Shown here in pieces: positions 1 to 64,000 of a stretch of DNA of 64,000 nt. Location of the stretch: UHGV virus genome UHGV-0141727; one strand, given 5' to 3'. Origin of the DNA: a virus. The notes under the pieces were generated by a model that was given only the letters and a program-made list of their open reading frames with translations, was not told where the DNA came from and did no database searches. Position 1 is the stretch's first letter. Each line of letters begins with the position of its first letter. Made by a program: the position numbers and the translations under genes.

Positions 1-1
1 C

Positions 2-115
2 GGAGAGTTTTTCGATATTGTCCGCAATGGTGATGAATTTTTCGAAACACAGAGTCGCAATGTAACCGACTGGATGCGGCTACCGGAACCGCCGCAGGAG
101 GTTAACCGTGGCTAA
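2..115 (+). CDS. 3' end of a gene running off the left edge (product unknown)
   Basis: Open frame from window edge to a stop near 113-115; followed by a 9-bp inverted repeat (about 138-170). Confidence 0.2.
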   Translation, partial: GEFFDIVRNGDEFFETQSRNVTDWMRLPEPPQEVNRG

Positions 116-291
116 CCTGCAACTTATCCTCAAAGGTGAAAAGATTTGAGGATTCGCATCATTAATAACACCGACAAGCATCCGGAAGATTATTTGGATT
201 GCTCGTTAGCAGAGCGCGTGGAATTGATATAAGAAAATCTCCGCACATCGGCAACACACAGCTAAATATGTTCGCAATAAAGGGTAAATCA

Positions 292-693
292 ATGGCTAAA
301 TTTCGGAGAACTATTATTTTTCTGGCAATGTTATCTGCCTGCCATTTATCACATGCATCGGTTATTGTTGCAACCGCCGCAACAACGGCAGCAATTAGCG
401 CCTCAGCCGCAAGCGAGCAGGAGCAACGCACTGCAATCAATGCATCCGCAAATACTACCACTGTAGCAGTCACGCAAGATAAGCCAAATATAGGCTTTGT
501 TACTTGCGGAAAACGGCATGGAGAGACGGTCGGTTCTCTTGGTTGCGCAGTGTGGCATGACGAACGAGCAGAAATTCCGTGGAAATCATGGCCTGGTTAC
601 ATTCTTGGCGAAAAGATACCCACCAGCTATGAAGTAAATGCTATTTCGTTCGATCAATATAACAGAGTCGCAACGGTCTACTTTTCTTATTAA
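292..693 (+). CDS. secreted hypothetical protein (N-terminal signal peptide)
   Basis: Internal start MAKFRRTIIFLAMLSACHLSHA is signal-peptide-like; purine-rich stretch upstream of the ATG. Confidence 0.4.
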   Translation: MAKFRRTIIFLAMLSACHLSHASVIVATAATTAAISASAASEQEQRTAINASANTTTVAVTQDKPNIGFVTCGKRHGETVGSLGCAVWHDERAEIPWKSWPGYILGEKIPTSYEVNAISFDQYNRVATVYFSY

Positions 694-705
694 CACGGAG
701 TGATT

Positions 706-999
706 ATGTGGCGCGGTAATAATCATGGCAGAAGCCATATGATACTTACCGAATATAAGCTAGACCACAAAACCAATAAATCGCGCTCAGTATATTTGCT
801 CCGGCACAATAGCCGCGTAAGGAATACCGTGCTGGAGCAAAATCTGACCGTTGAAATGGATAATTTCGGGAATTTCAGGCCAACAATATCGCTTGATGAT
901 TTCCCACGTGGTTTAAGCGAAAGAGAAGCAATGCTGAAATTAGCAGAATGGCTACAAAGATTGAGTATTGTTATTGAAGATAACTGGAGTCAACCATAA
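706..999 (+). CDS. hypothetical protein
   Basis: ORF with GGAG 7 nt upstream of ATG at 706; stop overlaps the next start (TAATG). Confidence 0.3.
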   Translation: MWRGNNHGRSHMILTEYKLDHKTNKSRSVYLLRHNSRVRNTVLEQNLTVEMDNFGNFRPTISLDDFPRGLSEREAMLKLAEWLQRLSIVIEDNWSQP

Positions 1000-1172
1000 T
1001 GAAAAACAGAAAGAAATTTTGGATTACTTTTTTGTTTGTATGCCTTTGCGGTTCATTTGTTTTGTTGGCTGGTGGTGTTGAATGGGGAACGATGGGATGT
1101 GGAGTTGGGAGTGGCTTTACGCTTCTTGCAGCCTGGGTTATCGCTGGCGTTCAGTCTGGAGGAGGGTATTAC
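999..1172 (+). CDS. small hydrophobic membrane protein (57 aa)
   Basis: Not in the ORF track (<60 aa); ATG overlaps the previous stop; translation MKNRKKFWITFLFVCLCGSFVLLAGG... is TM-like. Confidence 0.3.
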
Positions 1173-1195
1173 TAAGTAATTTTATTACCCCCTTC

Positions 1196-1251
1196 ATAAC
1201 GGATATCACTCTCGTGATAACGGATATTCCAATTTTGATAACGGATAAAGC
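1196..1251. promoter_or_regulatory. three direct repeats of ATAACGGATA spaced about 20 bp, just upstream of the 1255 ORF
   Basis: cATAACGGATAtcac / gATAACGGATAttcc / gATAACGGATAaagc at 1197, 1217, 1238. Confidence 0.4.
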
Positions 1252-1254
1252 CAA

Positions 1255-1464
1255 ATGAGGCATTTTTTAAGGCTGGTATTGGTTCTGGCGCTATTTGCTC
1301 CTCCGGCTGCGATGGCTGGAGAACAGCAACATTGCACAAAAGAGAATGAACACCCTTTCATCGTTATTCAATGTGATGACGGAACGGTGACAGTAGTTAA
1401 TGTAAGGGATAAACGTGCAGCCGTATGCCGTAAAGGCGAACCATGCAAGGAAATAAAACTATGA
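1255..1464 (+). CDS. small secreted protein (69 aa, signal peptide, 4 Cys)
   Basis: MRHFLRLVLVLALFAPPAAMA signal-like N-terminus; stop overlaps next start (ATGA). Confidence 0.4.
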   Translation: MRHFLRLVLVLALFAPPAAMAGEQQHCTKENEHPFIVIQCDDGTVTVVNVRDKRAAVCRKGEPCKEIKL

Positions 1465-2258
1465 CTAAAATCACTAAATTTCGCATATCAGAGATTATTG
1501 CACGCATCGAAATGTATGGACACGGCGCTGGATACACGGCAGATGAGGTATTGGAGCTTGCCCAAATAGCGTTAGCAACCTGCAAAGACGGTGAGAGTAT
1601 AAAGCTGATTGACTTGTTGGTGCTGGAGCTGCCAAAGCGTGGAGGGTGGCCTGATGATGTGCTCGATTGTCGCATGGTTAGAGAGGACTGCTGTGAACCA
1701 TCATATGGTTTCTTTGCTTTTGGCTCTGATCCAGCGAAAAGCCCGCGTGGGCGCAATTTTTGCCTTGAGGTCAGGCTTCCGATAAGTAACCTTGATCGCG
1801 AGGAATACACGGAAATAATTTCGCGCAAACAATACGAAGAGGCTCTTGAAGCATCCAATAAGTTAAATTTTGAGCAATGGCTGGGGCAACAACGCGAAAA
1901 AATCGACCTGGACTGCGGTTGTGTGTCTACTGAAACATTCATGCACTGGCTGCGGGTAGCCTATGAATCTGGCAACCGTCTGGATACTCATCCACAAGAG
2001 GTGCCGAAGCCAAGAGTAAGCACAACTCTGGAAAGGAGCTATCTTGAAACTGCATTAAAGATTAAGGCAGGCCATACGCTAGGCGTCATTGATGCCATGT
2101 TGGTTCATGAAATGGCGAAGGCTTTACTACCAGAAATTCCCGCGAATACGCCTACGCAAGTTCTGGCGCTAATGAACAAACACAATCTGCCCAGGGAAGC
2201 ATTCTGGTGCTTTGACCATGAACAGTGGAGATACTCATGCTATGAATGCCGGTATTAA
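1461..2258 (+). CDS. hypothetical protein (265 aa)
   Basis: In-frame ATG at 1461 overlapping the previous stop; long ORF with no recognised motif. Confidence 0.4.
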   Translation: MTKITKFRISEIIARIEMYGHGAGYTADEVLELAQIALATCKDGESIKLIDLLVLELPKRGGWPDDVLDCRMVREDCCEPSYGFFAFGSDPAKSPRGRNFCLEVRLPISNLDREEYTEIISRKQYEEALEASNKLNFEQWLGQQREKIDLDCGCVSTETFMHWLRVAYESGNRLDTHPQEVPKPRVSTTLERSYLETALKIKAGHTLGVIDAMLVHEMAKALLPEIPANTPTQVLALMNKHNLPREAFWCFDHEQWRYSCYECRY

Positions 2259-2697
2259 TGATGACTGGTGAGCTTGTAGTTCTGGCTACCCGCAGTACCC
2301 CTGGTTACTACAAATCATTGTAGTGGGTGGCATTTAACGAAATCGATCACCCTATCCTGAACTTCAGAAAGAAGGGCTTTTTCACGCGTCAGGACGTCAG
2401 GATATTGACGTTCTGGCCTTACCAGATGCCGGAGCTTCCCATTAAGCAGAATGGCCTCAGAAAACACTTTTACGCTGTGCTTTATCCCCTCTGTTTCACT
2501 TTTCAGCGTCAAAATAAAGCGCAATTGCTTATTAGCCTGATTCAGATTCAATACACGAATTTGCAGTTCGTCTATGCTGTTTCGCAATGGGATTGATGCC
2601 ACCACACTGGTGCAGTCTCTGATTGTCTGAATTGAACGGCTAACATTGAGAACGTTATTGTGCATGTGCCTGATCCACTAACTCCGGGAGGTTTCTT

Positions 2698-2949
2698 GTG
2701 TCAGATCGAAATATAGCAGCTAAAAGCCAGGAAGAGCGAGACAAGGTGAACGTAGACCTTGCCGCCAGCGGCGTTGCTTACAAAGAACGACTGAATATAC
2801 CGGTGATTGCAGAGCAGGTGGCCCGTGAGCAACCGGAAAACCTGCGCGCCTATTTCATGGAACGGCTACGGCACTACCGGCAGTTAAGCCTCCAGTTGCC
2901 AAAAGGGAGCGATCCGGTGTATCAGAACGAGGATGCACCAAAAAAATAA
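2698..2949 (+). CDS. hypothetical protein (83 aa)
   Basis: GGGAGG upstream of the ORF start at 2698. Confidence 0.3.
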
Positions 2950-2974
2950 CGGCAAGATGGGGGAGACATTAAAC

Positions 2975-3325
2975 ATGCTTAACTATCACGACAACACGCG
3001 TTCTATGCAGACAATCCGCACCAATACAGCGGTGGTTGATAGCTTTCCTGTACATACCCAAGGCCGTGAAGATACCGTGGAAGTGCGACGCATGTTGTGT
3101 CGCCGGTCACCAGGCCACCAGCACTTCATCGTAACGTTTAAAAGCGATGTAGAGCGCGCCGAGAAAATCTCTAACTCCACATCTCTGGTTAAGCCGTTGG
3201 CGGAGGTTATTGTGCGCAACAATAAGGCGCGCTTTGTCCTTGAGGAGCATCATTCTGATTTTAATGAAAAAATCGAGTCAAGCATTTTGCAATATATGAA
3301 TGGCACGTTCACGCCACCAATGTGA
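2975..3325 (+). CDS. hypothetical protein
   Basis: Internal ATG at 2975 preceded by GGGGGAG; ORF track gives 2933 as the longest start. Confidence 0.3.
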   Translation: MLNYHDNTRSMQTIRTNTAVVDSFPVHTQGREDTVEVRRMLCRRSPGHQHFIVTFKSDVERAEKISNSTSLVKPLAEVIVRNNKARFVLEEHHSDFNEKIESSILQYMNGTFTPPM

Positions 3326-3388
3326 TTAGCCCCCAGCGTGGCGCGCGTACAAACCCCGCTTTCACAAACTATGCCTTTTCAATGTATA

Positions 3389-3404
3389 CTGTATGAATAA
3401 ACAG
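3389..3404. promoter_or_regulatory. LexA (SOS) box CTGT-N8-ACAG upstream of humD
   Basis: tactgtatgaataaacagta matches the LexA consensus; 20 bp upstream of the humD start. Confidence 0.7.
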
Positions 3405-3424
3405 TATTATTGAGGTAAAACGCT

Positions 3425-3814
3425 ATGGGCTTCCCTTCTCCTGCGGCGGATTATGCAGAGAGCCGTATTTCTCTTGATCAGCAACTAATCAGACATCCTT
3501 CAGCAACCTACTTCATGCGGGCGGCAGACAGCCATCACCGTGAGGGAATATTGCAAGGTGCTTTGCTGGTGGTTGATTCCTCACTTACTCCGGTTGATGG
3601 TTCACTGCTTATATGCGCTATGGAGGGGGAATATCGCGTAAAAAGATACCGGAAGTATCCGCGCCAGCACCTGGAGGATTTAAGAACCGGGAAGAAAGAG
3701 GCGTTACCAGTAGATGACGATGGATACACGGGCAGTAATGCTGTTTTTGGTGTGATCACTCATGTCATCAATGATGCCCGAAGTGGGGAATTTGATGATT
3801 GTCCGGTGATTTAA
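3425..3814 (+). CDS. humD: UmuD'-like S24 peptidase / SOS mutagenesis protein (P1 HumD-type)
   Basis: 129 aa, LexA/UmuD-like C-terminal peptidase fold by pattern; LexA box immediately upstream; P1 has humD next to phd-doc. Confidence 0.8.
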   Translation: MGFPSPAADYAESRISLDQQLIRHPSATYFMRAADSHHREGILQGALLVVDSSLTPVDGSLLICAMEGEYRVKRYRKYPRQHLEDLRTGKKEALPVDDDGYTGSNAVFGVITHVINDARSGEFDDCPVI

Positions 3815-3856
3815 GCTGCAAAGTGCTGGTGCTTTATGCCTGTGAAGTTTATAGTT

Positions 3857-3880
3857 GTGTACACATAACGAGTACACGAG
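3857..3880. promoter_or_regulatory. palindromic GTGTACAC-type elements in the phd promoter region (putative Phd/Doc operator)
   Basis: tgTGTACAca and gaGTACACgag immediately upstream of the phd start. Confidence 0.4.
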
Positions 3881-3886
3881 GTGTTT

Positions 3887-4108
3887 ATGCAATCCATTAA
3901 CTTCCGTACCGCGCGCGGCAACCTTTCTGAAGTGCTCAACAATGTTGAAGCCGGGGAAGAGGTTGAAATCACCCGCAGAGGCCGTGAGCCAGCAGTAATT
4001 GTCAACAAGGCTACTTTTGAAGCCTACAAAAAAGCGGCGCTGGATGCCGAATTTGCATCCCTGTTTGACACTCTGGACTCCACCAACAAGGAACTGGTTA
4101 ACCGATAA
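3887..4108 (+). CDS. phd: Phd antitoxin
   Basis: 73-aa product [39 protein letters not shown]... matches P1 Phd as I recall it; stop overlaps the doc start. Confidence 0.95.
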
Positions 4109-4488
4109 TGAGGCATATATCACCGGAAGAACTTATTGCGCTTCATGATGCGAATATAAGCCGCTACGGCGGCCTGCCGGGAATGTCAGATCCGGGTAGG
4201 GCAGAGGCCATTATCGGGAGAGTTCAGGCCAGAGTTGCCTACGAAGAGATCACCGACCTTTTCGAAGTCTCCGCAACCTACCTGGTGGCTACTGCGAGAG
4301 GGCATATATTCAATGATGCCAATAAGCGTACCGCGCTAAACAGTGCGCTGCTATTTCTACGCCGTAACGGCATACAGGTATATGATTCTCCCGTGCTGGT
4401 GGAACTTGCGGTGGGGGCTGCAACTGGTGAAATCCCCGTATCTTCAGTAGCGGAAAAACTACGTGAACTATATGGTTCCAATATTTGA
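4108..4488 (+). CDS. doc: Doc toxin (Fic-fold kinase)
   Basis: 126 aa, [25 protein letters not shown]...; translationally coupled to phd. Confidence 0.95.
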
Positions 4489-4491
4489 AAA

Positions 4492-4517
4492 GAAGCCCGC
4501 TCAACCAGGCGGGCTTC
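4492..4517. terminator. hairpin between convergent doc (+) and the 4524 gene (-)
   Basis: GAAGCCCGC-tcaaccag-GCGGGCTTC; T-rich flank on the minus strand. Confidence 0.55.
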
Positions 4518-4523
4518 CTACTA

Positions 4524-5630
4524 TCACTCAATGATTTTTTCTGCTGTCAGCCAGCTAATTTCTTGCCTGTCTTTCGGCGGTTTTAGCATGTGGGCGTATT
4601 CAGCAACATTCTCCCACGGAATTGTTTTTGCCCACTCAACGATAGCATTGTGATCTGCAGTGAAGAGTGGAATGGTGTGCGATTTCAACCACTCCAATGT
4701 TGTAACGCCATGTTTTTTGGCGTGGTGCTGTGCATGATGCCGGGCTATCACTCGTAATGGCATTATCCATTCACTACCATCAGGCATCGAAAAGCGCATT
4801 GTCTTCGGCATATCTGATTCAAGAACAGCCTCCCTAATACCAGGAAACTCACCAAGAACCATACGACGGTAGTAATCGCTGTTTTTACCACCATATATTT
4901 CTGCAATGTTATCAAGATAACCTTGAGAAATAATGGGGGTATCTTCGGCGTTCAGCTTGATGGCTGTATAAATACCACATGGATTTTCTTCTGATTTAGC
5001 ACGACCATGATGGGAATCGTAAAAGTGTCCATGCTCCTCCTCTGAAGGAGCGGACATTAAAAGTATACGTGAATCGTCACTTACTAACGATGCTCTTAAC
5101 ATGCTGAATAGCCGATCGCCAGCAAGAGCCGCCTCCGTAACAATGATTAAAAGATGTTCAGCATAATATCCACCGAAACCTTCCTCATAATTTCGGTGAT
5201 ATGGCTTAATTTCGCAGCCCCAATATTCCCGGTAACGATGATTGATGCCGTTTCCATCGACTTTAAAATATTCTCTCAGCAATGGGATTCTGTTACTGAC
5301 TCTATCCCAATACGTACTTATGTATTGGATAACTTGCCTGCGACAATTATAGAACTTTGGGGAAACAATAACCGTTTTAGACTCAGGCATCAGGATTGTA
5401 TAAAGAATACTAATTATAGCGATAACCGTCTTTTGGCCTATCCCTTCAGGAGTGGTGACGCTGACTGCTGAACCTTTTTGTTGAATCGCCTCAACAATTA
5501 GCTTTTGCTGGTGGGTTAACTTAACACCCATCAACTCTTCTGCTGCTAATGCCCAGTCATGGCTATATTTGCTTACCAGCTCTCTCCACTCTGGTAATTC
5601 GGTGATGTTTTTAGGCGTCAGCATCAGCAT
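4524..5630 (-). CDS. terminase large-subunit (PacB-like) N-terminal ATPase-domain paralog, Walker motifs degenerate, no nuclease domain
   Basis: Aligns by eye to the N-terminal half of the 10979-12487 product (HQQKLIVEAIQQKG.. vs HQQQQIIQSVQETG..; AEHLLIIVTEAA vs AEHLLLILDEAS; YDSHHGRAKSEENP vs YESHHSRAKAEGNP); Walker A is PEGIGQKT in place of GHGTGKS. Confidence 0.6.
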   Translation of the reverse strand: MLMLTPKNITELPEWRELVSKYSHDWALAAEELMGVKLTHQQKLIVEAIQQKGSAVSVTTPEGIGQKTVIAIISILYTILMPESKTVIVSPKFYNCRRQVIQYISTYWDRVSNRIPLLREYFKVDGNGINHRYREYWGCEIKPYHRNYEEGFGGYYAEHLLIIVTEAALAGDRLFSMLRASLVSDDSRILLMSAPSEEEHGHFYDSHHGRAKSEENPCGIYTAIKLNAEDTPIISQGYLDNIAEIYGGKNSDYYRRMVLGEFPGIREAVLESDMPKTMRFSMPDGSEWIMPLRVIARHHAQHHAKKHGVTTLEWLKSHTIPLFTADHNAIVEWAKTIPWENVAEYAHMLKPPKDRQEISWLTAEKIIE

Positions 5631-6417
5631 CCTCCGCTACCTCTGCCTCCACATCTGCCGCGACTTCATCGGACTGTTCTTCTTTGGCCTGTTCTGCAAT
5701 CGCCGCACGGCATTTCGCCCTGGCTGTAGCGATGGCCTCAACTTTCACGTCATTAGGAATACTTGAGGTGACATACATATCCAGTTCTTCAGCACGGAAT
5801 ACTGTTTTGTCCAGGAATTCATCAAGCATCCAGGTTAAGGAAAAGTCGCAGGAAATCAGCTCTACTTCGCCTTCCGCGCCGTTTGGGAAATGGATAAACA
5901 TCTGCTTGCCCAGGCCAAGCACGCGACAAGCTGCCATCATTACTGCAAGTTCCAGGTCTTTGTTTTCACCTGCTACTGGTTGATCCACACCAGTAATAGT
6001 GCCGTTCAAATGGATATTATATGGCTGATATTTAGAGATGCGTTCTACACGCCATGTGCCGGTTAAGGTTCCCTGGCGGAAGATTATTGGCGTGACCGAA
6101 AGCGACAGCTCTCGAATGAGTTGTTGTGCTATGGCTGGGTCATACAGGGGATCTAACGCGATGCATCCATAAGACTGCGCCAGTTCAAACAATTCTTCCT
6201 GTGTGCACTGAATGCCTCTTGCCGTAATAAAACGTCTGACTCCCGTTTTTCCGTCACGCCAGATAGCAATGCCATTCTCACTATCTAACTCTTCGTCTAA
6301 GCCCAGGTATGTAAGGATGGTTCGCTCAATGGTGGCAAAGGGCAGGGACATATCATCGTTTACATCCACCAGCAGGCCGTTACGCAGGCGATATTGAATG
6401 TTTTTGGTATTTTCCAC
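5611..6417 (-). CDS. hypothetical protein with strongly acidic C-terminal tail
   Basis: 268 aa ending ...EEQSDEVAADVEAEVAEDADADA; co-directional and overlapping with flanking genes. Confidence 0.5.
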   Translation of the reverse strand: MENTKNIQYRLRNGLLVDVNDDMSLPFATIERTILTYLGLDEELDSENGIAIWRDGKTGVRRFITARGIQCTQEELFELAQSYGCIALDPLYDPAIAQQLIRELSLSVTPIIFRQGTLTGTWRVERISKYQPYNIHLNGTITGVDQPVAGENKDLELAVMMAACRVLGLGKQMFIHFPNGAEGEVELISCDFSLTWMLDEFLDKTVFRAEELDMYVTSSIPNDVKVEAIATARAKCRAAIAEQAKEEQSDEVAADVEAEVAEDADADA

Positions 6418-6423
6418 GTTAAA

Positions 6424-7086
6424 TCACTCCACAACAAACCAGTCACAGGCCAGCAGGTCGCCAACTGAAGGCACCCACGGAACAACTACACCTTGTGCAT
6501 TTTTTAAGGCGAAATAAGCACCATACGGAACGAAGTCGCCGGGGAAATATCCCTTAATGGCTTCCATTCGTGCCGGGTACTGTCCTTCAGGAACCAGCCA
6601 GCAGAATTGGTTTTCGCCGTTCCACCCGCGTCGAGCAACTTTCTTGCCATCCTTCAGCCACATCAGCGCGTCAGAAAAGTCGGCTGCTTCAAGGTCGATT
6701 TCTTCTTGTAGAGTAGCGATACCGCCAGCAGAAATAGTTACGTCCCTGGCTGTAATGAATGTCACCCCATTGTGACCTTCAATGCTGAGCAATGTCCCAT
6801 TTTCGAAGGCGTCGTTAACCCGGCTATAGCATTTTTCAAATGCTTTCTCTGGCACATAGACCAGATAGCCATTTTCAGCAGTGACGAGATATCCTCCTAT
6901 TTGCGGGCGGAATTTTTCCAAGAACACACCATCAACACGAAGCGTCATTCCTTTTGGCTCAACGACTTCGATACTGCCAAAAATGGGCGCATAATCTTCG
7001 CCGACAATAACAATATCTTTGATTTTCGATGCCCGAATGATGCTGTGGCATTTGTATTTGGGGAACACCTGAAAAGTGCTGACCAT
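6424..7086 (-). CDS. protein with C-terminal DUF2829-like domain (Tad2-like candidate)
   Basis: C-terminus ALMWLKDGKKVARRGWNG...DLLACDWFVVE resembles the DUF2829 hallmark as I recall it; about 130-aa N-terminal extension. Confidence 0.45.
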   Translation of the reverse strand: MVSTFQVFPKYKCHSIIRASKIKDIVIVGEDYAPIFGSIEVVEPKGMTLRVDGVFLEKFRPQIGGYLVTAENGYLVYVPEKAFEKCYSRVNDAFENGTLLSIEGHNGVTFITARDVTISAGGIATLQEEIDLEAADFSDALMWLKDGKKVARRGWNGENQFCWLVPEGQYPARMEAIKGYFPGDFVPYGAYFALKNAQGVVVPWVPSVGDLLACDWFVVE

Positions 7087-7100
7087 AATCCTTCCTCTAC

Positions 7101-7595
7101 TTAAAACTTTTCGTACTGAAGCGGTGTACGCTTGATTTCAACGCGGCCTTCCGATGTGCTACCAAAGCCACCAGCACCTCGCTCTGTTTCATCGAGTTCA
7201 TCAACTTCTACCAGCGATACCGGTTCAACACGCTCAAAAATGCCTTGCATGACCGCCATTCCAGGCTTGAGGCAAACACCTTCACCACCGGGATCTGTAA
7301 TCAGTTTTGCCATGATTTCACCGCGATAATCGGCGTCGATAATTCCTACGCAGTTAGCCAGGCGCGTATGCTTTTTGCAGCCCAATCCGGAACGAGGATA
7401 AAGTTTCAGACACCAGCCAGGAGGGATCGCCATAGCGAGGCCGGTATGCACCCACCAGCTTGAGGAAATAGCGCCGTTGCTATCGATACCAGGCGTTATT
7501 TCAACAGCAACAAAATCCATCGCCGCCGATCCGGCGGTGGCGTAAACGGGGAGTTTTGCCGCCGGATGAAGGCGTTTCACTTTCACGTTAATCAT
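7101..7595 (-). CDS. dut: dUTP diphosphatase (trimeric dUTPase)
   Basis: Motifs GIIDADYRGEI and RGAGGFGSTS. Confidence 0.9.
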   Translation of the reverse strand: MINVKVKRLHPAAKLPVYATAGSAAMDFVAVEITPGIDSNGAISSSWWVHTGLAMAIPPGWCLKLYPRSGLGCKKHTRLANCVGIIDADYRGEIMAKLITDPGGEGVCLKPGMAVMQGIFERVEPVSLVEVDELDETERGAGGFGSTSEGRVEIKRTPLQYEKF

Positions 7596-8080
7596 TGCTT
7601 TTTAGCTCTCCGGGTAAATGTATAAATCCGGCGTTTGATATGCGGAGCGGTCGGAACGGAGACGCAGGTATTCTCGATAACACCTTGTTCCTCCAGCGAT
7701 CGCACAGCACGCAAGAACTGTGATGCATCGCCACCGCCAGACAGCCAGAATTTGCGGGCATAGACGCTGCCATTACGGATAATTTCTGCGATCACCCGCG
7801 CTTGCGTCTGGCTTTCTCGATAGCCAAAGAGTTCTCTTGCCTCTCCTTGTGGGATAGCCAACTGGTAGCCTTTCCCGCTACGGTGACGGACAAAACCGTG
7901 AGCAATGAGGTTCTTCAGCTCATTTCGGGTGCGGATACACCCGTACTCAGGGAACTGTGTGTTGATATCACCAGGCTTATGCCATTCATCAGGACTATCA
8001 GCCAGGAGGGACAGAAGTTTCCCTGACAGCTCAGGATTAGTGGTTGGATAGCAGTTCAGGGATGGGTAGTAAGTTTTCAT
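7592..8080 (-). CDS. hypothetical protein (162 aa)
   Basis: ORF overlapping dut start and upstream gene stop by 4 nt. Confidence 0.45.
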   Translation of the reverse strand: MKTYYPSLNCYPTTNPELSGKLLSLLADSPDEWHKPGDINTQFPEYGCIRTRNELKNLIAHGFVRHRSGKGYQLAIPQGEARELFGYRESQTQARVIAEIIRNGSVYARKFWLSGGGDASQFLRAVRSLEEQGVIENTCVSVPTAPHIKRRIYTFTRRAKKQ

Positions 8081-8421
8081 TTGCGCCCCCTTGCCGGATA
8101 GCGCCCGGCATTTGCATCAGGGGCAATGAAGCCGCTGGTGGGGCGAGTGAAAACATGGTTAATTTTCTCGGTCATAGCGCGATAATTTTCCTGATAGTGG
8201 GCCAGGAGTTTTTCAGCAGCAATGACGGTTACTTTCCGGACGTAGCGTTCAGCTTCCTCCAGATTTCGCCAGTTTTTTTCGAGGGTAAACACGGGAACGG
8301 CATCAAGTCCGGTCATAACACCGAACACCACGACCGCCTGGTCGCGCTTAACGCCCGCAGTGAAGGTTATGGTGTAACCGTCAACAGTGAAGCGTTTTGA
8401 TTCCGTAATACGATTGTGCAA
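8077..8421 (-). CDS. hypothetical protein (first gene of the cre-downstream operon, TTG start as called)
   Basis: 4-nt overlap with the next gene; preceded by a 10-bp inverted repeat at 8421-8450. Confidence 0.4.
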   Translation of the reverse strand: MHNRITESKRFTVDGYTITFTAGVKRDQAVVVFGVMTGLDAVPVFTLEKNWRNLEEAERYVRKVTVIAAEKLLAHYQENYRAMTEKINHVFTRPTSGFIAPDANAGRYPARGRK

Positions 8422-8450
8422 AGTACCCTCCGCAATAGGCGAGGGTACTT
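8421..8450. promoter_or_regulatory. perfect 10-bp inverted repeat (AAGTACCCTC / GAGGGTACTT) between cre and the downstream operon
   Basis: Stem-loop directly 5' of the 8421 start; no U-tract. Confidence 0.4.
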
Positions 8451-8476
8451 TACATTAAAATGCACTGTCTAAAAAG

Positions 8477-8494
8477 ATTGTTAGAAAATTAATT
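8477..8494. promoter_or_regulatory. operator-like motif attgTTAGAAAATTAAtt
   Basis: One of at least 10 dispersed copies of the TTAGAAAAtTAA family. Confidence 0.45.
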
Positions 8495-9522
8495 CAGGAA
8501 TCCATCAGGCGACTATTTGCACCAACGGATGCCCCGCTACGGCGCAAATATCGCATAAGTGTTTCGGGCTTTTTCCATGTGCCTTCCTGCATGATCTCGA
8601 CCATTGACACCTGTTTCTCAGCCATATCAATTGCCGCACCAACACGCGCACTATGACCTGTCCACGTCCGGTATCTTCCTTTGTTCGGCGTGGCATCTCG
8701 CTTATTCAGCAATCCCCAGGCATCGCTGAATATTTTCTCCATCGCAGGAGCAGTAAGAGGCGTTGTCGTGATTCTGGCTTTATTACTGCGGTGTATTGGC
8801 GGGAATAGCACCGCGTCCGGATGTTCACGAAGTCCGGACACCTCCAGCCAGTCGTTTAGCACGGCGGTAGTGCAACGAGAAAGCACCTTATCAAGTCCGG
8901 CGGCGGTCGTGATGGTCTTCGTGTGTGAAATATGCAGCGTTACAGTGTCACCTGTTTGGTCCAGATCTCCGACACGGATGCGCGAGATTTCTGACATACG
9001 CATCAGGGTATTGTATGCCACGAAGAGAAACGCCCGATTGCGCAGGTCCACCAGCCGCTCGGAACGGGACAGCAATACGTCGAGCAATTTCAGATCATCC
9101 CACCGCAACGGTATAGCCTGGCCTGTACGCTCGCCTTTTTCCGTTGCCGCTTCGCGCCGGATGCGCCGCATGGCCAGAGATACACTTTTATCGTCTGACA
9201 GCGGCGGTAGGCCGCATTGCGAAAGCAGCATGTTAAGCATGGCATAGTGCTTATCAATGGTGGTCGAAGCCAGATCGGCTTCATGCAACTGGAGAAGATA
9301 CTCGCGGGCCATTTCCGGCGTAATCGGGAACCAGGGGCGCTGGCGCGAATTACACCACCGCGCCCAGGAATGAAAGACCAGACGGAGATCACGAAGTGTA
9401 TTTGGGGCATAAGCTCCCTGGTCGTTCATGAACTGCATAAAGTTTTTTGCAGCTTCCTGGTATTCGGTGCCAATATCGCGCAGAAAACCGCCAGAACCGC
9501 CGGAGATAACTAGTTCACCCAT
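8494..9522 (-). CDS. cre: Cre-family tyrosine recombinase
   Basis: Collinear similarity to P1 Cre as recalled (SWARWCNSRQRPWFP, VSLAMRRIRRE, GHSARVGAA). Confidence 0.9.
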   Translation of the reverse strand: MGELVISGGSGGFLRDIGTEYQEAAKNFMQFMNDQGAYAPNTLRDLRLVFHSWARWCNSRQRPWFPITPEMAREYLLQLHEADLASTTIDKHYAMLNMLLSQCGLPPLSDDKSVSLAMRRIRREAATEKGERTGQAIPLRWDDLKLLDVLLSRSERLVDLRNRAFLFVAYNTLMRMSEISRIRVGDLDQTGDTVTLHISHTKTITTAAGLDKVLSRCTTAVLNDWLEVSGLREHPDAVLFPPIHRSNKARITTTPLTAPAMEKIFSDAWGLLNKRDATPNKGRYRTWTGHSARVGAAIDMAEKQVSMVEIMQEGTWKKPETLMRYLRRSGASVGANSRLMDS

Positions 9523-9673
9523 GAAACTATTAAACCTCTATATACAGATGACGCTACGTGAAAAATAGAAAACTGACAGGGTAGTTATAAGTTAATTTTC
9601 AAAATTCAAGCCTTTGATTCGAGGCATGATTTTTCATCCTTGTCAATACTACCTGTTTACTGGAGATTATAGC

Positions 9674-9707
9674 CTAACTTTAAATAATGCCAATTATTTA
9701 AAGTTAG
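9674..9707. other. lox-like recombination site, 13-bp inverted arms around an 8-bp spacer
   Basis: CTAACTTTAAATA-ATGCCAAT-TATTTAAAGTTAG; arms share TAACTT..ATA with loxP; about 150 bp upstream of cre. Confidence 0.55.
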
Positions 9708-9874
9708 AAATCGGGACTTTTTTCCCAAAAAAACACCGACAAGATCACTTCGCAAATCTGTCAGCCATGCGGTAGCCGTTTCCTGGTTACATTTTCTAAT
9801 AGGAACAATCAAAAAAAAGCGGTTTTATCCTTTACTCACCTTGTTATTCAGCATAAATTTGTCACAGGACTTTT

Positions 9875-9890
9875 ATGTTAGAAAACTAAA
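9875..9890. promoter_or_regulatory. operator-like motif ATGTTAGAAAActaaa just upstream of the 9904 gene
   Basis: Same family as the other dispersed sites. Confidence 0.4.
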
Positions 9891-9903
9891 TCGAGTAGGA
9901 ATA

Positions 9904-10941
9904 ATGAGTAAGAAGTCGATCGAGAATGAGTACAAACGGTTCCTGCAAACCGCTGAACGGTGGAAAGAGCTGGTGGTCGCAAACTCTGTTTTCCATGATA
10001 CCAGTTACGTTGGCGAGGAATTTCGCCATGTTGCATTAACACATGATCCGGCTGTATTAGAAGAAGCTGAAAAATGCATAGCCGAATGGAAAGCCTTTGT
10101 TGATCTGTGTCGCAAGGATGATGACAAAGCCTCAAACATTGTTGAGTCGGTTTATTTACCGATCCCATTCATTGTTGAGGATACTAATCAGAGTACGCAT
10201 ATCGTTATGCAAAGCGCAACCACAACGAGAACATTTACGCGCGAAGACCTGCTGAAAAAATACGATAAAACTATAAAGAAAAGCATGAAAAACAGGATCT
10301 TTTCACAGGTTGTCGGTGCGCTTGAAGAAGAACGCAGATTCTTCGCCGCAGAACGTGAGGGCGAGGTATACCGCGCAAGAAAAGAAGGTTATACCGATGT
10401 GGTGATTACCACCAATATCGAGGGCAACAATGGACTTTCACGCTTCAGAGTGGGTACGCACGGTGCGCTGATCTTTGCAAAAAAAGCAAACACAGAGATT
10501 CCCGTTGTTAACAACGTTGGTGAGCGCCGCACCCTTACCATTTACACTGGCATTAAACCGCTTCCGTGCGGACTTCTCGGCGAATTTGACCTTTATCGGG
10601 TTCGTGACCTGGAAAAGCAGCAGCCAAGCTATGTCGTGAAGTCATATATCCTGAGAAACATTGATATCCGCAATCAGAGTTTAAAAAACAAATCAGAGAA
10701 AATGCTGTCCGAAGCTGATCCAGCCATACACCAGATCGTTAGCCGGAAAATTCAAGAAGCTAAAGATGCAATGGCAAGGCTGGATAAAATGGACCTGGAA
10801 CTACTGGAAGTTATGATTGCCTCCGGCGATGACCTGACAGGCATCCGCCTTACTGAAGCCAGGAAAAAATACGGTAAAAGCGTTGAAGAACGCTATGGGT
10901 ACACATTCACACAAACGATGTACGCGGCAAAACTCTGGTAA
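9904..10941 (+). CDS. hypothetical protein in the position P1 uses for c1 (candidate primary repressor)
   Basis: Start at 9904 preferred (AGGA 4 nt upstream); divergent from cre, convergent with pacB; operator-like motif in its leader. Confidence 0.5.
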   Translation: MSKKSIENEYKRFLQTAERWKELVVANSVFHDTSYVGEEFRHVALTHDPAVLEEAEKCIAEWKAFVDLCRKDDDKASNIVESVYLPIPFIVEDTNQSTHIVMQSATTTRTFTREDLLKKYDKTIKKSMKNRIFSQVVGALEEERRFFAAEREGEVYRARKEGYTDVVITTNIEGNNGLSRFRVGTHGALIFAKKANTEIPVVNNVGERRTLTIYTGIKPLPCGLLGEFDLYRVRDLEKQQPSYVVKSYILRNIDIRNQSLKNKSEKMLSEADPAIHQIVSRKIQEAKDAMARLDKMDLELLEVMIASGDDLTGIRLTEARKKYGKSVEERYGYTFTQTMYAAKLW

Positions 10942-10957
10942 TCGCAAGCCACCCACA

Positions 10958-10980
10958 AGCCCCGAATCGCCGGGGCTTTT
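10958..10980 (+). terminator. rho-independent terminator
   Basis: AGCCCCG-aatcgc-CGGGGCT followed by TTTT. Confidence 0.6.
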
Positions 10981-12487
10981 AAATGTCAATATCAGGAATA
11001 TCCACTTCTGCCAACACCTGATCGCGGAATGTTGCTAGTTCTGCACCAATGTCTTCATTAGCAGGCACGTAATCCACCAGCATAGTGAAGCAGTAGGTAT
11101 CCCATCTGTCCGGCGACTTGATGTTTAACTTCTGCCGCATGTGCTCCTTGCGCATCATCGCCACCTTCCCTTCTTCGTTAAGCATATACGGGATTTTTGA
11201 TGCCTGATCGGCAGTTTTGGGGTCACTATCGATACGCATACGCCCTGATTTAATGGCATCCCCTGCCATAATATTGGCGTAAGCACGCTGATTGACAAAG
11301 CGTTCTCTGTCTCTTAGCGCAAACATAGGTTTACCCCAACGGATGCGAACGGGATTAGCACCACGGCGGACAAGCTGCGCACACGTATCTGAACCAAAGC
11401 CATCAGCATCCACAGCAATGGTGATGTTCGGGTATTTATCAGGAGTGCATTCGTTATAGATAAAGTCGGCAAAAGCCAACGGGTCCATAGTGCCTGGCAT
11501 CTCCAGTATCTTAAAGTTCACAACACGTCGTTTCTCACGATAACCGGATACTTTGCATATATTGAGCACCGATTTGTCGCGACCATTACCGACGTCAGCG
11601 GTCGCTACCCAGCCCCAATCTTTCTCCAGCAACACTTTACGCCGTGCGGCGCGGTCGCACTCATCACGACCAAGCAAATACCCGTTAATTGCACGCGGGA
11701 ACTGGCCCAGCACCTTAACCATGTACTCCAGCGAATCCCTGCCGCCGTACTCCAGCAATTTCTCACGAATAAAGCTCGGTTCAACGAATGGAGATTCTTC
11801 AGAGTTAAGGACTATTGCCGTCCAGACTCCTTCCGGATTGCCTTCTGCCTTTGCCCTTGAATGGTGGGATTCATAAAAGTAACCGCTTGGACGCGTAGGC
11901 TGGGAAAGCATGAGCATACGGTTATCTTTCTGCGTTAACGCCCCCGTCATGACGTTAATCGCCTTATCGGATATGCCCGATGCTTCATCAAGGATTAGCA
12001 GTAAATGCTCCGCGTGCTCCCCCGCCAGTGCCTCTTCGTTACCGAGTCGATAACCTTTACAGAGCACTTCCCATATCCCTTTACGGGAACGCTCATAAAA
12101 CATGGTGTCAGACAGGACAAAATAGGTCTGTAACCAGCCGTGGCGCTTAACAGCATTCGCCCAAAACTGTTTCACGTATTTGAATACGCCTGTTTTTACC
12201 TGGCCTATTTTGTTCGCAACAATAATGACGCGGGCGTCGGGGAACAGGATCATAAAAATTAGTAGCAACATCGCGGTAAGGGACGACTTACCCGTTCCGT
12301 GTCCGGACGTAACGGTCGTCCTGCTCCCCGTCTCCTGCACTGACTGAATGATCTGCTGCTGCTGGTGGGAGGGGAACATCCCAAAAATATCGACAACCGC
12401 CTGGGTAAAGTTGTATCGATACCTGATAACCATATCGCGCCAACGTGGATCACTGGTCACGCACTTAATCTTACGACCACCAGCCAT
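10979..12487 (-). CDS. pacB: terminase large subunit (P1 PacB-type)
   Basis: 502 aa; Walker A GHGTGKS, Walker B LLLILDEASG, C-terminal nuclease-domain length; directly follows the small-subunit gene. Confidence 0.85.
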   Translation of the reverse strand: MAGGRKIKCVTSDPRWRDMVIRYRYNFTQAVVDIFGMFPSHQQQQIIQSVQETGSRTTVTSGHGTGKSSLTAMLLLIFMILFPDARVIIVANKIGQVKTGVFKYVKQFWANAVKRHGWLQTYFVLSDTMFYERSRKGIWEVLCKGYRLGNEEALAGEHAEHLLLILDEASGISDKAINVMTGALTQKDNRMLMLSQPTRPSGYFYESHHSRAKAEGNPEGVWTAIVLNSEESPFVEPSFIREKLLEYGGRDSLEYMVKVLGQFPRAINGYLLGRDECDRAARRKVLLEKDWGWVATADVGNGRDKSVLNICKVSGYREKRRVVNFKILEMPGTMDPLAFADFIYNECTPDKYPNITIAVDADGFGSDTCAQLVRRGANPVRIRWGKPMFALRDRERFVNQRAYANIMAGDAIKSGRMRIDSDPKTADQASKIPYMLNEEGKVAMMRKEHMRQKLNIKSPDRWDTYCFTMLVDYVPANEDIGAELATFRDQVLAEVDIPDIDI

Positions 12488-13851
12488 TAGTCATCCTCCG
12501 GCTGGTCTATCGCAATCTCGTCATCTACAGCATCAAAACCGGTATCCCCCGCGTCATAATCACCGTAGATATCAGCCGTGGCGGAAGGGTCTATATTCAG
12601 GTCTTCATCATTGGCCTCAAATTCACCGGCTTTACGTTCTCCGTTCCGGTCGTAATCCCCCATCCCAAGCCTATCAACGATTTTCGCTACTTCAGCCCGG
12701 CGTTGTGCAAGCCATTGTGGGAGTCCAGCTTGTTGCTCGGCAAACTGCTTCGCCTCTTTATCCAGTTGCTCATCATCAACATCGTTAACGTCAGAAACCG
12801 GAGGCTCCAGAAGTGAGATCGCTTTTGCCGCTCGTGCTGCCAGGATAGCCGGGACACTGACGCCCTGCCGCTCGATATATTCAGCAACGCCTATATCGTC
12901 CAGCTCCTCGCGCTCACGCATACGTATAGCGGCGGCGATAACTCTGGCGGCGCGTGCGTCAGCGCCAATGCGATACTCAATCTCTTTGCCACGCTGCTCG
13001 GCTTGCAGGCGAGTAATCGCCAGTTTTTCTCTGGCCTCAGCCTCTCTGAATGCCTGCTGGCGCGCGCCCTGCGCAAGTTTTTCATCCCCCTGGCGTAGCT
13101 TCTGCTCGGTCTGGTAGATGGCAGCCAACCTACTGATAAAGTCATTCATGTAGTAGGCCGCATCGCTTATTAGGCCGAGAAGACGCTGCCCTGGGTGCAT
13201 TCCCTCTGGCTGTGTATCGCCGAGGGCGTCAATCTCTTCCTGTAGTCGTTCCGCTTCCTGGTCAACGATGGCCTGATACTGAATTGCTCGTTCCTGCGCC
13301 ATCTGTATCGCAAGTCGTAAATGTTCTGTCGCGCCGTTCTTCATCATCTCACGGGCGACGTTGGTGGCAGGCAAAGTGGCGCTTTGAGCTGATGAGTCAG
13401 GGATCATTTGCAATGATCCCATGTTTCGTTGGGCTTTTTCGCTGCTTTTAGGGATCATTTCCCCCATTTCATCACAAAATGATCCCCTTACATCCTTGTG
13501 TATCTTGTTGTTATTACTTGACTTTTCTTTGTGATCCGCATTTTGTTTTTGCGGCATGGCGCGGAATCGTCCACCAGCTAACGATTTGTCAGTTTTTGTA
13601 AATTCTGTGCTTTTATCAGCCTTTTTTTGCTCTTTTTTTGGGCTTGCGGCGCTGCTTTTCGCGCGCTGTTTTGTGCTTTTCCCGGCAGCCTTAGCTTTCG
13701 CTTTAACCTCATTTTTTTTCATATTGAGATGCTTTCTGGCGGTGTTAAAGCTGAGGTCATGCTGCTCGCAATATTCCTTTATGGTGATCCCGGTTTCTTC
13801 TCTTAACTCCAGGAACTTAGCTCGATGCGCTTCCCAATTAATTAACGTCAT
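12487..13851 (-). CDS. pacA: terminase small subunit / pac-recognition protein (P1 PacA-type)
   Basis: N-terminal HTH, lysine-rich linker; coupled to pacB; GATC-rich pac-like repeats inside the gene. Confidence 0.6.
   Translation of the reverse strand: MTLINWEAHRAKFLELREETGITIKEYCEQHDLSFNTARKHLNMKKNEVKAKAKAAGKSTKQRAKSSAASPKKEQKKADKSTEFTKTDKSLAGGRFRAMPQKQNADHKEKSSNNNKIHKDVRGSFCDEMGEMIPKSSEKAQRNMGSLQMIPDSSAQSATLPATNVAREMMKNGATEHLRLAIQMAQERAIQYQAIVDQEAERLQEEIDALGDTQPEGMHPGQRLLGLISDAAYYMNDFISRLAAIYQTEQKLRQGDEKLAQGARQQAFREAEAREKLAITRLQAEQRGKEIEYRIGADARAARVIAAAIRMREREELDDIGVAEYIERQGVSVPAILAARAAKAISLLEPPVSDVNDVDDEQLDKEAKQFAEQQAGLPQWLAQRRAEVAKIVDRLGMGDYDRNGERKAGEFEANDEDLNIDPSATADIYGDYDAGDTGFDAVDDEIAIDQPEDD
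13400..13538. other. candidate pac site: five GATC-containing ATGATCC/GGATCAT elements within about 140 bp inside pacA
   Basis: GATC at 13403, 13415, 13454, 13481, 13534 in a repeated flank context. Confidence 0.45.
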
Positions 13852-14240
13852 AGGGAAGCCTCACGTTTTTTCACGGCGGCGTTCCATAGCTGGTTAGTCA
13901 TCGCCACCAACTGACGCTGCTCCTTTCGTAATTGAGCTTCTATCTTTCGGTTGGTGTTTTTCACCAACAGCCGACCGAATTCAGGAGTGCGCCCGCGCAC
14001 CTTGAACTGGTATCCATTCAGGCCATGTAGCCAATATTTCCGGGGGTATACGCGGTCGTCTATTTCGCAAATGGCACGACTGGAACGAACAAAAAAACGT
14101 ATGATGTTATTTACGTTTACGCGCGACACATGAAGGTGAGGATATTGTGCTTTTGCACGGCTGGTGATTTCGGTGACCGTCAGATAGCAGTCAGCCCTGA
14201 TCATGATATCCGCTATTTCGGCGCTACTGATTTGCTCCAT
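13848..14240 (-). CDS. hypothetical protein, possibly late promoter activator (Lpa-like) by position
   Basis: 130 aa directly upstream of pacA with a 4-nt overlap; operator-like site in its leader. Confidence 0.3.
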   Translation of the reverse strand: MEQISSAEIADIMIRADCYLTVTEITSRAKAQYPHLHVSRVNVNNIIRFFVRSSRAICEIDDRVYPRKYWLHGLNGYQFKVRGRTPEFGRLLVKNTNRKIEAQLRKEQRQLVAMTNQLWNAAVKKREASL

Positions 14241-14314
14241 TTATCCCCCGGATAGAAAAAGACCGAGGGGATGATAATCAGCTTGTTAATACTGAGAAGA
14301 CTGTCAAAAACATG

Positions 14315-14335
14315 ATGTATTAGAAAATTAATATT
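14315..14335. promoter_or_regulatory. operator-like motif atgtaTTAGAAAATTAAtatt
   Basis: About 80 bp upstream of the 14240 start. Confidence 0.45.
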
Positions 14336-14347
14336 AACTTACTAACA

Positions 14348-14731
14348 CTACCAGCGGGATAAACGAACAACATGCTTAACTTTTGCCTCCCACTTCCCTT
14401 TATGTTTGTTGATCACCGCCTGCGCCATCTTCAGACTGGCTTCAAAATCGGCTTTTCGACCACTATTGCCCACCAGCAACGCTCCGTCTATTTCGGGTAA
14501 GCATAAGTAATCCTGCTCGACGGTAAGCGGCATTGATGATGTAACCTGGCAGGCTTTCCATCTGAAGCGTATGCGCACACTCCTGACTGACATCACGACA
14601 TAACCTGATATTGTGCTCTTGTGTCCGGCGTCTGTGCGTGTAGCCTTGCATGATGTTATCTTGCAGGTGATGATGTCCCAACCAATGTGCATTGCATCCT
14701 CAATGCGTAATTTAGTAGCCTCGTACATCAA
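14348..14731 (-). CDS. hypothetical protein (127 aa)
   Basis: 4-nt overlap with the upstream gene. Confidence 0.35.
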   Translation of the reverse strand: MMYEATKLRIEDAMHIGWDIITCKITSCKATRTDAGHKSTISGYVVMSVRSVRIRFRWKACQVTSSMPLTVEQDYLCLPEIDGALLVGNSGRKADFEASLKMAQAVINKHKGKWEAKVKHVVRLSRW

Positions 14732-15303
14732 AAAACCTCCCAGTCAGTAGCGATAATATCGACACCAGTTGCAAACCAGTCTGTCTGCGCCTGTAAATCC
14801 CCATTCATCATTACCAGGCGAGGCATAACCATCACATCACAACCTTCAACAATATCGAATGCCTCTTCCGGCAGGAATTCGACGAGCTTTTCTTTGCTGC
14901 CAACACTGCCACGGAGCATCGATATATAGCTCCCTTTAGGCCATGATGTTCGCCGGGCATCAAGCCCCTTCATCATCCAGTAAAAGGCCGATGAGAACGG
15001 GATGTTCTTTTTGGCGATGAGCACGTTATTCGCTTCTGTGTACTTCAGGAACTTAACTAACCTTACCATCGACTCGGATAACGCAATGTACGGCTCATGA
15101 TTGATTGCTGACACGCTTACGCCGTGCAGTCCAACACTTACCACTGTCATATCACCGTTCTGTGCGGTTTCGATGTTGACGCCTTTACGAACTAACGCTG
15201 CATAAAGCTCCTCGCGCTTTTGCGTCCAGCATTCTCGTCGCCCTATAAAGTCACTCAAAACGAGATCATCTTCTGAATACGCGTTATCGTTCGCCGTTAA
15301 CAT
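14728..15303 (-). CDS. protein with C-terminal DUF2829-like domain (paralog of the 6424-7086 C-terminus)
   Basis: AFYWMMKGLDARRTSWPKG...DIIATDWEVF parallels ALMWLKDGKKVARRGWNG...DLLACDWFVVE. Confidence 0.4.
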   Translation of the reverse strand: MLTANDNAYSEDDLVLSDFIGRRECWTQKREELYAALVRKGVNIETAQNGDMTVVSVGLHGVSVSAINHEPYIALSESMVRLVKFLKYTEANNVLIAKKNIPFSSAFYWMMKGLDARRTSWPKGSYISMLRGSVGSKEKLVEFLPEEAFDIVEGCDVMVMPRLVMMNGDLQAQTDWFATGVDIIATDWEVF

Positions 15304-15756
15304 AACGTCTCCTTTTTTACACGCGCGACTATCCCCCGGCTGAACCGGTAGTGACGTCGTAACTTCGTATTAATTAAGGGTTACAGCCTGAGCGGCTATA
15401 TGATGAATTGAAAGGAGTTGTGGCGGTGGTGCCTCCACCTGCCAGGTTAGCCACGCCCGGCGACGACACTTATCAGAACGTAGTGAATGAAAATGGCTTC
15501 GTCACGAGCGCATAGCCGCAATTACCACAACGGAGAAGGCGCTCGTATTAATTAAACACCTTTTCCTGTTGTACGCCGTGCTATTCCGGCTGTCACACCG
15601 AATCGCCAGGATGGTGAGTCCCTGAGTCCGCTATCCTACCAACGGTGACTTGCACATTCCGGCTACCTGATGTGCCCATGCAGTGTTAGTAAGGCACCTA
15701 ACAGCTACACCAGACCGCTAACGACGCATGTGCCATACGCCGTGTTACAACCAAAT

Positions 15757-15832
15757 GTGGTGGCCCCTACCGGACTTGAACCGGTGACCGTGCGATTATG
15801 AGTCGCCCGCTCTAACCACTGAGCTAAAGGGC
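15757..15832 (-). tRNA. tRNA with CAU anticodon, ileX-like (tRNA-Ile2 lysidine type; tRNA-Met by anticodon alone)
   Basis: GGCCCTTTAGCTCAGTGGTTAGAGCGGGCGACTCATAATCGC...GGTTCAAGTCC...CCA; close to E. coli ileX as recalled. Confidence 0.8.
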
Positions 15833-16261
15833 CAGATTACTGTTAATTACGCTTACGCTTTTTGCCAGAACCGCGTAAGGCTTTTGCCGCTTGCTCTACC
15901 CCGTATGCAACCACCAGCAGAAACAATAATGTCCACTCCGGGTTTTTATCGGCAAACGCCCAAAAATCCATCACTTGCAGCCACCTTTTAAGACAAACAC
16001 CATTGCTGTTAGGTTGCGGTGCCGGGTGCCTCCCGGTGACGTTAACCAGTTAACAATTAACGCCGGATCACTTATGGATTCTCGTTACGCCAGTAAAAAG
16101 ACCACCTTTACTGTTTTAACTGTACCGCGTGCGCTTAGCCGCATTCACCGCAATGGTAAGAGCACTTGGCTGGCTGGGCGGCGATGACGCCTGTACGCAT
16201 TTGGTGATCCGGTTCTGCTTCCGGCATTCGCTTAATTAGCCAAATACTCTTAACGTTGCGA

Positions 16262-16348
16262 TGGCGGAGAGTAATGGAATCGAACCATCATCGCTTGCGC
16301 GACGGGACGGATTTCAAGACCGCTTGAGCACCATGCTCCCTACTCTCC
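16262..16348 (-). tRNA. class II tRNA, probably tRNA-Ser(UGA)
   Basis: 87 nt, acceptor GGAGAGT/ACTCTCC, loop CUUGAAA, long variable arm, T-loop GGTTCGATTCC, encoded CCA; anticodon stem is imperfect. Confidence 0.55.
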
Positions 16349-16500
16349 AGTGATTGTGGTGGTCGGTGCTGATCTCCGACTGCGCCTCTTTTTTTCATAG
16401 CCCATAAGGCCGGTCAGTGCGCTTGATGACTGAGGCATCGATATTTACTACGCCGCGTCGTTGCCATAGGGCGGACTTGCGCGCCAGCAACGCGCATTCA

Positions 16501-16588
16501 CCACAACGGTAAGGGTACTTCGTAGGGATTCGAACCCTCTGCCAAGCACGGCGATCTCCGACGTCGCAAAATACCCTTACCTGTTGTG
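16501..16588. other. tRNA-like element: T-arm-like palindrome between 16-17-bp inverted repeats
   Basis: CACAACGGTAAGGGTA ... AGGGATTCGAACCCT ... TACCCTTACCTGTTGTG; no canonical cloverleaf found. Confidence 0.3.
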
Positions 16589-16589
16589 T

Positions 16590-16665
16590 TGGTGCCGGTT
16601 AACGGACTCGAACCGCTGACATCCTGCTTACAAGGCAGGCGCTCTACCAACTGAGCTAAACCGGC
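16590..16665 (-). tRNA. tRNA-Thr(UGU)
   Basis: GCCGGTTTAGCTCAGTTGGTAGAGCGCCTGCCTTGTAAGCAGG...GGTTCGAGTCC...ACCA. Confidence 0.85.
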
Positions 16666-16669
16666 AATT

Positions 16670-16756
16670 TGGTGGGGAGTGATGGAGTCGAACCATCCGA
16701 GTCGCAATGACAGTAGATTTACAGTCTACCCCGCTACCCCTACGGACTAACTCCCC
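16670..16756 (-). tRNA. tRNA-Tyr(GUA), class II
   Basis: GGGGAGT acceptor, loop CTGTAAA, long variable arm, GGTTCGACTCC, CCA. Confidence 0.8.
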
Positions 16757-16761
16757 TAAAT

Positions 16762-16838
16762 TGGCGATGGTGGGTGGATTCGAACCACCGACCGACAGCT
16801 TAGAAGGCTGCTGCTCTATCCTACTGAGCTACACCATC
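16762..16838 (-). tRNA. tRNA-Arg(UCU)
   Basis: GATGGTGTAGCTCAGTAGGATAGAGCAGCAGCCTTCTAAGCTGT...GGTTCGAATCC...GCCA. Confidence 0.8.
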
Positions 16839-18151
16839 ACTTGCCGGGTACGTCTCCGGCGAGGGCTTCCACCTCCGTATGCTTTTCGGCGCACCGCGCC
16901 CTGGCTGCAATTCGGTAACAGGGGATGCACAACCCTGGCTTCCAGCGTGATTAGCGCCTTCAGCATGACGGGATATACCCGTTACAAGACATTATTCCAG
17001 AAAGCCATTAACCAATGGCTGTTACGCGGGAAGGACGTAACAGGTAAGGGCGCTGACCAGAAAGACCTGACCCTTCTCATTCATCTGGTTAATCACACCA
17101 GCGCCCTTGCCTGTTATGCCTCCCCGTTCCCTAATACACAGACGGGGACACTCTGCGGTCGATTTTTTGACGGGGGACGACTCATACCCCGTGGCGTCAG
17201 GCTTCTTAGGCCGCTACCATCATCAGATCATCGTTTGCATTTACTTTAATGGTCGGGTTCTAAACCGCCGCAAAGTCGCTAACCATGACGAAAACACTGA
17301 AAAAACACCCACCCGAAGGTGGGCAAATATCCCACTCGCGGTATTGCCACTTAGGCGTATGGTCAACCTGGCAACTCGGTGTCCTCAACGGGGAAGGAAT
17401 AACCCCGCCATACTTACCGCCGCGCCTGTCGCGGTTATCGCTACGTATCAACATAAAAGCCGACTGCCTGAGCAAGATTCACTTTCAAAGGCCCGCAGAA
17501 AGGAATCCATAGTCGGCTTTTATCTTGAAGCGGCTCTCTCTCCGCCCGTCACCGTCCTATCCCGGTTGTCGCGTTTGCCACGCCAGCCGTAACGAGGTTT
17601 AAAGTCTTTTCACGTTTTCATCACTCGACTGCCGTCTATGGCTGTTCGTTGCAGCGGGGGTGCCTCCCCCTGGGGATATCCCCGGCCTTACCCCCATTCT
17701 TTCAAAACACAATGCAAGGCCACATCCGCATAGGTGCATTACCGCAACGTTAAGGAGACTCAGAGTCAGCAAAATAAGAGGAAAACCCAACTCTGCGCCT
17801 CCTTAACGTTGAGGATGTGCACTGATGATGACCCGATGCAGCCTGGCCCACTTAACATACTCACTGCCAGATCATCATCAATGAACACCTTAAAAAGACC
17901 TTCCGTGGCTCAAGTCACTGTCGTTTACTCCGTAAAATGCTCTCGCTGAAACCACTTTACGCACTAAACCTGCCGGGCATGTATTTGCACGGTGCCGGAG
18001 CTTTCCCTTACCTTAAAATTTACTTTCTAACACTTAAATTTGTTTTATGCTGGTGGGGAAAGACAATGAAGTGACTATCAAACCCGCAAGCGACATGGGA
18101 AGCTCCCCACCAGCACGAAAAATTCTATGTTAAGTTAACCCCATAATCAAT

Positions 18152-18184
18152 ATGTTAGAAAAACAAATTTAATTTTCTAACATG
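18152..18184. promoter_or_regulatory. palindromic operator pair ATGTTAGAAAA-N10-TTTTCTAACAT
   Basis: Perfect 11-bp inverted arms; abuts the 3' end of the 18185 gene. Confidence 0.5.
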
Positions 18185-19393
18185 TTATTTCCAGTAAAGA
18201 TTTTCAACTCCACCGTTCTTCTTATCCCACTCGTTCGCCCATACCCGGCAAGCATCAATTATTTCCTGACGGCGATCGCCCTGCATGAACGGAATGCTTT
18301 CATGAAAGCTGCTTGGAATGCAGGCCACACTGAACACTGTATCAAACTCAGTCTGCTTGATTGCCTCCAACGTCTCTGGACGCATTTTCAATTCGTCGAT
18401 CGGTGCATCCTTAGAGTCCATAATCCGGCGATGCAAGCGTGGAAAATCCGTTTCAAGGTACGCCATAATTTTATCTGCCAGACATTCGTCTATGTCGGTA
18501 TTCCAGTCAGTTTCGAAGCCAGGAATTCGGTAGTAAAGCGGCGTTCCCCATACTGACGGGATCACATCCATCGTCAGCAGGCGGCTGGTTCTGATTTGCT
18601 GATGGTAATTTGCCGTCAGCAACGCTTCGCCACGTTGCCCAGTCTCCGCGACCAGACCATGCGGAAACTCATGGATATAGGCAATAGCTTCTCTTCCGTC
18701 ATACATTAGCGGGAATGTCTCTGGCCTTTGCCCCATGCCACAGGCGCGATTCAGATCATGACCAAGCTCTGAGCACTCTCGTTTCAATGTTTCAATAATG
18801 CTCTGCGCCGCTGCTAACTTTTTACGCAGTGTGACGAGTTCGCCTTGATACTCAACGCATTGCTGATTTAGCTTGGTTAAACGCTCTTTTAGTTCCCGAC
18901 GCTCTCTTTTCAGCGTGCGGTTATCTTTCTCCGCAACATCCAGTCGTTTTGTCAGGCTTGGCGGATAGTCTTTTTTGTAACGACTCAAATCGACTTCAGC
19001 AGATTTGCGCAGTGTATTTGCCTGCTCAAGACGCGCCTCCAGATTGCCGATCTCATTACGCATATTCGCGGCAAATTGATTAACTGCATCCCCCAGGCTT
19101 TCAACTGTCGCTGATACACCAGTGACTTGAGAAAAACGGATCAAGCCATCATTAACGGCTTGCTGATATTCCTCAAACTGATCCACCAGCTTATTGTAAT
19201 CAACTGCCCCATCATCAAGGAGCTGGTTGATTTCCGCCACCAGGTTATCTGTAGTGGCAATGACGCTCTCATGCAGTCGCTTTGACAGGTCATCGCCCGG
19301 ATTTCGTTTCTGTATAAGCGCGATTTGTGTCCGCAGCGTTTCAATTGCGGTTGAGATGATCTCCAGGCTTGATGATTCTACTTGCTGACTCAT
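18185..19393 (-). CDS. hypothetical protein (402 aa), central coiled-coil plus C-terminal domain of unknown function
   Basis: Heptad-rich charged segment about residues 100-220; operator-like motifs at both ends. Confidence 0.55.
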   Translation of the reverse strand: MSQQVESSSLEIISTAIETLRTQIALIQKRNPGDDLSKRLHESVIATTDNLVAEINQLLDDGAVDYNKLVDQFEEYQQAVNDGLIRFSQVTGVSATVESLGDAVNQFAANMRNEIGNLEARLEQANTLRKSAEVDLSRYKKDYPPSLTKRLDVAEKDNRTLKRERRELKERLTKLNQQCVEYQGELVTLRKKLAAAQSIIETLKRECSELGHDLNRACGMGQRPETFPLMYDGREAIAYIHEFPHGLVAETGQRGEALLTANYHQQIRTSRLLTMDVIPSVWGTPLYYRIPGFETDWNTDIDECLADKIMAYLETDFPRLHRRIMDSKDAPIDELKMRPETLEAIKQTEFDTVFSVACIPSSFHESIPFMQGDRRQEIIDACRVWANEWDKKNGGVENLYWK

Positions 19394-19417
19394 GTTTGTT
19401 CCCTTTCTTGAAATTAG

Positions 19418-19428
19418 TTTTCTAACAT
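19418..19428. promoter_or_regulatory. operator-like motif TTTTCTAACAT
   Basis: About 25 bp upstream of the 19393 start. Confidence 0.45.
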
Positions 19429-19502
19429 ATTTTATTAGTATGCAATTTCAATAAAAAGACTCAGGCAACAAAAAACCCGCCAACTGGCGGGTTTATGACC
19501 GT

Positions 19503-19829
19503 TTAGACGTGTTGGAGTAGCATGTATGCCATATAAATCAAAGCTATCAGTACGACAACTACCTCTGAAATTCTAAGCGCGCGCTTTACTATCTGCCGCT
19601 CACCGTGGGGTATACCATCCGAGTATTCCTGATCCGTCATTTTCCCCAGCCAGCTTACCGATAACAGAGCTGCATTCTCACTCATCTCAAGTTCACTTAC
19701 GGCCTCTCGTATAAGTGGAGCGGTTACTTTCCTGGAAGCAACTTTCATGGTTATGCTTCTGGTTCTTCCGGCGTCATCAGCAAACGTCAGATTTACGTGG
19801 TGTTTTCTGCTCAATGAACAAACTCCCAA
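19503..19829 (-). CDS. hypothetical protein with C-terminal transmembrane helix
   Basis: C-terminus VVVVLIALIYMAYMLL; start uncertain. Confidence 0.3.
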   Translation of the reverse strand: MGVCSLSRKHHVNLTFADDAGRTRSITMKVASRKVTAPLIREAVSELEMSENAALLSVSWLGKMTDQEYSDGIPHGERQIVKRALRISEVVVVLIALIYMAYMLLQHV

Positions 19830-20011
19830 TCATTGGCTTTCGCGCTTTCCGGGGTAATGCATACCTTGTCGCCGGTAACTATGTTTCGGGCTTCTAATGC
19901 CCCATCATCCATCTTTTTAAGCTCTATACAGAAAGAATGAGGCCATGAGCAGCGACGAGCAACAACGTTAGCACCGGCAGGGATAAGTTCAGCCACGTTA
20001 AGTAAACGCAA
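19811..20011 (-). CDS. hypothetical small protein (66 aa)
   Basis: ORF between flanking genes on the same strand. Confidence 0.25.
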   Translation of the reverse strand: MRLLNVAELIPAGANVVARRCSWPHSFCIELKKMDDGALEARNIVTGDKVCITPESAKANDWEFVH

Positions 20012-20025
20012 AACGATTTCTCCGT

Positions 20026-20472
20026 TTAATCAAGATTTACATATTCCGTGATAGCTTTTATGGCTTCATCGGCACTGCGCGCCTCAAAGCAGTAATAGCC
20101 TGCTTCCGTGAGGCGGGTCATCCAGACGAGCTGTTCGGGAGTCAGACGGTTTCTCCCGTGCTTCATCTCAATGCGCATTCCGTGATACCCACCACGAGCA
20201 AGGTCAATAGAAAGGTCCGGATAGCCCTTCTTCTGACCTTCTGCCACCATCTTAATGGCTGTCCTTTTGCCTCTCAGGCCGCCGTTCGGTGTTGAGTGTG
20301 TGTGTTCATACACGTATCGCATGTTGCGATACAGCCAATCCAGAACGCGAACCTGTTCGTAATGTTCGTAATTCCGTTTTAGTAAGTCAGGATTTCTTTC
20401 TAACTCTCTCAGTGCAGCAGCGTGCGGGGATATTTCAGAATACGCACTATGATGCCTGCGTCTTCGCATCAA
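20026..20472 (-). CDS. VRR-NUC domain nuclease-like protein
   Basis: Motif string VLDWL...PNGG...GYPDLSID...IEMK...LTPEQLVWMTRL fits the VRR-NUC / PD-(D/E)xK pattern. Confidence 0.6.
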   Translation of the reverse strand: MMRRRRHHSAYSEISPHAAALRELERNPDLLKRNYEHYEQVRVLDWLYRNMRYVYEHTHSTPNGGLRGKRTAIKMVAEGQKKGYPDLSIDLARGGYHGMRIEMKHGRNRLTPEQLVWMTRLTEAGYYCFEARSADEAIKAITEYVNLD

Positions 20473-20483
20473 ATTTCTAACAC
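20473..20483. promoter_or_regulatory. operator-like motif ATTTCTAACAC at the VRR-NUC gene start
   Basis: Family member immediately 5' of the start codon. Confidence 0.4.
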
Positions 20484-20658
20484 ATACTTCCTGAAATCAT
20501 GAACACGATAATAACAAGAGCGTTAGTTTTATCAAAACCGGGGGGAATACTACTAAAGAGATAGGCGGATGCAACAGGTCGGACTTGTTTTTAGAGTAAA
20601 TGGTGATGCGGGTCAACAAGCCGGGTAAATTGTATGTCATTTACCCAACTTGTTATTT

Positions 20659-20919
20659 TTAATGGTTTATTTTATCCGGTTCGTTAATTTCTGTAACCGC
20701 CTTGTCGATAGCGATCATCCATCCTTCATAGGATAAATCATCAACAAGGCCCACCAGCTTATCGTCAGTGTGCGGAAAATAAATCCATCCCCATTTCGAA
20801 GGGTTTTCTATATGCCGCAGCGTAAATACCCGCTTATAACGGTGGTATTCAAGGGCGTATCCCTTCCCTTGTGAGTACGCTTTTAAGTCGTCGATCGTAA
20901 ACCTACGATTCTTTCGCAT
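20659..20919 (-). CDS. hypothetical protein (86 aa; P1 has lxc/ulx near here)
   Basis: ORF abutting the upstream gene (stop 20922, start 20919, no gap). Confidence 0.4.
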   Translation of the reverse strand: MRKNRRFTIDDLKAYSQGKGYALEYHRYKRVFTLRHIENPSKWGWIYFPHTDDKLVGLVDDLSYEGWMIAIDKAVTEINEPDKINH

Positions 20920-20921
20920 AG

Positions 20922-21356
20922 CTACCCCATGATTCGATATTTCTCTATCGACTCGTCGTAACTTGTGTACACGTATGGCTCTGTATCATCAGCATAAGGC
21001 GCGACTTCCAGAGCATGAACGGGATTGTATACCGCGTCATTTTCCAGGCGATCGCTCGAATACAGATGCCCGGCTAAAACCGTAAGCGCCGGGCGACTCA
21101 TTTTGTAGATCTCTGCCACATCACTATCTACAACTTGTCCAAATGATATGTCGCCGCGCTCCAGCAATAACGTTTTAAGCGCAGGCCACCACGGCCCATA
21201 AAGGTGATAAAGCTGTGGATCTCTTTTCAGCCTTTCCACCATGCCATCCAGATATGCATCCAGAAACGCCTCTTCACTCCTGCCATTGAGCGCCTGCGGC
21301 AAAATGTCCTCAAGGTAGGATTCCGTCGGTTTTACAGTGTCAATTAATGTCGTCAT
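20922..21356 (-). CDS. hypothetical protein (144 aa) immediately downstream of the DarB-like gene
   Basis: ORF 37 bp after the giant gene. Confidence 0.4.
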   Translation of the reverse strand: MTTLIDTVKPTESYLEDILPQALNGRSEEAFLDAYLDGMVERLKRDPQLYHLYGPWWPALKTLLLERGDISFGQVVDSDVAEIYKMSRPALTVLAGHLYSSDRLENDAVYNPVHALEVAPYADDTEPYVYTSYDESIEKYRIMG

Positions 21357-21392
21357 TCAAATTCGGCCCCGGATGGGGCCGCTCCTTATCTG

Positions 21393-24300
21393 TTAGGCCG
21401 CATCGGCGATTATTTTACGCAGTTCATCTACCGAGTAACGCGTAGATACCATCCATGCCGGACGGTCAAAGTTCACATCAGCAACCGGGTTTGCTTCAAA
21501 ATTCCAGAAACGCCCGCCAATCTTCTTAATCGCGTCTTTGGCGTTCCGTATTGTCGAGGAACCAGGTTGGTCGGCAATGAGATAAACCGCACCGACGTCC
21601 TCGCTGACGCTCCACCAGCGCCCGCGAACACGCGCCTTAGCGCGAATCGGCTTATCATTGACCACAATGATATAGTCATCATTCGCCGCTTCATCAGCTC
21701 TGGCTTCAGCCACTGCCGCCTGCTCTTCTCTTTTGCTTTCAGCCTGTTCAAGCCTTTCCGCGATCTCTGATTCGGTGGCCCCGCCGTTTTTCAGCGATAC
21801 AAAGTCTTGCCACGTTGCTGATTTGAGCGCATCCGGCAACTCATTCACATAGTCACCGTCTTTCAACTCACGGGCGCGGCGGGTAGCCATTTCTACCAGG
21901 CGATTAACAGAAACAGCATCAGCAAAATCGTCCTTACTAATGTGTTTTTCATCAAATGCATTGATGACAGCCCCCACCTTAATCCACTGTGCTGCCGGTG
22001 ATTCCAGGGGGTTATCAGCCTGGACAATGGCGAGTTTCGCTCCATCTACCCCATTATTCGCCAACTGTTCCAGTGCCGCCCATCCATCTGCATCACTGAG
22101 TGATTTATATTGCTCAAACAATGCATCGCGCCAGGCCACCAGCGCAGAACGTGTTTTTTCGATCTTCGTCTTAATTTTCGCGATCTTGACCTGATTAAAC
22201 ATCCGTTCAATATCATCGATATTGCTAAAGGCTTTCATCCTGCCCTTGAATAAACGGTATGCCAGCACGGTCCTCCAGAATGATTCCAGACCTTCTCCGG
22301 ACGGTTTGCGGAACAAGCTAAGAATATCTTCAGAAGTGACTTTATTAAGCGAACGACCTGACAGACCACGCCCAGCCATCCAGTTTTCGAACTCCTGGGC
22401 AACATCATCCATCGTTGCCTGTGCGCCCCATGCCTGCATTCCCTGGATGTAATCATACCCATACAATGCCTGGAGGAATCCCTCACCGTCCACGATATTC
22501 AGCGGGTTATCACTGGCTTGTATTTTTGCCACTTCACGCTTCAGCGCCTCATCGTTGCCATCTGGATATATCCATCGTTCAGGTGCTATATCCGATGCTC
22601 GCCCGATTTTTTGGCCTATCACGCCATCATAGGCCGATGACAGCGCGATCTGACCATCATCTGTGCGATATGCCCAGTATTTAATAGCTGACCCACCGCC
22701 CCATGCATTACCAGGTTTACCAGCAATAACATTCATTACCCCATTGCGAATAGCATCATAGAACTGATCGCGAGTAAGTATTGTTGATAGCTGGTGGCAC
22801 TGAACACCACGCGCAGCCGTTGCGCGCGATTCAGCTACCCCCTCTTCAAAAGTTACCGCTTCAATCACAGAGTCAAACGGCAATGTAACGATTGACCCCG
22901 GTGATCGAGCGTAACGACTTGCTCTATCCAGCCAGGCGATACGGCAGAGGTATTGTGCTTTTTCACCGTCAATTTTTTCCACCCGGACAATCGCTGTTGT
23001 TTCGCGATCATCAATGACTGCACGGTAATAACTACCTTTATGCAACAGGATATTCTTGTCAGTGCGCATATATTCCTGTGGGTTCTGAATAACATCGATA
23101 CTGATATCCAGCACACCAGACTTAATAGCGCGCTCCACATCACCACGAGAGCGTTTCATTATGGTATCCGCGTCTTTTGCCCTGGTGATCGCAAACCGCA
23201 GCACCCGCGCACGTTTTCTGTAGCTACTCAACTGCTCAAGCGCGAATTTTTGCCCATTCCTGTTCGTACCCGCTTTTATCAGGTCGTCAAGATTTCGCTG
23301 GTAATACTCTATCTGTTCCATCGCGCTTTTCAGTTCTGTCTCCATCATGCCGATATCTTTTCCAGCGGCGTTTGCCGCTTTCAGGTAGATATCGAGTGCA
23401 TTGTTGGCCTCGCGCTGTGCTTTCAGTTTCAGACGTTCTTCACGCTCTTGCGCCTGGCGAGCCATGATTGCGCGGCGTTCTTCCGGGTTTGCCGCCAGCA
23501 TAATGGCGCGTTCATCAGCATCATCCGCATCACCATTGGCGATCTCTGACATGTCGGAGGTCATCACCATCTTGATCCAGTCTTTCTTACGTTTCAGCGT
23601 ATCCAGACGGAAGTCGTCGAATGTGCCTTTGCCACAATAGTAGTGAACATTGACCTTCTCTTGCGGTGAACCTACGCGCGCACCGCGCCCATTTCGTTGG
23701 TCGATACTGGCTGGTGTCCAGGGTAGTGTCAGGTGGTGGATATCGGTTGTCCCGATATGCAGGTTAATACCTACTTCAGCCTTCTTGTTACAGATAATGA
23801 TACGCGTGCGCCCTTCGTTATAGTCGGCGGCAATGCCTTCCATACCCTCAAGGCCAGCATCATTTTTAGCTGAGAGATAATCCTCATATTGGGCAAGTTT
23901 GCTGTAGTAGGTTTCCCATGCCCCTTCTTTGTATTCACCGTTTTTATTCGGAGTAGGTTCAGTCGGCTTATTCACCTTCTTCAGCTTGATGCCGCCAGCC
24001 TGGCTAACGGTCGTCGCATTGATAATGCCTATCTCCTGCTCCGGCATTTGCAGTGCACTGGCGATAATACGGCGCAGCTTCTGGTGCTGGGCTTTTTCAT
24101 CAATGAAGACAATTTGTTTACCGTTCTTCAGACCTTCACGAAGGTTTTCGATCAGCGCGGCATACTTCGGCGGGATGGGGTGTGATACCTGCTGCAGATC
24201 AATCCCGGCGGCAGCAATGGCCTTCAGTATTTCAGCTTCCAGTTCAATGCTGGCACGTATTTCAACATGCGCCGGATGTTCACTAAAGGTGGTCTTCACT

Positions 24301-27300
24301 ACCTTACTGGTGCGCGTACTAACCAGCCCACCAGCGCCGTCTTCTTCGGCCTCGTCTGCATCATCTGCCACTTTACCGCCAGCTACTTTTGGCAGGGCAT
24401 CAGCAATAGCTTTTACCTTGTCTGCAAGCTCAACGGGGAACTGGAATGTAATCGCACTGGCATACAGATCCGGATCTATAGCAACCTTATCCATGTCGCG
24501 GATGATGGAGAAGATGAAATCATCCGGTTTTTCGTTTGTGATATGCCCGTTTTCATCAACCGTCAGCGCATCTTTACTACTTAACTCCTGTGCACGCTTA
24601 CGAAGCTCTTCATAAGCAGCCTCCTGCTCCCCTGTCATCGGGATCTGCAAGGTATTCTCGACAATATCAGGGATTTTAACCGTCGCCCCGACGTCCGCAG
24701 CAGTCTTCAGAGTAGTCCAGCGATGGAAAATACCACGCAGGCCATCAAGGTTCTGGAAGCCAACCAGCCCCTGCTTCTCTTCCACTTCCCCGGAAATTTT
24801 CTGGACCTGAACTGTGGCTGTTTTACCAAACACACGAACGAAATCATCAGGCGTAATGATGCCCATGCGCATCCACTCTTCCTGCGGAATGACAGTAGAC
24901 AGCATGTTGAAGGCATCAATCGGACTGTTCACCAGCGGTGTTGCTGTCAGCATGACTACACCACGCCCGTTGTTGCGTTTCATCATGTACGCAGCTTTTA
25001 CAGCCATGTCGCGGGCCATCTTGGATACTGCCGGGTTAGGCAAATATGCCAGTTGTCCCGCTTCACGCCCGGCATTAAAGGAGTTGCGGTAGTTATGCCC
25101 CTCGTCGGCAATCACGCTATCGAAGTTCATATCCTCAAAGTACGGGATATTCTGCTTCTTCGTTGTACCGGTATTCGCGGCCTGATCCTTAATCTTGTTC
25201 TTCTTCTGCGCATCACGGTGTTTACCGGACGCCAGATCAAGACGCCCCATTTCCACAGCATTAAAGACAGCTTGCTGTGAGTTCTCCTCGATAGTTTTTT
25301 CTCGTAGCGGGATAGACGCGAATTGTTCTTTTGTCATGATGACCGTTCGCCAATTTGACGACGGGATCATGTTCATGCGCTGAACGATAACGGCGCTGGC
25401 GGACTCTTTCACAACATTTCTGGTAAGAGGCTGCCCGTTACTGTCGAGGCGGGGTTCGCCATTTTCATCAAGCACCGGCGCGGTCAGAATATTGCCGTCT
25501 TCATCACGAACTTCATCCAGACCGATAAACATCATATTTGCGAAGGCATCAGCACTGTAGAAGCTCTGTGCCTCGTGATACCAGTTCTGATAAACCGCCT
25601 TCGGAACAACAATACACGTGCGTTTAGTGCGACCTGTTTCGAAGTTATACGCCTCAAGCGCAAGCGCGGTCGTGGTTTTACCCAGCCCGGTACCTAATCC
25701 CATAATGCCGCGACCATCTTCTGACAGGCGACGAACTTCCTCATTCTGATAAGTCAGAGGAATGCGCTTTCCACTAATCCCTTCCAGGCCAAGCGGTGCG
25801 TTAGAGTGCGTGAACGGAATGAAGCCATTGAATGCGTCGTTATACTCGCGGGCTATCTGATCAGCCTGCGGGTGAGTGCGTAACCAGTCGTTAAAACTAA
25901 CTTCCAGTTGAGCAATTTTATCCAGGTACTCGTTAGCGTTCTGCCCACGCGGTTTAACACCGTTCAGGTAGTTTTCTAACTGGTTCAGGAAGCCGTCTTT
26001 ATTGTTGGCCTTCTTGAACTCATTCCCGTTTTTGCCGTTTACGGTTCGTAGCTGATAGCCGGTAAATACCCCGTCCTTACCTTCGTAATCGTCCGGAGAT
26101 ACCAGAATGCCATCGACGACTTTCAGGTCAGGTTCAGTGTACTTAAACTCGTCATAGCCCTGCTCTGCCAGGAACTCTTTTATCAAGCGGCGATCCAGCC
26201 AGCGGGCGTTCAGATTAACGGTGACTTTATTTAGTGGCGTGAAAATGCGTTTCTCTTCGATTTTCGCCAACTGACGCTCAAAGTTCGATTTCTGCTCACC
26301 TGTTGACGCATCACGCCAGCCCATCAGCAATGCTGTTTTGGTTGCAATATCGCCGCTGGTGGCGCGGTCCATCGGCAGCAGGCAGCCATACCCATCAATA
26401 GCGATATCATCAAATTTCGCCAGGTATTCAAGGGCCGCGTCGTCGTCCTCTGGCAGTTCACCAGCAAACGCCTCACGAAAGTCGCCCAGCGTTATAGGAT
26501 TAAGGGCTACATCACTGAAAAGATGTGCTATCACTTGTTCCGGACGTGTAAAGTCAATACCGGCAGCACCATCCGTTACATCAAGTCGCCCTGCCAGAAG
26601 GTCAGAAGTGGAACCATCCTGTTTCACGTTGCCAGTGAACGTCATCCAGTTTTTAGCTCCAGCTTCTGCAAGCCCATTCAGCTTAATCGCGTGCGGTGGT
26701 CCATACTTCGCAACTTCTGCTGCCGCCAGGCGGGATACATCTGCCAGTTTGGCATCAACGTTCACCCCCAGGTTACGCAAATCAAGTGCCTTGTTGATCA
26801 ACTGCCCTATCAACGCACCGCGCATAACGCGCTCCCTGTCTTTTTCTCGCTGTTTGCCAGCAAAGCGAATCATTGCTGCCACTTCATCACTGACAACCGA
26901 TGGATAGTCAGACGCGATCGCCGATATCTGGTCCCATGACAAAGCCAGAATCCCGTTTGTTGACTGGAACGCGATCTGCAGATCGCCAAACGTCGAAACA
27001 CCATATCGACTTACATCAAGCGCGGAGGATTTGGTTGTCGTGTCCTTAACCCATTTCAGGCCATCAAACTCATGCCAGATACCGCCTACAAGGCGCTTAT
27101 CCCCTACTTTTGCGCCCTGCCATGCCTGGGTAGTTACTCCGAGCAAATCCCAATTAATACGGCTTTCAAAACGGCGTGATAGAGCGGTTTTCATCGACTC
27201 ATTGGATACACGGCCATCCTTTTTCACCACCAGGGTATTGCGGAAGCTGGTGCGTTCCATGTCGCCATAAACAAATCGCTTCCCTTCGGTTGTAAACCAT

Positions 27301-28244
27301 TTCCCTTTGAGGAAGGTATCCCAAAGGACGTTTGCCGATTTGAGCGTTGCATCATCCGTGTCGGGGATCATCTCCAGGAAGGTTTCCGGGTGTTTACGCA
27401 ATACCCATACGTCCACCACGGTATCTGTACCGGATTCGCTGAACGTACCAGAAGGCATACGATGTGCGCCCAAAAATTCCGCTTTACGGCTGACTTTATC
27501 GCGCAATTTTTTGTATTTCGTACCATCAGTCATGCCATTCGGCACCACCAATACAATTAGTCCACCAGGCTTAACCTTGTCGATCGTGCGCAGCACAAAA
27601 TAATTGCCAACGTTCTTCTCGTTTGCATATGCCGGATCAAGCCCGGCGACGCCGGAACGCCCTTCGCCAAACGGTACGTTACCAACTGCGTGGTCATACA
27701 TTGCATCTTTCGCCGCCAGCGCCTCAAACGCCCCGATATTCACATCATCTTCCGGGTGCAAAAGCTGGTTTATTCGACCGGAGATCGGAGACAGTTCGGC
27801 GCTGGTCATTATCATGCCCTGCCGTTTTGTCTCCTGGAAAATACCTGTGCCTGCTGACGGTTCCAGTACGTGACCGCTATCAATACCGTAGTCGCCGAAG
27901 AGATCCCATATACCTTCTGCCATAAACTGTGGCGTATAGTATTCGTATTGGCTGCCCTCACCATCTGTCAGGCCGCCTTCACCGGTATACCCGGCAAGAA
28001 TCTGACGCTGTTCGTCAGTTAATTTCGCCCCATCGAAGCCGGGCGGAAGGGAATTAAGAAGATCTACTGCGGCGTTGTTTGCTGCCCGGCGTGTTTTCTG
28101 AATACTGACGCCATCGACTTTCTTAACGCCAAAGGTCACTACAGCTCGCGGTTTATGCAACCGACTAACAATTTCAATCAGCGCCCCAATGCTGGTGGCC
28201 TGGCTAATTGAATCAATTATTTTGTCCAAAGGAAGCCCCCTCAA
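21393..28244 (-). CDS. darB: DarB-like giant protein: N6-adenine methyltransferase domain fused to a DExH (SF2) helicase
   Basis: 2283 aa; SAM motif VLEPSAGTGIF, NVPFG (NPPF-like), helicase motif I GLGTGLGKTT, motif II DEGHNY, motif VI QRNGRGAR. Confidence 0.7.
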   Translation of the reverse strand: MRGLPLDKIIDSISQATSIGALIEIVSRLHKPRAVVTFGVKKVDGVSIQKTRRAANNAAVDLLNSLPPGFDGAKLTDEQRQILAGYTGEGGLTDGEGSQYEYYTPQFMAEGIWDLFGDYGIDSGHVLEPSAGTGIFQETKRQGMIMTSAELSPISGRINQLLHPEDDVNIGAFEALAAKDAMYDHAVGNVPFGEGRSGVAGLDPAYANEKNVGNYFVLRTIDKVKPGGLIVLVVPNGMTDGTKYKKLRDKVSRKAEFLGAHRMPSGTFSESGTDTVVDVWVLRKHPETFLEMIPDTDDATLKSANVLWDTFLKGKWFTTEGKRFVYGDMERTSFRNTLVVKKDGRVSNESMKTALSRRFESRINWDLLGVTTQAWQGAKVGDKRLVGGIWHEFDGLKWVKDTTTKSSALDVSRYGVSTFGDLQIAFQSTNGILALSWDQISAIASDYPSVVSDEVAAMIRFAGKQREKDRERVMRGALIGQLINKALDLRNLGVNVDAKLADVSRLAAAEVAKYGPPHAIKLNGLAEAGAKNWMTFTGNVKQDGSTSDLLAGRLDVTDGAAGIDFTRPEQVIAHLFSDVALNPITLGDFREAFAGELPEDDDAALEYLAKFDDIAIDGYGCLLPMDRATSGDIATKTALLMGWRDASTGEQKSNFERQLAKIEEKRIFTPLNKVTVNLNARWLDRRLIKEFLAEQGYDEFKYTEPDLKVVDGILVSPDDYEGKDGVFTGYQLRTVNGKNGNEFKKANNKDGFLNQLENYLNGVKPRGQNANEYLDKIAQLEVSFNDWLRTHPQADQIAREYNDAFNGFIPFTHSNAPLGLEGISGKRIPLTYQNEEVRRLSEDGRGIMGLGTGLGKTTTALALEAYNFETGRTKRTCIVVPKAVYQNWYHEAQSFYSADAFANMMFIGLDEVRDEDGNILTAPVLDENGEPRLDSNGQPLTRNVVKESASAVIVQRMNMIPSSNWRTVIMTKEQFASIPLREKTIEENSQQAVFNAVEMGRLDLASGKHRDAQKKNKIKDQAANTGTTKKQNIPYFEDMNFDSVIADEGHNYRNSFNAGREAGQLAYLPNPAVSKMARDMAVKAAYMMKRNNGRGVVMLTATPLVNSPIDAFNMLSTVIPQEEWMRMGIITPDDFVRVFGKTATVQVQKISGEVEEKQGLVGFQNLDGLRGIFHRWTTLKTAADVGATVKIPDIVENTLQIPMTGEQEAAYEELRKRAQELSSKDALTVDENGHITNEKPDDFIFSIIRDMDKVAIDPDLYASAITFQFPVELADKVKAIADALPKVAGGKVADDADEAEEDGAGGLVSTRTSKVVKTTFSEHPAHVEIRASIELEAEILKAIAAAGIDLQQVSHPIPPKYAALIENLREGLKNGKQIVFIDEKAQHQKLRRIIASALQMPEQEIGIINATTVSQAGGIKLKKVNKPTEPTPNKNGEYKEGAWETYYSKLAQYEDYLSAKNDAGLEGMEGIAADYNEGRTRIIICNKKAEVGINLHIGTTDIHHLTLPWTPASIDQRNGRGARVGSPQEKVNVHYYCGKGTFDDFRLDTLKRKKDWIKMVMTSDMSEIANGDADDADERAIMLAANPEERRAIMARQAQEREERLKLKAQREANNALDIYLKAANAAGKDIGMMETELKSAMEQIEYYQRNLDDLIKAGTNRNGQKFALEQLSSYRKRARVLRFAITRAKDADTIMKRSRGDVERAIKSGVLDISIDVIQNPQEYMRTDKNILLHKGSYYRAVIDDRETTAIVRVEKIDGEKAQYLCRIAWLDRASRYARSPGSIVTLPFDSVIEAVTFEEGVAESRATAARGVQCHQLSTILTRDQFYDAIRNGVMNVIAGKPGNAWGGGSAIKYWAYRTDDGQIALSSAYDGVIGQKIGRASDIAPERWIYPDGNDEALKREVAKIQASDNPLNIVDGEGFLQALYGYDYIQGMQAWGAQATMDDVAQEFENWMAGRGLSGRSLNKVTSEDILSLFRKPSGEGLESFWRTVLAYRLFKGRMKAFSNIDDIERMFNQVKIAKIKTKIEKTRSALVAWRDALFEQYKSLSDADGWAALEQLANNGVDGAKLAIVQADNPLESPAAQWIKVGAVINAFDEKHISKDDFADAVSVNRLVEMATRRARELKDGDYVNELPDALKSATWQDFVSLKNGGATESEIAERLEQAESKREEQAAVAEARADEAANDDYIIVVNDKPIRAKARVRGRWWSVSEDVGAVYLIADQPGSSTIRNAKDAIKKIGGRFWNFEANPVADVNFDRPAWMVSTRYSVDELRKIIADAA

Positions 28245-28340
28245 AACCGTTAAATCCGCCTTAAGCGGTACGGTTTGAGAGGGTATGGAGTGTGTTAATT
28301 TCGCAGAATCACACCCCGAAGGTTCTTACTCAAAAGGGGA

Positions 28341-28838
28341 TCATGGTTGAACCTGGATAACATCACCGTTCTTAACGGTAATGATTTTGTTCAGAAGAAC
28401 GATTTGCGGGAAATTTCCAGCATACCAACTGAACGAACCAATCACTTCATACTGGCCTGGTGGTACGTTTTCGAACTCAAATTTGCCTTGAGCATCTGTC
28501 AGGACAGTTCTGTCATATTCCGCAACCCTGCCGTCGATTATTTCTAAGGTCTGAGTGTCGTAATCAATTTTGGGGGTATTTTTGATATATGAAGTATACG
28601 GACGCAGTATGATATTGGAGCCAGCACCAATCTTCACATCCCCTCCGCGAGTTACTCCAAATAATTCCCCCTTAACCTTACCTGTGCCTTTTTTCGGCAA
28701 TGCCTGATATTCCTCGACAGGGAATGCCGGGCGTTTAACAAACTGTTTTACTTGCTGAGGCTTGTTGTATGTCTGAACCGGAGCACATCCTGATAATGCA
28801 AATGCACAAACAATAGTCGCTAATATTGCTTTTTTCAT
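28341..28838 (-). CDS. lipoprotein with carboxypeptidase-regulatory-like beta domain
   Basis: Start at MKKAILATIVCAFALSGC (lipobox LSGC); GKFEFENVPPGQYEV motif. Confidence 0.55.
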   Translation of the reverse strand: MKKAILATIVCAFALSGCAPVQTYNKPQQVKQFVKRPAFPVEEYQALPKKGTGKVKGELFGVTRGGDVKIGAGSNIILRPYTSYIKNTPKIDYDTQTLEIIDGRVAEYDRTVLTDAQGKFEFENVPPGQYEVIGSFSWYAGNFPQIVLLNKIITVKNGDVIQVQP

Positions 28839-29025
28839 AACTTTCTCTTTTCTCAAATAAATAACGCAAACCAATAATAACTAGTGTTATCATTAACTTA
28901 GCGCAACTTAACTTTTCTGTTAGATAATACATTGAATAAAGTTAAAGATGAATGCCGTTTAATAATGTTTGGTGTAATAGAAATCACATTCTCAACATAG
29001 TTATTGCTCTTTTTTCATTCGGAGC

Positions 29026-29517
29026 ATGATTATGATCAATAATGAACCTCGCTGGCTTATTGAAGCCCGTAAAAATATTGGAGTCACCGAAATAAAAGGA
29101 GCGAAACACAATCCTGAGATCGTCCAGTTCTGGCGGGATATTAAGCGCAGCGGAATTAAAGACGACGAAACGCCGTGGTGCGCTGCATTTGTTGGTGCAA
29201 TGCTGGAACGTGTAGGTATCCGCTCAACAAGATTTGAGTCGGCAAAATCCTATCTGGATTGGGGCGAGAAATTAGATACACCGGCATACGGATGTATCGT
29301 TGTATTTACTCGCGCAGGCGGTGGGCATGTAGGCTTTGTTGTCGGACGCCGCGCCAATGGCGATCTGCTTGTCTTGGGTGGGAACCAGGGGGATGCTGTT
29401 AATATTCGCGCATTCCCAACATCAAGAGTGTCTGGCTATCGCTGGCCTGCTGGCGAACCACGCAATACAGCTCTGTTACCAGTCGGAGACGCAGCAACCT
29501 CAACTAATGAGGCATAA
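29026..29517 (+). CDS. CHAP/NlpC-P60-like peptidoglycan hydrolase (TIGR02594-like)
   Basis: Cys motif TPWCAAFVGAM and His motif GGHVGFVVG; true start may be the ATG at 29032. Confidence 0.55.
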   Translation: MIMINNEPRWLIEARKNIGVTEIKGAKHNPEIVQFWRDIKRSGIKDDETPWCAAFVGAMLERVGIRSTRFESAKSYLDWGEKLDTPAYGCIVVFTRAGGGHVGFVVGRRANGDLLVLGGNQGDAVNIRAFPTSRVSGYRWPAGEPRNTALLPVGDAATSTNEA

Positions 29518-29521
29518 AAAA

Positions 29522-29540
29522 GCCCCGGCCAGGCCGGGGC
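29522..29540. terminator. GC-rich hairpin with T-tract on the minus strand (ends the antirepressor operon)
   Basis: GCCCCGGCC a GGCCGGGGC preceded by AAAAAA on the plus strand. Confidence 0.5.
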
Positions 29541-29548
29541 ATCACACT

Positions 29549-29761
29549 TCAAGTTACGATCCAATCATTACCGACTGCATCCGCCGTCGATAAATCGACT
29601 TCCCGGATCTGGTATCCATTAATACAAAACCATCCAGTGGTAGAGCTATTATCAGGCCAGACCCATACACCAACACTCCATGCTTTACGGCGGCACACTT
29701 CAGCCTGTCCTTCCCTGATTTTTTTTACCGCCTGCATGATGTCCATCACTCGCCTCCCCAA
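29549..29761 (-). CDS. hypothetical protein (70 aa), last gene of the immI-like operon
   Basis: ORF overlapping the upstream gene end. Confidence 0.35.
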   Translation of the reverse strand: MGRRVMDIMQAVKKIREGQAEVCRRKAWSVGVWVWPDNSSTTGWFCINGYQIREVDLSTADAVGNDWIVT

Positions 29762-30453
29762 CCGATTACCTGGAATTGCCCCATCCTTGGGTGATACCAG
29801 CGTTTTCCTCGGTGTTCAGCCTCCGACATCATCAGGGTAAAGGCATTCATGAAGGGAGATAAGGCCACAATAGTACGACGCGACAATACCCCCTCTGGCG
29901 TCAAAAACTCATGCGTATCTGTGGGGATCCGGTAAGCGTTGACCAAGTTACGGCATTTGGCTTCAGTCAGGCCGCATTTCGCCGCTAACTGGCGATAGCC
30001 AATGTAACCTTCCGGCATGTTGCCCTTCTTGATCTGCTCGACGGTTTCAGCGACCTGGCTAACCTTTGACTCAACAGCATGAAGCCGCTTTTGCTGCTGA
30101 ACTGCATTCGCAGCCATTGCAGCGATCATCTCTATTTCGGTCAACGGCTGGCGTACTTGTTCTTCCAGTTCGCGCCAGCGGTCCACCAGCCGGGCGGTAA
30201 ATTCGGGAGAAAGCTGCGCAACGACAATGATACTGTCACGCTTGCCTTGCTCGCCTTCGAAGAAATAGGCTTTTGTGTATTTATTAGGGCTAAGTGATTG
30301 ATTATTCTCAACTGTAGCCAATGGCGTATGTTGGATAACTCCTTTAGCAACAAGTCTTTCGATGCTGCGTTTAACATCAGAGTGACGACTTCCCACCAGT
30401 TCCGCGATCTCAATGCTGGTCATTGATGGCTTTTCGAGAATGCAGATATCCAT
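29746..30453 (-). CDS. Rha-family phage regulatory protein / antirepressor-like
   Basis: N-terminal MTSIEIAELVGSRHSDVKRSIERL is Rha-like; start overlaps the upstream stop. Confidence 0.5.
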   Translation of the reverse strand: MDICILEKPSMTSIEIAELVGSRHSDVKRSIERLVAKGVIQHTPLATVENNQSLSPNKYTKAYFFEGEQGKRDSIIVVAQLSPEFTARLVDRWRELEEQVRQPLTEIEMIAAMAANAVQQQKRLHAVESKVSQVAETVEQIKKGNMPEGYIGYRQLAAKCGLTEAKCRNLVNAYRIPTDTHEFLTPEGVLSRRTIVALSPFMNAFTLMMSEAEHRGKRWYHPRMGQFQVIGWGGE

Positions 30454-31001
30454 CAGTGAGCCTCCGCAATGCCGGGATTGGTAATATTGCGATACCAGGG
30501 ATTAGTGTTTGGTTGTGGGGAAGTAGAGAAACGACCAGTGAGAACGCCATACTGATCAGGGATCAGAGAACGGGCTTCTTTTTCAGTTGCGGCAATTGCG
30601 AAGTGATCACAATGTTTTTGCAGGGAGTGGAAACGCCAGATGAATTCTGGACGTGAGCAAGGATTGGCATTAACCATAGTTACGGCCTCATGTACAGGTT
30701 TAACAACCTGCAACCCGCTGCTAAACGGGTGGCAGGACGTGACGGGGTTAGCAGACTGGCGTACATGAAACCAGCAGGCCGAAGCCTCCCCATCACGCCC
30801 CACCATAATTTGGGCGTAACGTGGTTTACGGACACAAAAATACCGCAATATCGGATATCTGCGGTTGTCCGCATGTACATTCAGGCTGCTAAACCCGGTC
30901 GCAGAATTTGCTACGACGGCATGAATATAAGCCTGAACATTAGAAAGATCAACAGAATTTTTATCAGATGCTGTTTTTTTGTGACGATGTAAATCATACA
31001 T
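30453..31001 (-). CDS. hypothetical protein (182 aa), first gene of the immI-like operon
   Basis: Cys/His-rich ORF; operator-like motifs directly upstream. Confidence 0.4.
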   Translation of the reverse strand: MYDLHRHKKTASDKNSVDLSNVQAYIHAVVANSATGFSSLNVHADNRRYPILRYFCVRKPRYAQIMVGRDGEASACWFHVRQSANPVTSCHPFSSGLQVVKPVHEAVTMVNANPCSRPEFIWRFHSLQKHCDHFAIAATEKEARSLIPDQYGVLTGRFSTSPQPNTNPWYRNITNPGIAEAH

Positions 31002-31006
31002 TCCTG

Positions 31007-31037
31007 ATTAGAAACATCAATTTAATTTTCTAACACA
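31007..31037. promoter_or_regulatory. operator pair ATTAGAAAC-N10-TTTTCTAACAC
   Basis: Inverted pair immediately upstream of the 31001 start. Confidence 0.5.
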
Positions 31038-31092
31038 CAATTACGAGCGATGATTTTTCCGCCGCACGGTTATTGTACAGTCAATCGCAACA

Positions 31093-32052
31093 TCATCCCC
31101 GAAAGCCCTCCGGAATTGACCAGTCTTCCCGGTCAAATTCAGACCGATAGCCACGCTGTTTCATCTGGTCAAATGCTTCATTGATGGTTGCACATCCCTG
31201 GGAACCAGAATAATCCATAGAGAAATCCAGGGCGCTGGATCGTTTGGGCTTATTCACCGTGGTAGCACTACGTATCCATGCAAATTTTTTTGCCAGTTTT
31301 TCAGCGGTACGATACAGAGCCTGCCGTTTTGCGTACCCCTCGTCTGAACGACGCTTTGCAGCTCTCGCTTTTGCCGCCGCCAAACAGTGGTTGGTATGTT
31401 CTTCCCTGATTACTGTTTTTTTATCCAGCAAGCCATTATCCGCTTGAGAACTATCTGCTGGTGAAGCCTTTGGCTGAACCGCGCATGATCTTTCTCTTCT
31501 TTTGGCTATAGAGTGACTCTTATTTTCTATTGGCTGTTCATTTTGAACATGGGGGGACTTGTTCAATTTGAACAGGGGGTGCCCAGTTTCAAAAAAATAA
31601 CGAACCTTTGAAATCAACTGCTTAACCAGTTTTGTGGCGTTGGCAAATTTGATGCCCTGCTTACTCCCTATCTCCATTGCTACATGAATGAAGTGGAGAA
31701 ATTGTGTTGTAAACCGGTACACGTTACACACCTGAGCATTGTTATTCGCTACCTGATGCTGCTTAACAAGCATTCCGCACTTCGTCGCTTCGGTAAATGC
31801 CCGGCGCACAGTAGAAATACTGCGTCCTGTAATCTCGGACATATCAGCATATGAGCGACGGATCATGTATTCATCGGTAGCTCCTGCCAGGTTGGCGAAC
31901 TCGGCAATAATGGCGCTATGTGAAGGGGAAAGAAAACCGCTATGACGAGCAAAAAAACTCAACTGATGACCTTTGATTTTTTTGTGGTATTCAGTGTTGT
32001 TTTTATACTCAGAAGTGTTGAAAGTTACTGGAACTGAATTTAAAATACTCAT
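31093..32052 (-). CDS. hypothetical DNA-binding protein (winged-helix-like); regulator or replication protein
   Basis: 319 aa; MSEITGRSISTVRRAFTEATKCGML is HTH-like; basic C-terminal half. Confidence 0.35.
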   Translation of the reverse strand: MSILNSVPVTFNTSEYKNNTEYHKKIKGHQLSFFARHSGFLSPSHSAIIAEFANLAGATDEYMIRRSYADMSEITGRSISTVRRAFTEATKCGMLVKQHQVANNNAQVCNVYRFTTQFLHFIHVAMEIGSKQGIKFANATKLVKQLISKVRYFFETGHPLFKLNKSPHVQNEQPIENKSHSIAKRRERSCAVQPKASPADSSQADNGLLDKKTVIREEHTNHCLAAAKARAAKRRSDEGYAKRQALYRTAEKLAKKFAWIRSATTVNKPKRSSALDFSMDYSGSQGCATINEAFDQMKQRGYRSEFDREDWSIPEGFRG

Positions 32053-32114
32053 CAGATAGTTCCGTGAAAAATCTATCTACCGTATAAATCTATGCCAGTG
32101 GATTTATACACCCA

Positions 32115-32146
32115 AAAGCCGCTACTCAGCGGCTTTTGCTTTTTTG
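32115..32146. terminator. bidirectional intrinsic terminator
   Basis: AAAGCCGCT-actca-AGCGGCTTT followed by TGCTTTTTT. Confidence 0.55.
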
Positions 32147-32222
32147 GCAGTCGCTACCGGAGCAGTGACCGCGATCCTACTCGATCACGTGCCGTCGGAT
32201 CAACAGTGTATAAAAACACACT

Positions 32223-32238
32223 GTGTTAGAAAATTAAG
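32223..32238. promoter_or_regulatory. operator-like motif GTGTTAGAAAATTAAG
   Basis: Between the 32251 gene end and the terminator. Confidence 0.45.
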
Positions 32239-32250
32239 CTAGCTTTTAGC

Positions 32251-33249
32251 TCACATCCTCTTAGACACAAAGATCAGCGGAGTCACCGTCTTGTTCTCTT
32301 TCACCGGTATTTCTTGTTGTTTATTGGCTGATATTGGCAGACCATAAGTGGCATTAGCCCCTAGGGATTCAAGCATCGCTGCGACAATGCGTGCATCATC
32401 CTCTGACTGCATACGGCAGAGCGCCCGGCGCTGTTCTGCGCTGATAAAAACAGGCATTTCCTGGATAGCATCACGCAAAATACGGCGGCATTTCTTCGCG
32501 TTCTCCCCCTGGCTTTCCATCATCGCGGCCTGGTCGCGTAGTTTGTCGCGAAGCTGCATATTTTCCACTTCAAGATGTATCAGTTCCGATTCCAGAGCTT
32601 CACGCTGTGCTGATTCAATCATTGCTTGTTGACTTTGCATTTGTGCAAAGTGATGAACAATATCTGTAGCCTGATTGTCAGTGAAACCTTGATCCATCAG
32701 CGACGTGTGCATAACAGCTTCACGCTCTTCAACGGACTCCATCATCGGTATCTGTTTATCGAGGCTGATATAGTTCGGCACGGTAACGTAATCAAATCCA
32801 TGAAAGGAGTTTACTATTGACACGAAAGAATCAGGTCCAATAGTCGCCCATGACCAACCGCCAGCATTTGAGTTGATCAATCCTTGAACAATATGCCCTG
32901 TATATGAATCAAGAATTTCTTGGGTGTGCGTAATGACACCATTATCGTCAATAGAAATATCAACTGTTCTGTTAGATGGCACATTTTCCAGAAGAAGAGG
33001 CTTACCATCCATCATAACAACGCAAACCTCTGGCAAATCTAGTGATTTAGTTTTGTTGTAATACATCGAGCGGCGACCATGACCGTAATATCCAAATAGC
33101 TCACCAAGAGCCATGCGCTCTTTAACTAGCGGTGATGTTATGGTTTTTCGCACAGCCTCAATAATGTATTTTCGGTTGTTCTGCGGTGTATGTTTGCGGA
33201 TTTTCTCTACCAGGGAGAAGCGATCCGTAACGGTATTCAGTGATTGCAT
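32251..33249 (-). CDS. putative head-processing protein (Pro-like) by position after portal
   Basis: 332 aa immediately downstream of the portal-like gene; no catalytic motif confirmed. Confidence 0.3.
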   Translation of the reverse strand: MQSLNTVTDRFSLVEKIRKHTPQNNRKYIIEAVRKTITSPLVKERMALGELFGYYGHGRRSMYYNKTKSLDLPEVCVVMMDGKPLLLENVPSNRTVDISIDDNGVITHTQEILDSYTGHIVQGLINSNAGGWSWATIGPDSFVSIVNSFHGFDYVTVPNYISLDKQIPMMESVEEREAVMHTSLMDQGFTDNQATDIVHHFAQMQSQQAMIESAQREALESELIHLEVENMQLRDKLRDQAAMMESQGENAKKCRRILRDAIQEMPVFISAEQRRALCRMQSEDDARIVAAMLESLGANATYGLPISANKQQEIPVKENKTVTPLIFVSKRM

Positions 33250-33262
33250 TATTTCCCTCCGG

Positions 33263-34948
33263 TTAATTATTGCTCATCACAAATTTTGCAAAGTTGATTA
33301 ATTGTTCTTGCGTCCAGTTTTCCGGATCGTCACCGGACGACAACGGCGCGGATTCGTACATACCATGCTCGTTGTTTTGCTCTGATTCATTCGCCTTAAA
33401 CTCTTTGATCATTACGTTGAGAGTGTCATCGTCGATACGAAGCTGTTCGGTGAACAGATAGCGCATAAACGCGTCGCTACCCGCCAGTTTCGGGTTGTTC
33501 TGGATCTGGTCCATTATTTGCGAGATGACAGCTACGAAGTTGGCGCGCGCATCCAGCTCTCGGTTTTCCTCTTCCTGGATAGCTGTGTTCATTGAGTTGA
33601 ATTGCACGTCATAAGGACGGTTTTTTTCGGTGTAAACCTTCCCGTATTTATAAGCGAGGTGAATGTCATGAAGCCGATAAATAGTCCGCTGGGCGGCCTG
33701 TCTGATCCAGTTCGCGCGTAATGCGGCCTGGATAGCTGTTTGCTGCCAACCGCCTTCTCCAAGCCCCCCACTCATCTGATCAGCCCAGCCAAGCATTGTT
33801 GCGTCAATGCCGAGGCTTGCCGCGAGCTGTCGGAGATGAAACATAACGTCTTCGATACCACTGATATCTGCGGGTATAGATTGCGTATCAATGGTGATCC
33901 CGTTCTTCCCATCCCCCATGACAGGTATCAGATGGTTAAGTACAGATGGGAGAGCATTAGAATTAATTGACCGTTGCGCTACGAGGTCGCTATGGCGCTT
34001 CAGTGCCTGGCTGACCCCGCGCGTATAATTCGCCGCGTTTACCGGATCTATCGTGTTCGTTGTGAGTGCAATCAGGCGATCAATTTTTGCAGCGTTGTTT
34101 CGCGTTGCTTTCAGCGCAGCAAGCGCGGCACATAAATTCAGGTAGGGTTCATAACTGTATTCAAGAAACGACGTACCGTAGTTCTGTGTCTCCATTAACG
34201 GCTTGTCCTGCTGTTCACTAAGCAAGGAATAGCCTGTAGTGCCGTAAGTTACTGGCATTACTTTATGCTGAGGCGTCCAGTACGGGTTTTTCATGGAAAC
34301 CAGATTCCACGGCTCGGTTATAACTCTGCGCAAAGTATGCGTGTCCAGAATGTAATCACCGCTGAATCCGACAAGTTGGCTACCGCGATAAAACTCCTGA
34401 ACGAAATGAGGGAGCGTGTAATAGCTCGACTCAATTCCAGTTATCCCCTTCCCTTGCTCTGCATATGGACGGATATACGACACACCGAAAATAGCCATGA
34501 TCATGGCCCACGATGGAAGGCCATCATTAATCATTGAGCTTAAATCAGCGGTCAATTCCTCACATCGACTTACAGCCTCCTTATCCGCCCCATTTTTCGG
34601 AGCGAGAATAAATGCGAGGCCTGTTTTTTTTGATGGAGCCAGAGAATGCGCAATGTGAATGTTTAATGCTGTGGAGATAGTCGGACTTTTCGCCATCGTC
34701 TCCAGTATGTTGTATTTTTGCAGGCGGTCACTCGGTAATTCTGCCGATATAGATACTGTATCCGCCGCGCTTGTCATTCCATCGCTATTGCTCCCCAGGA
34801 TGCCTGGACGCAAGGCGGACAGGCCAGAACGAGCAACGACGCTATGCCCGCTCGCAAATACGACCGGATCGGCAGGCGTAACATCACCACCGCTGAAGGC
34901 TTTCTTCAATGCCGACAGAAAGCCCTTGTTTTTGTCTTTCGTTGCCAT
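33263..34948 (-). CDS. putative portal protein (Prt-like)
   Basis: 561 aa, size and position consistent with a portal; no motif confirmed. Confidence 0.4.
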   Translation of the reverse strand: MATKDKNKGFLSALKKAFSGGDVTPADPVVFASGHSVVARSGLSALRPGILGSNSDGMTSAADTVSISAELPSDRLQKYNILETMAKSPTISTALNIHIAHSLAPSKKTGLAFILAPKNGADKEAVSRCEELTADLSSMINDGLPSWAMIMAIFGVSYIRPYAEQGKGITGIESSYYTLPHFVQEFYRGSQLVGFSGDYILDTHTLRRVITEPWNLVSMKNPYWTPQHKVMPVTYGTTGYSLLSEQQDKPLMETQNYGTSFLEYSYEPYLNLCAALAALKATRNNAAKIDRLIALTTNTIDPVNAANYTRGVSQALKRHSDLVAQRSINSNALPSVLNHLIPVMGDGKNGITIDTQSIPADISGIEDVMFHLRQLAASLGIDATMLGWADQMSGGLGEGGWQQTAIQAALRANWIRQAAQRTIYRLHDIHLAYKYGKVYTEKNRPYDVQFNSMNTAIQEEENRELDARANFVAVISQIMDQIQNNPKLAGSDAFMRYLFTEQLRIDDDTLNVMIKEFKANESEQNNEHGMYESAPLSSGDDPENWTQEQLINFAKFVMSNN

Positions 34949-35180
34949 GATTCACCGCAAAAGGTTTCCGATTTCGTGGCAGCTTATCCAGTGTGTGATT
35001 TCATCAGTAATTTTTCGTTGTTTTCACTATATGCTGATGTTTTTTCATATGCGGAAATGCTTTTCCAAAAACGCAACCGCCAAACAAAGAAGTTATGTTT
35101 ATAAACATTTTTGTTGTGTTTTATATCTTTTGTGTTATTATTCTTGTCGCCCATGATGGATAAATTGCATAAGGAAACTT

Positions 35181-35363
35181 GTGAAGTATTCAGAGTTCAA
35201 ACGCTGGTTAATCCAGCAAGGGGCAGAGTTCAGGAAAGCGCCAGGTGGCGGCAGTCATCAGAAAGTGAACCTGAACGGAAAGCGGTCGGTTTTCCCGGAC
35301 CACGGTTCAAAGGAAATGCCTGAACCGCTACGCAAGAAAATAATGAAGGACCTGGGGCTTTAA
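35181..35363 (+). CDS. hicA: HicA-family toxin (mRNA interferase), GTG start
   Basis: 60 aa, ...GGGSHQKV...FPDHGSKEMPEPLRKKIMKDLGL matches the HicA pattern. Confidence 0.8.
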   Translation: MKYSEFKRWLIQQGAEFRKAPGGGSHQKVNLNGKRSVFPDHGSKEMPEPLRKKIMKDLGL

Positions 35364-35393
35364 GCCCCAGCCTTTTTCACTAGGAGCTTCTCT

Positions 35394-35825
35394 ATGTTTA
35401 ACTATCCGGTAAAACTGGAGCGCGACGACAATACCGGCGCGTATGTCGTATCATGCCGCGACCTACCATTGTTTAATTCCGTGGGTGACTCAGTTGAAGA
35501 AGCGTTGCTTGAGGCTGGTTATGGATTGGTCGCAGCGGTTGCGATTGAGATTGAAGAACGCCGACCTGTTCCCACTGGTAGCGAGCCAAAAGAAGGTGAG
35601 TACGTTGTCTCTTTGCCAGTGCTACCAGCAATGAAGGCTGCACTCCACAACGCGATGATAGAAACCGGCACACGCAAAGCAGAGTTGGCGCGCAAACTCG
35701 GAAAAAATGGAACACAGATTGATCGGCTTCTCGACGTCGAACATTCATCGAAAGTTGAAACTGTCGAGTTGGCACTGCATCAACTGAATAAAAATATCGC
35801 CGTATCTGTCACACCAATGCGGTGA
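35394..35825 (+). CDS. hicB: HicB-family antitoxin with C-terminal HTH
   Basis: 143 aa; C-terminal GTRKAELARKLGKNGTQIDRLL; immediately downstream of hicA. Confidence 0.75.
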   Translation: MFNYPVKLERDDNTGAYVVSCRDLPLFNSVGDSVEEALLEAGYGLVAAVAIEIEERRPVPTGSEPKEGEYVVSLPVLPAMKAALHNAMIETGTRKAELARKLGKNGTQIDRLLDVEHSSKVETVELALHQLNKNIAVSVTPMR

Positions 35826-35937
35826 CTGCTCCCCGCCCTGGCTGGGCGAGGATTTACGGGGTATTTGTTAAAAACGCTCTATTCAAAGAAGAAATACCGA
35901 ATCCCCCGGAGGTTATCCGGGGTGTCCGGTCGCCAGG

Positions 35938-37323
35938 TCAGGTTTCCAGCCCAAAATCGCTTTGTTCTGTTTTGGCTTCGAACATCGTGAAGTTAAGCCC
36001 TTTCCCCTCTCCATGTTCCAGTTCAATCTCATTAGAAACAGCGGTCAAAATACTACGTAGATCGACATCTCCACCGCCGAACATATCGCCCAACGCCTGC
36101 TGTTTATGAATCAGTTCGTCGTTGATTTTTTGTGCCATTTTTTTGAATGCAGCCCCCATGCGCTTCGCGCTTCGATTATTTGCCACGATGAATAGCGCCA
36201 ACGCCTCAGCTTCCGGCGTGCTATCACCGAAGAGTCCGCGCTGGGCTATCACCTCTTCCACTGCCTGACCGTTGTCTTTGGCTTCACGAACAAGGTTAAT
36301 CGCGTCCTGGAGTGCTGCTATAGCCTGTTTATCCAGACCGTTCACCTGCTCTATACCATCAACCAGACCAGTTACAGCATCATGATGTGCATCGCCAGAA
36401 ATCGACTGCATTTGCGCAAAGTCACTGGCTGCTGTATTAAGCGCGGTCAGGATATTGCGCATTTCCGGATCCGGTTCTTCCGCCACAAGCCGAACAAGTC
36501 GCTCATCCTTATAGGCTTTGGCAAAAATCGCATTCTGAATGCGATCGATAAGCTGTTTCGTTGGACGTCCATCGGCTGTAAGCAAACCTGCCGTCGCGGT
36601 ATCGCCTATTTCGTGCAAAAACGCACGAATAAACGCATCATTGGACCGCGCCAGTAGATTGCCATCATCTGAAGGATTAAATAGCGCCATGACGCTCTCA
36701 GTGAGAAATTGCGCATCCGCATACGCTTTCTCACTTGCAGCCATCTCTTGCAGATCGCTGATGTTTGAGTCGCGTGCAAATTGAGCACGATCAACGTCAG
36801 TGAGGCGCTCGCGAACCAGTACAGGCATCACCATTGCCCTGACGTCTTCGGGATTAAGGCCAAACTCTTTAGCGTGATCGATAAGATATTGTCGGTAATC
36901 TTCAGCCTGCCCTTGTTCATAAGCACGCCAGATTCCCATGCTTCGACCATTACCAGACTCAACGACATTATCCGGACCAACAATCGGGGAACCATGACTA
37001 CTCATACCCGAATCAGTGAGTTGTGCCGGGCGTAAATTGGCGGCGATACGGTTAACCTGGAGCTTACTTGACAGTCGGGTGCGATCGCGAGGCTGGAGTT
37101 CCTCCGGAAATGACGGATTTATACTTCCGTCCAGGTTGTTAGAAATGATGAGCTTTTTGGCATCAATAACCTTGAACGCTGTTTTAACTTCGTCGCCTTT
37201 GCTGGTGACGACATAGCTGCTACGCCCCAACTTCGTCTCTTGCTTTTCAAGAGATGACACCACAGCGATAACCCCCTCAATGTTCGCTGCGGCTAGAAGT
37301 GCTGATGTTACGTTTTGAGTCAC
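35938..37323 (-). CDS. hypothetical protein (461 aa) in the DarA-like operon
   Basis: Long ORF co-directional with the holin/DarA-like genes. Confidence 0.3.
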   Translation of the reverse strand: MTQNVTSALLAAANIEGVIAVVSSLEKQETKLGRSSYVVTSKGDEVKTAFKVIDAKKLIISNNLDGSINPSFPEELQPRDRTRLSSKLQVNRIAANLRPAQLTDSGMSSHGSPIVGPDNVVESGNGRSMGIWRAYEQGQAEDYRQYLIDHAKEFGLNPEDVRAMVMPVLVRERLTDVDRAQFARDSNISDLQEMAASEKAYADAQFLTESVMALFNPSDDGNLLARSNDAFIRAFLHEIGDTATAGLLTADGRPTKQLIDRIQNAIFAKAYKDERLVRLVAEEPDPEMRNILTALNTAASDFAQMQSISGDAHHDAVTGLVDGIEQVNGLDKQAIAALQDAINLVREAKDNGQAVEEVIAQRGLFGDSTPEAEALALFIVANNRSAKRMGAAFKKMAQKINDELIHKQQALGDMFGGGDVDLRSILTAVSNEIELEHGEGKGLNFTMFEAKTEQSDFGLET

Positions 37324-37414
37324 AATTAACCACCTTTCTGTAAAAAAGGCAGTGTAAAAAGTGTGTTATTTCGCTGACTATTTTAAGAAGAAAGGGGCAT
37401 TCTGCCCCTCTCTT

Positions 37415-37786
37415 TTACGCTGCATACCCGTTAGCTGAAACCCAGTTTACGGTCTGTTCTTTGGCCTGGTCGAGTGTCAAAAATTCACCAATATATTGAG
37501 ATATGCCTCTCAAAGCATCGATGAACTCCATTTGTGATGATTTAGTAAATGCACCACTAAGGAAGTCAACAACAATTTTAGGCGTTTCTTGTGCCGCCGG
37601 TTGCACTTCCTCTTCTTGCTGTTGCGCTGGATTATTCGATGAACCAAGCCCCAGCTTCATCATCACTTCAACTATCCGCACGCCAATAGTGACACGTTGT
37701 ACCGCAGTCGCGCTTTTTTGCGCTGACATCAGCTCAGACAGTTCTTTGCCTAAGCTAAGGCGCTCCGTTACTGATATTTTCACCAC
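37415..37786 (-). CDS. hypothetical protein (123 aa)
   Basis: ORF overlapping the upstream gene end. Confidence 0.3.
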   Translation of the reverse strand: MVKISVTERLSLGKELSELMSAQKSATAVQRVTIGVRIVEVMMKLGLGSSNNPAQQQEEEVQPAAQETPKIVVDFLSGAFTKSSQMEFIDALRGISQYIGEFLTLDQAKEQTVNWVSANGYAA

Positions 37787-39732
37787 ACGCCCCCTTGTTG
37801 TATCTCTGCCAAAATGTTGATCAGGTGATCGGCTGCCGCACCAACAAGTGACTCGTTCTCATCATATCGACCTGCGTTGATAAGAACATTAGCTGCCTCC
37901 TGAATGCGATCAAACTCCGCTCTAATCACCGTCAAATCACGGGACGTAAACTGCAACGGCACGGATTTCAGATATTCCAGCGCACTGTCCGCCTCCTGAT
38001 CAGCCTCACTAACGACTGGCCCATCTGAACCTGTATCAGACTCTTGGGGGGATTCAGGTTCAGACTCAGGTACTGGTACTGGTACTGCTTCCGGTGCCTG
38101 ATCTAATGTCTGTTCAGCTTCGACTACTTCTGATTGATTCTGAAGCGCGTCATAGATATCCATTATAAAAAGGTTCTCCCCATCTCCAAGTGGATAAGCG
38201 ACGTTAGGAAATGCTTTGCGGAAGAGGATTTTTATCTGCGCCTTAAAGGTTTTCAAGTCGCTTCCAAACAGATCAACATAGCCATCAATATGGTTCGACA
38301 TACTGGACGCAACCAATTCGCCTGCAATCTCTTTCAATTCATCGTCACCAGGGAGATATAGCAACTCGTACTGACTGACTTCTTCGTCTGTCAGTTTGCG
38401 GTCATACGTAATGATTCCGTGACGAGCATATTCGTAATACGGATCAGCCTGATCAGGACGGTCAAGTACAGCTTTATTTCCTTCAGGAACCGCACCAACA
38501 CCCGCCGGGCGAGATTGGAGCGCATAGCGATATTTACCAACCTCCAGGGGATCAGGATGTGATTCTGGTTGTGGCTCCTGTTCAGGCTGCGGCTGATCAG
38601 TTGGCTCAGGCTGGCCCGGCAACACATCCACTTTGTATTGATCAGCATTATGTTCACGATAGGCTTTAAGTAATTTGGTTGCAGCGTCCGCTGAACTCCC
38701 ACCTTTAACAGCACTGACATCAATACTGAAATTGCCTTCTGGTGCCTCAATCGTGACAAAGCTATCACTGCCTGACGTGACATACTTAACTACAGCACCA
38801 TTATCCAGCGTTGTTTGGCCTTCTGTAGCAAGATTATGTTTTATGTGTCGCAGTTGATCATTGAAGGCACGCTCTTTAGTTCCTTGGCTCTTAGCTGACA
38901 ATAAATTATCGCGTTTAGCCTGCAATTCCGCGTTAAGGGCTTTTTGTGCGTCTAATTTATTCTGCATATCATTGAGTGTTGAGCGTTTCTCTGCCAGCCC
39001 CCGCTGTGCGTCTTCAACCTGCTCAATCAGCACAGAACGTTCTTCTGCCAGCTTGTCGGCTTCATTGAGATACCCCTCAATATCAGCCTTCATTTTGTCT
39101 TGGCGCTCCTTTGCTTTTTTGAATTTTGCACTATTACGCTCAATGAGGTTAGAAAGCGCCTGGCATACCTGGCTCAGAGATACATCACGCCCACCGATTG
39201 GCGCAACAACATGCGTAACGTTTCTTTTGTTAAGAAGAAACTGAAACGCAACCAGCTCGTCATCCCCTTTAATTCTTGTGCCGTCTGCGGTTGGAGAATG
39301 GAAAATTATGCTTGTCGTTTGCCCATCGGTTAGAGGTATTTGTGCTGTTACAACAGGGATATTAGCAACCCGGCGCACGCGCCCAATGATTGCCCCACCG
39401 ATACTATTACGTCCGTCTTCATATTCACCTGCCTCATCCGTACCCGCAGCAATGTCAGTGCCATTCAGGCCGCGATTAAGCGCCCGGACAAATGCTCGCA
39501 TTGTTTGCGCTAACCGCAATTTTGTTGTGGTTATAGCTTCGAACATTGCCTCATTGGTAGTTACCAAAATTTCGTTGCCCATATAGGCCAGCTCGATATC
39601 TTCCAGCGTCGCAGGCTCGATAAGTAAATCATCCTCGGTGATATCTTCCGCCACCCAACGATTAGGCGTATATCCAGTGAGCGTATCTGCAAAAGTGGAC
39701 TGGATATTTATTCGAATAGGTTTCTTTATCAT
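37780..39732 (-). CDS. DarA-like protein (size and position match P1 DarA)
   Basis: 650 aa downstream of holin/antiholin-like genes, as in the P1 lydA-lydB-darA operon; proline/acidic linkers. Confidence 0.35.
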   Translation of the reverse strand: MIKKPIRINIQSTFADTLTGYTPNRWVAEDITEDDLLIEPATLEDIELAYMGNEILVTTNEAMFEAITTTKLRLAQTMRAFVRALNRGLNGTDIAAGTDEAGEYEDGRNSIGGAIIGRVRRVANIPVVTAQIPLTDGQTTSIIFHSPTADGTRIKGDDELVAFQFLLNKRNVTHVVAPIGGRDVSLSQVCQALSNLIERNSAKFKKAKERQDKMKADIEGYLNEADKLAEERSVLIEQVEDAQRGLAEKRSTLNDMQNKLDAQKALNAELQAKRDNLLSAKSQGTKERAFNDQLRHIKHNLATEGQTTLDNGAVVKYVTSGSDSFVTIEAPEGNFSIDVSAVKGGSSADAATKLLKAYREHNADQYKVDVLPGQPEPTDQPQPEQEPQPESHPDPLEVGKYRYALQSRPAGVGAVPEGNKAVLDRPDQADPYYEYARHGIITYDRKLTDEEVSQYELLYLPGDDELKEIAGELVASSMSNHIDGYVDLFGSDLKTFKAQIKILFRKAFPNVAYPLGDGENLFIMDIYDALQNQSEVVEAEQTLDQAPEAVPVPVPESEPESPQESDTGSDGPVVSEADQEADSALEYLKSVPLQFTSRDLTVIRAEFDRIQEAANVLINAGRYDENESLVGAAADHLINILAEIQQGGVW

Positions 39733-40370
39733 GCATCTTCCTCCAGGCGCGCTATTTCTTCTTTCAATACGCGAGTTTTCGCCAGTTCCTGCGCCATCTC
39801 GGTTCTAATGATTTCAGTTTCTCTTGTTGCGCGGTCTGAATTACCTTGCACCTGATTTAATTTTTCTTTGGCCCTTTCAATATCCTCGCGGATCGCATCG
39901 CGAGATTCCTTTGCCTCTGCTAGTTTCTGCGCATTGGACTTAACGCCTTTTATTTTCTTATTCCCATCATCAATATCTTTCGCCGCACGAGCTAACTTAC
40001 GCGCCAATGATTTCTGAAATGATGATGCGCCTTTATTAAATAAAGCAGCCAGTGATTGCCCTAAAGCCGTCAGCGTTTTAACAGGCTTGAAAGGAACAAT
40101 TTTTCCGTTCAGTTTTACACCAGAAATATCACCAGTATCATTAACCTGAACGTCCATCGTCTGCTCATCGATTCCGATAAGGGTAAACGTGCGCGTCATG
40201 ATCCCGTCTTTCTTCCTGCCATTACTGGCGGGGATCACCCTCGCTATCTTGTAGCCTCCTTTACCGATTTCTTTGACGAGTTTTGCCAGCCCCTTTTCGT
40301 TTAACTCATCATAATTAAGAAGAACATAATTAGACTTATTTGACATTCCAGTCTCCTTCACACTTTTCAA
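39729..40370 (-). CDS. hypothetical protein (213 aa), coiled-coil C-terminus
   Basis: ORF between the membrane-protein gene and the DarA-like gene. Confidence 0.3.
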   Translation of the reverse strand: MKSVKETGMSNKSNYVLLNYDELNEKGLAKLVKEIGKGGYKIARVIPASNGRKKDGIMTRTFTLIGIDEQTMDVQVNDTGDISGVKLNGKIVPFKPVKTLTALGQSLAALFNKGASSFQKSLARKLARAAKDIDDGNKKIKGVKSNAQKLAEAKESRDAIREDIERAKEKLNQVQGNSDRATRETEIIRTEMAQELAKTRVLKEEIARLEEDA

Positions 40371-40782
40371 TCATAAACTGGCGTTCTATGCAGTCATTGA
40401 TAGGGAAAATGCGATAAAGCGGATTCAGGCGGCAATTACCGTTAGTCAATGTGACCTTTAGATCCCACTTCGCTGGCTCAAGATATTTCGTGTCGATGAG
40501 CAAATATTCTTCTCTCTCACCGCGTTTTGATGCGTCAACTGGTCTTGTTTTCCCCGAAATAACCACAGATGGATTTTTCAAGTCCTGCAACCAATATTCG
40601 ATTTGTGCATTGCTTACCCAGCTTCGCTTAACGCGAAGCGACACAGGAAACGCTATAGCAGACTCTTTCACTACAGCTTCGCCAATGCTCAAAATATCAA
40701 CACTCTTGCGACGAAATAAGAAACGGTCAATAACGGCAACAAATGCCATGATAAAAATGAAATAATTTCCAAAGTCACCCAT
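40336..40782 (-). CDS. membrane protein, possibly antiholin (LydB-like by size and position)
   Basis: N-terminal TM FIFIMAFVAVI; 148 aa; abuts the holin-like gene. Confidence 0.3.
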   Translation of the reverse strand: MGDFGNYFIFIMAFVAVIDRFLFRRKSVDILSIGEAVVKESAIAFPVSLRVKRSWVSNAQIEYWLQDLKNPSVVISGKTRPVDASKRGEREEYLLIDTKYLEPAKWDLKVTLTNGNCRLNPLYRIFPINDCIERQFMIEKCEGDWNVK

Positions 40783-41108
40783 TACTTCTCTCCACCTTTT
40801 CCCCCACTCGCTATTACGCTTAAGAGATTCAAGACGTTACTAGCTCTGGACTTCAAGCCCTGTAAAATTTCACTTCCGTTGTTACTGGCAATCAGAACAA
40901 CGCAGTAAATGATGCCTTCCGGCCATTCATAGCTATCAGCCACCCAAAATCCCGCAAGCCCAGCAGTTACCGCAGTAAACAATTCACTCGCGAGGTTGAG
41001 CAGTGACGCAGAAATGCGCCCGTCTCTAACTCCGAGAAGGAATACGCCGGTTCCACTCAGCAGGGATGTTATGACTGCTACAGCCAGATTTTCATAATCT
41101 GCAAACAT
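40782..41108 (-). CDS. holin-like small membrane protein
   Basis: 108 aa with 2-3 predicted TM helices and a charged C-terminus. Confidence 0.4.
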   Translation of the reverse strand: MFADYENLAVAVITSLLSGTGVFLLGVRDGRISASLLNLASELFTAVTAGLAGFWVADSYEWPEGIIYCVVLIASNNGSEILQGLKSRASNVLNLLSVIASGGKGGEK

Positions 41109-41572
41109 ACCCCTCCAGAAATGACGTTTAACGCGGCTTCAACTTATCCAGTTTGTTATTTCCCGACTAAATGCCATTCACACAAAATGGATGCATATGA
41201 TGGCCCGGTGGTCCGTAAACCTCGTCACTCAGAGCGTGGAGGATGCCAAATTCGCGTATCAACAAAATGGTCCAAACACGGCTTTAAAGAGAAATACGCT
41301 TGAATGCGCAAGATGTGAGCTGATTCTTGAGGACAAAATGATGACATGTGAGTCTTCACAAGCGTCATTCAGTGAATATAATACCGACTCTCTCAGATAC
41401 TACTAACTGGGTGTTCATTATGCCCGCCGTCATTGACTAGACGGCGGGCTTTTTTTGTGCCGAAGGATAGCGTTGCTCAAAAAAAACACAAAACCGCACG
41501 CTAATGAAGCCCTCAACAAAAGAGGGCTTGAAATATCAAAAAAAATAGTGCTGATTGGATTGTTATGATTGT

Positions 41573-41995
41573 TTATGCAGGCATCTCAGGCCATGAGATA
41601 TCTGCATCAACAGAAGTGTCAACTCTATTAAGAAGAACTCTATACCTCTTTAACTTTGTCAACATTTCTATTTCCTCATCAGTGGCAATATCCATATCAA
41701 CAGCATCCTGAAGCGTTGATATTTTTATGCTCACATCATTCATAAGACTACTTTTGGTGTTTTCAGCAATGCTGACTCTCTCCTCTAAGCTCATAGGTTG
41801 TGGGTCAGATAACATTGGATAACCATCGCCATTTGCAATTATTATTTTCCCATTGCCATACCCTGATAACAGTTCATCATATAAGTCATCAGGTATATGT
41901 ACAGCATCGGACGGCCATGAACCGTTTTTATCGTAATCTTCTTTTAGTCTATCGTCGTAGAAACCACCAGTCTCTTTGCTGTAATACTTTGCCAT
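41573..41995 (-). CDS. tail fiber assembly protein (Tfa/gpU-like)
   Basis: 140 aa directly downstream of the tail fiber gene; typical Tfa layout. Confidence 0.7.
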   Translation of the reverse strand: MAKYYSKETGGFYDDRLKEDYDKNGSWPSDAVHIPDDLYDELLSGYGNGKIIIANGDGYPMLSDPQPMSLEERVSIAENTKSSLMNDVSIKISTLQDAVDMDIATDEEIEMLTKLKRYRVLLNRVDTSVDADISWPEMPA

Positions 41996-42026
41996 TTAAA
42001 AACCTTCATTCTAATTAGCTATATTT

Positions 42027-45000
42027 TTAATACCCATAAGCAACATACTGTGCATATATTTTATCAGTGGAGCTACTTTTTACTGTAAAACCAGTGGCAG
42101 AGTTGTTGTATGTATAAAGAATTGCATTAACAGCATTCCCGCTATGAGGTGAAATCACAACTGCCGCACACGACTCAGGAAAAGAAGTCGGAAATTTAAC
42201 TACGCTTCCTGGAGTAACAGCCGCTATAGTCCCCCACTGCATCATCACCTTAGTTGATGTATCCTTATGCCATCCATGAATGTTGGCATATGCAGTATTT
42301 TTAGCCTGATATTTCGTGTTGAAATTACTATAGTTACCAGGGGTAATCTGACCAGCGGCAGATAAATTCCCCATAACCCTTACATGACCATCAGCACGTC
42401 CTAATTCTACGCGACCATCACCGCCATCTATCTTTAATGGAGTGTAAACGACATCACCATTAACATTTTGCCCAGTGGTTGATATCTGGAAACTATATCC
42501 AGTATTAGTTATTAGGAATCCATAGTTATTATTATAAGTTAGGCGTATAGCATTTTGGCTGCTGGATATAATTTCACCGGTAACAGTACCACCTGTTGTT
42601 GGTAACGCACCAACATGACTTGCCGTTAATGTGATATCTGCAGAACCATCAAAAGCCACGCCACTTATTTTTCTGGCAGTTTTTAACTTTGTAGCTGTAG
42701 CTGCATTGCCACTTGTATTTTGATTCCCGGCAATATTAACGCCCGGAAGATTGATGTTTGCTGAACCATCAAACGAAACCCCGCCTATTGTGCGTGCTGT
42801 TTGCAGTTTTGTGGCAGTTGCAGCATTGCCGGTAGTGCTCTGATTGCCTGTTTTATTCACGCCCGGCAGGTCGATGTTTGCGGTGCCATTAAATGAAACA
42901 CCACCAATAGTTCTTGCCGTTTGTAATTTCGTTGCAGACGCCGCGTTTCCGGTTGTGTTCTGGTTGCCCGTGGTATTTACACCAGGGATGGAATCTTTCG
43001 ATGTGTAGACCTGCGCCCACTCAGACCAACTAGCTGTATCAGTATCTCGTCGCGAACGTACATGTACAGGCGCATGAGCACCACTTGTACCGCTCCAACC
43101 TATGAACAACTCGCCTTCACCAGCGGCTGTTGCGCCCTTAAGATGAAGCACATTCCCGTAAGCAGAAGGATAGCCGTTGTTGTACGCCTCATACATCTGC
43201 AATCCAGTGGTAGCACCTTGCGTTGTACTGGTGAGCGCAGTAACACGCCCTCTGGACGTAATTGTTGGTATCGAAATGTTCGCAGAACCATCAAACTTAA
43301 CACCGTTGATTGTGCGGGCTGTTTGCAGTTTTGTAGCGGTTGCCGCATTACCTGTTGTGTTCTGGTTACCGGCAATGTTCACACCCGGCAGGTTGATATT
43401 GGCGCTGCCATCAAATGCCACCCCGCCGATTGTGCGGGCCGTCTGAAGTTTCGTTGCGGTTGCCGCATTACCGGTTGTGCTCTGATTACCCGTTTTATTC
43501 ACGCCAGGCAGGTCGATATTAGCACTGCCATCAAATGACACTCCACCGATCGTTCGAGCTGTCTTGAGCTTTGTGGCAGTATCGGCGTTCCCGGTCAGCG
43601 TACCAGTAATCCCACCGCCAACTTTTACGCCGTTACCGATGGACACCAACCCAGTTCTTAAGTTTATAGAAAATGGTCTTAATGGCCCGATGTCACCATT
43701 TTCACCCTCCCCTTCATTTGTCGGGATAAGATGAAGATATTCCTCGGATCTCCTGAAGATAAGGCCAAAGGCCTGGTTAAATATTCGAAGGGCATTTATT
43801 GTGCCAATTTTTAGCTGCCCCCCCATTGTGTCGCCAGAACGCTGAACGGCGTTACCAGCTTGAGAAGCAATATCCGTTAAGCCAAGATCTTCAGGGGTCA
43901 GAGTAATATCTGCCGAACCGTCAAATGCCACACCGTTAATCTTTCTGGCTGTTTTTAATTTCGTCGCAGTATCGGCGTTCCCGGTCAGCGTACCAGTGAT
44001 CCCCGCGCTGAAAGTCTGGCGTGCACTCCATGTGTTAGCCGTGCTCAACAGGGGGATTTTTTCACCGCTGGTACCGAGTTCTCTTAAACCAAGGTATTGG
44101 ATAACAGCCAGAGTGCTTGTTTTAGCCAGAATATCGCGACCGACTGACGTTAAATCAGTCTGGGCTACAGTGTCTGTTCCGGTAAAGTACGGTAATTTAT
44201 TTGCCCCCGTCGCCAGGCCAGCGAGCGCGGTTAAGGTTGCGTCGAGAGGCTGCTTACCTGCAAGGGCATTTGTCATTGTAGTCGCAAAGTTCGGGTCATT
44301 GCCCAGTGCTGCGGCAAGCTCATTCAGGGTATCAAGAGCTTCTGGTGATGAGCCGACCAATGCAGAAATAGCGGCACGAACATAAGCGGTTGTTGCAATC
44401 TGAGTGTTGTTCGTACCTTGTGACGCCGTAGGAGCTGTTGGAACCCCCGTAAATGCCGGGCTTAATAACGGCGCTTTAAGAGCTAACGCATCATTAATCG
44501 TCTGGCTAAACTGGGGATCATTGTTTATTGCATCTGCAATTTTTTTCAGCGTATCCAACGCTGAAGGAGAACCATCAATAAGGGCGGTTATTGCGGCCTG
44601 AACAAAGGCAGTGTTTGCGATTTGTGTACTGTTTGTACCTTGTTCCGGAGTTGGAGATTTAGGTATACCAATAAACTCCGGGCTATCAACCGGAGCTTTT
44701 AGTTTGTTTAACGTGCTGATAGCAAGAGGTGTTGCGGCTTTATATTCTTCGTCACTATCCAAAGCACTGGAAAACTCAACACCAACAGCACGATTAGCAC
44801 GATATTCAGTGCTAATCATATCTGCGGTAACGGCTTGAGCATTGTCAGGCACGATCACGCGGCATAGCTCAATCTGGTTAGATGCTATTTCCTCATCAAC
44901 GAGAGCAATAATTCTCGCTGCGCTAATATCCGATGAACTATCTACCTGGCTGGTTTTCACTCCATGTTCGTAATTAGCTTCAAGAACGATGATTGTCGTT

Positions 45001-45296
45001 ACACCAGCTTCTACAGGAACAAGAACATCACTGACTTGCTGCACGGATATCTGACATTTACCCACGTCAATTGAAGCCGCCCCTTTTCCCTCTGTTTTCT
45101 CGGATGTAATCCGCACAAACAGACCATCCCCTGGCACCGGGTCAAACCCACAGTACACTCCGGGCAGAACGATATTTTTCATCTTCCTGTTTAGAGCTTC
45201 GGTGCTATACAGCTCAAAGTATTGCATGTCTGCAATTAGTGGAGCGGAAATGTCCGAAGATAAGGTGACAATATTCTTTACTTTATCTGCGCACAT
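42027..45296 (-). CDS. tail fiber protein with tandem repeats
   Basis: 1089 aa; at least 8 tandem 29-aa units TGNA(A/D)TATKL(K/Q)TAR(T/K)I(G/N)GV.FDGSA(N/D)I. Confidence 0.8.
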   Translation of the reverse strand: MCADKVKNIVTLSSDISAPLIADMQYFELYSTEALNRKMKNIVLPGVYCGFDPVPGDGLFVRITSEKTEGKGAASIDVGKCQISVQQVSDVLVPVEAGVTTIIVLEANYEHGVKTSQVDSSSDISAARIIALVDEEIASNQIELCRVIVPDNAQAVTADMISTEYRANRAVGVEFSSALDSDEEYKAATPLAISTLNKLKAPVDSPEFIGIPKSPTPEQGTNSTQIANTAFVQAAITALIDGSPSALDTLKKIADAINNDPQFSQTINDALALKAPLLSPAFTGVPTAPTASQGTNNTQIATTAYVRAAISALVGSSPEALDTLNELAAALGNDPNFATTMTNALAGKQPLDATLTALAGLATGANKLPYFTGTDTVAQTDLTSVGRDILAKTSTLAVIQYLGLRELGTSGEKIPLLSTANTWSARQTFSAGITGTLTGNADTATKLKTARKINGVAFDGSADITLTPEDLGLTDIASQAGNAVQRSGDTMGGQLKIGTINALRIFNQAFGLIFRRSEEYLHLIPTNEGEGENGDIGPLRPFSINLRTGLVSIGNGVKVGGGITGTLTGNADTATKLKTARTIGGVSFDGSANIDLPGVNKTGNQSTTGNAATATKLQTARTIGGVAFDGSANINLPGVNIAGNQNTTGNAATATKLQTARTINGVKFDGSANISIPTITSRGRVTALTSTTQGATTGLQMYEAYNNGYPSAYGNVLHLKGATAAGEGELFIGWSGTSGAHAPVHVRSRRDTDTASWSEWAQVYTSKDSIPGVNTTGNQNTTGNAASATKLQTARTIGGVSFNGTANIDLPGVNKTGNQSTTGNAATATKLQTARTIGGVSFDGSANINLPGVNIAGNQNTSGNAATATKLKTARKISGVAFDGSADITLTASHVGALPTTGGTVTGEIISSSQNAIRLTYNNNYGFLITNTGYSFQISTTGQNVNGDVVYTPLKIDGGDGRVELGRADGHVRVMGNLSAAGQITPGNYSNFNTKYQAKNTAYANIHGWHKDTSTKVMMQWGTIAAVTPGSVVKFPTSFPESCAAVVISPHSGNAVNAILYTYNNSATGFTVKSSSTDKIYAQYVAYGY
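42640..43990. repeat. tandem coding repeats inside the tail fiber gene
   Basis: Near-identical 87-nt units visible in DNA and protein; spurious ORFs in other frames. Confidence 0.6.
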
Positions 45297-45298
45297 AA

Positions 45299-45745
45299 TT
45301 ATCCCTCGACCTGTTCAATGGTCATGAGCAAGCTGTATCGCTTACCTTTGAATAAGGTGTCCTGTTGAGTGCAAACAACCCCAAAAGCCTGATCCTCTGC
45401 ATCTACGAGAACCAGCGTATTGAAATCGTAAGGTGTATCGTCCGGCATCGTTTCTTGTGGAAAAGCGGCATTAATCGTAATGACACCATCGAGGCTGGAA
45501 AGAATGAGATTGGATTCAGCAAAATGCTGTGCATCACTTAACTTGAAGTCGAGCGGAATATCAGAAATAGTCCAGCCACCAGCACTATTTACCGTCACAA
45601 GATCTGACTTGCACCAATAAGCCTTTGTCATAACAAAACGCTCACCCCTGCCGATTGCAGACTCTGCACGGCGAGAGTAGTAGTAAGAAAGGAGTTGCGC
45701 CTTGTAAATACTTGAATCGCTTTGAGATTTTAAAGTTTCAGCCAT
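45299..45745 (-). CDS. tail/baseplate-associated protein (148 aa)
   Basis: Adjacent upstream of the tail fiber gene. Confidence 0.3.
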   Translation of the reverse strand: MAETLKSQSDSSIYKAQLLSYYYSRRAESAIGRGERFVMTKAYWCKSDLVTVNSAGGWTISDIPLDFKLSDAQHFAESNLILSSLDGVITINAAFPQETMPDDTPYDFNTLVLVDAEDQAFGVVCTQQDTLFKGKRYSLLMTIEQVEG

Positions 45746-45861
45746 AAGAACATAGCCCCTTTAACAAGCAATAAATCGAAGGGCAGTATGTTCAGTTTGT
45801 GATTTCCGGTGGTCTTCTGTTTTAAGAAATGGCCCCACCCAGTTTGGCGGGGCCTGGTTTG

Positions 45862-46704
45862 CTAAGGTGCAAAATTATAATCCAGCGCCCAGGCGTCGAG
45901 CGGGAGTTCATCGAGATGAAGCACTCTTTCCGTCGTCCGGTCTGGCCTTCCTGCGAACTGGATGCCGTCTAATTGAATGATCGTATCGCTAATAGATAGT
46001 TCATCGACCATCTCTTGCGTCGTGTACACCCCCTCAATAAAGGACACTTCCGCAGATAAGCAATTCAGGATCTCCGCCATTTCCGGCAATGTTGCGCTCA
46101 ACTGGAAAGAAACACCATCAAACACGATATGCAATGGCAATAGCGGCGCTATAACCGTATCAAAATCAGCAAGTAGCTTCTGTACAGCAACGTCTCGGTC
46201 ATCGCTATCATAAGCTCGATACAGCTTATTTTGGTTGACGACAACCAGCCCTCTGGATGTCAGGAAAAACTCACCATATTGTGCCTGAGCGGTCGGTATT
46301 TCATTTGCGGTCGCGAAGAATGAACCATAGGGATGTTTTTCTGTATCGACAGGCGCATACAAAGGTTCCCATGAGACGGGGATTGTGCCAAATTCACGCC
46401 AGAACGTTTGCTCTATCGGCCTTACTGTTCCTTTGAAGTGCACCTCATCCAGTCGTTGAGCTAATAGCATTGGCCTGCGTGTTTTGTCCGTTTCTGTGAT
46501 AACAAAGAAACGACCATATTCAGCAATGCGAGTGTCCATATCCTCGCTTGCCATTGTGAAAAACGATTTACGGTTGCTTATTCGCGTGAGAATAGGTTCA
46601 ACCGATTCATTCCACACGTCCTGAATCGTATCAACAAAGGCGGCCCACAATTTAGAATCCTGTTTAAATTGCGTCAGACGCTCTTTTAGCCAGTTATTCT
46701 GCAT
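45862..46704 (-). CDS. baseplate protein (280 aa)
   Basis: Synteny in the baseplate cluster. Confidence 0.3.
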   Translation of the reverse strand: MQNNWLKERLTQFKQDSKLWAAFVDTIQDVWNESVEPILTRISNRKSFFTMASEDMDTRIAEYGRFFVITETDKTRRPMLLAQRLDEVHFKGTVRPIEQTFWREFGTIPVSWEPLYAPVDTEKHPYGSFFATANEIPTAQAQYGEFFLTSRGLVVVNQNKLYRAYDSDDRDVAVQKLLADFDTVIAPLLPLHIVFDGVSFQLSATLPEMAEILNCLSAEVSFIEGVYTTQEMVDELSISDTIIQLDGIQFAGRPDRTTERVLHLDELPLDAWALDYNFAP

Positions 46705-46713
46705 TGTGACCTC

Positions 46714-48144
46714 TTACGGATAGGTTATGCTGAACGTTGATGATTCCACGTCCAGATAAACAAAATCATTAAAGTACACAGCTTCTTTCATGTTCTGCGT
46801 AGCCACGTCATAAGACAGGAACATATCCAGCGATTCGATTACTCGCCAGATATCTTTTACTTTGACCTGTGCATAACATTGCTGTGAGTCGTCATCACTC
46901 TGCAATAGCTGGCTAAATGACATGGAGTCTTTACCGAAGTTCTCCTCCAGTGCCGCTTTAATTGCAGTTAGCGCGTCATCCACCAGCACACTCTTTTTTA
47001 CGATACCGGTAAATTTGATGTTGAACGGCTGTTCATTGGTGGCGACGTATTCGAACTTCTTATTCAGCTCATTAGGGATACTCTCAAGGGCTGATAATAT
47101 CTCTGTTTTCAGAGCTTCCTGTGTTACGCCGGGCTTATGCCCACAAAAGAAAATTTTGTTGATATTACGCACATCAAAGCCCGTTATTTTCTCCTGTAGC
47201 GCCTCCCCCCACACGTTAAGCCATGACGTGCCACTGACCACGTTCTGAATGAACTGGCGGTAATCACCGCCCCAAACAACCTGCTCATCGTAGGCCACAT
47301 AATACTGCGCCCTGTTTCGGGTTTCCTCGGTAGTTTCCATGCCACCACCGCCAGAAATGATCGAATCGGTTTTTACTTCCAGTGATTCGACATACCCGGA
47401 GATGTTCCCTGCTGGTTCAAGTTTCTGGCCTTCAGCCAGCGTGTAATCACCGAGGCTTGCCATAATATCAATGCGTACCTGACTCCCTGCCGCTGGCATC
47501 ATCCCCATTGATCCATCACCGAAGCGCACGCCGATCTGTTCTGTCGGCTTATAAACCAACACATAATGTTTACTGTTATCCCTGGACATGCGGAATAGGG
47601 GGTTATGTGTCCATTTTTCCTCGACACCATTAGTTATCACGACAACTTCCAGGCTGGCGACTTCTGCTGTTAACTCACGGGAAAGTAACAACGTCAGGAA
47701 TGGTGTTTCTTGCACCACGTCGAACGTTATGCTGACTGCTTCATGCTGTTTTACTTCTATGCCGGATACTGTTTCACCAGCAGGGATAACAACACTACTG
47801 CTTGTTGCAATTGGTGTCTGGTCGCTTGTCAGTAATTCAGCCCCTCCGGGTAGCGTAATATCCCTGTCGGTTTTGTTGGTGATGGAAACAGTGCCGTATG
47901 ACGCATCGACCAAACGACCGACATAGCCACGGTCTTCCGCTGCCGCGAGAATACTTGCTCTGCGCGTCGCGGTGGAAATGAATCCTTCTGTAAGTGCACG
48001 GCTTGCAAATGTACGCGCAATATAAACAATCTGCGCGCCCAAAACGGACTGCATTTGAATAAACTGGCTGTTTACAAATCGCGCCCACCAGGGGTTTTCG
48101 TTCAGCTTGGCATTAAACTTGTCCAGTAATTCGGTAATACTCAC
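46714..48144 (-). CDS. baseplate J-like protein (476 aa)
   Basis: Size and position between a gp25-like gene and tail fiber genes. Confidence 0.35.
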   Translation of the reverse strand: MSITELLDKFNAKLNENPWWARFVNSQFIQMQSVLGAQIVYIARTFASRALTEGFISTATRRASILAAAEDRGYVGRLVDASYGTVSITNKTDRDITLPGGAELLTSDQTPIATSSSVVIPAGETVSGIEVKQHEAVSITFDVVQETPFLTLLLSRELTAEVASLEVVVITNGVEEKWTHNPLFRMSRDNSKHYVLVYKPTEQIGVRFGDGSMGMMPAAGSQVRIDIMASLGDYTLAEGQKLEPAGNISGYVESLEVKTDSIISGGGGMETTEETRNRAQYYVAYDEQVVWGGDYRQFIQNVVSGTSWLNVWGEALQEKITGFDVRNINKIFFCGHKPGVTQEALKTEILSALESIPNELNKKFEYVATNEQPFNIKFTGIVKKSVLVDDALTAIKAALEENFGKDSMSFSQLLQSDDDSQQCYAQVKVKDIWRVIESLDMFLSYDVATQNMKEAVYFNDFVYLDVESSTFSITYP

Positions 48145-48515
48145 GCTGTATCTCCGCTATCTTTCTGCATAACAACATTCACGGTGCCTCCTTTTGCCTG
48201 GAAGCTAATTAGTAACTGGTCTTCAGAGACAGTCGCGCAGCGGATCGCCTGGAGTCCAAGCCCTGGTAAGTCCTGCTGTAGCTTCGTCATCATTCGCGCT
48301 TCAATCGCCACTTCAACAATGTGTGACGTATCAGAACCGAAGGGTTCGTGTTTGAACTCCTCCATCGGATTCCCCCATGACGGCAATCCGTAAACGCTGC
48401 CATTTGGTGTCCGTAGCCATTCATCGAGTCGGGCTATCCAGGCGTTTGTGTCGCCTTCAGCGATCACCACCCCGCTCTCGTTTGTCTGAAGGCGGGCATC
48501 AATCTCATAAAGCAT
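48141..48515 (-). CDS. baseplate wedge W/gp25-like protein (124 aa)
   Basis: Size and position after the tape-measure-like gene; 4-nt overlap with the next gene. Confidence 0.35.
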   Translation of the reverse strand: MLYEIDARLQTNESGVVIAEGDTNAWIARLDEWLRTPNGSVYGLPSWGNPMEEFKHEPFGSDTSHIVEVAIEARMMTKLQQDLPGLGLQAIRCATVSEDQLLISFQAKGGTVNVVMQKDSGDTA

Positions 48516-48520
48516 CGGTC

Positions 48521-51500
48521 TTAATCCTCCAGTAATTTGTCAAGAGATGGGTCATTGATAGTCGTGCTGGCACGCTGACGAGGTTGTGGTTGTGATGTGT
48601 TCACAACTTTGTCCTGATCGCCTTTGCGGTTGTCTTTGCTTACGCCAAGAATCTCTTTGAGAACGGAATAAACGTTCTCCAGTGCTTTCAACATAGCCGG
48701 ATCGTTATTTGCGGTATCTGTTGTTAGCATCTGCCTTATTCCGCTTCGAGCGAGGTCCGTGACGGTTGGTAGCTGAGGAGGCATTGCAAGGAACGGTTCT
48801 TTAGCAGCCACGCCCGAAGCAAACAGGCTTTGATTGATTGCGCCAGTCGTGTCCCTGATCGTATCCGCCGTTTTCTGTATGCCACCATTCAGCCAGCCGC
48901 CAACACTTCTTGTTAACGGACTAATAGCGCGAGCAACATCGGTATTCTGTCCAGAGGACTGCAATACAAAGTCATTTAACATTCCGGTGCTATCGATACC
49001 GCCAACAAGTCGCGAGAGGTTATCTCCAACGGCGGGGAGGACGGCGGAGCCTACCTGTTTAAGCCCTGACACCGTTGAATCAAATAGCGAGCCAAAGAAG
49101 CCCCTGTCCTCACCTTCAACCACCTTGTAGCCGTTGTCGTAAATCTGCACACCCGCCGGTGTCGATGTGGCACGCTTCCCGCTGATGGTTGCCGGACTCT
49201 CCGGAAGCAGGTCAATGGTTTCTGTATCGCGGTTAACGTTGCGCTTTTGCTGTATAGCCGTAGTGATATCGGCGATCTGTTCCGCCTTCTGGAAACTAAA
49301 GTTTTTGCCCGTTGCTCTGGATATTTTTTCAACAAGGAACTTATCCAATTGCTTGGCTTTTGCTGCTAACGAGGACATCTCTTCCGGAGAACTGACAGGG
49401 CCGAGATTTAGCCCCATATTGGGATCTCCCCCAACTATCCCGGCGATGACGCCCCCAACACCGTCTGCACTCATTAACCGATCCGTCAATCCGGCTGCGG
49501 CGGAAGAGTTGCCACTAGCTTTCGCGTGGCTGATCGCCTGGGCATTTTCCTGTTGAGCCGCCTTCGGTTTTTTAGCTGCCTGTGCGTGTTGAACCACATC
49601 AGTAGGGGTAGGCATTACAGCCTGGGCTACGCTTGACGCAGGAATAGCAGAAGATGAGCCATTGGCGTATTTGACTTTGCTACCGACACTATATTGGGAG
49701 TTGCGAGCGATTAGAGGACCGCCCTTTTCCTTCTGGATTTTATTAATGTGTTCCAGCGTTTCATCATTGAATTGCCCTTCCCAACGCCCAGTTTTAGCGT
49801 TGAATGAACCAAGAGCTGTTTTGATGAAATTGTTGTTAACCGCCGGGTTCCCCCCCTCCTTCGTCGCAATAGCGCGAACAAGGTGCGTCATAACTTCAGG
49901 GTTACTAACGTCTATTTTATCGTTGGGGGATACCCCTAGATATTTGCTGACGTTTTCAATGTACTGATTGGTGTTGTTCTCTGTTGGTGGTGCCCATTTT
50001 GAAATGATGCTGGATACTGTTTGCAGCTTCTGATACCCGGCGGCAGCACTTGTACCGTTGTAATAACTCGATACCTGGTTTGCCAATGCCCGAATCCCTT
50101 CTTCGGGCGTATTAAACCGCGCAAAACGCTGTTCGCCTTTCGCGTTCGGCGCTTCCAGTACCGCCCCCTCCTGATTTGCAAAAACCAGGTTCCCCAGGTT
50201 GTTATTCCGGTAATTCCTGTTCTTGGCGTTGCTTCCGCCTATATTCAGATCAGCCGTTATTGTATTTTTTTCAGGCGCTTTAAATTCGTCTGGCGATTTG
50301 TAGCCGTGTTCACCCACGCCATCCTCACCTCTGCGCCCGCCCTGTAGCTGTCGGGCCAGATCATTAATTGCGGCTACCGTTTGCTTGGTGCCATCTTCAA
50401 CGGCTTTCTTAACCTGCGCAGTGCCTTCGCTGCTTGATGAGAACGATTCTTTTAGGCTGCTGAATGCGTTCTTCGACGCGTCGATAGAACTATTTATGCC
50501 GCGAGCGATATTGCTGGTATCAAGACTCTGAAGTTTTTGTCCGACACCTTCAAAGCCTAGCGCGGACATCCCCTCGCCAATGAGGTTAGCCGCTCCCGTC
50601 ACCAGACCGCCCATATCCAGGACGTTAGCAGCGGCGTAGGCGCTCTTTTGCTGTGTTGTAACGTCCTGCCCTTCCTTCAGGTTATAAGTCGCCCTCTGCG
50701 CTTCTGTGTCGCTGTAGCCGTCTACGGCATCATAACCAACCATAGCCACCTGGCCGATGACTGGAATCGCCCTGAATCCGGCCCTTGCGGCAACACCTCC
50801 GGCAGCTTTGAGAGCCACTTTTCCAGCTTCTTTTTTCGCGATGTTTTCACCAGTGGCAACGGCAACCTTACCCGCCTCTTTCCTGGTAAGGCTTTCCCCA
50901 GCGGAAGTTGCCGCTTTACCAGCGTCTTTCCCTGCCGCTCCACCAGCCGCCGTTTTGGCTACGCTTTCTTCAGTGACCTTACCTGCTCTGGTTTTAACTG
51001 AAGATTTATCACCCGATGATTTTGGTGAGGTACTACCCTCGTTCCCACCAGCATTTTTTGTCCGATTTTTTTCCTCGCCCGCACTGTTGTTTTTGCCTGG
51101 CTGATTTTTTTTCCCCTCTTTGCCTTCCTGACTCCTGCCCGTCTCAGTAGGTTTGCTGGTGTTTTTTCCCTTCTTGCCCTTGTTTTCTTTACTGTCTCCA
51201 GTGCGGCCCGTGTTGCCACCACGTGCACTGCTACGACCGCGTGTAGGGGATATTTTGGAACGTAATCTGCCACCGCCGAGGAGGTCGCTCAGTTTTAGCC
51301 CACTCTCCTGCGACTTTCGTAGTTTCCGGATCTCTTCGGATACAGTTTCCAGCTCATCAATTATCTGGCTGTCGTTGCGTTGAAGAACTTTCGTTTGTTC
51401 TTCGATCGCACGTACAGATTTTTCTTTAACGGCTTCAGTAAATGCCTTTGCTGAACCGGGCGCGTTATCTGGAGTCTTCCTTTCATTGTCAGGTGCCGGG

Positions 51501-52384
51501 TAAGTAATGGCGGGGGCTTTTGCGACCACCGGTGCGCCAGCCGCCTTGTCGTTGCCATTATCTATCCATTCTTTCAATGATTTAGCCTTACCAGTAATCT
51601 CGCGGCTGATATCAAATACGCCCCGTGCTGCCATCCATAGTGGACCACCAGCCCCTACCCCGGCAGCATCGGTTACAGCTCCATCGTCGGCTTTCCCTGA
51701 ACCATCAACCCCCATAATGGAACCGAGTTTTCGCAGGAACCCAACCTGTAGTTTTGCCTGTGCGCGTAGCTCATTCTGGCGTGCGAGATCCTCGTTTTTT
51801 TTCTGAGAGGCAAATCGTCCGTTGCTATCCCGTAACGGTGCACCAGAGGTGCTCTGGCTTTCTCTAACTGGTTGTTCTTGCCTTGCAGGCTGAATGTCAG
51901 GAGTGAGCAACTGAATGCGCTCTGGCGATGACTTCGTGGCTTTGCCTTCAGCCAGTGGTGCTGTTTTTGATTCCGAATGAGCGGTGCGGTGATCTGCTGC
52001 TGCTTTTTGCGGATTATCTATCTCGCTAGTGTTGTTTATACGTAATCTCTGTTTCCTGGTAGGGAGCCGGTCTTTATACGGCCCCTGTGTGAAACTGTTG
52101 CGTTGCGCCCCTGCTTTCCCTGTTCGGGCCAAGCGACGACTTACGCGTCCTTGTGGTGCGTCGCTGGTATCAGGATTGCGTCCGTAAGACTCAAGTGCTT
52201 TTTTTATTTCTGAAAGCGCAGCTAGCTCTTTCGCGTTTGCCGTTTGTATTGCGTCGATTATCGCTATTCGGTCTTTTTTATCGTTCAAAATAACCTCACT
52301 TACATCGGCGGTGATCACCCTGTTTTTTTGGCGTGGGCTTTGTATTTCTCTTCCAGTGCTTTTTCCATATGGAGTGCCCGCCAC
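48521..52384 (-). CDS. tail tape-measure / injection (Sit-like) protein
   Basis: 1287 aa, lysine/alanine-rich low-complexity N-terminal third; position matches P1 sit. Confidence 0.5.
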   Translation of the reverse strand: MAGTPYGKSTGREIQSPRQKNRVITADVSEVILNDKKDRIAIIDAIQTANAKELAALSEIKKALESYGRNPDTSDAPQGRVSRRLARTGKAGAQRNSFTQGPYKDRLPTRKQRLRINNTSEIDNPQKAAADHRTAHSESKTAPLAEGKATKSSPERIQLLTPDIQPARQEQPVRESQSTSGAPLRDSNGRFASQKKNEDLARQNELRAQAKLQVGFLRKLGSIMGVDGSGKADDGAVTDAAGVGAGGPLWMAARGVFDISREITGKAKSLKEWIDNGNDKAAGAPVVAKAPAITYPAPDNERKTPDNAPGSAKAFTEAVKEKSVRAIEEQTKVLQRNDSQIIDELETVSEEIRKLRKSQESGLKLSDLLGGGRLRSKISPTRGRSSARGGNTGRTGDSKENKGKKGKNTSKPTETGRSQEGKEGKKNQPGKNNSAGEEKNRTKNAGGNEGSTSPKSSGDKSSVKTRAGKVTEESVAKTAAGGAAGKDAGKAATSAGESLTRKEAGKVAVATGENIAKKEAGKVALKAAGGVAARAGFRAIPVIGQVAMVGYDAVDGYSDTEAQRATYNLKEGQDVTTQQKSAYAAANVLDMGGLVTGAANLIGEGMSALGFEGVGQKLQSLDTSNIARGINSSIDASKNAFSSLKESFSSSSEGTAQVKKAVEDGTKQTVAAINDLARQLQGGRRGEDGVGEHGYKSPDEFKAPEKNTITADLNIGGSNAKNRNYRNNNLGNLVFANQEGAVLEAPNAKGEQRFARFNTPEEGIRALANQVSSYYNGTSAAAGYQKLQTVSSIISKWAPPTENNTNQYIENVSKYLGVSPNDKIDVSNPEVMTHLVRAIATKEGGNPAVNNNFIKTALGSFNAKTGRWEGQFNDETLEHINKIQKEKGGPLIARNSQYSVGSKVKYANGSSSAIPASSVAQAVMPTPTDVVQHAQAAKKPKAAQQENAQAISHAKASGNSSAAAGLTDRLMSADGVGGVIAGIVGGDPNMGLNLGPVSSPEEMSSLAAKAKQLDKFLVEKISRATGKNFSFQKAEQIADITTAIQQKRNVNRDTETIDLLPESPATISGKRATSTPAGVQIYDNGYKVVEGEDRGFFGSLFDSTVSGLKQVGSAVLPAVGDNLSRLVGGIDSTGMLNDFVLQSSGQNTDVARAISPLTRSVGGWLNGGIQKTADTIRDTTGAINQSLFASGVAAKEPFLAMPPQLPTVTDLARSGIRQMLTTDTANNDPAMLKALENVYSVLKEILGVSKDNRKGDQDKVVNTSQPQPRQRASTTINDPSLDKLLED

Positions 52385-52438
52385 TGCGGTAATTGTTCAA
52401 CGTCACTAACTGGCTGGTAGCCGTATAACGTCAGGTTA

Positions 52439-53260
52439 TTAATAATGGTTAGCCATCCATTCAGATCTAATTGATGGGATAAACTCTCTATTGAGAAATG
52501 GGGCGTACAGCGTGGTAGTCACGTCTGCACCCTCCTTAGCGTTTTTGCAGCGTTGTGGCGGTAGGATCAGGCGGCTTGTGCCTCGTTCAATAGCCATTTT
52601 TAAGCCGTGGCGAAGGTCTTTCTGCATGAGCTGAATGCGAGCTACCAGAGGGGTAAACTCGGTTTCCAGTGCCATGTTTTCAATGATATCGAATCGTCTG
52701 TTTGCAGCTTGTGTGAAGTCTTCTGGATCGTCGTTCAGAGATGTACACAAGGCCAACTCAGCTATGCGGAGACGAGCAACCTCAGCACTGTACTCTGGAG
52801 TTTTCATATCAGGCAAAGTGGCGCGCATACGTTCAAGCAATTCAGCGCCTTTCCCTGTTAATGGTTTAAGCGTCCACTCGGTTGGTACTCCGTTTATAGG
52901 GACCATAGTTTTAATAAACGGCGGGACAGTCAGGATTTCTACCGTTTCGGCAAGGTCTGAAAGGTTAATATCTGCGTGATGAACGTTTCCACAGTGACCA
53001 CACTCGTATGAGTAAGTCATTACGGCATCTGGTCTGGAATTGACAAAGATCCACCAAAGCGCGGTTCTGCGATCCTGAACTGTCCAGTTTGAGCTGTCGT
53101 TAATTTCGCCGTCTTGCATGGCGTTGAGGTATTCTGTTGTGGTTGCCTCGTCTTCTGCCGGATTGATGTCTGAATATTTCAGGGCATCTTTCACAGTAGG
53201 TGCATGAAACTGAATTTCTATTTCAGGCTGTGAAGGCAATGGGAATTTGGGAATGTTCAA
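52439..53260 (-). CDS. hypothetical tail-region protein with CGHCG motif; start reassigned to TTG at 53260
   Basis: GGAGGA 4 nt upstream of TTG at 53260; the longer TTG-initiated ORF to 53386 would overlap origin motifs. Confidence 0.35.
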   Translation of the reverse strand: MNIPKFPLPSQPEIEIQFHAPTVKDALKYSDINPAEDEATTTEYLNAMQDGEINDSSNWTVQDRRTALWWIFVNSRPDAVMTYSYECGHCGNVHHADINLSDLAETVEILTVPPFIKTMVPINGVPTEWTLKPLTGKGAELLERMRATLPDMKTPEYSAEVARLRIAELALCTSLNDDPEDFTQAANRRFDIIENMALETEFTPLVARIQLMQKDLRHGLKMAIERGTSRLILPPQRCKNAKEGADVTTTLYAPFLNREFIPSIRSEWMANHY

Positions 53261-53331
53261 GGATTCCTCCAGAAAAGTCGGTACTCGTTTGGCTGGAGGA
53301 TAGGGAGTGTGTGATTTTGACTTTAACCTAT

Positions 53332-53401
53332 TTATCCACAGGGTAGATCCAATAAATAGATCCCAAAGAGAACCAGTAAGATCCAAAGAAGATCCCGGAT
53401 C
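53332..53401. other. origin elements: DnaA box TTATCCACA plus five GATC sites
   Basis: TTATCCACA at 53332-53340; GATC at 53346, 53359, 53381, 53391, 53398. Confidence 0.6.
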
Positions 53402-53438
53402 GCTGCGAGCCGCGCCATCACTGGCCTAAATGGAGATC

Positions 53439-53544
53439 AACATTGACTATGTGCGATTTAATGTTGACTATGTGCGATTTTATGTTGACTGTACGCGATT
53501 TAATGTTGACTATATGCGATATAAACATTGACTGTATGCGATAA
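53439..53544 (+). repeat. five contiguous 21-bp direct iterons (consensus ATGTTGACTATGTGCGATTTA)
   Basis: Head-to-tail units at 53439, 53461, 53482, 53503, 53524; second DnaA box TGTGGATAA at 53566-53574. Confidence 0.75.
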
Positions 53545-53622
53545 TTCTCTCAGCCCTCAGACGGCTGTGGATAAGTATCTTTCATTTGGCTATAAAGCCC
53601 CGTCAATCAAGGAAATAACAGG

Positions 53623-54507
53623 ATGGTAGATGACAAAAAAGGCTTTCTGAACGTTGAGGAAATATCAGGGAATACCGGAGAAATCCACAGCTTAAAGCCT
53701 AACAATAATAGCACTATTCAGCCGATAGCTTTGTTGCGGCTTGGGGTGTTTGTTCCCACATTGAAATCTACCAGTGTTGCTTTACGTCGCAAGAACGCCG
53801 GTTTAACTAACTCCACTGATGCGACAGAAGAACTGTCCAGCCTGAAGATTGTAGAGCAGGAAGGGTATCAGGGTATTGAGATTCATGGGCCACGTCTGGA
53901 TATGGATACTGATTTTAAGGTGTGGATAGGCATTACATCTGCATTGTTTGACTATAAACCAGATAATGATGGTGTGATCACCCTGACATTCTCTGAATTT
54001 GTGGATCGTTGCGGTTATCCAAGGAAGCGGCTGTCCAAGGCTTTTCGCAAGAGCATTGGCGACTCTCTAACGCGTATTCAGCAGACGTTGCTGAAGTTCA
54101 ACTTGCCCACCAGCAAAGAACATGTTCGTTATATCCAGATGAATTTATTGGCATTTAGTGAACTTGATACTGAAAATGACATTATAAGAATCCAACCGCA
54201 GAAGCAGTTGTCTGAGTTGTATTACGTTGACTATAAGCGAATATTGAAGCTCAAAATGCTCGATAAACTTGGCAGGAAAGAGACAGCCAAGGTGCTTTAT
54301 ACGTTTTTCGAAGCGTTACCTTCAAACCCTGCGCCAGTGAGTATTGAGCGCCTTCGCGCCAGATTGAACCTCAAATCATCGGTTAGCGTTCAGAACAGTG
54401 TGATTCGTAAAGCCATGAAAGACTTGGAAGCTGTTGAATATCTTAAATTTTCAGAGATAAAGAATGGTCGGAAAATAGGTTTCCAGATCCATAAACGAAA
54501 TCCATAA
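53623..54507 (+). CDS. repA: iteron-binding replication initiator (RepA-like)
   Basis: 294 aa flanked by iteron clusters; segments such as IQPIALLRLGVFVP and GPRLDMDTDFKVWIG resemble P1 RepA as recalled. Confidence 0.7.
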   Translation: MVDDKKGFLNVEEISGNTGEIHSLKPNNNSTIQPIALLRLGVFVPTLKSTSVALRRKNAGLTNSTDATEELSSLKIVEQEGYQGIEIHGPRLDMDTDFKVWIGITSALFDYKPDNDGVITLTFSEFVDRCGYPRKRLSKAFRKSIGDSLTRIQQTLLKFNLPTSKEHVRYIQMNLLAFSELDTENDIIRIQPQKQLSELYYVDYKRILKLKMLDKLGRKETAKVLYTFFEALPSNPAPVSIERLRARLNLKSSVSVQNSVIRKAMKDLEAVEYLKFSEIKNGRKIGFQIHKRNP

Positions 54508-54737
54508 CATTGACTGTGTGCGATTCCAAGCGTTGACTATACGCGACAAACATTGACGCTGGCGGATTTAGTTATTAACTTTTTCACATGATCAATGGAT
54601 AAACCAGCTATTTCATTGAGTATTTGTCGCTTATAGTCAATCTTTCCTCATTTCTTGTCGTGTGTAGTCAATGTTTTGTGATCGGGATCGAGTACAGTCA
54701 ACATTAGTTGTAAGCCATTTCGCCTATAGTCAACATT
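54507..54737. repeat. downstream iteron cluster (incA-like), mixed orientation
   Basis: Direct units at 54507, 54529, 54550; inverted units near 54627, 54658, 54689, 54721. Confidence 0.65.
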
Positions 54738-54754
54738 TCTCCATCAGCAGTCTT

Positions 54755-55044
54755 AAGGGCAATTTCTACACCTCTCTGTAGGTGTAGGATTTGCCCTTAA
54801 AGATGGGAGATTGAGGGCAATTCTTACACCATTAGTGAGTTGGTTGGAGCTTTAACGGCTAACATCATTTGTAATTTATTGATTAATAAGTAATGTGTAA
54901 AAATCACCCTCAGATAGCATCGTATGTTATAGCTATTTTTATAGCACACCTGTTAAGTGTTTTTTGAATGTAACTCATTGATTTTGTTGTGATGTGTAAA
55001 AAATGCCATCATTGACGTAAACAGCAGGTGTAGAAATTGCCCTC
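54755..55044. repeat. second repeat family (A/G)AGGGCAATTTCTACACC, four copies around an AT-rich core
   Basis: Copies at 54755, 54781 (inverted, imperfect), 54813, 55027 (inverted); TGTGTAAAAA twice in the core. Confidence 0.5.
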
Positions 55045-55087
55045 AAGTTTGCCCCTTCCCCACCTTCTCGCACTTTAATATTGCATT

Positions 55088-55825
55088 TCAAAACTTGATC
55101 ACGTTGCTGGCGGCGCTTTTAAGTGCGCTTGTTGCTAAACCAGCAGCTCCATTGACTAATGCGGACAGGCCGGAACCAGCAGATGTGTATCGCTGGAACG
55201 TGATCGGATAGGACAAGAATTCGGACACCTGATCACGTGAGCGGCTGATCTCTCCTATCTGAGTAGGAAATACACGCATTTCCTCTTCCAGCTCTTTCCC
55301 GCCTTCCTGTGTAACGCGGTATAGCCTGATATTCATGAGATAATCTGGCGGCAGGTTTAGCGTACCATCGCTATTGGTTACACGGGCGCGGCGCTCCTTG
55401 AACCAATTCATTATTTTGCCGTCTTCTGTGTCTCTGACCGTCATTGTTACCGGTCCGGCGGTTACGTGCGTTGGCTTATTGAACTCGACGCTACCAATGA
55501 TTTTGCTTTCTGTTTCAATATTCCCGCTACTGTAAGTTATGTCCTTAACGAACATATCAAAGCCGCTTAATCCGTCTACATCTACCGTCCACTGCCAGCC
55601 CTGGGCATAGCGGATACGCATAGCCGTAGCAACTACGTTCTTTCCGTAAGCGATGTCATTGCCATAGCTCCCACTAACGCCACTGCCAGACACCGCTCTA
55701 TCCAGAATGTCGCTGATAAGGTTGCTGGTGAATGATTTCGCGCTAAACGATACCGCACTGGCTAGCGTTTGCGTTGCAGCACTAAAAATACTCACGTAGC
55801 CCTCCGTGTTAAAAAATGGTAGCAC
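55088..55825 (-). CDS. phage structural (tail) protein, 245 aa
   Basis: Synteny in the tail/sheath cluster. Confidence 0.3.
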   Translation of the reverse strand: MLPFFNTEGYVSIFSAATQTLASAVSFSAKSFTSNLISDILDRAVSGSGVSGSYGNDIAYGKNVVATAMRIRYAQGWQWTVDVDGLSGFDMFVKDITYSSGNIETESKIIGSVEFNKPTHVTAGPVTMTVRDTEDGKIMNWFKERRARVTNSDGTLNLPPDYLMNIRLYRVTQEGGKELEEEMRVFPTQIGEISRSRDQVSEFLSYPITFQRYTSAGSGLSALVNGAAGLATSALKSAASNVIKF

Positions 55826-56360
55826 CAGGGATAATGGCCCGGTTGGCTGCCATTTTTTCTTCTATCTCCTGAACACGCGCGTAGAGCGTCGCCTCATCAG
55901 GAAGATCGGAGTAATCAAACTTGCCATCAATTGACGCCCTTCGCTGGCGGGCAACGTTGCGGACATTGATAAGTGCTTCAAGATATTCCTCAAGCATTCC
56001 GATAATCGCAGGTGGCACTTGCCACTCATCCAGGTTGCGATCGCGGAGATTTACAAGGTATTGCATCTTGAAAGGCCAGCGTTCAGAACCGGTAAGCTCA
56101 AGTTCGACAAAACCGGCAATCTCGTCGGCGTAAACCAGAAGTCCGTTGTGGTCAGTGACGTGGACCAGAGACAGATAATCATCCGGAACAGGGATCGCCG
56201 TACCGTCTGCTTTCTCCAGCTTTAATGCCTTCACTACTCCCGCTCTGTCCTGGTAAGTAGTCAATGCTTTGATCAGGAATGCTTTCAGTGTCTCCTCTTC
56301 CCGTACAAGAAGAGGATTGAATCGCGCTTTAACGCTTTCTAATAGTTCAGAAGGTGTCAT
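55809..56360 (-). CDS. phage structural protein, 183 aa
   Basis: Overlaps the downstream gene start. Confidence 0.3.
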   Translation of the reverse strand: MTPSELLESVKARFNPLLVREEETLKAFLIKALTTYQDRAGVVKALKLEKADGTAIPVPDDYLSLVHVTDHNGLLVYADEIAGFVELELTGSERWPFKMQYLVNLRDRNLDEWQVPPAIIGMLEEYLEALINVRNVARQRRASIDGKFDYSDLPDEATLYARVQEIEEKMAANRAIIPGATIF

Positions 56361-56411
56361 AGATGCTCCGGACGGAGGGGGATAACCCCGCTCTTTTGAG
56401 CGGGATCGGTA

Positions 56412-56903
56412 TTACTCAACCCAGTTGTACACAATACGCAGGGTCGGTCTGACAACCGCCGTTACATCTTCTGATGAGAAATCAACGGCATCGGAATACA
56501 CTTTGCAGTGTGAGTAAGTACGTGACAGACCTTTGCTGTCACCGCTGTTAGATTCAGCGGCAGCCTGGAAAGAGATATCCAGATATTTCTTCTCATAAAC
56601 CATCTCTTTGACGGCAGCGAGTACAACACCTTCAATCGTCTCCGCACAGGTAACCTGAAATTCACCTGAGTTACGCAGCGGACCGTGTTGGTTGAACTTC
56701 ATACCGCCTGGTGCGTAGTCTTCTACGTCTTCACGCGTCATTTCCGGTAACTGCGCAGTGCGGATCAGCACTGACAGATTTTCGTATCCCTTAATGGTCA
56801 TCCAGTATTCAGTGCCAATTAATTTTTCGCCTGCTGCCAGGTTCTTGTTGAATCTGGCTTTCAGGAAGGCGAGATCGGCTTTTGTGTTTGAAAAACCGGC
56901 CAT
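56412..56903 (-). CDS. phage structural protein, possibly tail tube (163 aa)
   Basis: Size and position in the block downstream of the sheath-like gene. Confidence 0.3.
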   Translation of the reverse strand: MAGFSNTKADLAFLKARFNKNLAAGEKLIGTEYWMTIKGYENLSVLIRTAQLPEMTREDVEDYAPGGMKFNQHGPLRNSGEFQVTCAETIEGVVLAAVKEMVYEKKYLDISFQAAAESNSGDSKGLSRTYSHCKVYSDAVDFSSEDVTAVVRPTLRIVYNWVE

Positions 56904-56911
56904 AATTACTC

Positions 56912-57529
56912 CTAAACAAAAACAGATGAGATATTGCTGCGGTTAATAGATGTGTTACCACTGCATTGCAGAGTGACCGTGTTGTGGGTGAAATAGCCTT
57001 CCGATGTGCGCGGGGCGTCAAGCTGATAGCTGACGCTTTTGATCACAACGTTCGTTAACATCACGTTTCTGCCGATATTTATCGTTACGGCTTCCGGGAT
57101 TCGACCAAAAAGAGCAACGTCGTTTAGTTCTGGCGATGCCATTTTCAGCAACGTCGTTATGGCGTCGTTTACCTCAGTTTTTGCGTTGGACATCGCTAAA
57201 AAATCCAGCACCAGGGTAAACTCCGGCGGCTGCTGCCCTTCCCACACAAGGGTGGAGTTGAGGCGGCTTTTGGTTGTGCGCCCGCTTATCACCTGTGCCA
57301 CGCCAGTAAGAGCTGACGTCGCCTCGCTGATAGCGCCTAACACACTGCCCATTGCCTTATCTTCGAACGGCGACTGCCACAGAGACGTTAATTCGGCAGA
57401 GGAACCTTCGCCGATATATCCGATGACCATATCCTCGCTTGATATGATGTATGCTTTCATTAGCGGACTGATTCCGTCCGCAACGTTAGCGCCGCAAATC
57501 ACTGCTATTTCTCCCAAACAGGCCACCAT
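56912..57529 (-). CDS. phage structural protein, 205 aa
   Basis: Synteny. Confidence 0.3.
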   Translation of the reverse strand: MVACLGEIAVICGANVADGISPLMKAYIISSEDMVIGYIGEGSSAELTSLWQSPFEDKAMGSVLGAISEATSALTGVAQVISGRTTKSRLNSTLVWEGQQPPEFTLVLDFLAMSNAKTEVNDAITTLLKMASPELNDVALFGRIPEAVTINIGRNVMLTNVVIKSVSYQLDAPRTSEGYFTHNTVTLQCSGNTSINRSNISSVFV

Positions 57530-57547
57530 TACAGGTGGCTTACATCA

Positions 57548-58294
57548 TTACAGACCGCGTTTTTTGCGAATGCGGATAGACTTACGGCGGCGAGTGTTAG
57601 CTATCGACGTATGTGCCTTACGGCGAGCTTTTTTCAGCGCCTGCTTTTGTAAGGACGTCATGCGACGCGGGCGCGGGCGTTTGCGGATGATAGTAACCTT
57701 GCCATCACGAACGACTTTTTTGCTGACAGCTTCGAGCATTGCGGCATTGCCACCAGCAACGGTGTAAATCGCAATGGCTTCTTCCATCATTTCACTATCG
57801 CTTTCTGACAGTGCGTCAAATACGCGTTCTGCTGCCGCGTCATCTTCGTCATCGATCATCTCGGTGACGTCGTCCTGATCAGCGCCCAGGGCCACAGCCG
57901 CGTTAGCCAACGCCGCGAGTGCGTCGTTATATGCGTCAACCTGTTCGTCGGTCAGTTCCGTGTCTTCGTCAATGTCGGCCAGGCCAGCCATTGTGATTGC
58001 CAGCGCATCAAATGAATCCGCTTCAGGGTCGCCATCTTCTACCCAGCTCGCCAGCATTGAAGCTGCCAGACTGCGGATGTCACTTAGTGCACGGGATTCC
58101 ACCGCTTCCATCATTGCGGCTTCGATATCCGCGCCATCGGTTCCATTCTTGGCACTTTCCAGGATGGCGTTATCGCCACTTTCAAAACAACCAGAATCTT
58201 TGGCGCTTTCCAGTATGGCTGTATCTGCGTTACCGGCTGTTTTGCCTGCAAATAGCGCGCGCATGAATGGATCAACAACAGAATAGTTTTTCAT
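57548..58294 (-). CDS. phage protein with acidic core and highly basic C-terminus (248 aa)
   Basis: D/E-rich middle; C-terminal RKRPRPRRM...RRRKSIRIRKKRGL. Confidence 0.3.
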   Translation of the reverse strand: MKNYSVVDPFMRALFAGKTAGNADTAILESAKDSGCFESGDNAILESAKNGTDGADIEAAMMEAVESRALSDIRSLAASMLASWVEDGDPEADSFDALAITMAGLADIDEDTELTDEQVDAYNDALAALANAAVALGADQDDVTEMIDDEDDAAAERVFDALSESDSEMMEEAIAIYTVAGGNAAMLEAVSKKVVRDGKVTIIRKRPRPRRMTSLQKQALKKARRKAHTSIANTRRRKSIRIRKKRGL

Positions 58295-58337
58295 TAGGAA
58301 ACCTCATTCATCCCCGCGTTTCAGCGGGGAAGATAAA

Positions 58338-59993
58338 TCAACGCATCAGGATTGGTTTGCCGAGGATTCGACGAGCAGTGCCTGTTGGACACACGGACCA
58401 TTCCACTTCCCACAAGTCGATGTCTTTTTGAGTTACCTTGACCACATAAGGGTCAGAACCTTGAGATTCATCGCGTGGTGTAACCAGCGCACCAGCCGCA
58501 TAAAAACGGTCCAGAAGATCTGTCAGTGCGTTAGTCAGACTTTCCTGCGTTACGCCATCAGGTTCATGCTTGATTGCCTGAGCAACTTCATAGAAATTGC
58601 GGGCAATTGCATTCATCAGTGATGAAACGTGCTGGAATCGCAGATAGTTATTTTTGCTGTATGTCGTCAGGGAGTCGTCGATGTAGACAGAACCATCCGC
58701 TGCAACGCTTACTGGGTTAATACGAGCGGTCACATACGCTTCACGATCGATTGTGCCAATCCCGGAGAGTCTGGTGATGTTCTGGCGATCAATGATTGCG
58801 CGAGACAGACCAGCCGGGGCGTAATGCCAGCCGCCTACATCAGACACAAGCGCAACGCCTTTAGCTTTTGCCACAAATGCGTCGCAACTGATTCCGTAAA
58901 CCACATTCATACCGCTGAAAGTGTCACGGCATGAGTACGGGAAGTGATAACGTGCAGCCTGGTGGGATTTGCCGAAACCATGTGATTTAGCTTCCGCGAT
59001 AGCGTTATCACCAGTCTGAGCACATTTCAGGTCGTAGAACATATCCACGCGAACGTCTTCTGCCAGCGAATTAATTTTTGCCAGCACGGATGCGTCGTAG
59101 CAGCCCATAGAAAGCAGCGCGGTATAATTAACTTCTGACGCTTCGAGAACCTCTAACGCTTTCAGATAATCATCAGTGTCAATTGAGGACAGATCGCCAT
59201 CTGTACCGCCTTCAAACGCTACATCTTCGAAAGTCAGCAAGTGAGCGGAGTCTTCGGCACCATCAGCCAGTACAGCTCCAAGCCTGGTGGACTGACTTTC
59301 TAACAACGCAGGAATCCATGCTGGCTGGCCCATATCGTTCGTTGCATCCGGATCGAAAGAAACCTGGTAGCTTTCCAGCGTTTCTACAGAACCATCGGTC
59401 TGTGTCTCTTTCAGTTCCAGAGTGAACAGGTCATTTTCTTCGTCCTCACGGGTCAGTGATAACGTGCGGTTTGTCGAAGCATCACCGTCCTTTATGTAGA
59501 AAATAGCCAGTTCACTGCCGGAAATTTCAGGTGTTTCGCTTGCAGCGAAAGTTACCGGAGAAGTGGCTCCAGAAACGGCACGAACGGTCAGTGTATCGCC
59601 GATATTTACCGTTGCTTCGGTCGGAGCAATTTGCAGAGTTTTTGCTGACTTGGTGCTTTTCGACCTGGCCTGAACAGAAACGGCAATGCCCGGTACTTTC
59701 ATGTCTTTTGCGCATACGCGAACCACATAACCGGTGCCGCCTTTTACTGCGCGTTCAACGTGGCGATATGGTTCAAATGCGGCCCCGGTGCGCGGGTGAA
59801 GAGGTGAACCTAACACGCTCTGATAGTTGGCTGCTGTAACCTGCAAAACCTTGCCTGGTGCCCCTCTGCGGGAAATAACCAACCCGGCAAAGACGGAAGC
59901 ACCGCCAGATGTGTTGGACAGGGTAGCATCGGCATTTACGTCCGCTACCGCAACGCCCGCCGCCTGACCAACAGAAAAACCAATTTTATTCAT
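58338..59993 (-). CDS. putative tail sheath protein
   Basis: 551 aa, size and position as P1 gene 22 relative to the capsid-like gene. Confidence 0.4.
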   Translation of the reverse strand: MNKIGFSVGQAAGVAVADVNADATLSNTSGGASVFAGLVISRRGAPGKVLQVTAANYQSVLGSPLHPRTGAAFEPYRHVERAVKGGTGYVVRVCAKDMKVPGIAVSVQARSKSTKSAKTLQIAPTEATVNIGDTLTVRAVSGATSPVTFAASETPEISGSELAIFYIKDGDASTNRTLSLTREDEENDLFTLELKETQTDGSVETLESYQVSFDPDATNDMGQPAWIPALLESQSTRLGAVLADGAEDSAHLLTFEDVAFEGGTDGDLSSIDTDDYLKALEVLEASEVNYTALLSMGCYDASVLAKINSLAEDVRVDMFYDLKCAQTGDNAIAEAKSHGFGKSHQAARYHFPYSCRDTFSGMNVVYGISCDAFVAKAKGVALVSDVGGWHYAPAGLSRAIIDRQNITRLSGIGTIDREAYVTARINPVSVAADGSVYIDDSLTTYSKNNYLRFQHVSSLMNAIARNFYEVAQAIKHEPDGVTQESLTNALTDLLDRFYAAGALVTPRDESQGSDPYVVKVTQKDIDLWEVEWSVCPTGTARRILGKPILMR

Positions 59994-60027
59994 GCTGCTC
60001 TTTTCCTCTTTATCGAGCGGATTAGAG

Positions 60028-60055
60028 AAGTCTCCCCATTTGCATGGGGAGACTT
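60028..60055. other. stable intergenic stem-loop
   Basis: AAGTCTCCCCAT-ttgc-ATGGGGAGACTT; U-tract only on the plus strand. Confidence 0.4.
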
Positions 60056-60058
60056 TTA

Positions 60059-60337
60059 TCAGGCTTCGCCGACCGTGAAGCTGTCACCTACCGTCACTTC
60101 TTTGGTTGACGGTTCAACGCTGACGGCGCTTACGCTCTTTGGGGCTTCATTAACCGTTACGGTGCATGTTGCCGTTTTATTGCCATCGGTGGTTTTGATA
60201 GTGAGCACTGCCTGACCTGCTTTAAGTGCGGTACAGGTTTTGCCATCTACGCTCACAATTTCCGGATGATCTGACTCGATAGTGAAAGATTTATCTGTCG
60301 CATCGGAAGGTGTAATAGTTACCTGAATATCAGCCAT
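60059..60337 (-). CDS. bacterial Ig-like (Big_2) domain protein
   Basis: GGAGG 5 nt upstream of ATG at 60337; ...KAGQAVLTIKTTDGNKTATCTVTV is Big_2-like; ORF track start 60349 is probably the RBS. Confidence 0.6.
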   Translation of the reverse strand: MADIQVTITPSDATDKSFTIESDHPEIVSVDGKTCTALKAGQAVLTIKTTDGNKTATCTVTVNEAPKSVSAVSVEPSTKEVTVGDSFTVGEA

Positions 60338-60478
60338 TTTTTCCTCCATATAGCCCCTTATTCAGGGGCTGGTCTTACTTCTTTTTGGGTGTTTTTCGTG
60401 TCTTTGAAGTGCTCGCGGCGATAGTTTCACCTTCGTTTACTTCAATTGCCGTTGGTGAAACTGACACGTTCGCCACTG

Positions 60479-62176
60479 CTACTTTTTTTCGTTGATTTGC
60501 CCGCTCAACATGTCAATCGCACCTTCTTTCGAACGTGTCAGGCGAAGGCGAGTGAAATAGTTCTCACCGTTGCGCGGATGCACATCGTTGATTGCTTTGC
60601 CCCAAAAAGTGGTGCGGTTCACTAGGGCTGGATTTGTTTCGTGGACATACGGAATAGCAGGCACAGCATCACCTGCGACCAGGCCTGCTTTACCAATGCC
60701 TTCGCCACGACCATAGAAATAGATGTCGTCCAGGCCGAAGTCGTAGCCATATTTCTGGAATTGTTTGCAGATAGGCTTCGGCACTTCGTAGATACGAATG
60801 GAACCAAACAGGGTGCCGATGTATTGAATGTACGGCGACTGTACATAGCCCGGTGCCAACTGGAAGTGCTGCGGCGGTAAGGAACGCAGGAAGTTAGCAG
60901 CATCGCCACCAGCAAAGCCACCACGGATACCGGTGGTCAGGGTGCGGTCAGCCATCTCCTGTGACAGCGCGTTCACAACATGGCGAATTAAACCAACCCA
61001 CGACTCGTAGTTCTGCGCTTCTGGCAGTGCCACATCAAATTCACGACCGTAAACGGTGTGGAATACCAGAGTGCGCAGGCGCATCATATCGATTTCGTGG
61101 GAAATCCAGTTGCGCATTGCAGAGAATTGCAATGCTGCCAGTTCGAGTCCGTGTTCACGGCTCAGGTCAGATGCAGCCATAACCGTATGTTCGGATGCGA
61201 TCACGTACTCCGACGGGCGCAGGGCGTAATTGCGCATGGACTGGTTAATGACTGGTATCAGGTTCGGATTGCGTTCAATGTTGATTTCAACCTGAACAGC
61301 GATTTCAGTGCCTTCTGCTGGTGCTTCATTAAAGGTGATATCGATAACGCCGGTATCGTATCGAACCTTTGCCGTCACAGAGAAAGAGTTGCCGTTGACG
61401 TCTTTGTCGTTGAAATACAGGTTGCCGTCACCATCATCTACTTTGGACGGTTTGCGGTTAATCAGCAGTTTGTTGTAGCCCTGGCGCAGCGGGCAGGCCT
61501 GGCCTTCGAAGTTCTGGATATCAAACTGGAAGGTGGTTTTTCTGCCATCGCCTTTTTCGGTCAGGATGTACAGGCGTTTCATCTGCGAATACACGCCAGC
61601 AGACTGCATGTTCAGTTCATCGCCCTGCTCGAATGTACCGAATTTTGTACCAGCAACGTTGGTCAGCTCGTAAATATTGGTTTCATCACGATCACAAGGG
61701 ATAAACGTACATGCGTCGCTGGTGGCTGCGCCGAGAGAAGCAGGCAGGATCAGTGCGGCATATTGTGCAACCTTCATTACACCATCGGAGGTGCGCATGT
61801 CCTTGGCTACTGATTCAAACATGGCTTTGCCAGCGCCTTCATGCGTCTCTTTAGCGGACTCCATCATCAGGCGCTCAAGTGCCACATGGGCGTTGGCTAA
61901 TACATCGCTTGCCGGATAATGCCCATACTGGCGTTTGTATTCATGAATAGACATGGCCCAGCTACCAATGATCTGGCGAGCTGCTTCTGGTTCAACGCCT
62001 TCAAACATAGGCTCTTTCTGGATAGCTTTTTCCAGGTTAGCCATCATCACTTCGTTGTCGGCAATCATGTTACCGGCAGCATCAGTGGTTGGATCGACGG
62101 TCATAGCCATGACGCTTGCCGCCCGATTCATAATCTCGCGCTCGCGCTTACGAGCTGGCTCAATGTTCTTGTTCAC
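60479..62176 (-). CDS. putative major capsid protein with N-terminal scaffold-like region
   Basis: 565 aa, charged/helical N-terminal 100 aa; ends in slippery A_AAA_AAG; Ig-like gene downstream. Confidence 0.45.
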   Translation of the reverse strand: MNKNIEPARKREREIMNRAASVMAMTVDPTTDAAGNMIADNEVMMANLEKAIQKEPMFEGVEPEAARQIIGSWAMSIHEYKRQYGHYPASDVLANAHVALERLMMESAKETHEGAGKAMFESVAKDMRTSDGVMKVAQYAALILPASLGAATSDACTFIPCDRDETNIYELTNVAGTKFGTFEQGDELNMQSAGVYSQMKRLYILTEKGDGRKTTFQFDIQNFEGQACPLRQGYNKLLINRKPSKVDDGDGNLYFNDKDVNGNSFSVTAKVRYDTGVIDITFNEAPAEGTEIAVQVEINIERNPNLIPVINQSMRNYALRPSEYVIASEHTVMAASDLSREHGLELAALQFSAMRNWISHEIDMMRLRTLVFHTVYGREFDVALPEAQNYESWVGLIRHVVNALSQEMADRTLTTGIRGGFAGGDAANFLRSLPPQHFQLAPGYVQSPYIQYIGTLFGSIRIYEVPKPICKQFQKYGYDFGLDDIYFYGRGEGIGKAGLVAGDAVPAIPYVHETNPALVNRTTFWGKAINDVHPRNGENYFTRLRLTRSKEGAIDMLSGQINEKK

Positions 62177-62266
62177 GGTTAAACCCTAAATTCGGGCGCG
62201 GCGTGAAGATTCTTTTGACGAGGTGACAATACTCACTTTGTTATTTAGTCAATAGCATTAGAAAAA

Positions 62267-62334
62267 TAATTTTCGTTAACAATCTTGTGTTAGTATGGTT
62301 TAATCTTAATTTTCTAACATAAAACATTAGAACA
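62267..62334. promoter_or_regulatory. cluster of four operator-like motifs in the divergent region
   Basis: cATTAGAAAAAtaa, gtGTTAGTA, TTTTCTAACAT, cATTAGAAC. Confidence 0.5.
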
Positions 62335-62727
62335 ATGGCGTACAAGATCTTCGTTTCATACAAAAATGGTGCTAAAAGCCATTCTCTGAACACAAGCAGC
62401 AGATGCCTTGTAGAAGCTCAACTGTCATCAATCCTTACTGAAAGAGACATTCTTTCCTTGGCTGAACGAATCGTGATTCTCCATTCAGGTAAGGCTATTC
62501 TTAATGTTCCTGCGCTTACCCCGCCTTCTGACGTTTTGGCATCTGTTAAGTGGCCTCAAATCGGCACACCTGTAAGAGTGGAAGATCCTGTAACCACCAC
62601 TCTTTATATGCCGAAGTCAGTAAGGGATTGGCTTGCTGCGGTTGGTAATGGGAAGGTCAGCGCGGGGCTTCGGAAGTTAGTGGAAATGGCTGATATTCCG
62701 GAGCTGAAAAATGCATGGAGACAGTGA
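62335..62727 (+). CDS. hypothetical protein (130 aa)
   Basis: ORF directly after the operator cluster. Confidence 0.4.
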   Translation: MAYKIFVSYKNGAKSHSLNTSSRCLVEAQLSSILTERDILSLAERIVILHSGKAILNVPALTPPSDVLASVKWPQIGTPVRVEDPVTTTLYMPKSVRDWLAAVGNGKVSAGLRKLVEMADIPELKNAWRQ

Positions 62728-63197
62728 GCAGAGGACACATGAGTCACGCGAACCCATCGAAAACACAATATCGTTTAATGCTGGCTATCGCGTCAGCTAT
62801 ACCAACCAGCCTGAATCCACCCGCTGGCTATCCCGCTATTGTTGATGATTGTTTTCAGTATTACGGAGAAGACATCCTGAGCCAGTCCAAAGCGCTCAAG
62901 CAGTTATGTAAGGCAGGTATTCTTCACTGTATCGGAGATCCGGACGATTTTGTTGTTATGCTGGCGGATCGTGACTCTTTTCTGCTGTCATGGAAAGCCG
63001 GGGCGCGCGAAGCGCGTTTGGGCAATGGTATTGGCTACATCGACTATAGCGATTGTCCGCTGGCATTTGCTGGTGGATATATGCATTGGCATGAGCGAAA
63101 TAGAGGCCGTCAGCGCCAGTATCGCTTGAGTGACTTTAACGTCTGTCACGGTTTCGAAGAAGCTGACAGCCAGGACATCTGGCTTCAGGAGCCTTAA
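62715..63197 (+). CDS. hypothetical protein (160 aa)
   Basis: Overlaps the previous gene end. Confidence 0.4.
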   Translation: METVSRGHMSHANPSKTQYRLMLAIASAIPTSLNPPAGYPAIVDDCFQYYGEDILSQSKALKQLCKAGILHCIGDPDDFVVMLADRDSFLLSWKAGAREARLGNGIGYIDYSDCPLAFAGGYMHWHERNRGRQRQYRLSDFNVCHGFEEADSQDIWLQEP

Positions 63198-63517
63198 CCC
63201 CCCTTCCCTTCCCAAATCTCCCTATTCCTTTGGTTATTCAGTACGTTTCGTTGGTTGCATTCATCGATAGTGCTGAATAACTGTTCAGTGTATGCCGGAT
63301 ACTTGTTTAACAGCACAGGCGTGTCCTCTGGCACTATGCAAGGGGTATAATCAATCAGATTTCCCTGCGGTTTGCTGGTGGCTTCTACGGTAATTTGCAT
63401 TGGCACGCTGATTGATTTCTTTTGCCCGTTCCCGCTGCATCCTGATAACGTCATCAGGCACACGCACATCATTAACCCCAGCATTGCGTAAAGCAGTTTC
63501 AAGACGAGTAATTTCAT
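63194..63517 (-). CDS. o-spanin-like lipoprotein (Rz1-like)
   Basis: Lipobox LSGC; starts inside the i-spanin gene in another frame and extends past its stop. Confidence 0.5.
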   Translation of the reverse strand: MKLLVLKLLYAMLGLMMCVCLMTLSGCSGNGQKKSISVPMQITVEATSKPQGNLIDYTPCIVPEDTPVLLNKYPAYTEQLFSTIDECNQRNVLNNQRNREIWEGKGG

Positions 63518-63809
63518 TCTGGCTTTCCTCCCGTTGTTTGATCAGGCTGGTATTCAGTTCTGCTGTTTTGCGCTGGTACTCCTTCTCCAGTGTTTTAATT
63601 CTTTCGTTTTCAGCCATCATGGCAGATCGCGATTTTTCACTTAACTGCAATGCGGTAGAAAGCGTGTTGTTCTCGCTTTCAAGTTGTGATTTTGAGTCTT
63701 CCAGGGAACGGATATACCTGATGTGATCGATAACTGCCGCCGTAGTACGGTAAATTCCATAAATGGCTAAAAGCGCAACTACTATCAAAATTATCTTTTT
63801 CAAAACCAT
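63351..63809 (-). CDS. i-spanin-like protein (Rz-like)
   Basis: N-terminal TM IILIVVALLAIYGIY then coiled-coil; embedded lipoprotein ORF. Confidence 0.55.
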   Translation of the reverse strand: MVLKKIILIVVALLAIYGIYRTTAAVIDHIRYIRSLEDSKSQLESENNTLSTALQLSEKSRSAMMAENERIKTLEKEYQRKTAELNTSLIKQREESQNEITRLETALRNAGVNDVRVPDDVIRMQRERAKEINQRANANYRRSHQQTAGKSD

Positions 63810-63881
63810 CCTCTTCAGATTTTTTGTTGGTGTGATATGTGTACCAATTTGTAACCATTTATGGGCTTAAATGGTGTGGTT

Positions 63882-64000
63882 ATGGTTCCTTTTTAGTGTT
63901 GCTTTGGAGCGCATCGATTACACCTTGTGGCATGATCAAACTGATTGCCGGACTCATTACTTCATCGCCCAGTAGAGAACCGGTTAACGTAATAGCTACA
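63882..64000 (-). CDS. 3' end of a gene entering from the right edge (possibly a lysis gene)
   Basis: Open frame from the window edge to a stop near 63882, just upstream of the spanin pair. Confidence 0.25.

What the first reader, a model, noticed from the sequence alone, without database searches (positions are those of the whole stretch)
8477..62334. Dispersed operator family (core TTAGAAAAtTAA) marking a global repressor regulon
At least ten copies, often as inverted pairs, occur almost only in intergenic leaders: 8477, 9875, 14315, 18024, 18152-18184, 19418, 20473, 31007-31037, 32223 and a four-site cluster at 62267-62334. This parallels the dispersed C1 operators of P1, but the consensus differs from the P1 operator as I recall it (ATTGCTCTAATAAATTT), implying a repressor of different specificity.
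Basis: seen in the sequence. Interest (0 to 1): 0.55.

Follow-up and report, generated by a model that had tools for sequence, protein, structure and literature searches.

The report
Repressor binding sites of D6-like phage-plasmid
The repeated TGTTAGAAAAnTAA motif is real, strictly non-coding, and is most likely the set of binding sites through which this D6-like plasmid-prophage's C1-type repressor keeps its lytic genes off; it is a diverged counterpart of the classic phage P1 C1 operator network, not a new kind of system.

Summary
The core TTAGAAAATTAA (≤1 mismatch) occurs 10 times against 0.42 expected. All 10 copies lie in the 12.6% of the window that is non-coding, and none lie in 55.8 kb of coding DNA. 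AT-richness does not explain this (0.14 expected).

The full half-site is RTGTTAGAAAAyTAA. There are 12 strong sites at 9 loci, and three loci are near-palindromic pairs.

The window is a D6-like P1-family phage-plasmid. Its C1 homolog is 80% identical to D6 C1 and 21% identical to P1 C1 (same PHROG).

The sites sit where P1 has experimentally defined C1 operators: upstream of c1, lpa, repL, c4-icd-ant, pmgS, pmgM and a tRNA/tci operon.

P1-type operators are absent here, and D6-type sites are absent from P1.

Late promoters are a separate motif, AAATnACAmACT-N3-TAnnnT, found at the P1 late-promoter positions.

Across relatives the motif tracks the C1 lineage around a shared TTAGA core:
- P1: A-TTAGA-GCAAT
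- D6 class: G-TTAGA-AAAT
- Citrobacter/Pantoea class: C-TTAGA-WT

This is a new member of a known kind. Binding is inferred, not shown. I could not read the D6 genome paper to rule out an earlier description.

The parts
9904..10941 (+). c1 homolog (345 aa), the candidate repressor
   Evidence: 80% identical to D6 C1 and 21% identical to P1 C1 (E=1e-7). phrog_1678 also holds P1 C1. NCBIfam phage_rep_C1 scores 24.5 bits, far below the 500-bit equivalog cut-off.
9875..9889 (+). Monovalent operator ATGTTAGAAAACTAA, ending 15 nt before the c1 start codon (autoregulation; analog of P1 Oc1)
   Evidence: PWM score 22.6. 15/15 conserved in D6. Cognate sites lie upstream of c1 in every relative examined.
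9788..9802 (-). Weak candidate site (CTATTAGAAAATGTA) upstream of c1
   Evidence: PWM score 9.2. Only suggestive.
9592..9606 (-). Weak candidate site (AATTTTGAAAATTAA) between dre/cre and c1
   Evidence: PWM score 10.5. Lacks the TTAGA core, so probably not functional.
8478..8492 (+). Monovalent operator TTGTTAGAAAATTAA, just after the cre/dre stop codon and 57 nt upstream of the leftward orf117-dut-isaA operon
   Evidence: PWM score 22.5. Conserved in D6 (14/15), Shigella and, as the cognate motif, Citrobacter.
14317..14348 (.). Bivalent (near-palindromic) operator GTATTAGAAAATTAATATTAACTTACTAACAC, 77-108 nt upstream of lpa-pacA-pacB (analog of P1 Olpa/Op94)
   Evidence: Half-site scores 21.7 and 20.0. 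Same position in D6, Shigella and Enterobacter; the cognate motif lies upstream of lpa in Citrobacter and Pantoea.
13848..14240 (-). lpa (late promoter activator), the inferred key target
   Evidence: Pfam PF25716 BPP1_LPA, E=4e-50.
18152..18183 (.). Bivalent operator ATGTTAGAAAAACAAATTTAATTTTCTAACAT, immediately after the pmgS stop codon. It abuts a leftward promoter-like site reading toward the tRNA/tci genes (analog of bivalent P1 Obanab/Op72ab, or of OpmgT/Op88).
   Evidence: Half-site scores 19.0 and 24.4. TTGATT-17-TAGAAT at 18150-18122. tRNAs lie on the minus strand downstream.
18019..18033 (-). Monovalent operator GTGTTAGAAAGTAAA in the gene-poor stretch between pmgS and the tRNAs
   Evidence: PWM score 20.1. 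14/15 conserved in D6 amid divergent flanks.
19414..19428 (-). Monovalent operator ATGTTAGAAAACTAA, 21 nt upstream of pmgS, overlapping a predicted -10 hexamer (analog of P1 OpmgR/Op86)
   Evidence: PWM score 22.6. 15/15 conserved in D6. TTGAAA-16-TATGTT at 19451-19424.
20469..20483 (-). Monovalent operator GTGTTAGAAATTTGA at the start of pmgM (analog of P1 Op82/Op83)
   Evidence: PWM score 19.2. A promoter-like site at 20535-20508 lies upstream.
31007..31036 (.). Operator pair (strong half 31022-31036 on the minus strand; weak half 31007-21) upstream of c4 RNA-icd-ant (analog of P1 Oc4/Op51)
   Evidence: PWM score 24.7. Strong half 15/15 conserved in D6. TTGATG-16-TATGAT at 31020-30993 has its -35 inside the weak half. 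Rfam c4-a1b1 (30878-30930) and C4 RNA (30725-30810) lie downstream on the minus strand.
30725..30810 (-). C4 antisense RNA gene, the inferred regulated target
   Evidence: Rfam RF01695, 71.7 bits.
32223..32237 (+). Monovalent operator GTGTTAGAAAATTAA, 171 nt upstream of repL (31093-32052, minus strand) and 14 nt after the pro stop codon (analog of P1 OrepL/Op53)
   Evidence: PWM score 24.7. Present in D6 (12/15) and Shigella at the same place.
62306..62320 (-). Strong operator ATGTTAGAAAATTAA between gene 23 (capsid, minus strand) and orf52 (plus strand)
   Evidence: PWM score 24.4. D6 ortholog scores 20.2.
62255..62269 (+). Moderate site GCATTAGAAAAATAA in the same intergenic region
   Evidence: PWM score 14.5.
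62288..62337 (.). Span that contains two weak look-alikes, TGTTAGTATGGTTTAA (62288-62303) and CATTAGAACAATG (62325-62337, overlapping the orf52 start). They flank the strong site 62306-62320, which is listed as its own part.
   Evidence: Read from the sequence. Both are below the PWM threshold; function is doubtful.

Best explanation
The motif RTGTTAGAAAAyTAA is the operator of this element's C1-type prophage repressor (gene at 9904-10941).

In the plasmid-prophage state, C1 is inferred to bind at least 12 sites at 9 non-coding loci, some single and some inverted pairs. Binding would block host RNA polymerase at or next to the promoters of:
- the late-gene activator lpa (and with it pacA/pacB),
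- the lytic replication gene repL,
- the c4-icd-antirepressor operon,
- pmgS and pmgM,
- a tRNA/tci operon,
- a dut-containing operon,
- orf52,
- c1 itself (autoregulation).

Silencing lpa keeps the separate set of late promoters (AAATnACAmACT-N3-TAnnnT) inactive.

The system is the D6-class counterpart of the P1 C1 regulon. The regulon layout is conserved, while the recognition sequence has diverged together with the repressor around a shared TTAGA core.

Shown here: the motif is real, non-coding, and positionally orthologous to P1 operators; it is exclusive to genomes with a D6-class C1; and it is distinct from the late promoters.

Inferred: that C1 is the binding protein, and that binding represses transcription.
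For: - **Enrichment and non-coding restriction:**
- **Element identity:** D6-like P1-family phage-plasmid.
- **Repressor homology:** the C1 homolog shares phrog_1678 with P1 C1.
- **Positions match P1:** the P1 GenBank record annotates C1 operators at c1, lpa, kilA/repL, c4, pmgR/S, pmgM-pmgN, pap-pmgT, ban (bivalent), dmt, ref and mat. The window and D6 sites fall in the same neighbourhoods. D6 has sites at the ref stop codon, upstream of ref and upstream of hrdC-dmt, mirroring Omat, Oref and Odmt.
- **Op51 locus reproduced:** C4 RNA and its a1b1 targets lie directly downstream of the 31007-31036 site.
- **Reciprocal exclusivity:** the window has 12 and D6 has 14 strong D6-type sites with 0 strong P1-type sites; P1 has 21 strong P1-type sites and 0 D6-type sites.
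- **Covariation with C1:** elements with C1 40-100% identical keep GTTAGAAA sites at syntenic places. Elements with about 30% identical C1 have CTTAGA(A/T)T at the same places.
- **Both orientations occur** relative to the downstream gene, as in P1.
- **Promoter overlap:** sites overlap predicted -10 (pmgS) and -35 (c4) hexamers.
- **Conservation:** sites are 84% identical between the window and D6, against 75% for the flanks.
- **P1 paradigm:** 22 dispersed operators and an asymmetric 17-bp consensus (PMC8546580).
Against: - No binding or expression data exist for any D6-class element.
- Covariation with C1 cannot by itself exclude another co-inherited regulator.
- The conservation excess over the flanks is modest (84% against 75%). 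One half of the 18152-18183 pair is not conserved in D6 (7/15).
- Predicted sigma-70 promoters are not enriched over shuffles, so the operator-promoter overlaps are weak evidence. At lpa, the best predicted promoter lies 19 nt beyond the operator and does not overlap it.
- The paired sites have a different geometry from P1 bivalent operators. Here the TTAGA cores converge with 16 nt between them; in P1 they diverge with 8 nt between them.
- C1 scores far below NCBIfam's C1 equivalog cut-off.
- No Coi or Lxc homolog is detectable in the window.
Confidence: 0.85

Rival explanations
1. The motif is bound by a regulator other than C1, either another element-encoded DNA-binding protein or a host factor, that happens to be co-inherited with the D6-class backbone.
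For: Nothing here identifies the binding protein directly. Covariation was scored against C1 only. C1 has no recognisable DNA-binding domain in Pfam and no solved relative.
Against: - The sites replace P1's experimentally defined C1 operators locus for locus.
- A cognate site sits in front of c1 in every lineage.
- A host factor site should also occur in P1, which infects the same hosts, yet P1 has none.
Confidence: 0.07
2. The motif is a promoter element and not a repressor site. For example, it could be the recognition box of Lpa-dependent late promoters, or a shared early-promoter -10/-35 signature.
For: - Some sites precede morphogenesis-type genes (pmgS, pmgM, gene 23).
- The P1-type late box AAGTnACTT is absent from the window, so the late signal had to be found elsewhere.
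- TATGTT within one site can serve as a -10 hexamer.
Against: - A different motif, AAATnACAmACT-N3-TAnnnT, occurs 7 times against 0.99 expected. All copies are co-oriented with late genes and lie at the P1 positions LPpro, LPdar, LPs, LPsit and LP23. One copy is a separate late box for gene 23 at 62226-62246.
- The TTAGAAAA motif occurs in both orientations relative to downstream genes, as palindromic pairs, directly after stop codons, and in front of c1, lpa, repL and c4, which are early or immunity genes.
- In P1, pmgR/S and the pmgM region are themselves C1-controlled.
Confidence: 0.04
3. The motif is a non-functional, compositionally favoured or recombination-derived repeat in AT-rich spacers.
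For: The motif is AT-rich and confined to spacers.
Against: - A model trained on the non-coding DNA expects 0.14 hits against 10 observed, and the spacers are only 3.7 GC points (percentage points of GC content) below coding DNA.
- The core is conserved at orthologous positions in D6, Shigella and Enterobacter elements despite 20-60% repressor divergence.
- The motif is replaced by a related motif at the same positions in more distant elements.
Confidence: 0.02

Closest known systems
Phage P1/P7 C1 repressor and its dispersed operators (immC; Op2, Op21, Op51, Op53, Op55, Op68, Op72ab, Op82, Op83, Op86ab, Op88, Op94, Op99a-e)
   Same: - Homologous repressor (phrog_1678).
- Many operators scattered over a roughly 90-kb plasmid-prophage, in non-coding leaders and just after stop codons.
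- Mixture of single asymmetric sites and inverted pairs.
- Same target set: c1, lpa, repL, c4-icd-ant, pmgR/S, the pmgM region and a tRNA/tci operon, plus ref, mat/simB and hrdC-dmt in D6.
- Shared TTAGA core.
   Different: - Consensus is RTGTTAGAAAAyTAA against ATTGCTCTAATAAATTT, with no cross-matching sites.
- The repressor is 345 aa against 283 aa and only 21% identical, below the NCBIfam equivalog threshold.
- Paired sites are convergent with 21 bp between core centres, against divergent with 13 bp in P1.
- No Coi or Lxc homolog was found in the window.
- The late-promoter box also differs.
Escherichia phage D6 (MF356679) and D6-like plasmid prophages (e.g. Salmonella pYU39_89)
   Same: Same backbone (about 73-98% nucleotide identity by segment; 83.6% over window 8000-20000), C1 80% identical, and the same motif at orthologous positions. 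Predicted to share C1 operator specificity.
   Different: - The window is a distinct lineage. Its C1 is 99-100% identical to those of E. coli plasmid NZ_AP027414 and IMG/VR contig 2579778606_000002.
- Individual sites differ; for example, the left half of the 18152-18183 pair is absent in D6.
- The D6 GenBank records annotate no operators.
- I could not read the D6 genome paper to see whether operators are discussed there.
Lambdoid immunity groups (lambda, 434, P22, HK022 repressor/operator pairs)
   Same: Homologous repressors with diverged operator sequences define immunity specificities. Operator and repressor co-evolve.
   Different: Lambdoid operators are clustered at two sites and bound by HTH dimers. 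Here the sites are dispersed genome-wide, largely asymmetric, and read by a protein with no recognisable HTH family.

Membership tests
P1-type C1 repressor/operator regulon | Repressor homologous to P1 C1 | tested here: met
   BLASTP gives 21% identity over 241 aa, E=1e-7. Both proteins fall in phrog_1678. The match is below the NCBIfam NF041318 equivalog cut-off (24.5 against 500 bits), so it is a homolog, not an equivalog.
P1-type C1 repressor/operator regulon | Operators match the P1 17-bp consensus ATTGCTCTAATAAATTT | tested here: not met
   A P1-operator PWM finds 0 sites >=15 in the window and in D6, against 21 in P1. Only the TTAGA core is shared. The element is therefore not in the P1/P7 C1 specificity group.
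P1-type C1 repressor/operator regulon | Many operators dispersed over the genome, outside coding sequence | tested here: met
   12 strong sites at 9 loci across 54 kb, all non-coding. D6 has 18 sites with PWM score >=14 (19 at >=12) at about 15 loci.
P1-type C1 repressor/operator regulon | Operators at c1 (autoregulation), lpa, repL, c4-icd-ant and other early operons | tested here: met
   Synteny with the annotated P1 operators. C4 RNA lies downstream of the 31007-31036 site. lpa was confirmed by Pfam.
P1-type C1 repressor/operator regulon | Monovalent asymmetric sites plus bivalent inverted pairs | tested here: met
   Six single strong sites and three inverted pairs. The geometry differs from P1: convergent with 16-nt spacing here, divergent with 8-nt spacing in P1.
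P1-type C1 repressor/operator regulon | C1 physically binds the sites and represses the adjacent promoters | not testable with these tools
   Needs EMSA or footprinting, ChIP, or reporter assays. Only weak promoter-overlap predictions are available.
P1-type C1 repressor/operator regulon | Modulators Coi (antirepressor) and Lxc (corepressor) | tested here: inconclusive
   tblastn with P1 Coi, Lxc, ImcA and ImcB finds nothing significant in the window. The window covers only about 64 of about 90 kb. A D6-like Salmonella plasmid was reported to lack Lxc (PMC6799933).
P1 Lpa-dependent late promoters | -22 box AAGTnACTT followed by a -10 hexamer, co-oriented with late operons | tested here: not met
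   The P1 box is absent. The TTAGAAAA motif occurs in both orientations and at early genes. A separate motif occupies the late-promoter positions.

The most novel reading that the evidence does not exclude
C1-family repressors of P1-like phage-plasmids may all read an invariant TTAGA core. Immunity specificity would then be encoded by the base 5' of the core and the 3-5 bases 3' of it:
- P1: A|GCAAT
- D6 class: G|AAAAT
- Citrobacter/Pantoea class: C|(A/T)T
- possibly T|AAT in a further class

On this reading, immunity groups of these elements, which often carry resistance genes, could be predicted from sequence. In addition, the D6 class has re-arranged paired sites into a convergent, two-helical-turn geometry. 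This might be linked to the longer C-terminus of its repressor and the apparent lack of Lxc and Coi. If so, the protein arrangement on DNA would differ from that in P1.
Probability: 0.4. Interest if true: 0.55.

Novelty: new member of a known kind. Interest (0 to 1): 0.4.

Why it matters
P1-like and D6-like phage-plasmids are widespread in Enterobacterales and often carry resistance genes. Their lysis-lysogeny switch depends on C1.

Defining the D6-class operator gives three things:
- a concrete, testable map of the repressed regulon for this group, including the control points at lpa, repL and the antirepressor operon;
- a prediction that this element and D6 share C1 operator specificity but differ from P1 and P7 at the C1 level;
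- a simple sequence rule (the flanks of a TTAGA core) for sorting phage-plasmids into repressor-specificity groups.

It does not reveal a new regulatory principle.

Tried and rejected
1. **Late-promoter reading.** Searching for the P1 -22 box found nothing. Inspection of late-operon leaders then revealed a different late motif, so this reading was rejected.

2. **Second intergenic motif.** AATGTTGACT turned out to be RepA-type iterons around the repA-like gene and is unrelated to the finding.

3. **Paired operators as embedded bidirectional promoters** (TTAGAA-17-TAACAT). This matches only 7 of 12 consensus positions, so I dropped it.

4. **Literature.** The D6 genome paper (PMC5800970), Sauer and McDermott 2004 (PMC534624) and the P1 genome paper (PMC523184) are not held. 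Full-text searches for the motif strings, and for D6 together with operator, found nothing relevant. Prior description therefore cannot be excluded.

5. **Collection scans.** The search for related loci in genome contigs with the D6-class C1 alignment returned no confirmed relatives. A 7-sequence alignment that included P1 was too divergent to search with.

6. **Structure-based mechanism.** PDB has no relative of either C1, and I did not run structure prediction.

7. **Alignment of the D6 and P1 operators.** Aligning them through their 3' AAATTT ends was considered. I set it aside in favour of the TTAGA-anchored alignment, which is supported by the third operator class.

Full report
**What the window is.** Megablast of 8000-20000 against phage records gives Escherichia phage D6 as the best match (83.6% identity over 77%), with P1 and P7 matching only short stretches. 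Local BLAST against the full D6 record shows collinearity of the whole window with D6 84911-91159 and 1-55903, at about 73-98% identity depending on the segment. The window is therefore a D6-like member of the P1 family of plasmid-prophages. tblastn finds plasmids and an IMG/VR contig whose C1 proteins are 99-100% identical to the window's.

**Checking the observation.** TTAGAAAATTAA with up to one mismatch occurs 10 times against 0.42 expected, and 0 of 100 shuffles reach 10. Flanks extend the motif to RTGTTAGAAAAyTAA.

A 15-mer PWM gives a bimodal result: 12 sites score >=19 and nothing else scores above 14.5. In the 62255-62337 'cluster', only 62306-62320 is strong, 62255-62269 is moderate and two others are weak look-alikes.

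An unbiased k-mer scan ranks TTAGAAAA as the most intergenic-enriched 8-mer: 10 of 12 copies lie in 12.7% of the sequence, p=6e-8.

The core has 10 hits in 8,080 non-coding bases and 0 in 55,837 coding bases. A third-order Markov model trained on the non-coding DNA expects 0.14. Non-coding GC is 44.9% against 48.6% for coding.

**Anatomy.** Three loci are near-palindromic pairs: 14317-14348, 18152-18183 and 31007-31036 (whose left half is weak). The other strong sites are single and occur in either orientation relative to the downstream gene.

**The candidate repressor.** The ORF at 9904-10941 encodes a 345-aa protein. It is 80% identical to D6 C1 and 21% identical to P1 C1 over 241 residues, E=1e-7. 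It falls with P1 C1 in phrog_1678. It scores 24.5 bits against NCBIfam's P1-C1 equivalog model, whose cut-off is 500. It has no Pfam domain and no solved relative.

**Positional orthology with P1 operators.** The P1 record AF234172 annotates 'phage repressor C1' binding sites. The table pairs them with the sites found here.

| P1 operator | P1 context | Site in this window or in D6 |
|---|---|---|
| Oc1a-e | upstream of c1 | 9875-9889, ending 15 nt before the c1 ATG |
| Olpa | upstream of lpa | 14317-14348, 77-108 nt upstream of lpa (Pfam BPP1_LPA) |
| OrepL | kilA-repL | 32223-32237, upstream of repL |
| Oc4 | c4-icd-ant | 31007-31036 |
| OpmgRa/b | pmgR-pmgS | 19414-19428, 21 nt upstream of pmgS |
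| O26, Oppp | flanking pmgL-pmgM | 20469-20483, at the pmgM start |
| OpmgT | downstream of pap | possibly 18019-18033 / 18152-18183 |
| Obanab (bivalent) | tRNA-tci-ban operon | 18152-18183 and 18019-18033, downstream of pmgS and upstream of four minus-strand tRNAs and the tci-like genes |
| Odmt | uhr-hrdC-dmt | D6: pair upstream of hrdC-dmt |
| Oref, Omat | ref and mat | D6: one site at the ref stop codon, one upstream of ref |
| Ossb, Orlf | ssb; after repL | no clear counterpart identified |

The 31007-31036 site is followed on the minus strand by a promoter-like site, the Rfam c4-a1b1 element, the C4 antisense RNA, icd and an antirepressor gene. This reproduces the P1 Op51 locus. D6 also has sites upstream of pdcB and between mat and simB, outside the part of the genome this window covers.

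**Specificity.** PWMs built from each operator set are mutually exclusive. The window has 12 and D6 has 14 strong D6-type sites, with no P1-type site >=15. P1 has 21 strong P1-type sites and no D6-type site.

**Excluding the late-promoter rival.** P1 late promoters are AAGTnACTT-N4-TAnnnT, and that pattern is absent here. Leaders of darB, prt, ddrB, lydA, R, pmgB and gene 23 instead share AAATnACAmACT-N3-TAnnnT. It occurs 7 times against 0.99 expected, always on the minus strand and co-oriented with the late genes. D6 has 8 copies against 0.9 expected. These are the positions of P1's LPpro, LPdar, LPs, LPsit and LP23. The late signal is therefore a different motif.

**Comparative evidence.**
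- Orthologous sites are 84% identical between the window and D6, against 75% for 60-bp flanks. This is consistent but modest.
- A Shigella plasmid (C1 68% identical) has 9 sites, and an Enterobacter plasmid (C1 40% identical) has 7 sites plus two upstream of c1. All keep the core GTTAGAAAAT and lie at the same relative positions.
- Citrobacter and Pantoea elements (C1 about 30% identical) lack the motif. Their top intergenic-enriched words are CCTTAGAA and CTTAGATT, located upstream of c1, lpa, ref and rdgC-dam, after cre and around pmgS.
- Anchoring all sets on TTAGA gives: P1 aaAtTtA|TTAGa|GCAAT; window t.TG|TTAGA|AAatTAA; Enterobacter atatG|TTAGA|AAAT; Citrobacter cC|TTAGA|aTTaa; Pantoea C|TTAGA|tTt.
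- In 36 IMG/VR loci grouped by C1 similarity, every locus with C1 >=40% identical to the window's has GTTAGAAA(A/T/G) as its commonest nTTAGAnnn word. Most Citrobacter-class and close Pantoea-class loci have a CTTAGA word on top (CTTAGAAAG in several Citrobacter-type loci, otherwise CTTAGA(A/T)TT). A small group about 45% identical to the Pantoea C1 favours TTTAGAAT, on low counts.

**Mechanism.**
- Shown: the sites flank or overlap promoter-like sequences. The pmgS site covers a predicted -10 hexamer (TTGAAA-16-TATGTT). The c4 site overlaps a predicted -35 hexamer. The 18152-18183 pair abuts a -35 hexamer. The pmgM site lies about 18-32 nt downstream of a predicted start.
- These predictions are weak, because promoter-like matches are not enriched over shuffles.
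- Inferred from P1 biology (PMC8546580): C1 occupancy blocks transcription of lpa, repL, the antirepressor operon and other early genes, and autoregulates c1. With lpa off, the late promoters stay silent.

**Differences from P1.**
- The repressor is longer (345 aa against 283 aa).
- No Coi, Lxc or Imc homolog is detectable in the window. A D6-like Salmonella plasmid was reported to lack Lxc.
- Paired sites have the TTAGA cores pointing toward each other with 16 nt between them (21 bp between centres). P1 and Pantoea pairs have the cores pointing apart with 8 nt between them.

**Prior knowledge.** Neither D6 GenBank record annotates operators. Full-text searches found no paper with the motif in this context. 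The D6 genome paper and the 2004 immC comparison are not available to me, so earlier description cannot be excluded.

**Verdict.** It is the D6-class version of a well-known system: a new member of a known kind. A useful by-product is that operator specificity across P1-like elements appears to be set by positions flanking a conserved TTAGA core.

Noticed in passing
window 53455-53530 and 54525-54745: 21-bp-spaced repeats AATGTTGACTRTRYGCGAT flank the repA-like gene (53623-54507). There are 3-4 direct copies upstream and further copies in both orientations downstream. They look like RepA iterons of the plasmid origin and a copy-control locus (oriR/incA-like).
   Followed up: partly
window 28280-28300, 34981-35001, 37351-37371, 41141-41161, 45785-45805, 53297-53317, 62226-62246 (all minus strand): Candidate D6-class late promoters AAATnACAmACT-N3-TAnnnT lie upstream of darB, prt, ddrB, lydA, R, pmgB and gene 23 (7 copies against 0.99 expected). 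They differ from the P1 -22 box AAGTnACTT, which suggests that Lpa specificity has diverged too.
   Followed up: partly
window 30725-30810 and 30878-30930 (minus strand): Rfam finds the C4 antisense RNA and its a1/b1 target element, so the immI-type antirepressor control is present next to repL. D6 also carries a second icd/antirepressor copy elsewhere in its genome.
   Followed up: partly
window 15761-16838 (minus strand); D6 7145-7850: Rfam calls four tRNA genes on the minus strand. The syntenic tRNAs in the D6 record MF356679 are annotated on the plus strand. This may be a strand discrepancy in that record.
   Followed up: no
window ~16840-18184 (D6 7850-9085): About 1.2-1.3 kb has no annotated gene between the tRNAs and pmgS, yet it holds two operator loci (18019-18033 and 18152-18183). 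It may encode an unannotated small protein or RNA under C1 control.
   Followed up: no
window 9500-9904 and whole window: tblastn detects no homolog of P1 Coi, ImcA/B or Lxc. A 53-codon ORF (9614-9775) lies between weak sites upstream of c1, but it has no similarity to Coi.
   Followed up: partly
window 18152-18183, 14317-14348; P1 68667-68694; L011 30750-30775: Paired operators in the D6 class have convergent TTAGA cores with 16 nt between them. P1 and Pantoea-class pairs have divergent cores with 8 nt between them. In the window, 62306-62337 also contains a divergent TCTAA-N9-TTAGA arrangement.
   Followed up: partly
D6 (L002) 11361-11375 versus annotated pmgM 10918-11412: The D6 operator falls inside the annotated 5' end of pmgM. 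In the window the ORF cannot extend that far, so the D6 start codon is probably annotated too far upstream.
   Followed up: no
window 59292-59306 (minus strand), inside gene 22: This is the best-scoring intragenic match (TTGTTAGAAAGTCAG, score 13.5). It is probably chance, but it is the only coding hit with an intact GTTAGAAAG core.
   Followed up: no
IMG/VR loci L033-L035: Elements whose C1 is about 45% identical to the Pantoea type favour TTTAGAAT words. This hints at a fourth operator class.
   Followed up: no

What the first reader, a model, noticed from the sequence alone, without database searches (positions are those of the whole stretch)
9674..9707. lox-like site with 13-8-13 architecture next to the Cre homolog
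CTAACTTTAAATA-ATGCCAAT-TATTTAAAGTTAG has perfect 13-bp inverted arms around an 8-bp spacer and sits about 150 bp upstream of cre. The arms share TAACTT..ATA with loxP but differ at 4 of 13 positions, suggesting a heterospecific Cre/lox pair.
Basis: seen in the sequence. Interest (0 to 1): 0.45.

Follow-up and report, generated by a model that had tools for sequence, protein, structure and literature searches.

The report
Known rox site beside Dre recombinase

Summary
The 34-bp palindrome at 9674-9707 is real and far beyond chance. Its inner 32 bp (9675-9706) are identical to rox, the published target of Dre recombinase from phage D6. The adjacent 342-aa gene (8494-9522, minus strand) is 94% identical to Dre and 40% to Cre. 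It keeps every catalytic residue and the three residues that specify rox over loxP. Gene order (dut-orf3-orf2-dre-rox-c1-pacB-pacA-lpa) matches the D6 immC record, and the window comes from a ~90-kb D6-like E. coli phage-plasmid. The perfect repeat here is 15-4-15 (published as 14-4-14). The 13-8-13 reading is the loxP-aligned register that others also use and that mutagenesis supports functionally. Two side observations may be new. First, an 11/12 sigma-70 promoter match aimed at dre uses the rox core as its -35, and its TATAAT -10 is conserved in every related lineage examined, which suggests autoregulation. Second, related plasmids carry the same arms with different cores (GCCA, GCTA, ACTA, CCCC), in one case beside an identical recombinase. 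Main finding: already known, low interest.

The parts
9674..9707 (.). rox recombination site. The canonical 32-bp rox is 9675-9706 (14-nt arms). In this lineage position 15 on each side (C9674/G9707) also pairs, giving 15-4-15.
   Evidence: Identical to the misc_recomb 'rox' feature of AY753669. The 15th pair is absent in D6 (C...T), so it is probably not part of the functional site.
9689..9692 (+). Asymmetric 4-bp core GCCA (TGGC when read toward dre). It gives the site its polarity and lies inside the 8-bp loxP-equivalent crossover region, ATGCCAAT (9687-9694).
   Evidence: Core orientation relative to dre is fixed in all 20 viral-contig loci held that include the gene. Mutagenesis evidence that the crossover region reaches into the first arm bases: PMC4777119.
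8494..9522 (-). dre: Cre-family tyrosine recombinase, 342 aa, an allele of phage D6 Dre.
   Evidence: 94% identical to D6 Dre (322/342) and 40% to P1 Cre. Pfam Phage_integrase and Phage_int_SAM_1. Best solved-structure matches are all Cre, E about 4e-72. R175/E178/K202/H290/R293/W316/Y325 and R44/P259/K263 are present.
9666..9693 (-). Predicted sigma-70 promoter directed at dre: -35 TTGGCA (9693-9688, which is the rox core plus one base each side), a 16-nt spacer (one rox arm plus GGC), and -10 TATAAT (9671-9666). Inferred, not shown.
   Evidence: 11/12 consensus match. Only two such matches exist in the whole window. The -10 hexamer is conserved at the same offset in 25 sequences, and stands as an island in 7 divergent lineages.
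9904..10941 (+). c1: D6-type prophage repressor homolog, transcribed divergently from dre with rox in the shared intergenic region.
   Evidence: 80% identical over 345 aa to the annotated C1 of D6. No Pfam family.
10979..13851 (-). pacB (10979-12487) and pacA (12487-13851) terminase genes. They place rox 1.3-4.2 kb from the packaging genes, as in P1 and D6.
   Evidence: 92% and 74% identical to D6 PacB and PacA, with the same lengths and order.

Best explanation
This is the rox site of a D6-like phage-plasmid, and the neighbouring gene encodes its Dre-type tyrosine recombinase. By analogy with Cre/loxP, one Dre monomer binds each arm. Two rox sites are brought together by a tetramer. Tyr325 cleaves one strand on each side of the central region, and the strands exchange through a Holliday junction. 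The asymmetric core GCCA fixes the polarity and must match between partner sites. In the element's life cycle the system is expected to do what Cre/loxP does for P1: resolve plasmid-prophage multimers so that copies segregate, and circularise terminally redundant DNA after infection. What is shown here: site identity, enzyme identity, catalytic and specificity residues, synteny, and conservation across relatives. What comes from the literature: that Dre recombines rox and not loxP. What is inferred: that this 94% allele is active, and the in vivo roles.
For: The site is identical to the published and annotated rox sequence. The recombinase is 94% identical to Dre. All catalytic residues and the three residues that switch Cre to rox (Cre K43R/R259P/G263K, PMC4957104) are present, and none of the 20 substitutions touches them. 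Eight flanking genes are in the same order as in the D6 immC record, at 71-94% protein identity. A 42-bp identical block containing rox stands out in an intergenic region that otherwise diverges. In all 20 IMG/VR contigs held that include the neighbouring gene, and in 7 of the 8 plasmid loci fetched (the eighth, L036, was not parsed), a Dre homolog of 70-100% identity starts 168-169 bp from the site centre with the core in a fixed orientation. Dre/rox activity and lack of cross-reaction with Cre/loxP: PMC4777119 and PMC4957104. Multimer resolution is the role ascribed to this module in D6-like prophages (PMC6799933), and P1 cre is annotated 'cyclization recombinase'.
Against: No experiment exists on this particular allele. 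It carries 20 substitutions relative to D6 Dre, 15 of them in the N-terminal 102 residues, and their effect is untested. No P1-type pac hexamer cluster was found in pacA, so the geometry behind the cyclization role (rox lying within the terminal redundancy) could not be verified. The Dre cleavage positions on rox have not been mapped directly (PMC4777119). The primary paper (Sauer & McDermott 2004) could not be read here.
Confidence: 0.93

Rival explanations
1. The palindrome is primarily a transcriptional control element, a promoter/operator for dre and possibly c1, and recombination is secondary or lost in this lineage.
For: A near-consensus promoter overlaps the site and points at dre. The -10 is conserved at a fixed offset in all relatives. 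The site lies between divergent genes.
Against: The same 32-mer is an experimentally proven recombination substrate. Both arms are perfectly conserved, although only one arm and the core would be needed for a promoter. The recombinase is intact and is the best-conserved protein in the module. The two roles do not exclude each other, so this is more an addition to the main explanation than a rival.
Confidence: 0.03
2. The site and gene are a decayed or specificity-shifted copy: the 20 substitutions make this enzyme inactive on rox, or shift it to another target.
For: There are 20 substitutions relative to D6 Dre, clustered in the N-terminal domain. Related recombinases can differ in selectivity (Panto versus Dre).
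Against: The reading frame is intact at full length. No substitution falls at a catalytic or mapped specificity position. The site is unchanged, whereas a shifted specificity would be expected to change the arms. Homologs of only 70-88% identity still keep identical arms. Identical or 99% proteins occur in other contigs and plasmids, which argues for a maintained, functional allele.
Confidence: 0.03
3. It is a chance AT-rich palindrome or a hairpin terminator unrelated to recombination.
For: The arms-only pattern also hit one unrelated AT-rich hairpin in a Clostridia MAG that has no recombinase (L002).
Against: Zero comparable inverted repeats appeared in 100 randomised windows. The match to rox is exact. 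The site keeps a constant linkage and spacing to a Dre gene. No T-run follows the stem on either strand, and it was not called terminator-like.
Confidence: 0.01

Closest known systems
Dre/rox of Escherichia phage D6 (GenBank AY753669, MF356679; Sauer & McDermott 2004)
   Same: The 32-bp site is identical. The recombinase is 94% identical with the same length. The 168-bp spacing to the start codon, the divergent c1, and the dut...lpa gene order are all the same.
   Different: There are 20 amino-acid substitutions. Flanking DNA is about 83-85% identical and C1 is 80% identical. Position 15 of each arm also pairs here, giving 15-4-15 against 14-4-14. D6 has a 16-bp insertion on the c1 side of rox relative to the window.
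Cre/loxP of phage P1
   Same: Same enzyme family and fold-level homology (E about 4e-72 to Cre structures) with the same catalytic residues. The site has the same 34-bp register and shares TAACTT..ATA-ATG. The core has the same polarity relative to the recombinase gene, and the site has the same genome position between c1/pac and the recombinase.
   Different: Protein identity is only 40%. The arms differ at 4 of 13 positions and the central 8 bp at 5 of 8. loxP lies 435 bp from cre with cra between them, and coi/imcAB lie between loxP and c1. P1's promoters flank loxP but do not overlap it. No cross-recombination occurs.
Panto/pox (Pantoea sp.), with Vika/vox, VCre/VloxP and Nigri/nox as further Cre-like pairs
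   Same: Cre-like recombinases with a nearby 34-bp palindromic target. pox arms differ from rox by one nucleotide, and Panto also recombines rox (PMC4957104).
   Different: Panto is only 52% identical to Dre, according to that paper. The window enzyme is a true Dre allele, and its site is exactly rox rather than pox.
Tn3/gamma-delta resolvase-res autoregulation (recalled from general knowledge, not tested here)
   Same: A recombination site overlapping the recombinase promoter, so that site binding represses the gene. This is the logic proposed here for rox and the predicted dre promoter.
   Different: It involves a serine recombinase and a different site architecture. For Dre/rox the promoter and any repression are predictions only.

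Membership tests
Dre/rox system (D6-type Cre-like recombinase and target) | Target sequence TAACTTTAAATAAT-GCCA-ATTATTTAAAGTTA | tested here: met
   Exact match at 9675-9706, unique in the window. Identical to the annotated rox of AY753669.
Dre/rox system (D6-type Cre-like recombinase and target) | An adjacent recombinase orthologous to Dre | tested here: met
   322/342 identical, no gaps. Same spacing to the site as in D6.
Dre/rox system (D6-type Cre-like recombinase and target) | Residues that specify rox over loxP (Dre R44, P259, K263, equivalent to Cre K43R/R259P/G263K) | tested here: met
   All three are present. Their role is from PMC4957104.
Dre/rox system (D6-type Cre-like recombinase and target) | Genomic context of a D6-like plasmid prophage (dut-orf3-orf2-dre-rox-c1-pacB-pacA-lpa) | tested here: met
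   Same order, orientation and sizes, at 71-94% protein identity. The nearest records are ~90-kb E. coli plasmids.
Dre/rox system (D6-type Cre-like recombinase and target) | This enzyme recombines this site and does not recombine loxP | not testable with these tools
   Needs an excision or inversion assay. Known only for D6 Dre, from the literature.
Tyrosine recombinase (Cre-like) catalytic core | R-E-K-H-R-W/H-Y active-site residues | tested here: met
   R175, E178, K202, H290, R293, W316 and Y325 align with Cre R173, E176, K201, H289, R292, W315 and Y324. Pfam PF00589 at 61.7 bits against a cut-off of 27.1.
Cre/loxP proper (P1-type) | loxP arms ATAACTTCGTATA and Cre specificity residues K43, R259, G263 | tested here: not met
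   The arms differ at 4 of 13 positions each, and the residues are R, P and K. Protein identity is 40%. It is therefore not a loxP site, although it works like one.
Cre/loxP-type site architecture (13-8-13) | 13-bp inverted arms with an 8-bp asymmetric spacer cleaved 6 bp apart | tested here: inconclusive
   The sequence can be read as 13-8-13, but only the central 4 bp are asymmetric. Mutagenesis suggests a loxP-length crossover region, yet the cleavage sites are unmapped (PMC4777119).

The most novel reading that the evidence does not exclude
The rox site doubles as the promoter and operator of its own recombinase gene. The asymmetric core supplies the -35 (TTGGCA) and a conserved TATAAT just outside the arm supplies the -10, so Dre bound at rox would repress dre. 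On this reading, the natural core polymorphism among otherwise identical sites (GCCA, GCTA, ACTA, CCCC, TCCA, sometimes beside the very same enzyme) would do two things at once: tune promoter strength, and make related co-resident phage-plasmids recombinationally incompatible, preventing cointegrates. I found no annotation or paper describing either point, but I could not read the 2004 primary paper or the 2018 D6 genome paper.
Probability: 0.3. Interest if true: 0.35.

Novelty: already known. Interest (0 to 1): 0.12.

Why it matters
As it stands, this is a correct rediscovery of Dre/rox, a pair characterised in 2004 and used routinely alongside Cre/loxP in mouse, zebrafish and bacterial genetics. 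Its practical value is limited. It adds one more natural Dre allele (20 substitutions, none at known functional positions) and shows that the rox arms stay invariant across Dre homologs down to 70% identity. The side observations could be of modest use. Naturally occurring core variants are ready-made candidates for heterotypic rox sites. A promoter embedded in rox would matter to anyone placing rox sites in bacterial constructs, because it could cause unintended transcription. It would also give a simple model for autoregulation of a Cre-family recombinase.

Tried and rejected
1. Chance palindrome or terminator: rejected. No comparable repeats appeared in randomised sequence, no T-run follows the stem, and the match to rox is exact.
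2. A second or better site in the window: none, whether as a full site within 3 mismatches or as a half-site within 2, apart from one weak match at 42528.
3. The Clostridia MAG hit to the arms-only pattern (L002): a fully symmetric AT-rich hairpin with no recombinase nearby, so unrelated.
4. A P1-type pac hexamer cluster (TGATCA/G) in pacA, sought to support the cyclization geometry: not found.
5. The conserved ~60-nt block just upstream of the dre start codon as a repeated operator or a structured leader. ATAACTACCCTGTCA recurs no more often than chance. TTTTTCGCGTAGCGTCA has 4 loose matches against 0.26 expected, but three of them carry 3 mismatches each. There is no RNA structure signal, z = +0.88. 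Left unexplained.
6. Promoter score as evidence on its own: an 11/12 match is expected about once per window at random, so only its placement and conservation count.
7. Reading Sauer & McDermott 2004, Gilcrease & Casjens 2018 and Lobocka et al. 2004: none is held in the library.
8. Relaxing the viral-contig pattern to six free central bases: it returned the same 23 contigs.

Full report
**Observation.** The sequence CTAACTTTAAATAATGCCAATTATTTAAAGTTAG lies at 9674-9707, as reported. It can be read as 13-8-13. The perfect inverted repeat is longer, though: 15-nt arms (9674-9688 and 9693-9707) around a 4-nt core, GCCA. It is the only perfect inverted repeat in the window with arms of 13 nt or more and a spacer of 8 nt or less. 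None arose in 100 Markov-1 randomisations of the window. A 342-codon ORF on the minus strand (8494-9522) starts 151 bp from the edge of the site and 168 bp from its centre. Against loxP in the 34-bp register, each arm differs at 4 of 13 positions and the central eight bases at 5 of 8.

**Identity.** The inner 32 bp (9675-9706) match TAACTTTAAATAATGCCAATTATTTAAAGTTA exactly. I first recalled that sequence as the rox site, and the tools then confirmed it:
- It is unique in the window even with three mismatches allowed.
- A 2.6-kb query around the site hits only phage D6 among 50,697 phage records, at 83-85% nucleotide identity.
- GenBank AY753669 (D6 immC region) annotates, under the match, dre ('tyrosine recombinase; similar to the P1 Cre recombinase'), a misc_recomb feature 'region of crossover (rox) site for Dre recombinase', and c1.
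- The window protein is 94% identical to D6 Dre (322/342, no gaps) and 40% identical to P1 Cre.
- It matches Pfam Phage_integrase and the N-terminal SAM-like domain. Its best solved-structure relatives are all Cre, at E about 4e-72, and no Dre structure exists in the PDB copy.

**Residues.** The catalytic residues R175, E178, K202, H290, R293, W316 and Y325 align with Cre R173, E176, K201, H289, R292, W315 and Y324. These are the positions given for Dre in PMC4777119. Karimova et al. showed that the Cre changes K43R, R259P and G263K confer activity on rox (PMC4957104). The window protein has R44, P259 and K263. None of its 20 differences from D6 Dre falls at a catalytic or mapped specificity position, and 15 of them lie in the first 102 residues.

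**Context.** The order dut, orf3, orf2, dre, rox, c1, pacB, pacA, lpa matches the D6 record in orientation and gene length. Protein identities run from 71% to 94%, and Dre is the best conserved. The closest records are ~90-kb circular E. coli and E. marmotae plasmids at 98-99% identity. About 100 plasmids carry the module at 80-90% identity. The window also contains a P1-type C4 antisense RNA and a tRNA cluster. It is therefore part of a D6-like phage-plasmid. Aligning the dre-c1 intergenic region with D6 shows a 42-bp identical block containing rox, set within otherwise diverged DNA.

**Conservation among relatives.** An arms-only pattern with a free 4-nt core finds 23 IMG/VR contigs:
- 21 of them have the GCCA core.
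- In all 20 whose held sequence reaches the neighbouring gene, a Dre homolog starts 168.5 bp from the site centre (169.5 bp in one). The core always has the same orientation relative to the gene.
- The single hit among species-representative genomes is a fully symmetric AT-rich hairpin in a Clostridia MAG with no recombinase nearby. It is unrelated.

Plasmid hits chosen across the identity range show a natural series. The arms are identical or nearly so beside Dre homologs of 88-94% identity, and of 70% in IMG/VR contig L008. The cores vary: GCCA, GCTA, ACTA, CCCC, TCCA, and one 5-nt core in an IS-flanked Klebsiella copy. Loci L031 and L033 are annotated with the same recombinase accession (WP_039002937.1) but carry GCCA and ACTA cores. 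That is the behaviour expected of a crossover region that the enzyme does not read.

**Architecture.** The literature describes rox as 14-bp inverted repeats around a 4-bp asymmetric spacer (PMC4777119 citing Sauer & McDermott 2004). Here the 15th positions also pair. They do not pair in D6, so that extra pair is probably incidental. Karimova et al. align rox with loxP in a 34-bp, 8-bp-spacer register. [quoted passage not shown] They concluded that the rox crossover region is probably similar in length to loxP's, and noted that the cleavage sites have not been mapped. The shared ATG at the start of the 8-bp region has the same polarity relative to the recombinase gene in P1 and in the window.

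**Mechanism and role.** By homology with Cre, one Dre monomer binds each arm. A tetramer synapses two sites. Tyr325 makes staggered single-strand cleavages flanking the centre, and exchange proceeds through a Holliday junction. The asymmetric core sets direction and must match between partners. Activity of Dre on rox, and the absence of cross-reaction with Cre/loxP, come from the literature. Activity of this particular allele is inferred. The biological role is also inferred. P1 cre is annotated as the cyclization recombinase, and the equivalent module of D6-like Salmonella prophages is assigned multimer resolution (PMC6799933). From general knowledge of P1, Cre/loxP both circularises terminally redundant infecting DNA and resolves plasmid dimers. 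I looked for a P1-type pac hexamer cluster in pacA to check the cyclization geometry and found none, so that part stays unverified.

**A side observation that may be new.** The consensus scan finds an 11/12 sigma-70 promoter on the minus strand, pointing at dre. Its parts are:
- -35 TTGGCA at 9693-9688, which is the rox core plus one base on each side;
- a 16-nt spacer, made of one rox arm plus GGC;
- -10 TATAAT at 9671-9666, just outside the arm.

The score alone proves little. Only two such matches occur in the window, and about 1.1 are expected at random. The placement and the conservation are more telling:
- The TATAAT explains why the block conserved with D6 extends 10 bp beyond rox on the dre side only.
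- The hexamer sits at the same offset in all 25 sequences compared: D6, the window and the 23 contigs.
- In an alignment of seven lineages it is a conserved island (TATAAT or TATGAT) bordered by variable positions. That includes the 70%-identity lineage, whose flank is otherwise unrelated.
- The -35 varies with the core, from 5/6 down to 3/6.

P1 has a different arrangement. Its annotated P4cre lies just upstream of loxP and reads through it, and P3cre lies about 100 bp downstream. Neither overlaps the site. Neither D6 record annotates a promoter at rox. None of the Dre/rox papers in the searchable library mentions autoregulation. If the promoter is real, Dre bound at rox would be expected to repress its own gene. 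This is a prediction only, and I could not read the 2004 and 2018 primary papers to see whether it had been noted.

**Rivals.** A chance palindrome or terminator is excluded. A purely regulatory palindrome is unlikely, because both arms are conserved and the identical sequence is a proven recombination substrate. Regulation is better seen as an added role. A decayed or retargeted enzyme is unlikely too. The ORF is intact. The functional residues and the site are unchanged. Identical or near-identical alleles recur in other elements. And more distant homologs keep the same arms.

**Verdict.** It is already known and of low interest. The embedded promoter and the natural core variants are minor leads worth a short experimental check.

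Noticed in passing
window 9666-9693 (minus strand): Near-consensus sigma-70 promoter (TTGGCA-16-TATAAT, 11/12) aimed at dre. Its -35 is the rox core, and its -10 is conserved at a fixed offset in all related loci. It suggests Dre autoregulation. Not annotated in the D6 records.
   Followed up: yes
L008:3706-3737, L015:12405-12436, L030, L032, L033, L035 (sites near position 1501-1546 of each plasmid locus): Natural rox variants with identical or nearly identical arms but different cores (GCTA, CCCC, TCCA, ACTA). L031 and L033 are annotated with the same recombinase accession yet have different cores (GCCA and ACTA). These are candidate natural heterotypic rox sites.
   Followed up: partly
L034 (Klebsiella pneumoniae pINF321.2, CP110578) about 1501-1545: A rox-like site with a 5-nt core (one-base insertion) beside an 88%-identical dre, flanked by IS26 and IS4321 on an IncR conjugative plasmid. 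It looks like a stranded remnant of a phage-plasmid.
   Followed up: no
window about 9535-9590 (minus strand, dre leader): A ~60-nt block just upstream of the dre start codon (ATAACTACCCTGTCA...TTTTTCACGTAGCGTCA...TATAGAGG) is conserved even in the 70%-identity lineage. It shows no RNA structure signal. The second motif has 4 loose matches in the window (9549, 25296, 33144, 54534) against 0.26 expected. Function unknown.
   Followed up: partly
window 9904-10941 (+): The C1 repressor homolog is only 80% identical to D6 C1, whereas Dre is 94% and PacB 92%. It matches no Pfam family. It may have a different immunity specificity from D6.
   Followed up: no
window 12487-13851 (pacA): No cluster of P1-type pac hexamers (TGATCA/G) lies within pacA. 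The densest clusters in the window are near 37800 and 55080. The pac site of this lineage may differ from P1's or lie elsewhere.
   Followed up: partly
window 30725-30810 and 30878-30930 (minus strand): Rfam C4 antisense RNA (71.7 bits) and its a1/b1 target element (53.9 bits): a P1-type immI antirepressor control region.
   Followed up: no
window 15758-16838 (minus strand): A cluster of five tRNA genes (Met-CAT, Ser-TGA, Thr-TGT, Tyr-GTA, Arg-TCT). Rfam reports four of them, and tRNA-Ser is called only by ARAGORN.
   Followed up: no
window 32113-32138 and 60028-60055: The next-best perfect short-spacer palindromes are CAAAAGCCGCTACTCAGCGGCTTTTG (11-4-11, which looks like a bidirectional terminator) and AAGTCTCCCCATTTGCATGGGGAGACTT (12-4-12).
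   Followed up: no
window 41355 (+): The only other 11/12 sigma-70 consensus match in the window (TTCACA-16-TATAAT).
   Followed up: no
L002:6381-6412 (uncultured Clostridia MAG OZ007016): A fully symmetric AT-rich 32-bp palindrome that shares the rox arms by chance, flanked by A and T runs, with no Dre-like gene in the 8 kb held.
   Followed up: yes

What the first reader, a model, noticed from the sequence alone, without database searches (positions are those of the whole stretch)
16850..18150. 1.3-kb ORF-poor region with multiple long stem-loops upstream of the tRNA array
There are no credible ORFs here; the frames offered are Arg/Pro-rich translations. Long inverted repeats are present: AACGTTAAGGAG/CTCCTTAACGTT (17747-17811), CTGGTGGGGA/TCCCCACCAG (18051-18113), AAAGCCGACT/AGTCGGCTTT (17457-17519), and GC hairpins near 17316 and 17618. 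This suggests one or more structured non-coding RNAs or a cis-acting site.
Basis: seen in the sequence. Interest (0 to 1): 0.45.

Follow-up and report, generated by a model that had tools for sequence, protein, structure and literature searches.

The report
Phage tag-template RNA targeting host tmRNA
The "empty" 1.3 kb ahead of this phage-plasmid's tRNA genes encodes several structured RNAs. One looks like the message half of the bacterial ribosome-rescue RNA (tmRNA) joined to a stretch complementary to the host's own tmRNA, so the phage may rewrite the tag that the host adds to unfinished proteins.

Summary
Positions 16839-18184 have no credible gene, and the stem-loops fold far better than shuffled sequence. 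The tRNAs lie on the minus strand, so this is the 5' part of a leftward RNA operon, homologous to the head of the P1 ban operon. It is a mosaic of three parts. (1) A D6-type promoter is flanked by three copies of a repressor-operator motif, followed by a ~670-nt hairpin-rich leader. (2) A ~100-nt module matches the sequence just upstream of DicF in Qin-type prophages and ends in an intrinsic terminator. (3) A ~460-nt RNA (17298->16839) resembles the tmRNA messenger half. It has the resume context UAAAU|GCA, a 10-codon tag ANDDLMMVAA plus UAA, a stop codon inside a hairpin, and two covarying pseudoknots. It has no tRNA-like domain. Its conserved 5' 50 nt are instead antisense to host tmRNA nt 57-106, which cover the resume codon and first tag codons. 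The element occurs unannotated in more than 530 enterobacterial phage genomes and in 660 of 5426 complete E. coli genomes. My best reading is that it docks on host tmRNA and substitutes a phage tag. That mechanism is inferred, not shown.

The parts
18153..18182 (.). Two overlapping, inverted copies of the operator-like motif AAATTTANTTTTCTAACA (18153-18170 minus, 18165-18182 plus), just upstream of the promoter.
   Evidence: the motif occurs 11 times in the window against 0.3 expected, including a site next to the C4 immunity RNA. The arrangement resembles the bivalent C1 operator Op72ab at Pban in P1. The P1 operator consensus itself is absent from the window.
18122..18150 (-). Sigma-70-like promoter TTGATT-17-TAGAAT reading leftward, with the transcript start expected near 18115.
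   Evidence: It occupies the position of Pban in P1. The scan as a whole is not above chance, so the call rests on context: the flanking operators and conservation in the D6 clade.
18015..18032 (+). Third operator-like site, about 100 nt inside the transcript.
18043..18120 (-). 5'-terminal hairpin of the transcript (I7).
   Evidence: z = -3.7. It shows two compensatory pair changes against the D6 clade, GGGGA/TCCCC to GGGCG/CGCCC.
17449..18042 (-). D6-type structured leader. It contains hairpins I2 (17809-17894), I1 (17729-17827), GC hairpins at 17656-17685, I4 (17448-17528), and a block at ~17540-17735 that is ~97% identical to the D6 clade while its flanks are ~80%.
   Evidence: Compensatory changes occur in I1 (G-C to A-U, twice) and I4 (read from the alignment). 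The leader is found only in D6-like phage-plasmids. Its function is unknown.
17338..17434 (-). Module homologous to the ~90 nt immediately 5' of mature DicF in Qin-type prophages. This is P1's annotated 'dicF-like region'.
   Evidence: It is ~92% identical to the ydfC-dicB intergenic region and present in 4416 of 5426 E. coli genomes. The mature DicF sequence is not conserved here and Rfam DicF gives no hit. The fold is not unusually stable (z = -0.2).
17300..17325 (-). Intrinsic terminator GCCCACCUUCGGGUGGGUG followed by U6. It would end a short DicF-locus-like RNA or attenuate read-through.
   Evidence: It is conserved in P1 and D6.
17250..17298 (-). Conserved 5' domain of the tag RNA. It is antisense to E. 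coli tmRNA (SsrA) nt 57-107.
   Evidence: 39 bp in collinear blocks (GUUUUCGUC with nt 96-104, GCGACU with 86-91, UUGCGGC with 74-80, CCGACC with 57-62). blastn E-values are 1e-3 (window) to 2e-5 (other family members). The duplex z-score is -3.1. The domain is conserved in sequence but shows almost no internal covarying helix.
17239..17249 (-). Single-stranded linker and resume context UUAAAGUAAAU, with U at -5 and A at -4.
   Evidence: UAAAU is invariant in 33 family representatives. It is equivalent to U85/A86 of E. coli tmRNA (PMC2481249). ARAGORN's resume consensus in genuine viral tmRNAs is the same string.
17206..17238 (-). Tag reading frame GCA AAC GAU GAU CUG AUG AUG GUA GCG GCC UAA, encoding ANDDLMMVAA plus a stop. 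It has no start codon or Shine-Dalgarno sequence, and there is an in-frame UAG 7 codons upstream.
   Evidence: There are 20 nucleotide versions encoding 10 peptides. All have 10 codons plus UAA. The final Ala-Ala appears in 6 synonymous codon combinations.
17192..17219 (-). P5-like hairpin that encloses the last tag codons and the stop codon.
   Evidence: helices 1-2 are 95-97% paired, with compensatory changes.
17158..17192 (-). H-type pseudoknot a. S1 is ACGGGG/CCCCGU (17192-17187 with 17175-17170). S2 is GUCG/CGAC (17181-17178 with 17161-17158).
   Evidence: helix 3 is 99% paired and helix 4 is 95.5% paired, with all four pairs of helix 4 showing double changes.
17121..17157 (-). H-type pseudoknot b. 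S3 is CGCAGA/UCUGUG (17157-17152 with 17142-17137). S4 is UCCCCG/CGGGGA (17148-17143 with 17126-17121).
   Evidence: (helices 5 and 6).
17038..17117 (-). Long hairpin I3 (18-20 bp). It is the family-wide 'ACAACAGGYAAGRGC...GCYCUUDCCKGUUG' helix that encloses variable inserts. It may be an RNase III processing stem.
   Evidence: z = -5.8. One pair covaries within the P1/D6 types (CG:15, UA:9). The processing role is inference.
16839..17037 (-). P1/D6-type 3' domain, with hairpins at 17004-17019 (variable, covarying), 16968-16982, 16919-16937 and 16888-16900, and a T-like arm GCCGGagacguacCCGGC at 16843-16860. It ends where RNase P would cut 5' of tRNA-Arg.
   Evidence: It is ~97% identical between the P1 and D6 lineages. 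The arm resembles the terminal arm of the STnc100-like modules.
16762..16838 (-). tRNA-Arg(UCU), the first tRNA of the array. Its 5' processing would define the 3' end of the tag RNA.
   Evidence: The processing step is inference from standard tRNA maturation.

Best explanation
The gap is the non-coding head of a repressor-controlled, leftward RNA operon, the counterpart of the P1 ban-operon leader.

Transcription starts at a promoter at 18150->18122 that is bracketed by C1-type operators. It then runs through three elements: (a) a D6-specific hairpin-rich leader; (b) a module shared with the DicF locus of lambdoid prophages, ending in an intrinsic terminator; (c) a ~460-nt RNA that abuts tRNA-Arg and would be released by tRNA processing.

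The first ~180 nt of (c) are a tmRNA-type messenger module. They contain the frame-setting UA at -5/-4, a GCA resume codon, a 10-codon tag (ANDDLMMVAA) ending Ala-Ala-UAA, a stop codon inside a P5-like hairpin, and two pseudoknots. There is no tRNA-like domain. Instead, the ~50 nt directly 5' of the resume context are antisense to host tmRNA nt 57-106. That stretch is the 3' half of PK1, the A-rich linker, the host resume codon and tag codons 1-6.

Proposed mechanism (inferred). During lytic growth the phage RNA hybridises to host SsrA and masks the host tag template. It then presents its own resume codon 11 nt beyond the duplex, comparable to the 10-nt linker after PK1 in E. coli. Stalled ribosomes rescued by the host's alanyl-tRNA-like domain and SmpB would then add a phage-specified tag. 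That tag lacks the central ENY residues and the C-terminal LAA of the host tag ANDENYALAA. From general knowledge, not tested here, those residues belong to the SspB and ClpX recognition determinants.

What is shown: the architecture, the family-wide conservation, the covariation and the complementarity. What is inferred: expression, hybrid formation and tagging.

Sub-confidences: tmRNA-derived messenger module ~0.85; complementarity to SsrA real and selected ~0.75; tag-swap mechanism ~0.4.
For: Context. The region is homologous to the P1 stretch between Pban/Op72 and the tRNAs. The operator motif occurs 11 times against 0.3 expected, and three copies flank the promoter.

Messenger module. Sub-threshold hits to tmRNA families fall on the same element in the window and in four unrelated phages, and the alignment lies on the tag frame. 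The tag frame is conserved in Schitoviridae (N4-like ECBP1), Ackermannviridae, Drexlerviridae and the unclassified phage Bas77 as well as the P1/D6 types. It has 20 nucleotide versions, always 10 codons plus UAA, and Ala-Ala in 6 synonymous forms. There is no start codon. The UAAAU|GCA context is invariant and identical to that of genuine viral tmRNAs. U85/A86 are known to set the frame (PMC2481249). For P5 plus the two pseudoknots, 94.2% of cells are paired against 36-51% when the structure is slid. 16 of 24 pairs show double changes, and 0 of 500 shuffles reach the observed values.

Antisense domain. In 24 of 27 distinct 5' domains the best duplex lands on SsrA nt ~54-108, at -42 to -51 kcal/mol against -30 to -37 for shuffles. 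Against dinucleotide shuffles z is -3.1 to -4.0, and blastn minus-strand E-values are 2e-5 to 1e-3. Three different sequence solutions pair with the same host segment, nt 80-91. The domain does not match the phage's own tag codons and forms weaker duplexes with its own tag region. It is conserved in sequence without internal covarying helices, as expected for a trans-pairing segment.

No tRNA-like domain. ARAGORN finds no tmRNA in the window or relatives but does find genuine permuted tmRNAs in the same contig set.

Spread. The element is in 532 phage records and 660 of 5426 complete E. coli genomes. It is never annotated as RNA.
Against: - There are no expression, processing or tagging data.
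- An intrinsic terminator lies immediately upstream (17325->17300), so synthesis depends on read-through or processing.
- Rfam scores are below the gathering threshold (24-33 bits against 47).
- The duplex statistics are moderate (z about -3 to -4). RNAduplex gives strong energies even for shuffles.
- Hybridisation would require PK1 of SsrA to unfold.
- It is untested whether a ribosome can accept a resume codon presented from a ~40-bp intermolecular duplex.
- One subtype (L127/L020/L040) pairs less well.
- Many family members were collected with a 17-mer that fixes the first four codons, so conservation of those codons is partly by construction. The first five members, however, came from blastn.
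- The high P1-D6 identity could reflect recent recombination.
- RNAalifold on the P1 type proposes an alternative helix that competes with the pseudoknots.
Confidence: 0.55

Rival explanations
1. Pure anti-tmRNA. The RNA is an antisense inhibitor or decoy. It blocks or destroys host SsrA (for example through RNase III cleavage of the duplex), or titrates SmpB or S1. The tag and pseudoknot part acts only as a protein-binding mimic and is never translated.
For: The complementarity covers the host resume codon and tag codons. There is a precedent in the TLD-only RNA of mycobacteriophage DS6A; a similar molecule was shown to inhibit tmRNA when expressed in E. coli (PMC4131195; PMC11915505). No tRNA-like domain is present.
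Against: The tag frame keeps its length, its stop codon and Ala-Ala through synonymous changes. The frame-setting UA is invariant. A decoy would not need a translatable frame.
Confidence: 0.2
2. Self-contained multi-piece phage tmRNA. The messenger RNA works with a phage-encoded tRNA-like partner. Candidates are the STnc100-like modules at 16506->16354 and 16153->16014, or an adjacent tRNA. The link would be base pairing, for example ACCACAA with UUGUGGU.
For: In about 20 of 35 family clusters the tag module is followed by such a module. In some members (L084, ECBP1) these have canonical D and T arms. The closing helix covaries (UUGUGGUG/CACCACAA against UUGCGGUG/CACCGCAA). The segment before the resume codon is complementary to the 5' strand of the module or tRNA.
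Against: - P1 itself lacks the module.
- Positions 3:70 are U-A rather than G:U, and no CCA is encoded.
- The modules match STnc100, a prophage sRNA family related to the Hfq-associated PasD sRNAs.
- The ACCACAA complementarity is absent in the L127 type.
- No consistent intermolecular helix scored above shuffles.
Confidence: 0.1
3. Relic. The element is a degenerate fragment of an anciently captured tmRNA. It is now kept only as a spacer and processing scaffold in phage tRNA operons, and the hairpins serve as RNase III/E sites and transcript stabilisers.
For: The element always lies in tRNA-rich, ORF-poor regions, flanked by long processing-like helices. It has no tRNA-like domain.
Against: Conservation spans several virus families (Ackermannviridae, Schitoviridae, Drexlerviridae, plus P1/D6-type phage-plasmids). 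The pseudoknots covary, the tag frame is intact and the complementarity is specific for the host. There is no similarity to host ssrA beyond the resume region, so it is not a recent capture.
Confidence: 0.08
4. DNA-level cis element or hidden protein gene. The region would be an origin, packaging or recombination site, or would encode small proteins.
For: There are many inverted repeats and an AT-rich operator cluster. Some automated records call 'hypothetical proteins' here.
Against: G-U pairs and the terminator favour the minus-strand RNA. No ORF is conserved and indels shift the frames. There are no Pfam hits. The curated P1 and D6 annotations have no CDS here.
Confidence: 0.04

Closest known systems
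tmRNA (SsrA; Rfam RF00023, permuted forms RF04321/RF01849-51)
   Same: The element shares the resume context with U-5/A-4, a GCA resume codon and a start-less ~10-codon tag beginning AND and ending AA-UAA. The stop codon lies in a P5-like hairpin, followed by H-type pseudoknots. The resume string is identical to that of genuine viral tmRNAs, standard and permuted, found in the same scan.
   Different: There is no tRNA-like domain (no acceptor stem with G3:U70, no T-arm next to CCA) and no PK1. Scores are below Rfam thresholds and ARAGORN is negative. The place of the 5' tRNA-like half, P2 and PK1 is taken by a segment antisense to the host's tmRNA.
Two-piece (permuted) tmRNA and the TLD-only RNA of mycobacteriophage DS6A
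   Same: Two-piece tmRNAs show that the tRNA-like and messenger functions can sit on separate RNA chains held together by base pairing. DS6A shows that a phage can carry only one half of a tmRNA; a similar TLD-only molecule inhibits tmRNA (PMC4131195, PMC11915505).
   Different: Here the phage carries the other half, the messenger. The proposed partner chain is the host's own complete tmRNA, and the pairing covers the host tag template rather than an acceptor or P2 helix.
P1 ban-operon leader (Pban, C1 operator Op72ab, 'dicF-like region', tRNA genes)
   Same: Window 16839-17443 is ~87% identical to P1 68729-69347, and 16839-17329 is ~97% identical. The order is the same: operator/promoter, then dicF-like region, terminator, conserved block and tRNAs.
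   Different: The promoter/operator part is replaced by ~740 nt of D6-type sequence with a different operator motif. The P1 consensus is absent. The first tRNA is Arg(UCU) instead of Asn(GUU), on the same acceptor and T-arm scaffold.
DicF sRNA locus of the Qin prophage (Rfam RF00039)
   Same: Window 17338-17434 is ~92% identical to the ~90 nt immediately upstream of mature DicF between ydfC and dicB.
   Different: The 52-nt DicF sequence itself is not present, and Rfam gives no hit at E<=10. A different short sequence plus terminator follows.
STnc100 / PasD prophage sRNAs (RF02076)
   Same: The modules downstream of the finding (16153->16014 and 16506->16354) share the closing helix, a 5' hairpin and a terminal CCGGG..CCCGG arm with the STnc100 model (39.6 bits). 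The T-like arm at 16843-16860 inside the finding is of the same kind.
   Different: The score is below the gathering threshold (47). Here the modules lie in a tRNA array and in some phages keep canonical D and T arms.

Membership tests
tmRNA (RF00023 / RF04321 and clan CL00001) | tRNA-like domain: acceptor stem with G3:U70, T-arm, 3' CCA. | tested here: not met
   ARAGORN finds no tmRNA in the window or in any of ~90 family loci, yet it calls genuine permuted and standard tmRNAs in the same scan. No cis partner for an acceptor strand was found. The nearby tRNA-like modules have U3-A70 and no CCA.
tmRNA (RF00023 / RF04321 and clan CL00001) | Start-less tag reading frame with a resume codon, a conserved upstream U/A, and a tag ending in Ala-Ala plus a stop. 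| tested here: met
   The role of U85/A86 is from PMC2481249.
tmRNA (RF00023 / RF04321 and clan CL00001) | Stop codon in helix 5, followed by pseudoknots. | tested here: met
   a P5-like helix and two H-type pseudoknots, 94% paired, 16 of 24 pairs with compensatory changes.
tmRNA (RF00023 / RF04321 and clan CL00001) | Score at or above the curated Rfam gathering threshold. | tested here: not met
   RF04321 scores 24.1 bits in the window and 26.5-33.4 bits in four other phages, against a threshold of 47.
tmRNA (RF00023 / RF04321 and clan CL00001) | Alanylation, SmpB/EF-Tu binding, tagging of non-stop products. | not testable with these tools
   Needs biochemistry or mass spectrometry.
DicF (RF00039) | The 52-nt DicF sequence and structure that pairs with ftsZ mRNA. 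| tested here: not met
   There is no DicF hit at E<=10 in 15500-18400, while the model scores 76.7 bits on the K-12 locus. Only the upstream flank is homologous.
P1-type C1-controlled promoter (Pban/Op72) | A sigma-70 promoter overlapped by paired repressor operators that recur across the genome. | tested here: met
   A promoter-like site is at 18150->18122. An overlapping inverted operator pair is at 18153-18182, and there are 11 motif copies against 0.3 expected.
P1-type C1-controlled promoter (Pban/Op72) | P1 operator consensus ATTGCTCTAATAAATTT. | tested here: not met
   There are 0 matches with up to 3 mismatches. The operator is of a different (D6-like) specificity and shares only the AAATTTA half.
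Trans-acting antisense RNA against host SsrA (proposed here) | Extended, collinear complementarity to a fixed host RNA, conserved across relatives and better than chance. | tested here: met
   the window has 39 bp and the other types analysed have 32-43 bp against SsrA 57-106. blastn E is 2e-5 to 1e-3 and z is -3.1 to -4.0. 24 of 27 domain types land on the same target, and three sequence solutions pair with nt 80-91.
Trans-acting antisense RNA against host SsrA (proposed here) | Physical duplex with SsrA in vivo, and co-variation with the ssrA of different hosts. | not tested
   Host ssrA sequences other than E. coli were not available. One genome scan for a predicted variant target gave only chance hits.
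STnc100 (RF02076), for the T-like arm and downstream modules | Rfam gathering score and consensus structure. | tested here: inconclusive
   39.6 bits against a threshold of 47 for 16015-16152. The alignment covers the closing helix and the terminal arm.

The most novel reading that the evidence does not exclude
A widespread class of phage RNAs hijacks host trans-translation in trans. The RNA base-pairs with the host's tmRNA across its resume codon and supplies a surrogate tag template. This creates a hybrid two-piece tmRNA: the host tRNA-like domain with SmpB, plus a phage messenger. Proteins from stalled ribosomes in infected cells would then receive a phage-chosen C-terminal tag (ANDDLMMVAA, ANDDVVLMAA and relatives) instead of the ClpXP/SspB degron.
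Probability: 0.35. Interest if true: 0.92.

Novelty: new variant of a known kind. Interest (0 to 1): 0.82.

Why it matters
tmRNA has been treated as a self-contained bacterial (and occasionally phage) molecule. Published surveys of viral genomes, as cited here, name phage tmRNAs only for mycobacteriophages and Bacillus phage G (PMC4131195). A later update counts 79 phage sequences without listing them in the text I could read (PMC11915505). Neither paper names P1.

This analysis finds a messenger-only relative in phage P1 and in Vi01-like, N4-like, Drexler-like and other enterobacterial phages. It is also in about 12% of complete E. coli genomes and has never been annotated as RNA.

If it works as proposed, it would be a new way for a virus to take over a host quality-control pathway. 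It would show that the two functions of tmRNA can be supplied by host and parasite separately. It would also give a natural system for retargeting the tags on rescued proteins.

It matters for three practical reasons:
- Phage therapy candidates, since many of these phages are therapeutic isolates.
- P1-based genetics.
- Annotation pipelines, which now label the region as empty or as hypothetical proteins.

Even if only the antisense function holds, it would be, to my knowledge, the first phage anti-tmRNA RNA described for enterobacteria.

Tried and rejected
- **Rfam at gathering thresholds.** Nothing was found in the region.
- **DicF membership.** Rejected. Only the flank upstream of DicF is homologous.
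- **A tRNA-like domain in cis.** I looked for T-loop motifs, CGAAAAC-type acceptor partners, reverse-complement k-mers enriched in the flanks, and RNAduplex partners for the 5' segment within +/-700-900 nt. No consistent partner scored above shuffles.
- **A new gene permutation.** The idea was that the T-like hairpin and ACCACAA before the resume codon, together with the downstream UUGUGGUG, form the tRNA-like domain. I dropped it because the T-like hairpin is weak, the predicted P2-type pairing is absent, and the L127 type lacks ACCACAA.
- **A 5'-3' closing helix in the P1 type.** RNAalifold predicts GGUUUUCGUCAUGGUUAGCG pairing with CGCUAAUCACGCUGGAAGCC. Only one-sided changes support it, and its energy is no better than shuffles.
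- **Recent capture of host ssrA.** Rejected. Same-sense similarity to E. coli ssrA is limited to the resume region (E ~0.6) and one 11-mer, GUGGAAGCCCU (E 0.47).
- **Protein coding.** There are no Pfam hits and the frames are broken by indels.
- **Literature.** No paper in the library contains the tag strings, or links tmRNA with these phage groups, or describes a phage antisense to tmRNA. The P1 genome paper is not held.
- **Genome scan for the L127-type target.** The scan with GATTGCTGACGAAAAC returned only chance 16-mer matches, none of them in a tmRNA.
- **Covariance model.** I did not build one for the family. The alignment-based counts seemed sufficient.
Full report
**1. What the region is in context**

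The window is a P1/D6-like phage-plasmid. All five tRNA genes lie on the minus strand: Met 15758-15833, Ser 16262-16348, Thr 16590-16665, Tyr 16670-16756 and Arg 16762-16838. A pmgS-like gene (18185-19393, minus) ends just to the right. The interval 16839-18184 is therefore intergenic and lies 5' of the tRNA array on the transcribed strand.

Megablast shows that phage D6 covers 90% of the region. P1, P7, SJ46 and hundreds of P1-like plasmids cover only 16839-17443. In the curated P1 record that stretch lies between the C1-controlled promoter Pban with operator Op72ab and tRNA-Asn. It carries one annotation, 'dicF-like region'.

A multiple alignment shows a mosaic:
- 16839-17329 is shared by the P1 and D6 lineages at ~97%.
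- 17330-17448 is P1-type only.
- 17449-18184 is D6-type only.

**2. Check of the observation**

The three named inverted repeats and the GC hairpin at ~17316 are present. The one 'near 17618' is really at 17656-17685. As RNA, the hairpins fold with z-scores of -3.5 to -7 against dinucleotide shuffles.

No ORF is credible, for four reasons:
- Only short frames are present.
- There is no Pfam match.
- P1 and D6 have no CDS here.
- Indels shift the frames between lineages.

**3. Promoter and operators**

A TTGATT-17-TAGAAT promoter-like site reads leftward at 18150->18122. The repeat AAATTTANTTTTCTAACA occurs 11 times in the 64-kb window against 0.3 expected. One site lies beside the C4 immunity RNA. 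Three copies flank this promoter, and two of them form an overlapping inverted pair, as in P1 Op72ab.

The P1 operator consensus itself is absent. This element therefore uses a different, D6-like repressor specificity. The operon is most likely repressed in the prophage state and expressed on induction. That is an inference from P1.

**4. D6-type leader (18121->17449)**

The transcript would begin with hairpin I7 and continue through I2, I1, two GC hairpins and I4. Compensatory changes between the window and the D6 clade support I7, I1 and I4. Only two lineages exist, however, so the power is low. A central block at ~17540-17735 is ~97% conserved while its flanks are ~80%. I could not assign a function to the leader. 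Transcript stabilisation or processing is a guess.

**5. DicF-locus module (17434->17300)**

The P1-type piece is ~92% identical to sequence found in 4416 of 5426 complete E. coli genomes. In K-12 it lies between ydfC and dicB, immediately 5' of mature DicF. DicF itself is not conserved here. A different short sequence and a strong intrinsic terminator follow. This is therefore a DicF-locus-like cassette, consisting of a shared 5' module and a swapped 3' body. It is not a DicF gene. It may yield a short RNA and attenuate read-through.

**6. The conserved block is a tmRNA-like messenger module**

A sensitive blastn search with 16839-17450 unexpectedly hit unannotated stretches in unrelated virulent phages: N4-like ECBP1, Drexlerviridae CS01, Ackermannviridae Magnus, and Bas77-type siphoviruses. 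The window and each of these phages gave sub-threshold hits to permuted-tmRNA models on the same strand. The alignment sits on the tmRNA tag frame.

On the minus strand the window reads UUAAAGUAAAU | GCA AAC GAU GAU CUG AUG AUG GUA GCG GCC UAA, which encodes ANDDLMMVAA. The other phages encode ANDDVVLMAA or ANDDLMLMAA.

A scan of viral contigs added about 90 more members. In total there are 20 nucleotide versions and 10 peptides. Every version has 10 codons plus UAA, and the final Ala-Ala is written in six synonymous ways. There is no start codon or Shine-Dalgarno sequence, and an in-frame UAG lies upstream. The U(-5) A(-4) that set the frame in E. coli (PMC2481249) are invariant.

RNAalifold predicted a P5-like hairpin enclosing the stop codon, together with several hairpins. 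I extended these to two H-type pseudoknots by inspection. This structure was then counted on a 33-sequence alignment:
- 94.2% of cells are paired, against 36-51% for slid controls.
- 16 of 24 pairs show compensatory changes.
- 0 of 500 shuffles reach the observed values.

**7. What is missing**

ARAGORN finds no tmRNA in any family member. It readily finds genuine permuted and standard tmRNAs that share the same resume string in the same contig scan. Searches for an acceptor partner, a T-arm next to CCA, or a closing helix gave nothing consistent.

Many members are followed by a tRNA-like module. In the window these lie at 16506->16354 and 16153->16014, outside the finding. Those modules match the prophage sRNA family STnc100/PasD. 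They lack G3:U70 and CCA, and P1 does not have them. The element therefore fails the defining test for tmRNA membership while keeping the messenger half.

**8. The 5' domain is antisense to host tmRNA**

The ~50 nt before the resume context are highly conserved in sequence but show almost no internal covarying helix. When folded against E. coli SsrA, they pair collinearly with nt 57-106:

| Phage segment | SsrA nt | Host feature |
|---|---|---|
| GUUUUCGUC | 96-104 | tag codons Asp-Glu-Asn |
| GUU | 93-95 | |
| GCGACU | 86-91 | A86, the -1 triplet GUC, and the first two bases of the resume codon |
| UUGCGGC | 74-80 | PK1 3' strand |
| CCGACC | 57-62 | |

This gives 39 bp in the window.

- 24 of 27 distinct 5' domains from different phage families land on the same target, at -42 to -51 kcal/mol against -30 to -37 for shuffles.
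- Against dinucleotide shuffles, z is -3.1 to -4.0. blastn on the opposite strand gives E = 2e-5 to 1e-3.
- Three subfamilies use different sequences to pair with the same host segment. These are GCGACU plus UUGCGG; GCGAUUA plus UGCGGUUUUUUA; and GCGGCUGUUUUU. This is the signature expected when the constraint is a fixed trans target.
- The domain is not complementary to the phage's own tag codons (GAU GAU CUG). Its duplexes with its own tag and pseudoknot region are weaker.

**9. Proposed mechanism and its status**

*Shown:* the architecture, conservation, covariation and complementarity.

*Inferred:* the RNA is made on derepression and released by tRNA processing at 16838/16839. It anneals to SsrA, opens PK1 and masks the host tag template. 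Its own resume codon then emerges 11 nt beyond the duplex end that abuts host nt ~54-57, which is close to where PK1 normally sits. The host linker is 10 nt. Alanyl-SsrA with SmpB would still enter stalled ribosomes, but translation would resume on the phage frame.

The phage tags keep AND... and ...AA. They replace the central ENY residues and the terminal LAA of the host tag with hydrophobic residues. By general knowledge, not tested here, ENY and LAA belong to the SspB and ClpX recognition determinants. This change might spare ClpXP, alter the fate of truncated proteins, or counter defences that cleave tRNAs or mRNAs.

The main rival is a pure anti-tmRNA inhibitor or decoy. The intact, synonymously varying frame argues against it but does not exclude it.

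**10. Spread and novelty**

The messenger module is in 532 of 50,697 phage records. These include Salmonella, Escherichia, Klebsiella, Shigella, Citrobacter, Serratia, Yersinia, Enterobacter, Cronobacter and Erwinia phages, among them Vi01 and other ~157-kb Ackermannviridae-type genomes. It is also in 660 of 5426 complete E. coli genomes, at 582 plasmid and 140 chromosomal places. It is always unannotated or called 'hypothetical protein'.

Published tmRNA surveys of viral genomes name phage tmRNAs only for mycobacteriophages and Bacillus phage G, and none for P1 (PMC4131195; PMC11915505). No paper in the library contains the tag sequences or describes a phage antisense to tmRNA.

I rate it a new variant of a known kind. 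It is tmRNA-derived, but it lacks the defining tRNA-like domain and has gained an anti-tmRNA domain.

**11. Caveats**

- There are no expression data.
- The duplex statistics are moderate.
- There is an ascertainment bias, because part of the family was collected with a 17-mer that fixes the first four codons.
- A terminator lies directly upstream.
- The geometry on the ribosome is untested.
- One subtype pairs poorly with E. coli SsrA, and its host is unknown.
- The host co-variation test could not be run.

Noticed in passing
window 16762-16838 (-), compared with L001 3914-3989: The window's tRNA-Arg(UCU) and P1's tRNA-Asn(GUU) occupy the same slot. They share the acceptor stem (GAUGGUG/CACCAUC), the T arm and the flanks, and differ mainly in the anticodon arm. 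This looks like anticodon switching on one tRNA scaffold.
   Followed up: partly
window 16501-16589 (-): An unannotated module lies between tRNA-Thr and the next element. It is a ~27-bp helix (ACAACAGGUAAGGGUAUUUUG / CGAAGUACCCUUACCGUUGU) capped by a canonical T-arm, GGGUUCGAAUCCC. The same 'long helix plus insert' unit recurs in many phages around the tag RNA, sometimes enclosing a whole tRNA-like body. It may be an RNase III processing stem or a Y-RNA-like element.
   Followed up: partly
window 16354-16506 (-) and 16014-16153 (-): There are two STnc100/PasD-like modules with a tRNA-like outline: a closing helix UUGUGGUG/CACCACAA or UUGCGGUG/CACCGCAA (compensatory), a 5' hairpin and a terminal arm. 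Rfam STnc100 scores 39.6 bits on the second, against a threshold of 47. In phages L084 and ECBP1 the homologous element keeps canonical D and T arms.
   Followed up: partly
window 8479, 9876, 14318, 19410, 31018, 32224, 62256, 62302: These are further copies of the operator-like motif AAATTTANTTTTCTAACA (11 in all against 0.3 expected). They probably map the repressor regulon of this D6-type immunity group. The P1 operator consensus is absent.
   Followed up: partly
window 30725-30810 (-) and 30878-30930 (-): C4 antisense RNA and its a1/b1 target sites score above the Rfam thresholds. This is the immI region expected in a P1-like element.
   Followed up: no
window ~17540-17735 (-), especially 17553-17623: A block of the D6-type leader is ~97% identical to the D6 clade while its flanks are ~80%. 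Part of it has an 81%-identity hit in Klebsiella phage Kp4865-1. It may be another conserved RNA element.
   Followed up: no
window 16875-16885 and 16937-16951 (-): GUGGAAGCCCU is identical to E. coli SsrA nt 202-212 (PK3 region), and AUCACGCUGGAAGCC resembles nt 197-210, both in the same sense (E 0.47 and 3.4). This may be chance or a trace of further tmRNA ancestry in the P1-type 3' domain.
   Followed up: no
loci L105, L108, L113, L119, L121, L125, L130 and others (viral contigs): About 30 viral contigs carry genuine permuted (two-piece) tmRNA genes, and at least one standard gene, with tags such as ANDDSFTPMALAA and ANDDFAPVDYALAA. They have the same resume string UAAAUGCAAACGAUGAU as the enterophage element.
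   Followed up: no
L007 (Bas77) ~40 nt upstream of the tag RNA; L009 (Magnus) ~115 nt upstream: In virulent phages the tag RNA has its own strong promoter-like sites: TTGACA-17-TAGATT in Bas77 and TTGTCA-16-TATAGT in Magnus. I read these from the sequences, not from the promoter-scan tool.
   Followed up: no
window 15843-15974 (-): A 43-aa ORF (MMDFWAFADKNPEWTLLFLLVVAYGVEQAAKALRGSGKKRKRN) lies inside the tRNA/sRNA array. It is possibly the TciB/DUF3927-like small membrane protein annotated in D6-like plasmids.
   Followed up: no
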